Of a DNA stretch of 49,886 nt, positions 1-49,886 are shown one piece after another. Below the pieces are notes generated by a model that worked only from the letters and a program-made list of their open reading frames with translations, was not told where the DNA came from and searched no databases. The stretch comes from Leucoraja erinacea (Eukaryota): NCBI RefSeq assembly GCF_028641065.1, contig NW_026576938.1:62001-111886 (forward strand). Direction: 5' to 3'. The position numbers and the translations under genes were made by a program. Position 1 is the first letter of the stretch. The number at the start of each line of letters is the position of its first letter.

Positions 1-190
1 AGAGTGGTGAATCTGTGGAATTCTCTGCCACAGAAGGTAGTTGAGGCCAGTTCATTGGCTATATTTAAGAGAGAGTTAGATGGGGCCGTTGTAGCTAAAG
101 GGATCAGGGGGGTATGGAGAGAAGGCAGGTACAGGATACTGAGTTGCATGATCAGCCTTGATCATATTGAATGGCAGGGCAAGCTCGATG
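1..190 (+). mobile_element. CR1/HER1-like LINE 3' end (also at ~7855-8210 and ~14530-14890)
   Basis: Encodes VVNLWNSLPQKVVEASSLAIFKRELD, a typical CR1 ORF2 C-terminus, followed by the CR1 3' UTR. Confidence 0.85.
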
Positions 191-785
191 TGTTTTTTTT
201 TGCCTTCCTTCACAGCGAGGAGAAGATGCGCTATGAAGGATGTTTGTGTAAATTGTGTTGAGTCTTGGGTCTTTTTCGTTTTGTATGTATGGCTGCAGAA
301 ACGACATTTCGTTTGGACCTCAACGGGGTCCAAACGACAAATAAATTGTATTGTATTGTATTGTAAGGCCCGAATGGCCTCTACTCCTGTACATATTTTC
401 TATGTTTCTCACTAATTATATGCTTTAATTTCATGTCATGCAAGTAAGATGTATCATATTTGTTTCAGAATACTTCAATCTACAATGACTAACAATTTCA
501 TTCTGTTCTCTAATTTGTTAAGAAATCTATGGGCTTTTATGTCAATCGACTGACATCCATCTCAGCTTCTGTGTTAAGTTGATGGAAAAGCAATAGGGAG
601 CAAGATGCTAATTTCCCAGTATGAAAAGGGCCTTAATTTTTTTAATACTGAAGACATTAACGTGAATTCGGTATCAGATTAAAGTTATTGTTATGCTTAA
701 TCTGATGGGATAAATTACAGGCTTCATTTTTACAATATCAAAAATGTGTAACATTCCTGCACCACCCTCGCCCCCACCCACACAA

Positions 786-855
786 CAACTTTCCAGCACT
801 TTCTGGCCACTCTCCCGAACTTTCTGCCACTTTCCCGAACTTTACAGAACTTTCT
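786..855 (+). promoter_or_regulatory. Distal heat-shock-element array, Hsp70 copy 1
   Basis: ~10-bp periodic nGAAn-nTTCn units; 816-855 reads cGAAc tTTCt gccac tTTCc cGAAc tttac aGAAc tTTCt. Confidence 0.75.
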
Positions 856-986
856 CGCTCAATCTAAAGCCGCCGGCCCCAGCAGCTTCCTGCATTCGCC
901 GATGAGATCACCGACACGCTCGCCCACTGGTCGCCGGCGCCGTCAATCAAACCGTGGGCGGGTCTTGTGCGTATCCAACCCCCGCC

Positions 987-1189
987 ATTGGCTGGTTGTT
1001 CGGGGAGTCTAACCTCATTGGCCGGCAGGTCCCGGCGAATCCCCGCCCCCGGCGGCGCCGGTCTCCCCTGCGATTGGTCAATTGCTTCAGAACGTTCTCC
1101 AACGTTCTGGCGGTGACTCACCGGCGCCTCCTCCCATTGGTCGAGCCCAGCGCAGCGCCGCCCACATCTGGGCCGCTCAAGGTATATAA
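987..1189 (+). promoter_or_regulatory. Hsp70 copy 1 proximal promoter
   Basis: ATTGG (inverted CCAAT) at 987, 1017, 1073, 1136; GC box 1041-1050; HSE aGAAc gTTCt cCAAc gTTCt 1089-1108; AP-1 TGACTCA 1114-1120; TATATAA 1183-1189. Confidence 0.85.
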
Positions 1190-1380
1190 GGAGCTGGTGG
1201 CTGGTTGTTCGAGCAACTTGCAGCGGGACAGAGAGAGAAAGAAGGAAAGAACTATCGGAAAGAAAGCAGAAGTTAAAGAAGGAAGAGAAGTAGAAGGAAG
1301 AGAAGAAGCGGAAAGAGGAAAAAAACAACGACTGCGACTGAAGACAGGAATCTGAAGACAAACTTTGTCGAGAACCAGAG

Positions 1381-3303
1381 ATGCCAGGATCCAAGGGGAC
1401 AGCCATCGGCATCGACCTGGGCACCACCTACTCCTGTGTCGCCGTCTTCCAACATGGCAAGGTGGAAATCATCGCCAACGACCAGGGCAACCGCACCACC
1501 CCCAGCTACGTGGCCTTCAACGACACCGAGAGGCTCATCGGCGACGCTGCCAAGAACCAGGTGGCCATGAACCCGTCCAACACCGTCTTCGACGCCAAGA
1601 GGCTCATCGGGAGGAGGTTCGACGACCCCGTGGTCCAGGCCGACATGAAGCACTGGCCCTTCCAGGTGGTGAGCGACGCTGGGAAGCCCAAGGTGAAGGT
1701 GGAATACAAGGGGGAGAATAAAACCTTCTACCCGGAGGAGATCTCCTCCATGGTGCTGACCAAGATGAAGGAGGTGGCCGAGGCTTACCTGGGCACCAGT
1801 GTCACCAATGCTGTTGTCACCGTGCCCGCTTACTTCAATGACTCCCAGCGGCAGGCAACCAAAGATGCCGGCGTGATCGCTGGTCTCAATGTCCTGCGTG
1901 TCATCAACGAACCAACTGCAGGTGCCATTGCCTACGGCCTGGACAAGAAGGGCAGTGGAGAGCGCAATGTCCTCATCTTTGACCTGGGTGGCGGCACCTT
2001 CGACGTGTCCATCCTCGCCATCGATGACGGTATCTTTGAAGTGAAATCCACCACCGGCGACACCCACCTGGGTGGAGAGGACTTTGACAATCGCATGGTC
2101 AGCCACTTTATTGAGGAGTTCAAGCGGAAAAACAAGAAGGACATTAGCCCGAACAAGAGGGCGGTGAGGAGGCTGCGGACAGCCTGCGAGAGAGCTAAGA
2201 GAACCTTGTCTTCCAGCACCCAAGCCAGTATTGAGATCGACTCTCTGTTTGAGGGCATTGACTTCTACACCTCAATCACCAGGGCTCGGTTTGAGGAACT
2301 GAACGCTGACCTGCTCCGAGGCACGCTGGAGCCGGTGGAGAAAGCCTTGAGAGATGCCAAGTTGGACAAGTCTCAGGTCCATGAGATTGTCCTGGTCGGC
2401 GGCTCCACCCGCATCCCCAAGATCCAGAAGATGCTGCAAGATTTCTTCAACGGCAAGGAGCTGAACAAGAGCATCAACCCTGACGAGGCGGTGGCCTACG
2501 GGGCGGCTGTCCAAGCTGCCATTCTGATGGGGGACAAGTCGGAGAACGTCCAGGATCTGCTGCTCCTGGACGTTGCTGCTCTGTCCATGGGTCTGGAGAC
2601 GGCGGGCGGTGTCATGACCACACTGATCAAGAGGAACACCACCATTCCCACCAAGCAGACCCAGATCTTCAGCACCTACACTGACAACCAGCCTGGCGTC
2701 CTCGTTCAGGTGTACGAGGGCGAGAGGGCCATGACCAAGGACAACAACCTCCTGGGCAAGTTTGACTTGAGCGGCATCCCACCTGCACCTCGGGGAGTGC
2801 CCCAGATCGAGGTGACCTTCGACATCGACGCCAATGGCATCCTCAACGTGTCTGCCGCTGACAAGAGCACTGGCAGGACAAACAAGATCACCATCACCAA
2901 CGACAAGGGCCGGCTGAGCAAGGAGGAGATTGACCGAATGGTGCAAGATGCAGAGAAGTATAAGAATGAGGATGAAATGCAGAGGGAGAAGGTCGCAGCC
3001 AAGAACTCCCTGGAGTCCTACGCCTACAACGTGAAGAGCACGATGGCCGATGAGAAGGTGGCGAGTAAGGTCAGCGATGAGGACAAGAGGGCGGTGGTTG
3101 ACCGGTGCAACCAGACGATATCGTGGCTGGAGAAGAATCAGACGGCAGAGGTCGAGGAGTTTCAGCACCAGCAGAAAGAGCTGGAGAAAGTCTGCTGTCC
3201 CGTCATTGCCAAACTTTCCCAAGGAGCGGCCCCGGGAGAGTCATGCCGAGATCAGGCCCGGGACACCGCTTCCTCAGGGCCCACCATTGAGGAGGTGGAT
3301 TGA
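1381..3303 (+). CDS. hsp70: Heat shock 70 kDa protein, intronless inducible type (HSPA1-like), copy 1, 640 aa
   Basis: [31 protein letters not shown] signatures; C-terminal GPTIEEVD; no introns; HSE promoter. Confidence 0.98.
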
Positions 3304-3578
3304 AAGCCAACAAACATCATCAGAACATATTGAACTTAAACTAATGGCACTGACCTCCTAGTTTCCTGAGGACATTCCTGAACTCTTTTGTAATTATTTG
3401 AAATTTGTGATAAAAAACAATTTGAGTGTGGGGGGGTAACCCATCGGGGCTTTTGGTATCTTGTTGGATTACTGTTGTATATGTTGCCTTCTGTACATTA
3501 TTTTTAATTGTTCTACTTGGTGGTTTTACTTTGTATAGCTTTGTTTAAATATCATGTTTTCTAAGGTGGCTTTTTGCC

Positions 3579-3584
3579 AATAAA
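3579..3584 (+). terminator. Polyadenylation signal, Hsp70 copy 1
   Basis: AATAAA ~275 nt after the stop in a U-rich 3' UTR; conserved at 11615-11620 and 18277-18282. Confidence 0.75.
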
Positions 3585-3966
3585 CAGCCTCTTGACGTTT
3601 AACCATGTAGTGGTGTTTCTATTTGACACAAGGAACTGCAGATTGTGGTTTACAATCAAAGAGGAACTAAATGCTGCAGTAACTCAAGTGGGCTGGGTAG
3701 CATCTCTGGAGAACCTGGTTAGGTGACATTTTGGTTACGGACTCATCTCGACTCTTTGTACGCATATCTAATCCGTGAGAGATGCAGAGCTATGGTGACA
3801 TTGTGGTTTGGGCAGCATGTCTGGAGAACATGGTTCAGTGTCATTTTGGGTTGGGGCCCTTCTTTAGACACTTCATATGCGTATGTGCTAAAGTAACTTA
3901 GTGAGTTGCAGCATCACTGACGAACATGGATAGTCATAGTCCTGAGCTGAAAAAACACATATCCAT

Positions 3967-4064
3967 GTTCTCCAGAGAGAACGCATGACTTGCTGAGATA
4001 CTTCGGCACTTTGCTTCCTCTCATGTCTTGCTTCAACTCTTGACACTTCCCCCACTCCCATCTC
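3967..4064 (+). repeat. 98-bp direct repeat, left copy (target-site duplication)
   Basis: Repeated at 5286-5383 with 2 mismatches; single copy in the other two tandem units. Confidence 0.9.
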
Positions 4065-5285
4065 AAGTCAAGTTTATTTGTCACATACACATACGAGATG
4101 TGCAGTGAAATTAAATAGGCAATGCTCGCGGACCTTTGTGCAAAAAGCCAAACAACAAAACAACCAAACAAATTATAAACACAATCATAACACACATATT
4201 CTTTTACATAATAAATAATGGAAGGAAAAACGTTCTGTAGAGTTAGTCCCTGGTGAGATAGGCGTTTACAGTCCGAATTGCCTCTGGGAAGAAACTCCTT
4301 CTCAACCTCTCCGTTCTCGCCGCATGGCAACGGAGATGTTTGCCTGACCGTAGCAGCTGGAACAGTCCGTTGCAGGGGTGGAAGGGGTCTCGTGATTTTA
4401 TTTGCTGTTGAGTTGCACCTCCTGTTGTACAGTTCCTGCAGGGGGGTGAGTGAAGTTCCCATAGTGCGTTCGGTCGAACGCACTTCTCTCTGTAGAGCCT
4501 TCGTGTCCTTGGCAGAGCAATTCCCAAACCAGATGGTAATGTTCCTGGAGAAGATGCTTTCCACCGCCGCTGCGTAGAAGCACTGGAGGATCCTCGGAGA
4601 CACTCTGAATTTCCTCATTTGCCTGAGGTGGTAAAGGCGCTGCCTTGCCTTACTCACGAGTGCTGAGGCTTGTGATGCCCATGTCATATCCTCAGAGATG
4701 TGGACTCCCAGATATTTAAAACAGTTCACCCTATCCACAGGATCCCCATTTATCCTCAATGGAGTGTACGTCCTCGGATGATGTGCCCTCCTAAAGTCCA
4801 TGATCAGCTCCTTCGTTTTTTTGATGTTCAAGAGGAGGCTGTTATCCTGGCACCAGAGTGCTAGATCAGCCACCTCCTCCCGGTAGGCCTTCTCATCGTT
4901 GTCTGAGATCAGGCCCACCACCAAAGTGTCATCAGCAAACTTAATTATTGAATTGGAGCGGAACCTAGCCACACAGTCATGTGTGTACAGGGAGTACAAT
5001 AGGGGGCTGAGGACGCAACCCTGGGGCGATCCTGTGCTCAGGGTGAGGGACTCCGATGTATTCCCTCCCATCTCGACTACCTGTGGCCTGGCGGTGAGAA
5101 AGTCCAGGACCCAGGCACACGGGGAGGTGTTGAGCCCCAATTCCATTAGCTTCCCGGCCAGTCTGGTGGAGACTATCGTGTTGAAGGCTGAACTGTAGTC
5201 TATGAACAGCATCCTCACGTAGCCCCCCTTCTGGCTGTCCAGATGGGAGAGAGCGGTGTGCAAGACCTGGGAGACCGCATCGTCC
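4065..5285 (-). mobile_element. 5'-truncated Rex1/Babar-like non-LTR retrotransposon (RT domain to 3' tail)
   Basis: [45 protein letters not shown] motifs; AATAAA plus (ACTTG)n tail at the left end; absent from units B and C. Confidence 0.9.
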
Positions 5286-5383
5286 GTTCTCCAGAGAGAA
5301 CGAATGAATTGCTGAGATACTTCGGCACTTTGCTTCCTCTCATGTCTTGCTTCAACTCTTGACACTTCCCCCACTCCCATCTC
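5286..5383 (+). repeat. 98-bp direct repeat, right copy (target-site duplication)
   Basis: Matches 3967-4064. Confidence 0.9.
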
Positions 5384-6199
5384 TATTCTCCTCCCAGCAG
5401 CCAATTTGAAGCCTCGGGCTATTACCATTATGATTTGAATTTGTTAATTCTGTGGAGAACGATGGTATGAAAACTCTTTGCTACAATTCTAAGGTAAACC
5501 AATGTCAGCTCTCGTAAGCTGAATATTCTGCCTGTCTGCACAGGTATGCCTGGCCCATTGTAATGGCTATCTTGAACCAAGACCATTTCAACCTTTTGAC
5601 CCAAATTTTGTTAAAACAACCAGTTCTTGGAGACCATGATCTGATCTCATGGTTATTGTCTATCTTAATTGATAGGCGGTTGCAGGGAAGGCATGAGGGA
5701 AGGTGGTGATTGCCAGCTCCACAAGAGTAAGTGACAAAGCCCAAGAATGCAAAGGAGATCAAAAGGTGTCAGATGAGGGGAGAGGGACACGACAGTGGGA
5801 GAAATGGATGGAGACCTTCTGCGATTCCTTGTTTTTCCTGTTTTTTTGCTTGCGGTAGTAATCATTACTTTGAAGGAAACATGTCAATTAAGTTCCCTGC
5901 TTTCCGAAATACCTCACAGTACTATTAAACTAATTGAACGTGTACAGCTGTGCCCATTGAGCAAGCCTACGTACTATTTACCCACCACAGCCCTTCTGTT
6001 CTATCACTTGAACTCCTTTGCGAAACATTTGGAACTGACTACCTATAATAAACCCCTTAACACGTAGTTTTATGGCTGCCAAAGGTCACATGGTTAAAAT
6101 GCGTCAGTCTGGATGTGTCACCATTCTTGGTGAAGTTGGCACAATTCTCTCTGACTGCTCTCTGAACCCCTTTGGAGATGAAGAACCTAAATGTCCCCC

Positions 6200-6570
6200 T
6201 TTTTTTCATATCAAAAAAATAATTTATTTAAATTCCAACATGATACAAATTTATAAAAAAACACACAAAACCGTGGTGACACACCCACCACCACATTACA
6301 GAATCACCAAACTATTCAGACATTAAATTACAAACAACTATCTTACAAATAACATCACCCTCTCCAACAGCACCCGGGCGCGGACGTAACCCCGGGAAAG
6401 GGGCACGCATCCAGGCTCGGGCAAAGCTCTCTTCCGCCTGGCGCCGTGACTCGAGGATGGCCAGCTTGGCCAGGCCAAGGATCAACCCAACCAGGACATC
6501 TTCGGCCCTGCTCACTCCCAAGATCCCGTCACCAGTCCTTCGGTCACTGACAGCGGTGCCACTCATGTCC
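6200..6570 (-). mobile_element. Tx1/L1-like LINE 3' fragment (copy at ~12920-13285)
   Basis: EDVLVGLILGLAKLAILESRR resembles the Tx1 ORF2 C-terminus; AATAAA and A-rich tail on the minus strand near 6200-6230. Confidence 0.6.
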
Positions 6571-6705
6571 CTGCGAACCCCTAGGTCAAGTGGCGGTGCT
6601 CCTTGCCCTCTGGACCCTGGCTACAAGGGACGCTCTATTGGTCCCTCGATGTTCCCCATGGTTGCTTCCCACCAGTGTGTCGGGGAGTCTTTGACAGCCC
6701 TCCAT

Positions 6706-6800
6706 CCCCCCCCCCCCCCCCCCCCCCACCCCCACACCCACACACACCACCACCACCACCACCACCACCCCCACCATCCCAACCCACACCCCCTCCACCT
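6706..6800. repeat. Poly-C/(CCA)n low-complexity tract
   Basis: Long C run then CAC/CCA repeats; shorter variant at ~13413-13470. Confidence 0.85.
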
Positions 6801-8819
6801 ACCGTTGTTACAAAACCTACCATCAGCGGCGCTCCAGATCTGCCACTGCCTGTGGGTGCGATTCCGGAGGCTGTGGTAGGCGATTCCGGAGGCTGTGGGG
6901 GACGGATTAAAATTCAGGTTTGTATTGGTTGTCGAAGAGGTATTTGCTCGGACTTACAAGTTGATAAAGAAAATTCGTTCTGCGCTTCCGTTCCCATTTT
7001 AAAAAAAGCTGCTGGACGATTTCATCAGTGGATTGAAGTCAAACGCGACTTCTAACGCCTTCAACATCTCGGATCAAAATCAACATCAAGGACTTCCACA
7101 TCAGGACAAAACAAAAGTTATCTCATTTATTTGACATCTTACCTTGCTTCTTGGTGTAGTTTCATTTTAATCTGATGATTCAAGGTATGTTATTTAGGCC
7201 CCGATATCGGCCATGTCTTGCCTGCCTATATAGCGGGGCTTATCACGGCAGCGGCCACATCCCGATCTATCACAAAGCACTCTCAAGATAACTAAATTCA
7301 TTATTTGTTTGCACAATCATCTCATAAGAACATGTAACTCGTCTATATTTTGTGTTTTTGTCTATTTTTTAATAAATATATTTTTAGCCTTTTAAGAATG
7401 GGATGTTTAGATCTAGTAATTGAATTTAGATGAATTTCATTGATTTGATGACACTGATTAACATGCTTTTTTTGTTGAGTATTTACAGTTTGTTTTAACG
7501 TTACAATAATATTAAAGTTCTGATCTTGATAATATCACATTTTTGATTTTTTTAAGGCAGTCTGGGTGTTTATTACTATTTCCGTCACAACGGTCCATTT
7601 GTAATTAATTAAATAAGTAAGTAAGTAAGTTTATTGGCCAAGTATTCACATACAAGGAATTAGCCTGGGTGCTCCGCCAACAAGTAACAACATGACATAC
7701 AGTGACAGCTACGAATGACTCAGAAAACACTAAACATTAATAATAATAAAATATTAATGATAAAACACCATTGATCAAGCATGTGAACCAACAAAATACC
7801 AGATCAAAGGGACGCTACAGTTAGGTAACTACTAATCTACAATTAGGTAACCTTAGAAGATTGAGGGGGGACCTTATAGAAACTTACAAAATTCTTAAGG
7901 GGTTGGACAGGCTAGATGCAGGAAGATTGTTCCCGATGTTGGGGAAGTCCAGAACAAGGGGTCACAGTTTAAGGATAAGAGGGAAGTCTTTTAGGACCGA
8001 GATGAGAAAAAACATTTTTCACACAGAGAGTGGTGAATCTGTAGAATTCTCTGCCACAGAAGGTAGTTGAGGCCAGTTCATTGGCTATATTTAAGAGAGA
8101 GTTAGATGGGGCCGTTGTGGCTAAAGGGATTAGGGGGGTATGGAGAGAAGGCAGGTACAGGATACTGAGTTGCATGATCAGTCTTGGTCATATTGAATGG
8201 CAGGGCAGGCTCGATGTGTTTTTTTTTTTTTGCCTTCCTTCACAGCGAGGAGAAGATGCGCTGTGAAGGATGTTTGTGTAAATTGTGTTGTGTCTTGGGT
8301 CTTTTTCGTTTTGTATGTATGACTGCAGAAACGACATTTCGTTTGGACCTCAACGGGGTCCAAACGACAAATAAATTGTATTGTATTGTATTGTATTGTA
8401 AGGCCCGAATGGCCTCTACTCCTGTACATATTTTCTATGTTTCTCACTAATTATATGCTTTAATTTCATATCATCCAAGTAAGATGTATCATATTTGTTT
8501 CAGAATACTTCAATCTACAATGATGACAATTTCATTCTGTTCTCTAATTTGTTAAGAAATCTATGGGCTTTTATGTCAATCGACTGACATCCATCTCAGC
8601 TTCTGTGTTAAATTGATGGAAAAGCAATAGGGAGCAAGATGCTAATTTCCCAGTATGAAAAGAACCTTAACGTTTTTAATACTGAAGACATTAACGTGAA
8701 TTCGGTAGCAGATTAAAGTTATTGTTATGCTTAATCTGATGGGATAAATTACAGGCTTGATTTTTACAATATCAAAAATGTGTAACATTCCTGCACCACC
8801 CCCGCTCCCACCCACACAA

Positions 8820-9223
8820 CAACTTTCCAGCACTTTCTGGCCACTCTCCGGAACTTTCTGCCACTTTCCCGAACTTTGCAGAACTTTCACGCTCAATCTA
8901 AAGCCGCCGCCCCCAGCAGCTTCCTGCATTCGCCGATGAGATCACCGCCACGCTCGCCCAATGGCCGCCGGCGCCGTCAATCAAAGCGTGGGAGGGTCTT
9001 GTGCGTATCCAACCCCCGCCATTGGCTGGTGGTTCGGGGAGTCTAACCTCATTGGCCGGCAGGTCCCGGCGAATCCCCGCCCCCGGCGGCGCCCGCCTCC
9101 CCTGCGATTGGTCAATTGCTTCAGAACGTTCTCCAACGTTCTGGCGGTGACTCACCGGCGCCTCCTCCCATTGGTCGAGCCCAGCGCAGCGCCGCCCACA
9201 TCTGGGCCGCTCAAGGTATATAA
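8820..9223 (+). promoter_or_regulatory. Hsp70 copy 2 promoter (distal HSE array, CCAAT boxes, proximal HSE, AP-1, TATA)
   Basis: Same elements as copy 1 at offset +8034; TATATAA 9217-9223. Confidence 0.85.
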
Positions 9224-9414
9224 GGAGCTGGTGGCTGGTTGTTCGAGCAACTTGCAGCGGGACAGAGAGACAAAGAAGGAAAGAACTATCGGAAAGAAAG
9301 CAGAAGTTAAAGAAGGAAGAGAAGTAGAAGGAAGAGAAGAAGTGGAAAGAGGAAAAAAACAACGACTGCGACTGAAGACAGGAATCTGAAGACAAACTTT
9401 GTCGAGAACCAGAG

Positions 9415-11337
9415 ATGCCAGGATCCAAGGGGACAGCCATCGGCATCGACCTGGGCACCACCTACTCGTGTGTCGCCGTCTTCCAACATGGCAAGGTGGA
9501 AATCATCGCCAACGACCAGGGCAACCGCACCACCCCCAGCTACGTGGCCTTCAACGACACCGAGAGGCTCATCGGCGACGCTGCCAAGAACCAGGTGGCC
9601 ATGAACCCGTCCAACACCGTCTTCGACGCCAAGAGGCTCATCGGGAGGAGGTTCGACGACCCCGTGGTCCAGGCCGACATGAAGCACTGGCCCTTCCAGG
9701 TGGTGAGCGACGCTGGGAAGCCCAAGGTGAAGGTGGAGTACAAGGGGGAGAATAAAACCTTCTACCCGGAGGAGATCTCCTCCATGGTGCTGACCAAGAT
9801 GAAGGAGGTGGCCGAGGCTTATCTGGGCACCAGTGTCACCAATGCTGTTGTCACCGTGCCCGCTTACTTCAATGACTCCCAGCGGCAGGCAACCAAAGAT
9901 GCCGGCGTGATCGCTGGTCTCAATGTCCTGCGTGTCATCAACGAACCAACTGCAGGTGCCATTGCCTACGGCCTGGACAAGAAGGGCAGTGGAGAGCGCA
10001 ATGTCCTCATCTTTGACCTGGGTGGCGGCACCTTCGACGTGTCCATCCTCGCCATCGATGACGGTATCTTTGAAGTGAAGTCCACCACCGGCGACACCCA
10101 CCTGGGTGGAGAGGACTTTGACAATCGCATGGTCAGCCACTTCATTGAGGAGTTCAAGCGGAAAAACAAGAAGGACATTAGCCCGAACAAGAGGGCGGTG
10201 AGGAGGCTGCGGACAGCCTGCGAGAGAGCTAAGAGAACCTTGTCTTCCAGCACCCAAGCCAGTATTGAGATCGACTCTCTGTTTGAGGGCATTGACTTCT
10301 ACACCTCAATCACCAGGGCTCGGTTTGAGGAACTGAACGCTGACCTGCTCCGAGGCACGCTGGAGCCGGTGGAGAAAGCCTTGAGAGATGCCAAGTTGGA
10401 CAAGTCTCAGGTCCATGAGATTGTCCTGGTCGGCGGCTCCACCCGCATCCCCAAGATCCAGAAGATGCTGCAAGATTTCTTCAACGGCAAGGAGCTGAAC
10501 AAGAGCATCAACCCTGACGAGGCGGTGGCCTACGGGGCGGCTGTCCAAGCGGCCATTCTGATGGGGGACAAGTCGGAGAACGTCCAGGATCTGCTGCTCC
10601 TGGACGTTGCTGCTCTGTCCATGGGTCTGGAGACGGCGGGCGGTGTCATGACCACACTCATCAAGAGGAACACCACCATTCCCACCAAGCAGACCCAGAT
10701 CTTCAGCACCTACACTGACAACCAGCCTGGCGTCCTCGTTCAGGTGTACGAGGGTAAGAGGGCCATGACCAAGGACAACAACCTCCTGGGCAAGTTTGAC
10801 TTGAGCGGCATCCCACCTGCCCCTCGTGGAGTGCCCCAGATCGAGGTGACATTCGACATCGACGCCAATGGTATCCTCAACGTGTCTGCCGCTGACAAGA
10901 GCACTGGCAGGACAAACAAGATCACCATCACCAACGACAAGGGCCGGCTGAGCAAGGAGGAGATTGACCGAATGGTGCAAGATGCAGAGAAGTATAAGAA
11001 TGAGGATGAAATGCAGAGGGAGAAGGTCGCAGCCAAGAACTCCCTGGAGTCCTACGCCTACAACGTGAAGAGCACGATGGCCGATGAGAAGGTGGCGAGT
11101 AAGGTCAGCGATGAGGACAAGAGGGCGGTGGTTGACCGGTGCAACCAGACGATATCGTGGCTGGAGAAGAATCAGACGGCGGAGGTCGAGGAGTTTCAGC
11201 ACCAGCAGAAAGAGCTGGAGAAAGTCTGCCGTCCCGTCATTGCCAAACTTTCCCAAGGAGCGGCCCCGGGAGAGTCATGCCGAGATCAGGCCCGGGACAC
11301 CGCCTCCTCAGGGCCCACCATTGAGGAGGTGGATTGA
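9415..11337 (+). CDS. hsp70: Heat shock 70 kDa protein, copy 2, 640 aa (E448K)
   Basis: Near-identical to copy 1; ends GPTIEEVD. Confidence 0.98.
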
Positions 11338-14300
11338 AAGCCAACAAACATCATCAGAACATATTGAACTTAAACTAATGGCACTGACCTCCTAGTTTCC
11401 TGAGGTCATTCCTGAACTCTTTTGTAATTATTTGAAATTTGTGTTTAAAACATTCTGATGGTGGGGGCTCAAAGTCCAATCGGGGCTTTTGGTATCTTCT
11501 TGGATTACTGTTGTATATGTTGCCTTCTGTACATTATTTTTAATTGTTCTGCTTGGTGGTTTTACTTTGTATAGCTTTGTTTAAATATCATGTTTTCTAA
11601 GGTGGCTTTTTACCAATAAACAGCCTCTTGAAGTTTAACCATGTAGTGATGTTTCTATTTGACACGAGGAACTGCAGATGGTGGTTTACAATAAAAGAGA
11701 AACTAAATGCTGGAGTTACTCAATGGGCTGGGCAGCATCTCTGGAGAACCTGGTTATGTCACATTTTGGTTACGGACTCATCTCGACTCTTTGTATGCAT
11801 ATCTAATCCGTGAGAGATGTAGAGGTATGGTGACCTAGTGGTTTGGGCAGCATGTCTGGAGAACATGGTTCAGTGTCATTTTGGGTTGGGACCATTATTT
11901 AGACATTTCATATGTATATGTGCTAAAGTAACTTAGTGAGTTGCAGCATCACTGACGAACATGGATAGTCACAGTCCTGAGCTGAAACAACACCTATCCA
12001 TGTTCTCCAGAGAGAACGCATGACTTGCTGAGATACTTCGGCACTTTGCTTCCTCTCATGTCTTGCTTCAACTCTTGACACTTCCCCCACTCCCATCTCT
12101 ATTCTCCTCCCAGCAGCCAATTTGAAGCCTCGGGCTATTACCATTATGATTTGAATTTGTTAATTCTGTGGAGAACGATGGTATGAAAACTCTTTGCTAC
12201 CATTCTAAGGTAAACCAATGTCAGCTCTCGTAAGCTGAATATTCTGCCTGTCTGCACAGGTATGCCTGGCCCATTGTAATGGCTATCTTGAACCAAGACC
12301 ATTTCAACCTGTTGACCCAAATTTTGTTAAAACAACCAGTTCTTTGAGACCATTATCTGATCTCATGGTTATTGTCTATCTTAATTGCTAGGCGGTTGCA
12401 GGGAAGGCATGAGGGAAGGTGGTGATTGCCAGCTCCACAAGAGTAAGTGACAAAGCCCAGGGACGCAAAGGAGATCAAAAGGTGTCAGATGAGGGGAGAG
12501 GGACACGACAGTGGGAAAAATGGATGGAGACCTTCTGCGATTCCTTGTTTTTCCTGTTTTTGTGCTTGCGATATTAATCCTTACTTTGAAGGAAACATGT
12601 CAATTAAGTTCCCTGCTTTCCGAAATACCTCGCAGTACTATTAAACTAATTGAACGTGTACAGCTGTGGCCATTGAGCAAGCCTACAAGTACTATTTACC
12701 CACCACAGCCCTTCTGTTCTATCACTTGAACTCCTTTGCGAAACATATTTTGAACTGACTACCCATAATAAACCCCTTAACGCGTAGTTTTATGGCTGAC
12801 AAAGGTCACATGCTTAAAATGCGTCAGTCTGGAATGTGTCTCCATTCTTGGTGAAGTTGGCACAATTCTCTCTGACTGCTCTCTGAACCCCTTTGGAGAT
12901 GAAGAACCTAAATGTCCCCCTTTTTTTCATATCAAAAAAATAATTTATTTAAATTCCAACATGATACAATTTTTTTTTTAAGCACAAAACCGTGGTGACA
13001 CACCCACCACCACATTACAGAATCACCAAACTATTCAGACATTAAATTACAAACAACTATGTTACAAATAACATCACCCTCTCCAACACCACCCGGGCGC
13101 GGACGTAACCCCGGGAAAGGGGCACGCATCCAGGCTCGGGCAAAGCCCTCTTCCGCCTGGCGCCGTGACTCGAGGATGGCCAGCTTGGCCAGGCCAAGGA
13201 TCAACCCAACCAGGGCATCTTCGGCCCTGCTCTCTCCCAATATCCCGTCACCAGTCCTTCGGTCACTGACAGTGGTGCCACTTCTGTCCCTGCGGACCCC
13301 TAGGTCAAGTGGCGGTGCTCCTTGCCCTCTGGACCCTGGCTACGAGGGACGCTCTATTGGTCCCCCGATGTTCCCCATGGTTGCTTCCCACTATTGTGTC
13401 GGGGAGTCTTCGACCCCCCCCCCCCCCCTCCCCCTCGGCGCACCACCACCCCAACCCACACCCCCACCACCTACCGTTGTTACAAAACCTACCATCAGCG
13501 GCGCTCCAGTTCTGCCACTGCCTGTGCGTGCGATTCCGGAGGCAGTGGTAGGCGATTCCGGAGGCTGTGGGGGACGGATTAAAATTCAGGTTTGTATTGG
13601 TTGTCAAAGAGGTATTTGCTCGGACTTACAAGTTGATAAAGAAAATTCGTTCTGCGCTTCTGTTCCCGTTTTAAAAAAAGCTGCTGGACGATTGCATCAG
13701 TGGATTGAATTTAAACGCGACTTCTAACGCCTTCAACATCTCGGATCAAAATCAACATCAAGGACTTCCACATCAGGACAAAACAAAAGTTATCTTATTT
13801 ATTTAACATCTTACCTTGCTTCTTGGTGTAGTTTCATTTTAATCTGATGATTCAAGGTATGTTATTTAGGCCCCGATATCGGCCATGTCTTGCCTGCCTA
13901 TATAGCGGGGCTTATCATGGCAGCGGCCACATTCCGATCTATCACAAAGCACTCTCAAGATAACTAAATTCATTATTTGTTTACACAATCATCTCATAAG
14001 AACATGTAACTAGTCTACATTTTGTGTTTTTGTCTATTTTTAAAAAAAAATTATATTTTTAGCCTTTTAAGAATGAGATGTTTAGATCTAGTAATTGGAT
14101 TTAGATGAATTTCATTGATTTGATGACACTGATGAACATGCTTTTTTTGTTGAGTATTTACTATTTGTTTTAACGTTACAATAATATTAAAGTTCTGATC
14201 TTGAGAATATCACATTTTTGATTTTTTAAGGAAGTCTGGGTGTTTATTACTATTTCCGTCACAACGGCCAATTTGTAATTAAGTAAGTAAATAAGTAAGT

Positions 14301-15478
14301 AAGTAAGTTTATTGGCCAAGTATTCCCATACAAGGAATTTGCCTTGGTGATCCACCCACAAGCAACAACATGACATACAGTGACAGTTACGAATGACTCA
14401 GAAAACACTAAACATTAATAATAATAAAATATTAATGATAAAACACCATTGACCAAGCATGTGAACCAACAAAATACCAGATCAAAGGGAGGCTACAGTT
14501 AGGGAACTACTAATCTACAATTGGGTAACCTTAGAAGATTGAGGAGGGACCTTATAGAAACTTACAAAATTCTTAAGGGGTTGGACAGGCTAGATGCAGG
14601 AAGATTGTTCCCGATGTTGGGGAAGTCCAGAACAAGGGGTCACAGTTTAAGGATAAGGGGGAAGTCTTTTAGGACCGAGATGAAAAAACATTTTTCACAC
14701 AGAGAGTGGTGAATCTGTGGAATTCTCTGCCACAGAAGGTAGTTGAGGCCAGTTCATTGGCTATATTTAAGAGAGAGTTAGATGGGGCCCTTGTGGCTAA
14801 AGGGATCAGGGGGGTATGGAGAGAAGGCAGGTACAGGATACTGAGTTGGATGATCAGCCTTGATCATATTGAATGGCAGGGCAGACTCGATATGGGTTTT
14901 TTTGCCTTCCTTCACAGCGAGGAGAAGATGCGCTATGAAGGATGTTTGTGTAAATTGTGTTGTGTCTTGGGTCTTTCTCGTTTTGTATGTATGACTGCAG
15001 AAACGACATTTCGTTTGGACCTCAACGGGGTCCAAACCACAAATAAATTGTATTGTATTGTATTGTAAGGCCCGATGGCCTGTACATATTTTCTATGTTT
15101 CTCACTAATTATATGCTTTAATTTCATGTCATCCAAGTAAGATGTATCATATTTGTTTCAGAATACTTCAATCTACAATGACTGACAATTTCATTCTGTT
15201 CTCTAATTTGTTAAGAAATCTATGGGCTTTTATGTCAATCGACTGACATCCATCTCAGCTTCTGTGTTAAGTTGATGGAAAAGCAATAGGGAGCAAGATG
15301 CTAATTTCCCAGTATGAAAAGGACCATAACTTTTTTAATACTGAAGACATTAACGTGAATTCGGTATCAGATTAAAGTTATTGTTATGCTTAATCTGATG
15401 GGATAAATTACAGGCTTGATTTTTACAATATCAAAAATGTGTAACATTCCTGCACCACCCCCGCTCCCACCCACACAA

Positions 15479-15882
15479 CAACTTTCCAGCACTTTCTGGC
15501 CACTCTCCGGAACTTTCTGCCACTTTCCCGAACTTTACAGAACTTTCTCGCTCAATCTAAAGCCGCCGCCCCCAGCAGCTTCCTGCATTCGTCGATGAGA
15601 TCACCGACACGCTCTCCCATTGGCCGGCGGCGCCGTCAATCCAAGCGTGGGCGGGTCTTGCGCGGGTCCAACCCCCGCCATTGGCTGGTGGTTCGGGGAG
15701 TCTAACCTCATTGGCCGACAGGTCCCGGCGAATCCCCGCCCCCGGCGGCGCCGGTCTCCCCTACGATTGGTCAATTGCTTCAGAACGTTCTCCAACGTTC
15801 TGGCGGTGACTCACCGGCGCCTCCTCCCATTGGTCGAGCCCAGCGCAGCGCTGCCCACATCTGGGACGCTCAAGGTATATAA
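15479..15882 (+). promoter_or_regulatory. Hsp70 copy 3 promoter
   Basis: Distal HSE array 15479-15548; proximal HSE, AP-1 and ATTGG boxes retained; TATATAA 15876-15882. Confidence 0.85.
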
Positions 15883-16080
15883 GGAGCTGGTGGCTGGTTG
15901 TTCGAGCAACTTGCAGCGGGACAGAGAGAGAAAGAAGGAAAGAACTATCGGAAAGAAAGCAGAAGCTAAAGAAGGAAGAGAAGAAGAGGAAGGAAAAGAA
16001 GAAGTGGAAGGAAAAGTGGAAAAAGCAACGACTGCGACTGAAGACAGGAATCTGAAGACAAACTTTGTCGAGAACCAGAG

Positions 16081-17946
16081 ATGCCAGGATCCAAGGGGAC
16101 AGCCATCGGCATCGACCTGGGCACCACCTACTCATGTGTCGCCGTCTTCCAACATGGCAAGGTGGAAATCATCGCCAACGACCAGGGCAACCGCACCACC
16201 CCCAGCTACGTGGCCTTCAACGACACCGAGAGGCTCATCGGCGACGCTGCCAAGAACCAGGTGGCCATGAACCCGTCCAACACCGTCTTCGACGCCAAGA
16301 GGCTCATCGGGAGGAGGTTCGACGACCCCGTGGTCCAGGCCGACATGAAGCACTGGCCCTTCCAGGTGGTGAGCGACGCTGGGAAGCCCAAGGTGAAGGT
16401 GGAGTACAAGGGGGAGAATAAAACCTTCTACCCGGAGGAGATCTCCTCCATGGTGCTGACCAAGATGAAGGAGGTGGCCGAGGCTTACCTGGGCTACAAT
16501 GTCACCAATGCTGTTGTCACCGTGCCCGCTTACTTCAATGACTCCCAGCGGCAGGCAACCAAAGATGCCGGCGTGATCGCTGGTCTCAATGTCCTGCGTG
16601 TCATCAACGAACCAACTGCAGGTGCCATTGCCTACGGCCTGGACAAGAAGGGCAGTGGAGAGCGCAATGTCCTCATCTTTGACCTGGGTGGCGGCACCTT
16701 CGACGTGTCCATCCTCGCCATCGATGACGGTATCTTTGAAGTGAAGTCCACCACCGGCGACACCCACCTGGGTGGAGAGGACTTTGACAATCGCATGGTC
16801 AGCCACTTCATTGAGGAGTTCAAGCGGAAAAACAAGAAGGACATTAGCCCGAACAAGAGGGCGGTGAGGAGGCTGCGGACAGCCTGCGAGAGAGCTAAGA
16901 GAACCTTGTCTTCCAGCACCCAAGCCAGTATTGAGATCGACTCTCTGTTTGAGGGCATTGACTTCTACACCTCGATCACCAGGGCTCGGTTTGAGGAACT
17001 GAACGCTGACCTGCTCCGAGGCACGCTGGAGCCGGTGGAGAAAGCCTTGAGAGATGCCAAGTTGGACAAGTCTCAGGTCCATGAGATTGTCCTGGTCGGC
17101 GGCTCCACCCGCATCCCCAAGATCCAGAAGATGCTGCAAGATTTCTTCAACGGCAAGGAGCTGAACAAGAGCATCAACCCTGACGAGGCGGTGGCCTACG
17201 GGGCGGCTGTCCAAGCGGCCATTCTGATGGGGGACAAGTCGGAGAACGTCCAGGATCTGCTGCTCCTGGACGTTGCTGCTCTGTCCATGGGTCTGGAGAC
17301 GGCGGGCGGTGTCATGACCACACTCATCAAGAGGAACACCACCATTCCCACCAAGCAGACCCAGATCTTCAGCACCTACACTGACAACCAGCCTGGCGTC
17401 CTCGTTCAGGTATACGAGGGCGAGAGGGCCATGACCAAGGACAACAACCTCCTGGGCAAGTTTGACTTGAGCGGCATCCCACCTGCCCCTCGTGGAGTGC
17501 CCCAGATCGAGGTGACCTTCGACATCGACGCCAATGGCATCCTCAACGTGTCTGCCGCTGACAAGAGCACTGGCAAGACAAACAAGATCACCATCACCAA
17601 CGACAAGGGCCGGCTGAGCAAGGAGGAGATTGACCGAATGGTTCAAGATGCAGAGAAGTACAAGAATGAGGATGAAATGCAGAGGGAGAAGGTCGCAGCC
17701 AAGAACTCCCTGGAGTCCTACGCCTACAACGTGAAGAGCACGATGGCCGATGAGAAGGTGGCGAGTAAGGTCAGCGATGAGGACGAGAGGGCGGTGGTTG
17801 ACCGGTGCAACCAGACGATATCGTGGCTGGAGAAGAATCAGACGGCAGAGGTCGAGGAGTTTCAGCACCAGCAGAAAGAGCTGGAGAAAGTCTGCCGTCC
17901 CGTCATTGCCAAACTTTCCCAAGGAGCGGCCCCGGGAGAGTCATGA
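16081..17946 (+). CDS. hsp70: Heat shock 70 kDa protein, copy 3, C-terminally truncated (621 aa, no EEVD)
   Basis: TGC (Cys622) in copies 1/2 is TGA at 17944-17946; the ancestral frame continues intact to EEVD-TGA at 18003. Confidence 0.93.
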
Positions 17947-19914
17947 CGAGATCAGGCCCGGGACACCGCTTCCTCAGGGCCCACCATTGAGGAGGTGGAT
18001 TGAAAGCCAACAAACATTATCAGAACATATTGAACTTAAACTAATGGCACTGACCTCCTAGTTTCCTGAGGACATTCCTGAACTCTTTTGTAATTATTTG
18101 AAATTTGTGTTCAAAACATTTTGATGGTGGGGGGTAACCCATCGGGGCTTTTGGTATCTTCTTGGATTACTGTTGTATATGTTGCCTTCTGTACATTATT
18201 TTTAATTGTTCTACTTGGTGGTTTTACTTTGTATAGCTTTGTTTATATATCATGTTTTCTAAGGTGGCTTTTTACCAATAAACAGCCTCTTGAAGTTTAA
18301 CCATGTAGTGGTGTTTCTATTTGACACAAGGAACTGCAGATGGTGGTTTACAATCAAAGAGAAACTAAATGCTGGAGTAACTCAATGGGCTGGGCAGCGT
18401 CTCTGGAGAACCTGGTTATGTGACATTTTGGTTACGGACTCATCTCGACTATTTGTATGCATATCTAATCCGTGAGAGATGCAGAGGTATGGTGACCTAG
18501 TGGTTTGGGCAGCATGTCTGGAGAACATGGTTCAGTGTCATTTTGGGTTGGGACCATTATTTAGACATTTCATATGCATATGTGCTAAAGTAACTTAGTG
18601 AGTTGCAGCATCACTGACGAACATGGATAGTCACAGTCCTGAGCTGAAACAACACATATCCATGTTCTCCAGAGAGAACGCATGACTTGCTGAGATACTT
18701 CGGCACTTTGCTTCCTTTTATGCCTTGTTTCAACTCTTGACACTTACCCCACTCCCATCTCTATTCTCCTCCCTGCAGCCAATTTGAAGCCTCAGGCTAT
18801 TAACATTAAGATTTGAGTTTGTTAATTCTGTGGGGAATAATGGTACGAAAACTCTTTGCTACAATTCTAATGCAATTCCAATGTCAACTCTCGTAAGCTG
18901 AATATTCTGCCTGTCTGCACAGGTATGCCTGGCCCATTGTGATGAATACCTTGAACCAAGACCATTTCAACCTTTGACCCAGATTTTGTTAAAACAACCA
19001 GTTCTTGGAAATATGATCTTATCTCATGGTTATTGGTATGGGATAGTTTATTGACTGGGAATTGGTGCAAAAGGGCTTGATTGGAGAAAAATATAGTCTG
19101 GACCTTGGGGAGGAGTTACTGAAATAGGGTTAAGGCAGAGCTTACCATAATTAGACACAACATTCTTGTAGCTATTAAACTACCTTTTGTTGAAAATCTA
19201 GAAGGTAGAGGAAAAATTTTGTTTTCCAAACCCCGAAACTCCCTCGCTCGTAACTCCTTAATTGCCATTGACATGATTGTTTTTATAAAGCATTTTTCCT
19301 ATAGCTTGAAGCTTCTTAAGAAAACAACTATTGCGTTTTAGCCGAACTACCTATAGTTGTATCATTAGTCATGTCAAATGCCTGGTCACAAGAGTCAAGA
19401 TGACATTCTTACCAACAGCAGCATAACAGGCCTGTAAGCACAATACTCATAGATAACATATTAAACAAAAAACAATAAATAACAACCAAGAAAAGAAAAA
19501 CAAATACTAGTGCAAATGTCCAAAGTTCTTTGTTCATAGTTTAGTTAGTTTTAAAGTTTTAGTTTAAAGATACAGCAGGGAAACAGACGTGCAGATGCTG
19601 GTCTCCAGAGTCAGAGATGCTGCCTGATCCGCTGAGTTAACCCAGCATTTTGTGTCTATCTTCACTGATCATACTGTTGTGTTGCAAGCAAGTCAGGTGG
19701 AATATGAGGTGCTGCACTGCTCTGCAATTAACCAATAGTTGAGAGAGAGTGATACAGTGTGGAAACAGGCCCTTCGGACCAACTCACCTACACCGGCCAA
19801 CAGTTCCCAGCTACACTAGTCCCACCTGCCTGCATTTGGTCCATATCCCTCCAAACCTGTCCTATCCATGTACATAACTAACTGTTTCTTAAACGCTGGG
19901 ATAGCACCTGCCTC

Positions 19915-20425
19915 CCTAATTTTGAGGAAGGACATCCTTGTGATTGAGGCAGTGCAGCATAGGTTCATGAGATTGATCCCTGGGATGGCGGGACTGTCAT
20001 ATGAGGAAAGATTGAAAAGCTTAGGCTTGTATTCACTGGAGTTTAGAAGATTGAGGGGGGATCTTATAGAAACTTATAAAAGGACTGGACAAGCTAGATG
20101 CAGGAAAAATGTTCCCAATGTTGGGCGAGTCCAGAACCAGGGGCCACAGTCTTAGAATAAGAGAAGGCCATTTAAGACTAAGGTGAGAAATAACATTTTC
20201 ACCCAGAGAGTTGTGAATTTGTGGAATTCCCTGCCACAGAGGGCAGTGGAGGCCAAATCACTGGATGGATTTAAGAGAGAGTTAGATAGAGCTCTAGGGG
20301 TTAGTGGAGTCAAGGGATATGGGGAGAAGGCAGGCACGGGTTATTGATTGGGGATGATCACAATGAATGGTGGTGCTGGCTCGAAGGGCCACATGGCCTC
20401 CTCCTGCACCTATTTTCTATGTTTC
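19915..20425 (+). mobile_element. CR1-like LINE 3' fragment
   Basis: KDILVIEAVQHRFMRLIPGMAGLSYEERLKSLGLYSLEFRRLRGDLIETYK plus CR1 3' UTR. Confidence 0.85.
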
Positions 20426-20938
20426 AACTACCTCATCTGACAGCTTGTTCCATACACCCCCAGAAGATGATGGATGACAGCATCAGTCTGCATAGTTTGC
20501 AGGAGGGGGTGGGGGGGGGGGGGGGGGGAGGAGGAGGGGAGGTGGAGACAAGGGGGGAGGAGGACTTGCAGGTCCTGTGTTGAATTGATGCATTCAATGC
20601 AGCCGTTCGGGATGTCGGCTCAGCCCATCACAGGTCCTGACCTCTCCGCCATCGAAGGGAATTACAGGAGTCATTGCCTTAAAAAGGCAGCCAGCATCAT
20701 CAGAGATGCACATCACCCGGCCACACTCTCATTTAACCCCTGCCATCAGAATCCTGAAAACTGATGTCCAAGTTGAGGAACAACTTCTTCCCTACAGCTG
20801 TTAGGCTATTAAACACAGCAACCCCAAATAACCTCTGAGCTACATAGACAATTATTTGTTAGTAATACACTATTATTATCTATTTTTTATATGTATTTAG
20901 GTGTTCGTGTGTGTGTGTATATACATACAGAAGCTGGA

Positions 20939-21272
20939 CACAAAACGCTGGAGTAATTCAGCGGGACAGGCAGCATCTCTAGATTGAAGGAATGGGTGTC
21001 ATTTTGTGTCGAGACCCTTCTTCAGACTGATAGTCGGGAGAGGGAGACACAGAGATAAGGAAGAGGAAGGTGTGAAAAGGGACATCAAGGGAGATGCTAT
21101 CAAGTAAATGTAAAATATATCATTGTTAGCTGGGAGAAGGTGACGAGAGAGAAGGGTTTCGGCCCGAAACGTCGCCTATTTTCTTCGCTCCATAGATGCT
21201 GCTGCACCCGCTGAGTTTCTCCAGCAATTTTGTGCACCTTTGATCTTCCAGCATCTGCAGTTCCTTCTTGAA
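20939..21272. mobile_element. Inverted pair of Penelope-derived short repeats (pseudo-LTR-like)
   Basis: GCTGGAGTAAnTCAGCGGG...GAGACCCTTCTTCAGAC followed by the reverse-complement family member GGGTTTCGGCCCGAAACGTC...CCGCTGAGTTTCTCCAGC. Confidence 0.65.
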
Positions 21273-21384
21273 CACTAAAGTTAATATCGCTCTTGTTTCC
21301 CCCAAAAACATTTTTTGTTTAACTCCACCCTCCACCACCCCCAGTTTAAATTCCATTTGGAGTATTTTTGGAGGACCAGGAATC

Positions 21385-21536
21385 CAATTTTATTCGTCAC
21401 ATGAAATGAATTTCATCCCTCCATCCCTTTCCTAGTTCTTCGGCCAGGCTTACTGTCAGAGGGGACAGTAAGCCTGGCCGAAGAACTAGGAAAGGGATGG
21501 AGGGATGAAATTCATTTCATGTGACGAATAAAATTG
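21385..21536. repeat. Perfect inverted repeat, 73-bp arms, 6-nt spacer
   Basis: 21385-21457 is the exact reverse complement of 21464-21536; spacer AGAGGG. Confidence 0.95.
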
Positions 21537-21834
21537 ACTTTGACTTTGAGAGGGAAAGCAAAGGGTTACTTGAAGTTCGGGGCCAACCCAGTACACACAC
21601 TGAACTTTTTTTTCTCGTCTCTTATATCGTTTACATTGCACTGTGTTTACATATTCTGTCGTGCTGCTGCAAGTAAGACTCACATTGTTCTATCTCGGAC
21701 ACAGTGAACACACTCTCTGACTCACCTCCCCTCCTCAAGAGCGGACCAAACACAACCAGCCCACTCCCCTCCCCAACTCAAAATCCATCCCCATTTCCTG
21801 CTCATCATTGTGTCTCGATCGCTTCAAACGGATC

Positions 21835-21916
21835 ATGGTTTCACTGACAGGGAATCGCTTCTCTGACATGCTGGTCCCTATTTTGTTCTTTCTATCCCCG
21901 GGGATTTCGTATACAG
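21835..21916 (+). CDS. NPDC1: NPDC1-like exon 1 (signal peptide; alternative start ATG 21868)
   Basis: MVSLTGNRFSDMLVPILFFLSPGISYT-G; strong donor CAG|GTAAGG, phase 1, compatible with exon 2; non-repetitive context. Confidence 0.65.
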
Positions 21917-22417
21917 GTAAGGCAGGGATCATACCCGCTGCATATCAAATGTACGTCTGGGTATTGCATGCGCCGTCTGCAGCCAATTTCAATCATAAAA
22001 TTATTGCAACATTAGATCTGAAATGGACAGACAGGAATGCTAGATATTATTCGGTTTGAGTAAATGCGTGCTCGGTCGAGCTGAAATTGCTATGTAGACC
22101 CTGACGTGCAGCAAATAGCTTTATATTCTTGCAATAATGAAACAACCCAGTGATATTTTCGTTTATTAACAAGATTCAGAATAGCAAGGGCCCTGGGGGA
22201 TTTACTCTCGCGACTGCAAGTAAGATTTATGAATCAAAGAATATGAGTGTTTTTGAATCTTGGATGAAAAATCTCATGTTATGCTTCTTTTAGCTTGTCA
22301 ATTTGTGCAGAGGTTCTAGGGACCCTCTGCGTTTAATCCTCTGTGGGGTTTTTTTAAAAGTGCGACTGAAACATTCTCCGTCTACCTGTGGCTTCATGTA
22401 AGATACGGTTCTCTCTT

Positions 22418-22625
22418 GGCGCTGCGGTAGAGTTGCTGCCTAACACAGCGCCACAGACCAGGGTTCGATCCTGACCACCGGTGCTTGTACGTTCCTCCCG
22501 TGACCGCGAGGGTTTTCTCCGGGTGCTCCTGTTTCCCACATGTAAACGTTTGATTGGCTTCTGAAAATTGTGTGTGGGATAGTGCTAGTGGGCGAGGTTC
22601 GCTGGTCGGCGTCGACGCCGTTTCT
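22418..22625 (+). mobile_element. tRNA-derived SINE
   Basis: A-box-like GGCGCTGCGGTAG and B box GGTTCGATCC; related copies at ~36685-36955 (-), ~44015-44170 (+), ~45550-45850. Confidence 0.7.
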
Positions 22626-22848
22626 CCAAAGACGCGAATGTGAGGATGGTTTTCGGTTGCAAGCTGCTAAGTGTTGGGGAGGGTGTGCATGCAATCTCCG
22701 TCCCCGACACTGGGTGGCGTTTTGGAGACCGGTCATAAGGTTTAGGTGCAGAATTAGGCCATTCAGCCCATCAAGTCGACACCGCCATTCAATCATGACT
22801 GATCTAACTCTCCCTCCCAACCCCATTCCCCTGCCTTCTCCACATAAC

Positions 22849-22880
<32 letters not shown>

Positions 22881-22940
22881 AATCAAGTCCTAGCAACCAA
22901 GGCCAGTGGTGACGGATACATAAGATAATCTTATAAGATA

Positions 22941-22972
22941 GTCTGAAGAAGGGTCTCGACCCGAAACGTCAC
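22941..22972 (+). ncRNA. Minimal type I hammerhead ribozyme motif in a Penelope-derived repeat
   Basis: gt-CTGAAGA-a-GGGT ctcg ACCC-GAAA-CG-TC-ac: intact catalytic core, stem II hairpin, palindromic ACGT stem III. Confidence 0.7.
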
Positions 22973-23224
22973 ATATTCCTTCACTCTATAGATGCTGCCT
23001 CACCCGCTGAGTTTCTCCACCATTTATATCTACCTAAGATAATCTTCCATAGGTTAAGAGCGTACTACAGATTTTAGTATTTTGAAGCAAATTATAAGGA
23101 TAGAGAGACATTTCTAGACCAGAACAAATGGTTTTAATGTCAACTTTTAATCTAAAGTTACAGCAGGATCTTAATCAGTTGGGCAAGTGGTATGAGGACT
23201 GGTGAAATGAGTTGAATGCAGGTA

Positions 23225-23670
23225 ATAAACAATAGACAATAGGTGCAGGAGTAGGCCATTCGGTCCTTCAAGCCAGCACCACCATTCATAGAAACATAGA
23301 AACATAGTAATTAGGTGCAGGAGTAGGCCATTCGGCCCCTCGAGCCTGCACCGCCATTCAATATGATCATGGCTGATCATCCAACTCAGTATCCCGTACC
23401 TGCCTTCTCTCCATACCCTCTGATCTCCTTAGCCACAAGGGCCACATCTAACTCCCTCTTAAATATAGCCAATGAACTGGCCTCAACTATCCTCTGTGGC
23501 AGAGAGTTCCAGAGATTCACCACTCTCTATGTGGAAAAAGTTCTTCTCATCTCGGTTTTAAAGGATTTCCCCCTCATCCTTAAGCTGTGACCCCTTGTCC
23601 TGGACTTCCCCAACATCGGGAGCAATCTTCCTGCATCTAGCCTGTCCAACCCCTTAAGAATTTTGTAAGT
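23225..23670 (-). mobile_element. CR1-like LINE 3' fragment
   Basis: TYKILKGLDRLDAGRLLPMLGKSRTRGHSL plus CR1 tail repeats. Confidence 0.85.
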
Positions 23671-23709
23671 AATGTGATCATGGCTGATCCTGTGTTCATG
23701 GCTGAGAGT

Positions 23710-24178
23710 AAGTACCAAGTAGCCAATAGAGTGTCCCCCACTGCCCTTACACCACAATGGGTTGCATGGTGCATACACTCTATAACCCATACTGCTAATG
23801 AGTCTGTCATGAGTTTGCCCTGCTGGAGTGGTCCACAGCCCAGCCATACAACCAGTACACATCACAGTTGTCTCCACCTGTCCTGATCTCCTTCAGTAGC
23901 CTCCTCCTGCAATTGAACGATTTCTTGGATGGGTAGGCATCCGTCTCTCCAAGGGGGGCTTGTTATTTATACTATTAGTCTGCCTCATTGTTTTAGGTAC
24001 CACCACCTTATGTTCCCATGATACTTTCTTAGCTACTAGGTCGGCATTATTATTCCCAATGTTCACTGGAGTCTGTCCTTTAGCATGGGAGCTACAGATA
24101 TTTGTCTGGGTAGCATTAAGGCCTTCAATAAATCTGTCACCTATTGTTTGTTTGATATTTGGCTGAGAGTTGTTACAT
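23710..24178 (-). mobile_element. Degraded endogenous retrovirus pol fragment (RNase H C-terminus to integrase zinc-finger start), class I/epsilon-like
   Basis: Frameshifted translation: VTDLLKALMLPRQISV..SHAKGQTPVNIGNNNADLVAK..IQEIVQLQEEATEGDQDRW..GLWTTPAGQ..MTDSLAVWVIECMHHATHCG. Confidence 0.75.
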
Positions 24179-24404
24179 TTTAGAAACATAGAAAATAGGT
24201 GCAGGAGTAGGCCATTCGGCCCTTCGAGCCTGCACCGCCATTCAATATGATCATGGCCAATCATCCAACTCAGTATCCTGTACCTGCCTTCTCTCCATAC
24301 CCCCTGATCCCTTTAGCCAAAAGGGCCACATCTAACTCCCTCTTAAATATAGCCAATGAACTGGCCTCAACTACCTACTGTCCCAGGCCTCAACTACCTT
24401 CTGT

Positions 24405-24842
24405 GTTTAAGAGGGAACTGCAGATGCTGGAGAATCGAAGGTTACACAAAAAAGCTGGAGAAACTCAGCGGGTGCAGCAGCATCTATGGAGCGAAGGAAA
24501 TAGGCAACGTTTCGGGCCGAAACCCTTCTTCAGACTGATCGGGGGCGGGGGTGGGCGGGGACAAGAAAGGGAAAAGGAGGAGGAGCCCGAAGGCTGGGGG
24601 ATGGGAGGAGACAGCAGGGGGGCTGAGGAAGGGGAGGAGACAGCAAGGACTAACAAAATTGGGAGAATTCGATGTTCATGCCCCCCGGGATGCAGACTCC
24701 CCAAACGGAATATGAGGTGCTGTTCCTCCAATTTCCGGTGCTGCTCGCTGTGGCCATGGAGGAGACCCAGGACAGAGAGGTCGGAGACGGAGTGGGAGGG
24801 GGAGTTGAAGTGCTGAGCCACCGGGAGGTCAGCTTGGTTATC
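24405..24842 (-). mobile_element. Penelope-like element 3' end (GIY-YIG C-terminus plus pseudo-LTR)
   Basis: DLPVAQHFNSPSHSVSDLSVLGL..RKLEEQHLIFRLGSLHPGG/MNIEFSQF, directly followed by the hammerhead-bearing repeat. Confidence 0.8.
24503..24536 (-). ncRNA. Minimal hammerhead ribozyme motif in the Penelope 3' end
   Basis: Minus strand: gt-CTGAAGA-a-GGGT ttcg GCCC-GAAA-CG-TT-gc. Confidence 0.7.
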
Positions 24843-25974
24843 AACTACCTTCTGTTTGTGTAGGACCTTCACATTGAACGCTGGGGCTCTGGGGCATGTT
24901 GTAGAGCAGAGGGATCTAAGAGTGGCAAGCACATAACTCCCTGAAACAGGTGTTGCAGGAAGATTAGCTGGCCAACAAGGCTTTCTGTAAATTGGCCTTG
25001 ATCAGTATGGGTATTGAGTATAGAGGTTGGGGTGTTATGTTACGATTTGTGAGGCTGCCATTCAGGACCGGATTTAGATGAAGAGAGGCCCTAGGCTTGT
25101 GAGGCCCCTCCCAATCCCCCACCCCAAGACTAGAGGAAGATGGAAGAGTCCACCAGATTGACACCGATTTGCAGCCGAACGTGGCCGATGAGATAAGGGG
25201 CTGGAGAGCTGCACTTCTATTTATTTATTTATTTATTGCCAGTGCTAGTGTCGAGTTATCGGCTTAAAACACTATTATTCTGAAATGGAGGGCAAGGAAA
25301 AATACTGAAGGGTTGACAGCATATGACAGTCCCTCCATCCCGGGAATTAACCTGGTGAACCTGCGCTGCACTCCCTCAATAGCAAGAATGTTCTTCCTCT
25401 AATTAGGGGACCAAAACTGCACACAATACTCCAGGTGTGGTCTCATTAGGGCCCTATACAACTGCAGAAGGACCTCTTTGCTCCTATACTCAACTCCTCC
25501 TGTCATAGAGGCCAACATGCCATTCGCTTTCTTCACTGCCTGCAAATAATAATAATAATAATACATTTTATTTATGGGCGCCTTTCAAGAGTCCCAAGGA
25601 CAAAAAATTACCAAATATTTACCTTACAAAAATTTAGCAGGTAGAGGAAAAACATGTAAGGGGAATGAAATAAATAGTAGAGACATGACTAGTACACAAA
25701 GTGAATACAGAATTTAATACAAAACACAGTATGAGGCAATTAATGCACAGATGGTCGGAGTGGACCTAGTGGGTTGAAGGTAGACTCGAAAAGGTGGAGT
25801 AACTCAGCGGGTCAGACAGCATCTCTGGAGAAACGGAATAGGTGGCAGTTCAGTTCACAAGTTCACGGAGTAGAATGAGGCCATTCAGCCCATCGAGTCT
25901 ACTCCGCCGTTCAATCATGGCTGATCTCTGCCTCCTGATCCCATTTTTCTGCCTTCTCCCAATAACCAAACGGG

Positions 25975-26440
25975 GCGGCGGGACTGTCATATGCTGAGAG
26001 AATGGAGCGGCTGAGCTTGTATACTCTGGAATTTAGAAGGATGAGTGGGGATCTTATTGAAACATAAAATTATTAAAGGTTTGGACACACTAGAGGCAGG
26101 AAAAATGTTCCCCATGTTGGCGGAGTCCAGAACCAAGGGTCACAGTTTAAGAATAAGGGGTAAGCCATTTAGAACGGAGATGAGGAAACACTTTTTCATA
26201 CAGAGGGTTGTGAGGGTTGTGGTTGTGGAATTCTCTGCCTCAGAGAGCGGTGGAGGCAGGTTCTCTGGATACTTTCAAGAGAGAGCTGAATAGGGCTCTT
26301 AAAGATAGTGGAGTCAGGGGATATGGGGAGAAGGCAGGAAGGGGTTACTGATTGGGGATGATCAGCCATGATCACATTGAATGTTGGTACTGGCTCGAAG
26401 GACCGAATGGCCTACTCCTGAGTCTATTGTCTATTGTCTA
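25975..26440 (+). mobile_element. CR1-like LINE 3' fragment
   Basis: KIIKGLDTLEAGKMFPMLAESRTKGHSLRIRG; (TATTGTC)n tail. Confidence 0.85.
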
Positions 26441-27249
26441 ACCCTTGATATCCGGTCTAATCAAGAATTTGTCTATCTCTGCCTTAAAAATATCCACTGA
26501 CTTGGCCTCCACAGCCCCCTGTGGCAATGAGTTCCACAGATTAATTACTCTCTGACTGAAGAAGTTCCTTCTCATCTCCTTTCTAAAAGAGCGCCCTTTA
26601 ATTCTGAGGCTATGACCTCTGGCCCACCAGCAGAAGAAGGTTCCCGAGACCCTCCTTCAGACTTCTTCAGAAGGACCTGTTTCCATGCTGCATCTTTCAT
26701 TAAATCAAGTAGCCTTGATCCCAGACTCAGTCTTTAATCTAAATATTTACACTGCTTGGATGGAGCAGACACAGACGTCATGAAGAAATTGCAATCGTCA
26801 TTCGGTATCCATGGTTACTGCGGTGGACACAAAAGCCATCCTGTTTCAATTCACTAGGAGATTGCTTTTCTTTTCTTTCACTATGAATTCCGTCTGAGGC
26901 CAAACTGCATCTGTGCAAGTTGTTCGATTGAGACACCAAAATAATATAGATCACTTTCCAAAGAAGGGTCTCGACCCATTCCTTTTCTCCAGAGATACTG
27001 TCTGGCCTGCTGAGTTATTCCAGCTTTTAGTGTCTATCTTAGATCTCTTTCCCCTTTGCTGCATTGAACAGCACAGCACAGAAGCAGGCCCTTCGGCCCA
27101 CAGTATCTGTGCTGGCCCCGGTGCCAGGTACATTTGCCTCCATCAAATAGAAGACACAAAGTGCTGGAGTAACTCAGCGGGTCAGGCAACATCTCTGAAG
27201 AAGGATCCCAGGAATGAGTGGGTTAACTACAGTTACTGGGTAATGCAAT

Positions 27250-28162
27250 AGATAACAGGTGCAGGAGGAGGCCATTCGGCCCTTCGAGCCAGCACCGCCA
27301 TTCAATGTAATCGTGGCTGATCATCCCCAATCAGTACCCCGTTCCTGCCTTCTCCCCGTATCCCCTGACTCCGCTATCTTTAAGAGCCCTATCTAGCTCT
27401 CTCTTGAAAGTTTCCAGAGAACCGGCCTCCACCGCCCCCTGAGGCAGAGAATTCCACTGACTCACAACTCTCTGGGTGAAAAAGTGTTTTCTCGTCTCCG
27501 TTCTAAATGGCTTACCCCTTATTCTTAAACTGTGGCCCCTGGTTCTGGGCTCCCCCAACATCGGGAACAATTCTCCTCCCTCTAGCATGTCTAAACCCTT
27601 AACAATCTTATGTGTTTCAATGAGATCACCTCTCATCCTTCTAAACTCCAGAGTGTACAAGCCCAGCTGCTCCATTCTCTCAGCATATGACAGTCCCGCC
27701 ATCCCGGGAATTAACCTGGTGAACCTACGCTGCACTCCCTCAAATAGCAAGAATGTCCTTCCTCAAATTAGGGGACCAAAACTGCACACAATACTCCAGG
27801 TGTGGTCTCACTAGGGCCCTGTACAACTGCAGAAGAAACTCTTTGCTCCTATATTCGATTCCTCTTGTTATAAAGGCCAACATGCCATTCGCTTTCTTCA
27901 CTGCCTGCTGGATCTGCATGCTTACTTTCATAGACTGATGTACAAGGACACCCAGATCCCGTTGTACTTCCCCTTTTCCCAACTTGACGCCATTTAGATA
28001 GCAGTCTGCCTTCCTGTTTTTGCTACCAAAGTGGATAACCTCACATTTATCCGCATTAAACTTCATCTGCCATGCATCTGCCCACTCCCCCATCCTGTCC
28101 AAGTTACCCTGCGTTCTCATAGCATCCTCCTCACAGTTCACACTGCCACCCAGCTTTGTGTC
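27250..28162 (-). mobile_element. CR1-like LINE 3' fragment
   Basis: DTKLGG..WQMKFNADKCEVIHFG..LYRALVRPHLEYCVQFWSP through to the 3' UTR. Confidence 0.9.
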
Positions 28163-28557
28163 ATTCGATGATGACTTTGTGAATGACATTGTGATGTTTT
28201 CGGTCGAGACCCTTCTTCAGACTGGAGAGTCTCGACCCGAAAAGTCACCCATACCTTCGCTCCAGAGATGCTGCCTGTCCCGCTGAGTTACTCCAGCTTT
28301 TTGTGGGCAGACAAAAAGCTGGAGAAACTCAGCGGGTGATGCGGCATCTATCGGGCGAAGAAATGGGTGACATTTCGGGTCGAGACCCTTCTTCAGACTG
28401 ATGTGGAGGGGCGGGAAGAAGAAAGGAAGAGGCGGAGGCAGTGGGCTGTGGGAGAGCTGGGACTGGTGTAGATGGGGCATGTTGGGCGGCAAGGCCTGTT
28501 GCCACGCTGTGTGACTCTGGCTCTCTAAAACTCGCTCCCTTGTCCTTCCTGCGTCAG

Positions 28558-28707
28558 GTGCGGCTTCCTGGTGCCCCAGTCATCTGGACTGTGCCCTTCT
28601 CCGTCGCAATCCCTGCACCGCTGGATTGCAGGACTGTGGCCCCTGCTTACCCGGATACCGAGAGGACGGTGACGAGAAGTGTATCCTCGAGGGGCATCAG
28701 ACGCAGG
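28558..28707 (+). CDS. NPDC1: NPDC1-like exon 2 (Cys-rich ectodomain)
   Basis: AASWCPSHLDCALLRRNPCTAGLQDCGPCLPGYREDGDEKCILE matches the NPDC1 CPxxLDCALxRRxxC..CGPCL..C pattern; polypyrimidine-CAG acceptor, GTGAGT donor, phase 1-1, 150 bp. Confidence 0.92.
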
Positions 28708-28839
28708 GTGAGTGGAGGAGACCTCGGTTTAGTTTCTTTTATTGTTACGTGTACCGAAGTACGGTGAAAAACCTTTAGTAGACAAAAAATGCTGGAGAAA
28801 CTCAGCGGGTTAGGCAGCATCTGTGGAGAAAAGGTGAAG

Positions 28840-29350
28840 CATTCTTGCTATTGGGGGAGTGCAGCGTAGGTTTACAAGGTTAATTCCCGGGATGGCGGGA
28901 CTGTCATTTGCTGAGAGAATGGAGCGGCTGGGCTTGTATACTCTGGAGTTTAGAAGGATGAGAGGGTATCTCATTGAAACATATAAGATTATTCAGAGTT
29001 TAGACACACTAGAAACATGCAGGAAACATGTTCCCGATGTTGGGGGAGTCCAGAACCAGGGGCCACAGTTTAAGAATAAGGGGTAAGCCATTAGAATGGA
29101 GACGAGAAAACACTTTTTCCCTCTGAGTTGTGAGTCTGTGTTCAGAGGGCGGTGGAGGCAGGTTCTCTGGATGCTTTCAAGAGAGAGCTAGATAGGGCTC
29201 TTAAAGATAGCGGAGTCAGGGGATATGGGGAGAAGGCAGGAACGGAGGGTACTGATTAGAGATGATCAGCCGTGATCACATTGAATGGCAGTGCTGGCAT
29301 GAAGGGCCAAATGGCCTACTCCTGCACCTATTGTCTATTGTCTATTGCCT
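28840..29350 (+). mobile_element. CR1-like LINE 3' fragment
   Basis: VQRRFTRLIPGMAGLS..LEFRRMRG; CR1 tail. Confidence 0.85.
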
Positions 29351-29561
29351 ATTGTGACATTTCGGGTCGAGACCCTTCTTCTTCTTCAGACTGATCTGCA
29401 GTTCCTTCCTGCACAAGTGAATGAGGAAGTGGGATTACATGGGACTAGTGTGAATGGGTGATCGTTAGCAAGCATGGACTCGGCAGGCCGAAGGGCATGA
29501 TTCCACCTGGTATCTCCAGACTAAACTAAACATTACATGTGTGTTTTTTGTTCTGTTCCAG

Positions 29562-29741
29562 CAACTCTCCTTGCTCCTGGCCTGAAACTCACCGACTCCA
29601 GCCTCAGCCACTCTTCGAGTGCCCACCAGAGCACAGAGGGACCCTGGGCCATGGCAAAGACCACCCCAGTCACTCACCCCACCAGAGGGGGGGACGAGAG
29701 CAAGAAGCTTTCCCGTCTGCTAAATGACGTGGTGTCGCTGA
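29562..29741 (+). CDS. NPDC1: NPDC1-like exon 3 (Ser/Thr/Pro-rich stalk); 3' boundary uncertain
   Basis: TTCTGTTCCAG acceptor, phase 1; TLLAPGLKLTDSS..RLLNDVVSL; the in-frame donor is GA|GTTAGG at 29742 (180 bp). Confidence 0.75.
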
Positions 29742-30024
29742 GTTAGGTAACGGGAGGCCGGAATTTCCGTGACCTGCCGACACTGGAATCTTGAGTGGAA
29801 CACAGAGTGCCGGATGAACTCAGTGGGTCAGCCAGAGTCGGTGGAGGGAAACGGGCAGATTATGTTTCGGGTCGGGTCTGAAGTGAAGTCCTGTCCATTT
29901 CCATCCACAGATGCTGCCCGACCCGCTTCTGTTTCTGTTTAACGAGAAGCCGGAGTGGATTAAGCAGGGGTAGGAAAAGGGAATGTGTGGGGGCAGGAGT
30001 GGTGGAGAGATTGGTTATAGAATG

Positions 30025-30440
30025 AATAAATGAATAAGTTTATTGGCCAAGTATTCACATACAAGGAATTTGCCTTGGTGCTCCGCCCGCAAGTGACAAC
30101 ATGACATACAGTGACAGTTAAAAATGACACATAAAACATTAAACATTAATAATAAAACATTATCGATTAAACATGTGAATTAAATAAAATACCAGAGCAA
30201 TAGGAGGCTACAGATTTCTGTCTGTTGAGTAGAGCTACTACTCGTGGAAAAAAAAACTGTTTTTATGTCTGGCTGTGGCAGCTTTGACAGTCCGGAGTCG
30301 ACTTCCAGAGGGAAGTGATTCACAGAGTTTGTGGCCAGGGTGAGAGGGGTCAGAGATGATGATTGCCCGCTCGCTTCCTGGCCCTTGCAGTGTACAGTTC
30401 GTCAATGGAGGGAAGGTTGCAGCCAATAACATTCTCAGCT
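30025..30440 (-). mobile_element. Rex1-like LINE 3' fragment
   Basis: IISDPSHPGHKLCESLPSGSRLRTVKAATARHKNSFF; the same 3' tail family recurs at ~7615-7820, ~14285-14500, ~43060-43190. Confidence 0.75.
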
Positions 30441-31671
30441 GATGGGAATAGCGGGGAGAGCTGGGAGGTTCGAGGGAAAGACGGAGAGGTGTGGAGAGAG
30501 GGAAAGGGAGGGAAGGAGAGCAAGGTGGTTGGGAGGGGAGGGTGAGATGGGAGAGCGGAGATGGAAGAAAGAGCAAATGGGGGGGGGGGGGCTTCAGACA
30601 GGAGAGAGAGCATCTGGGAGGAAACAAAATGGGCATGAGAGGACAGAAGGGATGGAGGCAGAGGGATGTGTGGGGGTGGGGGGAAACGGAAAGATGAAGA
30701 TGGCTAATTGGAGAGAGAGGAGTTGAGTGGGAAGGACCAAGGTGAGGGGAGTTTGTAGGAAGGTCAGAGAGATGAGGGGGGAGTGGAGGTGATGGGAGGG
30801 GTGAGGGGAGGGTGAGGGGAAAGGAGGGGAGAATGAGGGGAGGATTCACACCTTTTCTCCAATTAGCCACCTTCGTTCTCCCCATTCACACCCATTTATT
30901 TTCCACGTCGCTCTCCATCTCCCCCTTTTCCTCTCCGATTCCCTCTCTCTGACCTCCACTCACTCTTTTTTCCATCCCACTCATCTGTCTCAACCTCTCT
31001 CCCTTCCCCTCTCAACTCCCTCACAAACCAACTTGTAGAGTCATAGAGTGATATAATGTGGAAACAGGCCCTTTGGCCCAACTTGACCACACCGGCCAAC
31101 AATCTCCCAGCTACCCTAGTCCCAGCTGCCTGCGCTTGGTCCATATCCCTCCAAACCTGTCCTATCCATGTATCTGTCCAACTGTTTCTTAAATGATGGG
31201 ATAGTCCCAGCCTCAACTACCTCCTCTGGCAGCTCGTTCCATGCACCCACCACCCTTTGTGTGAAAAAGCTACCCCTCGGATTCCTATCAAATCTTTTCC
31301 CCTTCACCTTGAACCCAGGGCCGGAAATCCCGGTGGTGAGGTCGGAGGGGTTGACGAGGGGGGACACACGGCTTTGAGGGGGGGGGGGCTTTCCATGGGC
31401 TTCAGACGCGGGGGAGGCCCACGGCTTAAAATCAAGTGCTGCCTCCCGAGGCTTTTGAGACCGGTGCGGGGCCCCTCGACAGGCCGATTCAATCCCCCAT
31501 TCGGGGTTGCTGTGCTGGATCCAGAGTTTGGTCACCAACCAGGTCAGCTCCCGATGTTACCGTCCACAGGGCCCACGGCCGAAGCCTCCCGCTCCCTCTC
31601 CCCACATCCGTGGAACTCACTGCCTTGGAGACTGTCATTGGCAAATTAAAGTGATCAAGCGGCTGCATCGT

Positions 31672-32627
31672 CAAGTCAAGTCAAGTTTATTTGTCACATC
31701 GAGTGCTGAAATGAAAGTGGCAATGCCGCGACTGTTGTGACGCCCAACAAAACACGGGCAATTAAAACACAATCCCACACATTCGACATAATAAATAATA
31801 GGCCGATTGTAGAGTTAGTCCCTGATGAGAAAGGCGTTACAGTCCGATTCCTCTGGGGTGCATGGCACGAAGCTTTGCCTGACCGTGCGGCTGGAACAGT
31901 CCGTGCAGGGGTGAGTCTCTCAGAGTTGGTCACCTCCTGTTGTACCAGGTCAGCTTCCCCATAGTGATGTTACCGTCACTTCTCTCTGCAGAGCCTTATT
32001 GTCCTTGGCAGAGCAATTCCCGAACCAGATGGTAATGTTCCCGGACAAGATGCTTTCCACCGCCGCTGCGTAGAAGCACTGTAGGATCCTCGGAGACACT
32101 CTGAATTTCCTCATTGCCTGAGGTGGTAACGCACCTTGCCTTACTCACCATGGAGGCGTGTGATGACTATGTCATATCCTCAGGATGTGGACTCCCAGAT
32201 ATTTAAAACAGTTCACCCTATCCACAGGATCCCCATTTATCCTCAATGGAGTGTACGTCCTCGGATGATGTGCCCTCCTAAAGTCCATGATCAGCTCCTT
32301 CGTGTTTTTGATGTTCAAGAGGAGGCTGTTGTCCTGACACCAGAGTGCCAGATCAGCCACCTCCTCCCGGTAGGCCCTCTCATCATTGTCTGAGATCAGG
32401 CCCACCACCACAGTGTCATCAGCAAACTTAATTATTGAATTGGAGCTGAACCTAGCCACACAGTCATGTGTGTACAGGGAGTACAATAGGGGGCTGAGGA
32501 TGCAACCCTGGGGCGATCCTGTGCTCAGGGTGAGGGACTCCGATGTATTCCCTCCCATCTTGACTACCTGGGGCCTGGCGGTGAGAAAGTCCAGGACCCA
32601 GGCACACAGGGAGGTGTTGAGGCCCAA
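31672..32627 (-). mobile_element. Rex1-like LINE, same family as 4065-5285
   Basis: [27 protein letters not shown]; (ACTTG)n tail; 3' half riddled with small deletions. Confidence 0.88.
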
Positions 32628-32750
32628 TGGCGGAGTAGACTTGATGGGCCGAATGGCCCAGTTCTGCTCCCGGCACCTACGAACTCATGGCAGGGTCAAC
32701 TCGTTGGTCCATTGTCCACTGACTTTCCCTCCGTCCACCTCTCTCCCCAG

Positions 32751-32817
32751 GTCTGGTCATCATCTGCACAGTGACCGGTCTCCTCGGCCTGGCTGTGGCT
32801 GCTCGCTGTTGGTATCG
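32751..32817 (+). CDS. NPDC1: NPDC1-like exon 4 (transmembrane helix)
   Basis: LVIICTVTGLLGLAVAARCWY-R; CTCTCCCCAG acceptor, GTGAGT donor, phase 1-2. Confidence 0.92.
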
Positions 32818-33024
32818 GTGAGTCCCTGCTCTCTACACCATCCACAAGGCTGCAGATACACATGGAACACTGGAGTAACTCAGCGGGTCAGGCAGCATCT
32901 CTGGAGATGGAAGGACGGGTGACGTTTTGGGTCGAGACCCTTCTTCAGTCTTCAGTACCCCATAGAAACATAGACAAATGGGTGCAGAAGGAGGCCAATT
33001 GGCCCTTCGAGCCTGCACCGCCAC

Positions 33025-34740
33025 ACACTAGAGGCAGGAAACATGTTCCCGATGTTGGGGGAGTCCAGAATCAGAGGGCCATAGTTTAAGAATAAGTGGT
33101 AAGCCATTTGGAAAGGAGATGAGGAAACACTTTTTCACACAGAGAGTTGTGAGTCTGTGGAATTCAATGCCCCAGGTGGAGGCCGGTTCTCTGGATACTT
33201 TCAAGAGAGAGCTTGATAGGGCTCTTAAAGATAGCGGAGTCAGGGGATATGGGGAGAAGGCAGGAACGGGGTACTGAATGTGGATGATCAGCCATGATCA
33301 CATTGAATGGCGGTGCTGGCTCGAAAAGCTGAATGGCCTACTCCTGCACCTATTGCCTATTGTCTAATGCCATTCATTGTCCTCTCCCCATATCCCCTGA
33401 CTCCGCTATCTTTAAGAGCCCTATCTAGCTCTCTCTTTAAAGTATCCAGAGAACTGGCCTCCACCGCCCTCTGAGGCAGAGAATTCCACAGACTCACAAC
33501 TCTCTGTGAGAAAAAGTATTTCCTCATCTCCGTTCTAAATGACATACCACTTTTTCTTAAAGTGTAGCCCCTGGTTCTGGACTCCCCCAACATTGGGAAC
33601 ATGTTTCCTGCCTCCAGCCTGTCCAAACCCTTAATAATCTTACATCTTTCAATAAGATACATGTTTCAATAAGATACCCTTTCATCCTTCTAAACTCCTG
33701 AGTATACAAGCCCAGCCGCTCCAATCTATCAACATATGATAGTCCCGCCATCCCAGGAATTAACCTGGTGAACCTACGCTGCACTCCCTCAATAGCAAGA
33801 ATGTCCTTCCTCACATTTGTAGACCAAAACTGCACACAATACTCCAGGTGTGGTCTCACTGGGGCCCTGTACAACTGCAGAAAGACCTCCTTGCTCCAAT
33901 ACTCAACTCCTCTTGTTATACTTCCATCCGACACTAGGTGTCACTTAAACCTCAAACTCGGGTTGAATAACATATGATGAGCGTTTGTTGACACTGGGCC
34001 GATTTAGGAGGGGCCTTATTGAACCTTAGCAAACAGTGAAAGGCCTGCGTAGAGTGGATGTGGAGAGGATGTTCCCACCAGTGGGAGAGCTTCTCTTTCT
34101 CACACACCGAGTTGTGAGTCTGTGGCATTCTCTGCCTCAGAGGGCGGCGGAGGCCGGTTCCCTGGATACATTCATAGAAACATAGAAACATAGACAATAG
34201 GTGCAGGAGTGGGCCATTCGGCCCTTCGAGCCTGCACCGCCATTCAATATGATCATGGCTGATCATCCAACTCAGTATCCTGTACCTGCCTTCTCCCCAT
34301 ACCCCCTGATCCCTTTAGTCACAAGGGCCACATCTAACTCCCTCTTAAATACAGCCAATGAACTGTGGCCTCAACTACCTTCTGTGGCAGAGAATTCCAG
34401 AGATTCACCACTCTTTGTGTGAAATTTTTTTTTCTCATCTCGGTCCTAAAAGATTTCCCCCTTATCCTTAAAGAGAGAGCTAGATAGGGCTCTTAAAGAT
34501 AGCGGAGTCAGGGGATATGGGGAGAAGGCAGGAACGGTGCCTCCTGCACCTATTGTCTATGTTTCTATGAATGGCAGTGCTGGTTCGAAGGGAAGAATGG
34601 ACTACTCCTGCACCTAATGTCTATTGTCTATTGAGAGTCCAGGACCAGAGGTCTCAGAATAAAAGGACGTACCTTTAGAAATGAAATTAGGAAACATTTC
34701 TTTAGTCAGAGGGTGGTGAATCTGAATGGCTTTAGACGGG
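33025..34740. mobile_element. Cluster of nested CR1-like LINE fragments, both orientations
   Basis: Repeated CR1 ORF2 C-terminal peptides and 3' UTRs. Confidence 0.8.
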
Positions 34741-35234
34741 TTCTTCATTTAGACAGTCTTGATTTTCGAGACATTGAAGACAAAAAGGGTGGGGATTTTT
34801 TCTGACAAAAAAAAATGCAGATGTTAGAAACCTGATGTAAAATAAGAGTCAAAGACAGATGCTGCAAACTTGAGCTAAAAACCAAACCACTGAAGGAACT
34901 CAGCAGACCAGGCAGCATGTGTGGAGGGCAACGGACAGAGTATCGTTTCGAGCCAGGACCCTTCTTCAGACTGATTAACACTGCCGACTGAATCTGCTGA
35001 AGGGACCCGACCCGAAACGTTGCCTCTCCATGTTCTGCAGAGATGCTGCCCGACCCGCTGAGTTACTCCAGCGGTTTGCGTCTTTAGTTGCGAACTAACA
35101 TCTGCAGTTCTTGTGTCCCCACCAATTACATTTATAGTTTAAACCTCCCAAATTCCTCTCAATTAACCGACAAACCTGACATTCCTACAATCGCCTGTCC
35201 CACTTAAGCGATTTTTTAGGCTAGATTCAGATTC

Positions 35235-35710
35235 AACTTTAATTGTCATTGTGCAGTGTACAGTACAGAGACAACGAAATGCAGTTAGCATCTCCCTGGA
35301 AGAGCGACATAGAATATGAATAAATAAATCTATTTACATGCATACAGTCATAGTGTTTTTCCTGTGGGAGGAGTGTCCGGGGAGGGGAAGGGGGGTGATT
35401 GGCAGTCACCGAGGTACGTTGTTGAGTAGTGTAACAGCCGCAGGGAAGAAGCTGTTCCTGGACCTGCTGGTCCAGCAACGGAGAGACCTGTAGCGCCTCC
35501 CGGATGGTAGGTGGGTAAACAGTCCGTGGTTGGGGTGAGAGCAGTCCTTGGCGATGCTGAGCGCCCTCCGCAGACAACGCTTGCTTTGGACAGACTCAAT
35601 GGAGGGGAGCAAGGAACCGGTGATGCGTTGGGCAATTTTCACCACCCTCTGCAATGCTTTCCGGTCGGAGACAGAGCAGTTGCCGTACCATACTGTGATA
35701 CAGTTGGTAC
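35235..35710 (-). mobile_element. Rex1-like LINE 3' fragment
   Basis: CITVWYGNCSVSDRKALQRVVKIAQRITG..LPSGRRYRS..SFFPAAV. Confidence 0.8.
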
Positions 35711-36149
35711 AGGTTGTCGCCACATGGTCACCGTGGTGTCGCCTGCATGCTCGTCAGTGGTCTCTCTCCTCAGTCGCCCAAAGAGTTGTAGCGTCTTTGT
35801 GGTGGCCGCTGGATTTTCAACCTGCCGCGACTATGACAGTCGCCTAAAAATAACCCAAGTGGGACAGACCCATTACTAACAGCAGCATAACAGGCCTGCA
35901 AACTCAATACTCATACATAAAATAAATTTAAAAAACCCAATAAATAACAACACCAAAAATAAAAAAATACAGGTGCAGAAATGTCCAACCTAGACAGTTC
36001 ATAGTTTAGTTAATTTTAGTCAAGTCAAGTCAATTTTATTTCTATAGCACATTTAAAAACAACTCTTGTTGACCAAAGTGCTTTACATTAGTGCAGGTAC
36101 TAGCCTGCTACATACAGTGGTACATAGATCTAACAATACATACATAAAT

Positions 36150-36530
36150 AGACAATAGAAAATAGGTGTAGGAGTAGGCCAATTGGACCTTCGAGCCAGC
36201 ACCGCCATTCAATGTGATCATGGCTGATCATCCCCAATCAGTTCCCCGTTCCTGCCTTCTCCCCATATCCCCTGACTCTGCTATTTTGAAGAGCTCCATC
36301 TAGCTCTCTCTTGAAAGCATCCAGAGAACTGGCCTCCACCGCCCTCTGAGGCAGAGAATTCCACAGACTCACCACTCTCTGTGAGTAAAAGTGTTTCCTC
36401 GTCTCCGTTCTAAATGGCTTACCCCTTATTCTTAAACTGTGGCTCCTGGTTCTGGACCCCCCCCAACATCGGGAACATGTTTCCCGCCTCTAGTGTGTCC
36501 GAACGCTTAATAATCTTATATGTTTCAAGT
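36150..36530 (-). mobile_element. CR1-like LINE 3' fragment
   Basis: CR1 3' UTR and ORF2 end on the minus strand. Confidence 0.8.
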
Positions 36531-37089
36531 CGTACGTATGTTTCAAATACATACATACAGCGCTCCCTCAGAGGACCTAAAGAAAGGCTTGAGAGTAGAA
36601 ATAAGTTTTAAGTCTCGACTTAAAAGAATTGATGGACTTTTAGTTTAAAGATCCAGGAAGATAAAGAATTAAAAATTTTAGTTTCAAGATACAGCACGGA
36701 AACAGGCCATTCAGCCCATCGAGTGCGCGCTGACCAACAACCTAGTTCTAGTTCAACCCTACACACTAGGACCAATTTACAGAAGCCAATTAACCTGCAA
36801 ACCAGCATGTTTTTATCATGTGGGGGGAAACCAGAGCACCTGGAGAAAACCCACGTGGTCACAGGCTGAAAGGTGTACACTCTCTACAGACACGCACGCG
36901 TGGTCAGGATGGAACCCGATCTCTGGCGCAGTCGGGCAGCAAAGCTACCATGCCACCCCTTTGGTTAGTTTAACCGCATCACGTACACGAGGACCGGGCG
37001 TCCACAGCACTCCAGGGTCGAATATTTAGAAGCCTTTGGTTTTTACTTTGATTTACGAGCGTCTCAACAAAGTATTTGTTTTGTTCCAG

Positions 37090-37147
37090 GCTGCAGAAGG
37101 AGGTGAGACTGGCACAGAAGATGGTCTATCAAGGAGTACAGCCCCCG
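37090..37147 (+). CDS. NPDC1: NPDC1-like exon 5
   Basis: R-LQKEVRLAQKMVYQGVQPP (cf. NPDC1 RLQREIRLTQKADY); TTGTTCCAG acceptor, GTAAGG donor, phase 2-0. Confidence 0.92.
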
Positions 37148-37274
37148 GTAAGGAACCAAGGCACAAAGAGGACTGGAGAACTGGCAGAAATTGGACCTTG
37201 GAAAAAAATTCAACTATCTATCCATGATAATTTTTTCAACCTCAATAACATAATCTCAATAACATAATTCATCG

Positions 37275-39005
37275 CCATTGAGGGAGTGCAGCGTAGGTTC
37301 ACAAGGTTAATTCCCGGGATGGCGGGACTGTCATATGCTGAGAGAATGGAGCAGCTGGGCTTGTACACTCTAGACCAGTGGTTCTCAAATGGGGGTACGC
37401 GTACCCCTGGGGTACGTGAGATTTTAAAATATAGGGCTACATATACAGGGCCGGCCTTAGGATGTGCGGGGCCCAATTGGGAACAATTTTGGTGAACCCC
37501 AGGTTCCCAGCCAAGGTGTGTCAGCCCAGTTATTTAGTATATATTATGAAATTGTACACTAGGTGCTATGGATTCTACACTGTGTGAATCTCTCCTGCTC
37601 CCTCCCGTTTGACTGTCAGTAGCTCCGCGGCTTCCAACCTTTACCGTAGCTGCTAATTACCATTAAACTGCATTATGTGATTGGACACAATGCCCTTGGA
37701 GACAGCGGCTGATTGGACAGGAGGAGACCTATTTGTTGATTGGACGGGTATTTTAAGGCAAGCTGGTTGGTGATTGGATGCAACCCCCTTAGAGACAGCG
37801 TTTGATTGGCCGCCAAATAACATGGTCAAATCTGTAACAAAAATCGCTGGTCGGTGCGAACTCAGTAACTATCTGGTTGTTTCTCCAAACTAAACAGTAT
37901 AACATACAGGTACATTCATTTAAAATTAAAGTCAGTGATGATTTCACATGATTTCTTACTGTGTAAAGCTCAATATCTGACCAATTTCTGTTTAACATGT
38001 TTGGCCTGCCGTGAGCATTTTTCTCTCCCAAAACAGTTCATATCTAGCAAACCGATGATAAATATTTTTATTTTTTATTTTTAGCAATTTCTGCTTTTCT
38101 TTAAAATTAAGTTAATGATTTCTTTTTGAGCACAGATCTTTACTATGATCCCAAAAGAAGACACTTTATGTTGATAATTATTTTTATGTGCACAAATCTT
38201 TATTTATAATTATGTTAATTTTTTTATTTTTTTTTTTAGTTATATATTTTTATTTCCAAATAGTTCAAGAGAGACCACTACAAATGGTTATATGGTCACT
38301 GTTTTCACTACATTAGATTGAATCACTACATTTTAGTGATGAGAAATATTTGCAATAAATTTAGTCATGGATTATTAACATTTAAAATGTTCGAAATAGT
38401 TTTTTTTCAAATGTTTGAATTTTGTATGTGTTTATCAGTTCCAAAGTTTAATAAATCAGACACTGATGGCGCAGTGCTCTGTTTTAAGTCTTTTTTTTTT
38501 CAACCAAAAATGCTTTGCGCTGGTTAGCGGGTACTTGGCTGAAAAAATATTTCACAGGGGGTACATCACTGAAAAAAGGTTGAGAACCACTGTCCTAGAG
38601 TTTAGAAGGATGAGAGGATATCTTATTGAAACATAAAAGATTATTAAGGGTTTGGACACGCTAGAGGCAGGAAACATGTTCCCGATGTTGGGGGAGTCCA
38701 GAACGAGGGCCACACAGTTTAAGAATAAGGGGTGAGCCATTTAGAACGGAGATGAGGAAACACTTTTTCACACAGAGAGTTGTGATTCTGTGGAATTCTC
38801 TGCCTCAGGGGGCGGTGGAGGCCGGTTCTCTGGATACTTTCAAGAGAGAACTAGATAGGGCTCTTAAAGATAGCGGAGTCAGGGGATATGGGGAGAAGGC
38901 AGGAACGGGGTACTGATTGTGGATGATCAGCCATGATCACATTGAATGGTGGTGCTGGTTCGAAGGGCCGAATGGCCTCCTCCTGCACCTATTGTCTATG
39001 TTTCT
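37275..39005 (+). mobile_element. CR1-like LINE split by a DNA transposon
   Basis: ..GLYTL (37374) resumes as EFRRMRGYLIET after 38597. Confidence 0.85.
37376..38592. mobile_element. Non-autonomous hAT (Charlie/Buster-like) DNA transposon, 1217 bp
   Basis: TIRs CAGTGGTTCTCAA...TTGAGAACCACTG; imperfect 8-bp TSD CTCTAGAC/TCCTAGAG with central TA; no transposase ORF. Confidence 0.85.
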
Positions 39006-39219
39006 ATGTTTGTATGGGCTCTTTTTGAATGTGCGGCTGCATGGTAAATCAAATTCCACTTTACCTTACCTGGTGCATGCGGCAAAGAATCTAATTACAT
39101 TCCATTCAATGCACCTGCATCAACTACCTCCTCCAGCAGCTCGTTCCATGCACCAACCACCCTTTGCATGTAGAAGCAGCCCCTCAGGTTCTGATTCAAT
39201 ATCTCTCCTCTTTCCTCAG

Positions 39220-39299
39220 TTCATGGCCAGGAGACTTGTGGAAAAGCTTCAGAGGCATCACTACCAGCACCAGAAGAAAGTCATCCAAGCCTTGGAACA
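39220..39299 (+). CDS. NPDC1: NPDC1-like exon 6
   Basis: FMARRLVEKLQRHHYQHQKKVIQALE-Q (HYQHQ motif of NPDC1/CAB-1); CTTTCCTCAG acceptor, GTGAGT donor, phase 0-2. Confidence 0.92.
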
Positions 39300-39339
39300 G
39301 TGAGTTTCCCTGACCTCTTGTTTACCACTCAGTGTACAA

Positions 39340-39895
39340 GTTCAAATTCAAGTTCAAGTGAGTTTATTGTCATGTGTCCCTGTATAGGACAATGAAATTC
39401 TTGCTTTGCTTAAGCACACAGAACATAGTAGGCATTTACTACAAAACAGATAAATGTGTCCATATACCATGATATAAATATATACACACATGAATAAATA
39501 AACTGATAAACTGCAAATAACAGAAAATGGGTTCATAATAATCAGAGTTTTATCGGAGCCAGGTTTAATAGCCTGATGGCTGTGGGGAAGTAGCTATTCC
39601 TGAACCTGGTCGTTGCAGTCTTCAGGCTCCTGTACCTTCTACCTGAAGGTAGCAGGGAGATGAGTGTGTGGCCAGGATAGTGTGGGTCTTTGATGATACT
39701 GCCAGCCTTTTTGAGGCAGCCACTGCGATAAATCCCCTCGATGGAAGGAAGGTCAGAGCTGATGATGGACTGGGCAGTGTTTACTACTTTCTGTAGTCTT
39801 TTCCTCTCCAGGGCGCTCAAATTGCCGAACCAAGCCACGATGCAACCGGTCAGTATGCTCTCGACTGTGCACCTGTATAAGTTAGAGAGAGTCTT
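39340..39895 (-). mobile_element. Rex1-like LINE 3' fragment
   Basis: YRCTVESILTGCIVAWFGN..LPSGRRYRSLKTATTRFRNSYFPTAIRLLN; (AACTTG)n tail. Confidence 0.85.
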
Positions 39896-40129
39896 GATGT
39901 AAGAATCCTTGATGTCCAAGCTAAGCGGTGATATAATGACCTCCCCTCCCATCCACTCCTGACCTCTGACCTCTGATCTCCCCTCTCATGGATGGCACAG
40001 TGGCACAGCTTAATCTAATGCCAGCAGTAATTATGTCACTAGCGGGCGAAGCACCAAGGCAAATTCCTTGTATGTGAATAAGGGGCCAATAAATCTATTC
40101 ATTCATTAATTCACTCGCTTAATACCCGA

Positions 40130-40925
40130 GAAGTATCCAAACTGTTAATAATCTTATATGTTTCAATAAGATCCCCTCTCATTGTTCTAAATTCCAGAGT
40201 ATACAAGCCCAGCTGCTCCATTCTCTCAGCATATGACAATAGACAATAGACAATAGGTCCAGGAGTAGGCCATTTGGCCCTTCAAGCCAGCACCGCCATT
40301 CAATGTGATCATGGCTGATCATCCACAATCAGTACCCTCTTCCTGCCTTCTCCCGATATCCCCTGACTCTGCTATTTTTAAGAGCCTGATCTATCTCTCT
40401 CTTGAAAGCATCCAGAGAACCAGCCTCTAGGCAGAGAAGTCCACAGACTCACCACTCTCTGTGAGAAAAAGTGTTTCCTCGTCTCTCCTTATTCTTAAGC
40501 TGTGTGGCCCCTGGTTCTGGACTCCCCCCAACATCGGGAACATGTTACCTGCCTCTAGCATGTCCAAACCCATAACAATTTTATATGTTTCAATGAGATA
40601 CCCTCTCATCCTTCTAAACTCCAGGGTGTACAAGCCCAGCTGCTCCATTTTCTCAGCATATGACAGTCTCGCCATCCCAGGAATTAACCTGGTGAACCTA
40701 CGCTGCACTCCCTCAATAGCACGAATGTCCTCCCTCAAATTAGGGCACCAAAACTGCACACAATACTCCAGGTGTGGTCTCACTAGGGCTCTGTACAACT
40801 GCAGAAGGACCTCTTTGCTCCTATATCCGATTCCTCTTGTTATGAAGGCCATCAAGCCATTCACTTTCTTCACTGCCTGCTGTACCTGCATGCTTACTTT
40901 CATTGACTGATGAACAAGGATCTGC
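40130..40925 (-). mobile_element. CR1-like LINE fragments
   Basis: LYRALVRPHLEYCVQFWCP..FRRMRG. Confidence 0.85.
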
Positions 40926-40983
40926 TTGAAGCCCCGATCCTTCACACCTGCTGACTAAGACTGCTGTCTTTTCTTCATCCCAG

Positions 40984-41083
40984 GAGCAAATCCAAGATGA
41001 ATGCAGGGCAGATATCGTCGGAATCTGAGCCGGATAATGAAAACGGGGAATATACTGTCTACGAGTGTCCAGGTCTGGCCATG
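40984..41083 (+). CDS. NPDC1: NPDC1-like exon 7
   Basis: SKSKMNAGQISSESEPDNENGEYTVYECPGLAM (cf. NPDC1 SDEENEDGDFTVYECPGLAP); CCCAG acceptor, GTAAGC donor, phase 2-0. Confidence 0.95.
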
Positions 41084-41429
41084 GTAAGCATTTCCATCAC
41101 GCACCCATTTACTTCCCCTTATACCTTTCCCAAGAAAGTGCAGGTCCACCGCTGGTTTTCCAGCATCCGTGGTTCCAGAGCCTTACCGGATTATCCGTTT
41201 TGCCAGACACAACATGGCCCCATGAGGAGTCCAACGGTATCGGAACGCTGCACCTAGGCCACCCAGGGGCCGAGATACCGATGCGTGAAGTCGGCACTGG
41301 GATCGGATCACAAAGACATGTGGGCTAATTGGCCTCTGTAAATTGCCCCCTTATGTGTAGGGGACATGTGTAGGAACGCAACTGCAGATGCTGCTTTACG
41401 GTACGATACGATATAAATTTATTGAAATT

Positions 41430-43430
41430 TAAATGAAAGTAGGCATGCAGGTGAAGAAAGCAAATGGCATGCTGCCCTTCATAGCAAGAGGCGTTGAGTC
41501 TAGGAGCAAAGAGGTCCTTCTGCAGTTGTACAGGGCCATGGTGAGACCACACCTCGAGTATTGTGTGCAGTTTTGGCCCCCTAATTTAAGGAAGAACATT
41601 CTTTCTATTAACCATATAACCATATAACAATTACAGCACGGAAACAGGCCCTACAAGTCCGTGCCGAACACTTATTCTCCCCTAGTCCCATCTACCTGCA
41701 CTCAGACCATAACCCTCCATTCCTTTCCCATCCATATACCTATCCAATTTATTTTTAAATGATAAAATCAACCTGCCTCCACCACTTCCACTGGAACCTC
41801 ATTCCACACAGCTGCCACTCTCTGAGTAAAGAAGTTCCCCCTCATGTTACCCCTAAACTTCTGTCCCTTAATTCTGAAGTCATGTCCTCTTGTTTGAATC
41901 TTCCCTACTCTCAATGGGAAAAGCTTGTCCACATCAACTCTGTCTATCCCTCTCATCATTTTAAAGACCTCTATCAAGTCCCCCCTTAACCTTCTGTGCT
42001 CCAGAGAATAAAGCCCTAACTTATTCAACCTATCTCTGTAACTTAGTTGCTGAAACCCAGGCAACATTCTAGTAAATCTCCTCTGTACTCTCTCTATTGA
42101 GGGAGTGCAGCTTAGGTTCACCAGGTTAAATCCCGGGATGGCGGGTCTGTCATATGCTGACAGAATGGAGCGGCTGGGCTTGTATACTCTGTAATTTAGA
42201 AGGATGAGAGGCTATCTTATTGAAACATATAAGATTATTAAAGGTTTGGACACTCTAGAGTCCAGAACCAGGGGCCACAGTTTAAGAATATGGGGTAAGG
42301 CACTTAGAACGGAGATGATGAAACACTTTTTCTCACAGAGAGTTGGGAGTCTGTGGCATTCTCTGCCTCAAAGTGCGGTGGAGGCTGGTTCTCTGGATAC
42401 TTTCAAGATAGAGCTAGATAGGGCTCTTAAAGATAGCGGAGTCAGGGGATATGGGGAGAAGGCAGGAATGGGGTACTTATTGGGGATGATCAGCCATGAT
42501 CACGTTGAATGGCGGTGCTGGCTCGAAGGGCCGAATGGCCTATTCCTGCACCTATTGCCTATTGTCTATTGTCTATTTATCCCAGATAAATTGATTTGCC
42601 AACAGTCAACAGTTTCTTCCCACTGAGGGTGAACACAAAAAGCTGGAGTAACTCAGCGGGACAGGCAGCATCTCTGGAGAGAAGGAATGGGTGACGTTTT
42701 ATGTTGTGACTGAATAAGGGTCTCGGCCTGACACGTCACCCATCCCTTCTCTCCAGAGATGCTGCCTGTCCCGCTGAGTTACTCCAGCATTTGGCGTCCA
42801 TCCTAATGTGGATGGGGAAAATGGGATAACATAGAACTAATGTGTGAACGGATGATCGATGGTCGGCTTGGACTCAGCTAAAGGACAATAGACAATATGT
42901 GCAGGAGTAGGCCATTCGGCCCTTCGAGCCAACACCGCCATTCAATGTGATCATGGCTGATCATCCACAATCAGTACCCCGTTCCTGCCTTCTCCCCATA
43001 TCCCCCGACTCCACTATCTTTAAGAACCCTATCTAGCTCTCTCTTGACAGTCTCCAGAGAAGTAAGTAAGTAAGTTTATTGGCCAAGTATTCACATACAA
43101 GGAATTTGCCTTGGTGCTCCACCCACAAATAACAACAGTGACAGTTACAAATGACTCAGAAAACACTGAACATTAATAATAATAAAAGAACCGGCCTCCA
43201 CCACCCTCTGAGGCAGAGAATTCCACAGACTCGCAACTCTCTGTGAGAAAAAGTTTTTCCGTTCTAAATGCCTTACCCCTTATTCTTAAACTGTGTGGCC
43301 CCTGGTTCTGGACTCCCCCAACATCGGGAACATGTTTCCTGCCTCTAGCGTGTCCAAACCCTTAATAATCTTCTGTTTCAATAAGAAAACCTCTCATCCG
43401 TATACAAGCCCAGCCGCTCCATTCTCTCAG
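41430..43430. mobile_element. Cluster of nested CR1-like LINEs plus an inverted Penelope-derived pair
   Basis: A plus-strand CR1 (~41430-41605, resuming ~42095-42575) is interrupted by a minus-strand CR1 of another subfamily; a further minus copy at ~42885-43430. Confidence 0.8.
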
Positions 43431-43507
43431 CATTTCCTTGTTGTATTTTTCATTCTTTCTATGGCTTCACGATCAATAAGTCCACTTTGTTGAATCTTGT
43501 GCTTCAG

Positions 43508-43585
43508 ACTGGAGAGATGGAGGTTCACAATCCTCTGTTCGACACCTCGATCCTCAAAAGCATCTCATCCATCGAGCAGCAGTAG
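43508..43585 (+). CDS. NPDC1: NPDC1-like exon 8 (last coding exon)
   Basis: TGEMEVHNPLFDTSILKSISSIEQQ* (cf. NPDC1 TGEMEVRNPLFD); CTTCAG acceptor, phase 0. Confidence 0.95.
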   Translation, partial: TGEMEVHNPLFDTSILKSISSIEQQ

Positions 43586-43714
43586 CCAACTGGACCCACA
43601 AGGATGAAGGATGACAGAACGCTCTCCCTGCTTCTATCGAGGGTCGAAGTGGTGGTGTGGTCAGTCCTGGTGGTGACAATGCAAAATTGGACCCTTGTAC
43701 CTGCTCTATCATTC

Positions 43715-43720
43715 ATTAAA
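43715..43720 (+). terminator. Candidate polyadenylation signal of the NPDC1-like gene
   Basis: ATTAAA 130 nt after the stop codon. Confidence 0.4.
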
Positions 43721-44169
43721 ATCTCGGACTTTGACTACACCAAGCCCGCGTTGCTGCACGAGTCCCAGTTCCCTTGATTATCATGAGGTCCTAAATCCCG
43801 AAAATCTGTCCCGGGTCATGCAGTGGGGAAGCCTCTTCACAGGAAGGCAGTTCCCCACCACTCTCGCAAGGGGTAATTTGGGATGGGCAAAAAAAATCCC
43901 AGCCACACCACACCATTAATCATGACCAGAATGACAGAGCACGGACACAGGTCCTTTGGCTTGGCAGATGCTGTAAGCTTGCTACTCCACTGGAGAAACA
44001 CACATGCAATAGCCAGCACAGTGGCACAGATGGTAGAGCTGCTGCCTCACAGCGCCAAGGACACAGGTTCGATCCTGACCCCCCTCCACCCACCCAACTG
44101 CTGTTTGTCAGGACATCTCCACGTTTTCCCTGCAACCACGTGGGTTTCCTCCAGGCACCCCGGACTCCC

Positions 44170-45530
44170 ACAACAGGGGGATACAGGCAGTTAAAAACAT
44201 CCTACAGAGAAATCCTGACCCGAGAGACCAGACGAGGCCCTAGTTAAACTACTGGATCTGGGGTTGACTAAGAATGACTTTGAATTTAACGGGGAGTTCT
44301 ATTTACAAGTCAAAGGTACAGCAATGGGGAAGAAGTTTACCCCATACTCAATGCCCACCACCCTTCCATCAAGGTAAAGGCCATGACTAGCCAGGAGAGG
44401 GTGGACTTCCTTGACACCACTGTCTTTAAACTACCATCAGATAACCAAGACCACAAACTAGCTACCAAAGTCTCAAACCCACAGACACCCACACACTCCT
44501 ACACACCACGAGCCACCACCCAAAACACACCTTCAGAGGTATTGTTGTCACAACTGACCCGTTTCCACCATATATGTACAAGGGAGGAGGACTTCAACCA
44601 GGCCACAAGCACCCTCTTCACCCCCCTCAGACAGAAGGGCTACTGCAAACGGAAATTAAGACACATTAAGTCAGATTTTCTAAAAAGCAAACAAGCGCCC
44701 AGATCTAGGCCGTGGACGACATTGAACTTGCCACTAATAACAAGATATGGCAACATGGCTGTCCAGGCCCACAAAATAGTCAAGGGCCGTTTTGAACAAT
44801 TCCAAAGGGGATTTGCCACACTAAAGGGGTACAAGGTAATGTCAGCATACAAGAGGGCTAAAAATCTGAAGGACATCCTGGTCAGTACAAGTCTACACAC
44901 AGCCCCAGACTGTGGGCAGAGACGGTGTGGAGCCTGCACCCACTTAGTAATAGCCAAAAATATAGAGAACAGTGTAACAGGGAAGAGAGGCCAGATAGCG
45001 CAGAGGATAACCTGTGAGCAAAAGAATGTGGTGTATGCAATTAGATGTAAAGAGTGCAACTTACTGTACATAGGCGAAACAGGTAACAGCATCAGAGTCA
45101 GACTGACAGGACACTTCAGCAACATCACAAGGGGAGACCAATCCATACCCATTAGCAGACACTTCCAGCAACATGGGATCCAGTCGCTAGAGATCATGGG
45201 CCTGGAAACAAACATAATGGACAATAGGGAGAAGGAAGAGAGCAGAGAGGCGATGGATAGAAGCGCTACAGATGAAAGAGCCCAATGGCCTAAACCTTGC
45301 ATAAACTCAAACCTAGGGTGGATCCTGACTGACTCCCACAAATCTATGGAAGGGCAAGTGTAAGGCAGATAGATTTGGACAAGGGTGATGAAACTGTGGG
45401 CAAAATATCAAGTGACAGTACATGCTGAAAAGGAATCTCCAGGGGGAGATCAATAAGCACCAGAGGGCATGTTTCCCACTGTCCGATAAATCACAACCTA
45501 ACCCTAACCCTAAAAACGAAGGAACAGCAG
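44170..45530 (+). mobile_element. Degenerate Penelope-like element (RT + GIY-YIG endonuclease)
   Basis: NDFEFNGEFYLQVKGTAMGKKF, VDFLDTTVFK, CGQRRCGAC, NVVYAIRCKECNLLYIGET, ISRHF; frameshifts; the RT catalytic DD region is deleted at ~44343. Confidence 0.9.
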
Positions 45531-45984
45531 AATGCTGGCTTACAAAAGGGCGGTCACGGTGGCGCAGCGATAGAGTTGTTGACTTACAGGCCCTTTCGGC
45601 CCACCGGGTCCGCGCCGACCAGCGATCCCCGCACATTAACCCTATCCTACAACCATTAGGCGGTGTTTTTTACATTTACCAAGCCAATTAACCTACAAAC
45701 CTGTACGTCTTTGGAGTGTGGGAGGAAACCGAAGATCTCGGAGAAAACTCCGTACAGGCAGCACCCGTAGTCGGGATGGAACCCGGGTCTCCGGCGCTGC
45801 ATTCGCTGTAAGGCAGCAACTCTACCGCTGCACCACCGTGCCGCCCTTTTAGAATAGTGCATGTGGCTTATGCAATTAAGATCAGTGATCGTTCCTCTTG
45901 CAACAGTGAAGTTCGAGGAGCTATTGCCTGGAGACACAAGGAACTGAATGTTAGTTCAAGTTAGCTTAGTTTCACTTCGACATA

Positions 45985-46590
45985 CAATAGACAATAGACA
46001 ATAGGTGCAGGAGGAGGCCATTCGGCCCTTCGAGCCAGCACCGTCATTCAATGTGATCAAGGCTGATCATCCCCAATCAGTACCCAGTTCCTGCCTTCTC
46101 CCCATATCCTCTGACTCCGCTATCTTTAAGAGCCCTATCTAGCTCTCTCCTGAAAGTATCCTGAGAACTGGCCTCCACCGCCCTCTGAAGCAGAGAATTC
46201 CACAGACTCACAATTTTATGAGAAAAAATGTTTCCTCATCTACGTTCTATATGGGTTACCCCTTATTCTTAAACTGTGTGGCCCCTGGTTCTGGACTCCC
46301 TCAACATCGGGAACATGTTTCCTGCCTCTAGCGTGTCCAAACCCTTAACAATCCTATATGTTTCTAGGGCTCTGTACAATTGCAGAAGGACCTCTTTGCT
46401 CCTATACTTGACTCCTCTTGTTATAAAGGCCAACATGCCATTTGCTTTCTTCACTGCCTGCTGTACCTGCCTGCTTACTTTCATACCCTGATGTACAAGG
46501 ACCCCCAGATCCCATTGCACTTTCCCCTTTCCCAACTTGATGCCATTTAGATAGTAATCTGCCTTCCTGTTTTTGATACCAAAGTGGATA
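45985..46590 (-). mobile_element. CR1-like LINE fragment with internal deletion
   Basis: VKKANGMLAFITRGVKYRSKEVLLQLYRAL fused to ETYRIVKGLD. Confidence 0.85.
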
Positions 46591-47119
46591 CAGTGCGGAA
46601 ACAGGCCCTTCCGCCCACCGAGTCCACGCTGACCAGCGATCCCCGTACACTAACAGAATCAAAGGCTTGTCCCACCGTGATCATTCCTTCTTCTCCCCGC
46701 TCCCACCTGACACAAGGTACAGAAGCTTGAAAGCGCACACCACTAGTCTCGTAAACAGCTTCTTCCCCTCTCTTATCAATCTTCTGAATGGTCCTTCCAT
46801 AAGCTCGGGGACTGTCCGATTCACATCTACCACATTGCGGACATTGTGTTTCTCTATGGAACTGGTGCATTACAATGCTGAGAATGATATTCTGCAGTTT
46901 ACTATCATGCTAGCTATCATACTTGACTTTAACTTGATTGTATTTATATCCATCTTTGTTTATATCTAGCATTTTCTGATCTCAATAGCGTATGCAAAAT
47001 AAAGCTTTTCACTGGAACTCGGTACGTTATCATCATTACTTTTTTGCATATCTTTCATTCCTTTCTTCTATATCTCTCTACATCGCCATCTATACCTATC
47101 GTTTCCCTTTCCCCTGAAT

Positions 47120-47975
47120 CTGGAGGCAGGAAACATGTTCCTGATGTTGGGGGAGTCCAGAACCAGGGGCCACAGTTGAAGCCATTTAGAACGGAGATGA
47201 GGAAACACTTTTTACATAGAAACATAGAAAATAGGTGCAGGAGTAGGCCATTCGGCCCTTCGAGCCTGCACCGCCATTCGATATGATCATGGCTGATCAT
47301 CCAACTCAGTATCCGAACCTTCCTTCTCTCCATACCCCCTGATCCCTTTAGCCACAAGGGTCACATCTAACTCCCTCTTAAATATAGCCAATGAACTGGC
47401 CGCAACTACCTTCTGTGGCAGAGAATTCCACAGATTCACCACTCTCTGTGTAAAAAATGATTTTCTCATCTCGGTCCTAAAAGACTTCCCTCTTATCCTT
47501 AAACTGTGACCCCTAGTTCTGGACTTCCCCAACATCGGGAATAATCTTCCTGCATCTAGCCTGTCCAACCCCTTAAGAATTTTGTAAGTTTCTATAAGAT
47601 CCCCCCTCAATCTTCTAAATTCTAGCGTGTACAAGCCGAGTCTATCCAGTCTTTCTTCATATGTAAGCCTTTGGAATTCTCTGCCTCAGAGGGTGGTGGA
47701 GGCCAATTCACTGGATACTTTCAAGAGAGAGCTGGATAGGGCTCTTAAAGCTAACGGAGTTAGGGGATATGGGGAGAAGGCAGGAACGGGGCACTGATTG
47801 GGGATGATCAGCCATGATCACAGTGAATGACGGTGCTGGCTCGAAGGGCCAAATGGCTTACTCCTGCACCTATTGTCTATTGTCAGCCGCTCCATTCTAT
47901 CCACATATGACAGTCCTGCCATCCCGGGAATTAACCTCGTGAACCTACGCTGCATTCCCTCAATAGCAAGAATTT
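47120..47975. mobile_element. Nested CR1-like LINE fragments
   Basis: Minus-strand copy 47215-47665 inside a plus-strand copy. Confidence 0.8.
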
Positions 47976-48244
47976 CTGGAGCCAATAAATCTGGATGCAA
48001 ATAGTAAAGTTCTCTTGCAAAGACACAAAGTGCTGGAGTAACTCAGCACGTCAGGCAGCAACTCTGCAGAACATGAATCGATTATGTTTCAGGTTGGGAC
48101 AGTTCTTCGGCCTCATTGTGGTGGGTGCGGGTGGCGGTGGGAGAAAGCTGGAAGTGAAGTTGGTGGGGGTGGGGTTGGGACACAGCCTGGCAGGAGATAA
48201 CACAATACAGATGCGTGGAGAGACACACTGAGTGCTGGAGTAAC

Positions 48245-48812
48245 TTTTTTTTAATATCTCAAAATAGACTTTATTCAGGTAATAAATATATACATACATG
48301 AACCATGCAAAAAAATAACCTGACATTTTCGGAGGCTATACAAATTGTTCAATACAGTCTACATACATTGCTCAAATGTCACAAATCTGTCCCCCACCCT
48401 TGCCACTCATGTGGCCCCCTGGTGTGTGGGATCCCTTCTCTTATTTTGAGGGGTGTCTCCACCACACCCTGCCCCCCATGTCCAGCAGCGGAAGGACCCT
48501 AGACTGTGGCCCTCCCCCACCGAGCCTTGGCGTTGGCTGCACCAAGCTTCAGCGAGTCCCTTAGCACGTACTCCTGCAGTCTGCAGTGGGCCAGTCGGCA
48601 ACATTCCCTGACGGACATCTCACTCTGCTGGGTGGTGAGCAACGCTCGGGCAGACCAAAGAGCGTCTTTGACCGAGTTGATGACCCTCCAGCAGCACTCG
48701 ATGTCAGTCTCTGAATGTGTCCCTGGGAACAGTCCGTAAATCACAGAGTCCTCTGTGACGGAGCTGTTGGGGATAAACCATGACAGGGACCCTTGCAGAC
48801 CTCTCCAGACTC
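48245..48812 (-). mobile_element. Tx1-like LINE 3' fragment
   Basis: RVW..VIYGLFPG..CWRVINSVKDALWSAR..LQEYVLRD..W; AATAAA and poly-A at the left end. Confidence 0.75.
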
Positions 48813-49410
48813 TCGGGTCGGGCAGCATCTCTGGAGAATTCTGTGTCCATGTTTGGCAAAAACCAGCAACTGCAATTCCTGCCTACATGGAGGAGGGGAG
48901 GTTTCGATAGGGCAGATGGGTGGACAAAGACCAGAGATGAGCAGACAAAGAGTGTGAGATAAGGATAGAAGAGGTGTGAATGGTGAAGGCAGGGAAAGAA
49001 ATAGGTAGAATGGGCTGGGGACGGGGGTGGGGGGGGGATGATGGAGAGGGAGAGGGAGAGGGGGAGAAATAATGCGGGGATTAAAGATAGCGGAGTCAGT
49101 GGATATGGGGAGAAGGCAGGAACGAGGTACTGGTTGGGGATGATCAGCCATGATCACATTGAATGGCGGTGCTGGTTCGAAGGGCCGAATGGCCTACTCC
49201 TGCACCTATTGTCTATTGTCTGTTGTGTGAAAAGGTTACCCCTCAGATTCCTATTAAATCTTTTCCCCTTCACCTTGACCCTATGTCCTCTGGTCCTCGA
49301 TTCCCCTACTCTGGGTAAGAGACTCTGTGCATCTACCCGATCTATTCTTCTCATGAAAACGTCTCGCTGAATTTGTATTTAAGAAGGAACTGCAGATGCT
49401 GGAAAATCAA

Positions 49411-49446
49411 AGGTCTGAAGAAGGGCTCTGGCCCGAAACGTTGCCT
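49411..49446 (+). ncRNA. Minimal hammerhead ribozyme motif, best-paired copy
   Basis: AGGT-CTGAAGA-a-GGGC tctg GCCC-GAAA-CG-TT-GCCT: 4-bp stem I, stem II variant that keeps pairing. Confidence 0.72.
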
Positions 49447-49886
49447 ATTTCCTTCGCTCCATAGATGCTGCTGCACCCGCTGAGTTTCTGCAGCATTTTT
49501 GTCTACCTTCGCTGATTTTGTAGCCAGCAGCCTCCTTGCAGCAATGAAATATTTCTGAGCGTCAAGGTTGGAAAAGGAAGTAACGTGAAGAGAAACTTGT
49601 TGTAAGGATGAGTTGAAGTGTTGCCTTTTGTCTCTGAGCTTGTTAATCACTGTTCTCAGTGGGACTGGCGGAGAGGCTCGCTGTTTAATCAGGAGCTCAG
49701 TGCCATTGTCTCTTTGAAGGTGTTCCTCAGCTTATCTGACCCGCAACATCAAGAGCTGCCAATCACCCTTCTTTCACTCATCTTCTGGCTTGAAACTTGC
49801 ATAACAATGGCAGTATGGCCAAGGGCAATTTCAGATGATCTTTCAGAAAACCTGCAACCAGGGAGCTTCACATCTGACATTCCTTC

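Follow-up and report, generated by a model that had tools for sequence, protein, structure and literature searches.

What is the spliced gene that follows an array of Hsp70 copies in the little skate's genome (Leucoraja erinacea)? A preliminary description of the 49,886-nucleotide stretch analyzed here (the window) had presented it as a hidden member of the NPDC1/CAB-1 family and as a new candidate ohnologue retained in a primordial MHC. The gene is in fact the already known NPDC1L and is not new. This paralogue was named in 2013, when exons 5 and 8 were assigned in the little skate (Frankenberg and Renfree, PMC3665618), and was mapped in 2022 in sharks and the thorny skate (Sukparangsi et al., PMC9492771); far from being hidden, the window gene is annotated in RefSeq as NPDC1-like (XP_055487966.1). 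We regard this identity as virtually certain. The skate gene differs from published NPDC1L in having eight coding exons, not nine, and in carrying a six-copy Hsp70 array directly upstream. This array, an apparent loss of a luminal exon in skates and a clade-wide change of the tail motif are details that we did not find in the literature, which also yielded no functional data on NPDC1L.

Structure of the gene and its product

The gene lies on the forward strand of the window. Exon 1 (82 nt, 21835..21916) supplies the start codon and a likely signal peptide; its Met13 is an alternative start, and the matching residue begins isoform X3 of Rhinoraja. Exon 2 (150 nt, 28558..28707) encodes the six-cysteine, putatively luminal domain and exon 3 (180 nt, 29562..29741), the equivalent of canonical exon 4, a Ser/Thr-rich stalk. 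The transmembrane helix is contributed by exon 4 (67 nt, 32751..32817), followed by the juxtamembrane RLQKEVRLAQK in exon 5 (58 nt, 37090..37147), a diverged HYQHQ helix in exon 6 (80 nt, 39220..39299), an acidic stretch with TVYECPGLA in exon 7 (100 nt, 40984..41083) and GEMEVHNPLFD with the stop codon in the coding part of exon 8 (78 nt, 43508..43585). A candidate poly(A) signal, ATTAAA, which may serve this transcript, is found 3' of the stop at 43715-43720.

These exons (82+150+180+67+58+80+100+78 = 795 nt) form one open frame of 264 codons, and all seven introns have GT-AG borders, so that the exon sizes and the 264-residue membrane protein of the preliminary description are all present. 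The donor of exon 3, GTTAGG, is weak; in codon position and phase it coincides with that of the canonical NPDC1 gene of this genome. A donor 5 nt further downstream was rejected: it shifts the frame, and the site used agrees with both the canonical gene and RefSeq. Ab initio exon lists were noisy and served as leads only. Kyte-Doolittle windows of 19 residues exceed 1.5 at starts from residue 127 to 141, and this hydropathy suggests a single-pass topology with the Cys-rich domain in the lumen; the stalk and tail are expected to be mostly disordered.

The product is identical to XP_055487966.1 at 264 of 264 residues and has an 83% identical orthologue in Rhinoraja. Exon 2 matches the Pfam NPDC1 profile PF06809 at 34.1 bits (cut-off 23), exon 7 taken alone reaches 22.7 bits, slightly below this cut-off, and the Rhinoraja orthologue scores 136.3 bits. 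In a Logan contig of 939 bp, residues 146-264 can be read without interruption (119/119 identical); the contig thereby spans exons 4-8, which cover 10.8 kb of the genome. A processed pseudogene was rejected as its origin, since none of five matches in the skate genome is an intronless copy. Junctions 1/2, 2/3 and 3/4 are supported by the RefSeq models of two skates. The RefSeq identity, the Rhinoraja orthologue, the Pfam match and the spliced contig together show that the gene is not a chance assembly of frames.

Evidence from RNA is sparse. No RNA datasets were listed for the last exon, read depth over its repeat-free bin was below 1 in all three RNA runs (0.9, 0.14 and 0.12), and none of the gene's exon-exon junctions appeared among the 15 read joints listed, out of about 12,600, for 28000-44000, where repeats swamped the mapping.

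The eight coding exons contrast with the nine-exon structure of the family. Relative to sawfish, a 32-residue luminal segment is absent at the exon 2/3 junction, where canonical exon 3 is missing, confirming that the EDEIDFL-type segment is lacking, as had been noticed before. Sawfish, stingray, sharks and coelacanth have the segment and both skates seen lack it, a distribution that points to exon loss in the skate lineage and not to a general trait of the paralogue. When this segment from eight orthologues was compared with introns 1-3 by tblastn, only chance matches to a remnant were obtained (best E ~0.03 among the matches listed). In an alignment of 30 NPDC1L proteins, the motifs ECPGLA and GEME.NPLF are invariant in all 30. 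The annotated NPDC1L models of carpet sharks and of some catsharks and houndsharks lack the Cys domain.

A separate canonical NPDC1

Were the window gene the only NPDC1 in the genome, it would be no second NPDC gene. Four PF06809 matches were obtained in the skate genome, one on the contig of the window (C1757) and three on a second sequence (C31), where a canonical NPDC1 of the nine-exon type lies, together with its neighbors, at 26.35-26.45 Mb. Exons 2-9 of this gene were rebuilt; its exon 1 was not located, and it entered the gene tree lacking the N-terminus. Like human NPDC1 at 9q34.3, it has in common with NPDC1L the six-Cys domain, the stalk, the transmembrane helix, HYQHQ, TVYECPGLA and GEME.NPLF. 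Its exons of 67, 80 and 100 nt and their phases are the same as in NPDC1L, whereas the counterpart of the 58-nt exon 5 measures 88 nt. The two skate proteins are 35% identical over 270 columns. In NPDC1L, LAQSAQMY is replaced, NEDGDF is changed to NENGEY and EVKNP to EVHNP, and the neighbors differ; the divergence from NPDC1 at RRLVEKLQRHHYQHQKKVI noted in the preliminary description is real in the sequence comparison.

The gene tree was built from 68 rows picked out of 262 homologues, including 14 outgroup rows, of which two are named (Branchiostoma and Lingula) and the others were judged invertebrate by sequence. It places the window protein outside the canonical clade, in a 25-row NPDC1L clade (100/100) with sharks, rays, coelacanth, lungfish (including the NPDC1-like model XP_043939225), amphibians, turtles and squamates. 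The C31 protein falls in a 26-row NPDC1 clade (97/91) that also holds the NPDC1 proteins of teleosts, birds and mammals. Sharks and bony vertebrates occur in both clades, so the split is older than crown gnathostomes; a lamprey row stands beside the two clades, its placement not resolved. The RefSeq name of the skate protein, 'neural proliferation differentiation and control protein 1-like', does not distinguish NPDC1L from NPDC1, and several canonical shark NPDC1 proteins are also named '-like'. The likeness to C. elegans CAB-1 is taken from papers and from PF06809 membership, CAB-1 itself lying outside our sequence comparison. In these papers, CAB-1 is presented as a family member that binds AEX-3/MADD and acts in dense-core vesicle secretion (PMC8612575, PMC12824698).

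Mirror blocks around NPDC1L and NPDC1

The window gene sits on an unplaced 382-kb contig, directly downstream of six tandem intronless Hsp70 copies at 44.6-80.0 kb. The fourth to sixth of these lie in the window on the forward strand: the fourth (1381..3303) and fifth (9415..11337) each encode 640 residues, the fourth with an EEVD end, and the sixth (16081..17946), nearest to NPDC1L, has an in-frame stop after residue 621 that removes the EEVD tail. By their lack of introns these are HSPA1-type genes, putatively orthologous to HSPA1. On the other side, POU exons follow at 129.7-139.3 kb; by eye, their translations agree with published skate POU5F1. Next come minus-strand exons of FHA and PHD type (159.7-172.2 kb), four HCR/CCHCR1 matches (all four on this contig) at 187.8-212.1 kb, beta-tubulin at 245.6-252.0 kb and a PRY-SPRY match at 298 kb. 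From its FHA and PHD architecture and its position, we call the FHA-PHD gene TCF19-like. In human, POU5F1, TCF19, CCHCR1 and beta-tubulin are framework genes of the class I region. The class III setting proposed earlier thus holds for the Hsp70 side only, the other side carrying POU5F1, a TCF19-like gene, CCHCR1 and beta-tubulin.

The expected class III neighbors were not seen. None of the 21 tRNA-synt_1 (VARS-family), 13 LSM-family or 15 MHC_I matches falls on this contig, VARS-family genes being carried by C1086 and C1702, and VARS1, LSM2, CLIC1, SAPCD1, NEU1 and the MHC class I/II families are absent from the 148 + 81 non-repetitive frames, a survey that covered 229 of 355 listed frames of at least 45 aa and is the basis of the result for CLIC1, SAPCD1 and NEU1. 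Since the contig is unplaced and has no MHC class I match, MHC linkage here rests on the marker genes and on other species. In a published supplement, Npdc1l is assigned to chr19 of the white shark and chr30 of the thorny skate and is given as unidentified in human (PMC9492771); the white shark MHC is located on chr19 (PMC10751288).

Published NPDC1L occurs in elasmobranchs, coelacanth, lungfish, amphibians, turtles and squamates, and is reported lost in mammals. It lies upstream of POU5F1 and shares its orientation, and TCF19 and CCHCR1 are found further on; the skate arrangement is the same. In the accessible text and supplements of this literature we found no mention of an Hsp70-NPDC1L adjacency. 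On C31, canonical NPDC1 is accompanied by POU exons that match published POU5F3 (by eye) and by a Glyco_transf_10 (FUT7-type) gene at 26.375 Mb. In the opossum, Npdc1 and Pou5f3 have first exons in common (PMC9937046). The exons flanking it are presumably those of ABCA2 and NSMF, names given to four short exons for which Pfam returned no match. The neighbors that would mark an ordinary NPDC1 (ENTPD2, FUT7, ABCA2) are therefore represented, by the FUT7-type and ABCA2-like genes, at the C31 copy instead of the window copy. The result is a pair of mirror blocks, NPDC1L-POU5F1-TCF19-like-CCHCR1 and NPDC1-POU5F3-FUT7-type-ABCA2-like.

The tail motif and TBC1D23

Exon 7 contains the counterpart of a known binding site. 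The human NPDC1 peptide DEENEDGDFTVYEC binds TBC1D23 at 2.9 uM (2024 paper), and the corresponding segment of skate NPDC1L is DNENGEYTVYEC. The cargo pattern of TBC1D23 is loose, with [DE] at three or more of five positions, then [TS][LIV][YFW] (PMC11093223). In skate NPDC1L (ENGEY-TVY) the triad is present, and two of the five preceding positions are acidic, one short of the pattern. Among the tree rows, the triad is kept in 22 of 23 scorable NPDC1L proteins, and the 3-of-5 acidic pattern occurs in 1/23 of these versus 25/26 NPDC1 rows (two rows lacking the motif region omitted); in a wider set the figures are 4/36 and 80/80 (four rows omitted). The upstream motif LAxSAxMYHYQ is found in 0/25 NPDC1L, 24/26 NPDC1 and 13/14 outgroup rows.

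A predicted complex of the NPDC1L tail (residues 213-252) with residues 565-690 of TBC1D23 from Rhinoraja, a stand-in from another skate, scored 0.45 versus 0.02 for the best control, with contacts agreeing at 87% or more and a partner pLDDT of at least 46. We rate this as weak support: 5 of 78 solved complexes fell in this score band, as did all four passing mismatches (of 180), in a calibration free of peptides, and the TBC1D23-syntaxin-16 peptide complex has already been solved, so that the pass may reflect memory. By analogy with NPDC1, the tail may make NPDC1L a TBC1D23 cargo that cycles from endosome to Golgi, probably with weaker binding than NPDC1.

Proposed origin and role of NPDC1L

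We read the window gene as skate NPDC1L, with an Hsp70 array on one side and POU5F1 on the other, and as likely encoding a single-pass protein of secretory vesicles, endosomes and the trans-Golgi (rough probability, 0.8). In this model, the N-terminal part, comprising the six-Cys domain and the Ser/Thr stalk, would face the lumen, and the conserved cytoplasmic tail would drive cycling between these compartments. TBC1D23, a Golgi tether adaptor, would recognize the acidic-TVY motif, probably more weakly than in NPDC1, and a role of NPDC1L in regulated secretion would follow from the family's connection with MADD/AEX-3, an exchange factor for Rab3/Rab27. Taken jointly, the topology, the TBC1D23 reading and the secretion link, which are carried over from the paralogue, seem to us slightly favored. 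A doubtful but serious competitor is that NPDC1L drifted from vesicle cycling to become mainly a mucin-like cell-surface glycoprotein or to follow another sorting route. The clade-wide loss of the acidic pattern and of LAxSAxMYHYQ fits such a drift, as do a longer stem branch in the tree (0.53 versus 0.14 for NPDC1), the shark models devoid of the Cys domain, the luminal exon missing in skates and the loss of NPDC1L in several lineages. However, the TVY-like triad, ECPGLA and GEME.NPLF are retained from sharks to squamates, the complex score is weakly positive, and the acidic pattern is itself loose, given that 5 of 14 outgroup rows likewise miss it and that syntaxin-16 binds TBC1D23 through the short DDNTLY.

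As to origin, NPDC1L and NPDC1 are a published paralogue pair (PMC3665618, PMC9492771, PMC9937046), and the paired neighbors, together with PMC9492771, indicate that the duplication was very probably part of the vertebrate genome doubling. The second NPDC gene proposed earlier is the NPDC1L of this pair; a 2R origin is worded as 'possibly' in PMC9492771. The lamprey row leaves the split unplaced relative to cyclostomes, which would also suit an early gnathostome in which the NPDC1-POU5 block was copied by segmental duplication, with no whole-genome duplication, and only a multigenic duplication is mentioned in PMC3665618. We consider this improbable: Clic1/Clic3 and Traf2l/Traf2 pairs go with the two loci at larger distance (PMC9492771). 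C31 also carries at 7.2 Mb an intron-containing Hsp70-family gene, probably HSPA5, which fits the MHC/9q paralogon. A skate-specific duplicate, a relocated true NPDC1 orthologue or a decaying pseudogene might account for the exon fewer, the weak exon 3 donor and the low RNA depth, but has hardly any likelihood left, for the frame is intact and equals the RefSeq model, exons 4-8 are spliced in a contig, shark and tetrapod orthologues join the gene at 100/100, and canonical NPDC1 occupies its usual block on C31; the orthology part of this explanation is already refuted.

We can offer a more speculative view, which we consider less likely than not. After the duplication, NPDC1L may have taken a different trafficking route through a detuned vesicle-tethering signal, in which, from sharks and lobe-finned fish to amphibians and reptiles, TVYECPGLA is kept while one acidic residue of the TBC1D23-binding cluster and the LAQSAQM helix are lost. 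The order Hsp70-NPDC1L-POU5F1-TCF19-CCHCR1-tubulin might then represent the ancestral junction of the class III and class I frameworks, broken in mammals with the loss of NPDC1L. The value of the skate locus is that both mirror blocks are cleanly confirmed within one assembly, and the changed tail motif of NPDC1L offers a cheap and specific first functional test.

Results

The eight-exon gene of the window is a real gene, as three independent lines of evidence establish. Its product is identical to RefSeq XP_055487966.1 (NPDC1-like), the RefSeq contig having the same length as our contig C1757, so that the gene is not hidden as the preliminary description had it; the orthologue in another skate, Rhinoraja, is represented by three isoforms with 83% identity and the same exon joins; and in a 939-bp Logan contig exons 4-8 run on without interruption, coding for residues 146-264. 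Given that these exons cover 10.8 kb of genome and that the little skate assembly yielded no intronless copy, this contig is most simply read as a spliced transcript. All eight exons have the predicted sizes (window positions 21835-43585, plus strand) and are joined through GT-AG introns into a single 264-aa open frame, which comprises a hydrophobic N-terminus, a six-Cys domain, a Ser/Thr stalk, one TM helix and a tail of ~105 residues. A perfect inverted repeat (window 21385-21536; 73-nt arms, 6-nt spacer) ends ~300 bp upstream of the start codon; elsewhere in the assembly it has just short partial matches, and it may have arisen by local duplication or be an artefact of assembly. Immediately 3' of the gene lies a 357-aa open frame that contains a GIY-YIG domain (window 44290-45360) and is probably a retroelement fragment, which we infer to be of the Penelope type.

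In an IQ-TREE phylogeny of 68 proteins over 304 columns, with 14 outgroup rows as the root, the window protein groups first with Rhinoraja, next with Hypanus and Pristis and after that with sharks. All of these belong to an NPDC1L clade of 25 rows (support 100/100) that also contains coelacanth, lungfish, caecilian, newt, frogs, turtles and squamates. The window protein lies outside the canonical NPDC1 clade (26 rows, 97/91), which unites a second little skate protein, encoded on contig C31, with shark, teleost, amphibian, bird, squamate and mammal NPDC1. Since cartilaginous and bony vertebrates occur in both clades, the split predates crown gnathostomes; the lamprey and hagfish rows form long branches whose position the tree leaves unresolved. 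Among the best 120 of 1,212 homologues, 40 score nearer the NPDC1L references, and no name of a mammal, bird or teleost is among these 40. Three squamates carry both genes in the tree (P0066, P0067 and P0108 versus P0021, P0018 and P0020), which contradicts the suggestion in PMC3665618 (2013) that squamates lost NPDC1; a squamate Npdc1 is entered in the supplement of PMC9492771 (2022).

The canonical gene is separate. An NPDC1 profile search of the assembly gave four matches, namely exon 2 of the window gene and three on C31 (26.42-26.45 Mb, minus strand), where exons 2-9 (141, 105, 174, 67, 88, 80, 100 and 72 nt) encode a canonical protein that shows LAQSAQMYHYQHQKQQM and NEDGDFTVY and shares 35% identity with the window protein. 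Beyond this C31 gene lie a POU gene, a Glyco_transf_10 gene and an exon that we take to be the start of ABCA2; the upstream exons (C31:26545430-26567706), which have no Pfam match, are presumably NSMF. No ENTPD2 exon was recognised in the 260 kb of C31 surveyed. By eye, the POU exon translations match the published little-skate POU5F3 (PMC9492771 supplement).

The 105-nt exon of the C31 gene carries DIDYIASIL, the counterpart of the EDEIDFL segment, and nothing in the window gene matches it, in agreement with the absence described earlier. Aligned with sawfish, the window protein cleanly lacks 32 residues at the exon 2/3 junction. Because NPDC1L of sharks, stingray, coelacanth and tetrapods retains this luminal segment, its absence would, judging from two skates, represent a loss in skates and not a hallmark of the paralogue. 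Certain NPDC1L models of sharks (catshark X3, houndshark X2, zebra shark and bamboo shark; P0009, P0010, P0034, P0047) lack the six-Cys exon, be it through a splice isoform, a gene-model gap or lineage loss.

C1757 was surveyed over positions 1-381,800 of 381,913. Six intronless Hsp70 genes (44614-80000; three in the window at 1381-17946) lie upstream of NPDC1L (83.8-105.6 kb, plus). They form a tandem array in which five copies share 98.7-100% protein identity, in repeat units of 6-10 kb with ~95-97% DNA identity, and the remaining copy (44.6 kb) shows 87% identity. Upstream of every copy in the window are a TATA box and HSE-like GAAnnTTC words. In the copy closest to NPDC1L, a stop codon following residue 621 eliminates EEVD, through either a true truncation or an assembly error.

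Beyond NPDC1L lie a POU gene on the same strand (129.7-139.3 kb), FHA and PHD exons of presumed TCF19 architecture (159.7-172.2 kb, minus), CCHCR1 (187.8-212.1 kb, with all four HCR matches of the genome), tubulin (245.6-252.0 kb) and a PRY-SPRY gene (298 kb). Between CCHCR1 and tubulin, a 620-aa trypsin-like frame with a Trypsin_2 domain (222,034-223,893, minus) is one we take to be FAM111-like, a family that to our knowledge is not expected in the human MHC. Reverse transcriptase and integrase-SAM-like frames (119-121.6 kb, minus), between NPDC1L and the POU gene, are likely a retrotransposon, which we infer to be DIRS-type. Once translated, the POU exons of C1757 agree by eye with POU5F1 as published for little skate (PMC9492771 supplement). 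The class III neighbours proposed earlier were not seen: C1757 holds 0 of 21 tRNA-synt_1 and 0 of 13 LSM matches of the genome, and none of these genes is among 229 frames scanned. It likewise holds 0 of 15 MHC class I matches, all of which are on other small contigs. Because this assembly has the MHC in fragments, these absences are no evidence against linkage.

Discussion

The earlier inference of a second NPDC gene arising by duplication is correct and already published. PMC3665618 named NPDC1L as a paralogue flanking POU5F1, found little skate exons of both genes, dated the duplication to a gnathostome ancestor and proposed loss in mammals, which PMC9937046 repeats for the mammalian ancestor. 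PMC9492771 pairs Npdc1l/Npdc1, Clic1/Clic3 and Traf2l/Traf2, assigns Npdc1l to chr19 in white shark and chr30 in thorny skate, does not identify it in human, an opossum-like marsupial or platypus, and puts a 2R origin forward as possible. The white shark MHC is on chr19 according to PMC10751288, the main text of which does not mention NPDC. Literature searches, with subscription papers and figures outside their scope, turned up neither a functional study of NPDC1L nor any mention of its adjacency to Hsp70; other supplements may show the gene order.

The related CAB-1 binds AEX-3/MADD and works with RAB-27 in dense-core vesicle secretion (PMC8612575, PMC12824698), NPDC1 decreases in MADD-deficient endothelial cells (PMC12824698), and for human NPDC1 the peptide DEENEDGDFTVYEC has a measured affinity of 2.9 uM for TBC1D23, an adaptor of Golgi tethers (PMC11093223). 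Because ECPGLA and GEME.NPLF are present in 30/30 aligned NPDC1L proteins and a TVY-like triad is kept in 22/23, the tail motifs argue for a retained trafficking role. Two features speak against simple equivalence with NPDC1. The acidic cluster is weaker across the whole clade, its published loose pattern being matched by 1/23 NPDC1L, 25/26 NPDC1 and 9/14 outgroup proteins of the tree set, and by 4/36 NPDC1L versus 80/80 NPDC1 proteins of a wider set; the strict LAxSAxMYHYQ motif occurs in 0/25 NPDC1L, with LAQS..VHHYQ kept in bony vertebrates and full departure only in elasmobranchs and frogs. A predicted complex between tail residues 213-252 and Rhinoraja TBC1D23 565-690 scores 0.45 against 0.02 for the best control (contact agreement at least 87%, partner pLDDT at least 46), in a range (up to 0.60) that is rated weak, where calibration placed 5 of 78 solved complexes and, out of 180 mismatches, all 4 that passed; it would indicate likeness only, a similar complex having already been solved.

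That NPDC1L is a detuned trafficking signal in a locus preserving a class III/class I junction is a tentative reading that we consider rather doubtful. Our analysis favors, with a probability of about 0.55, NPDC1L as a membrane protein that would cycle between vesicle, endosome and TGN, its tail serving as a probably weaker TBC1D23 ligand.
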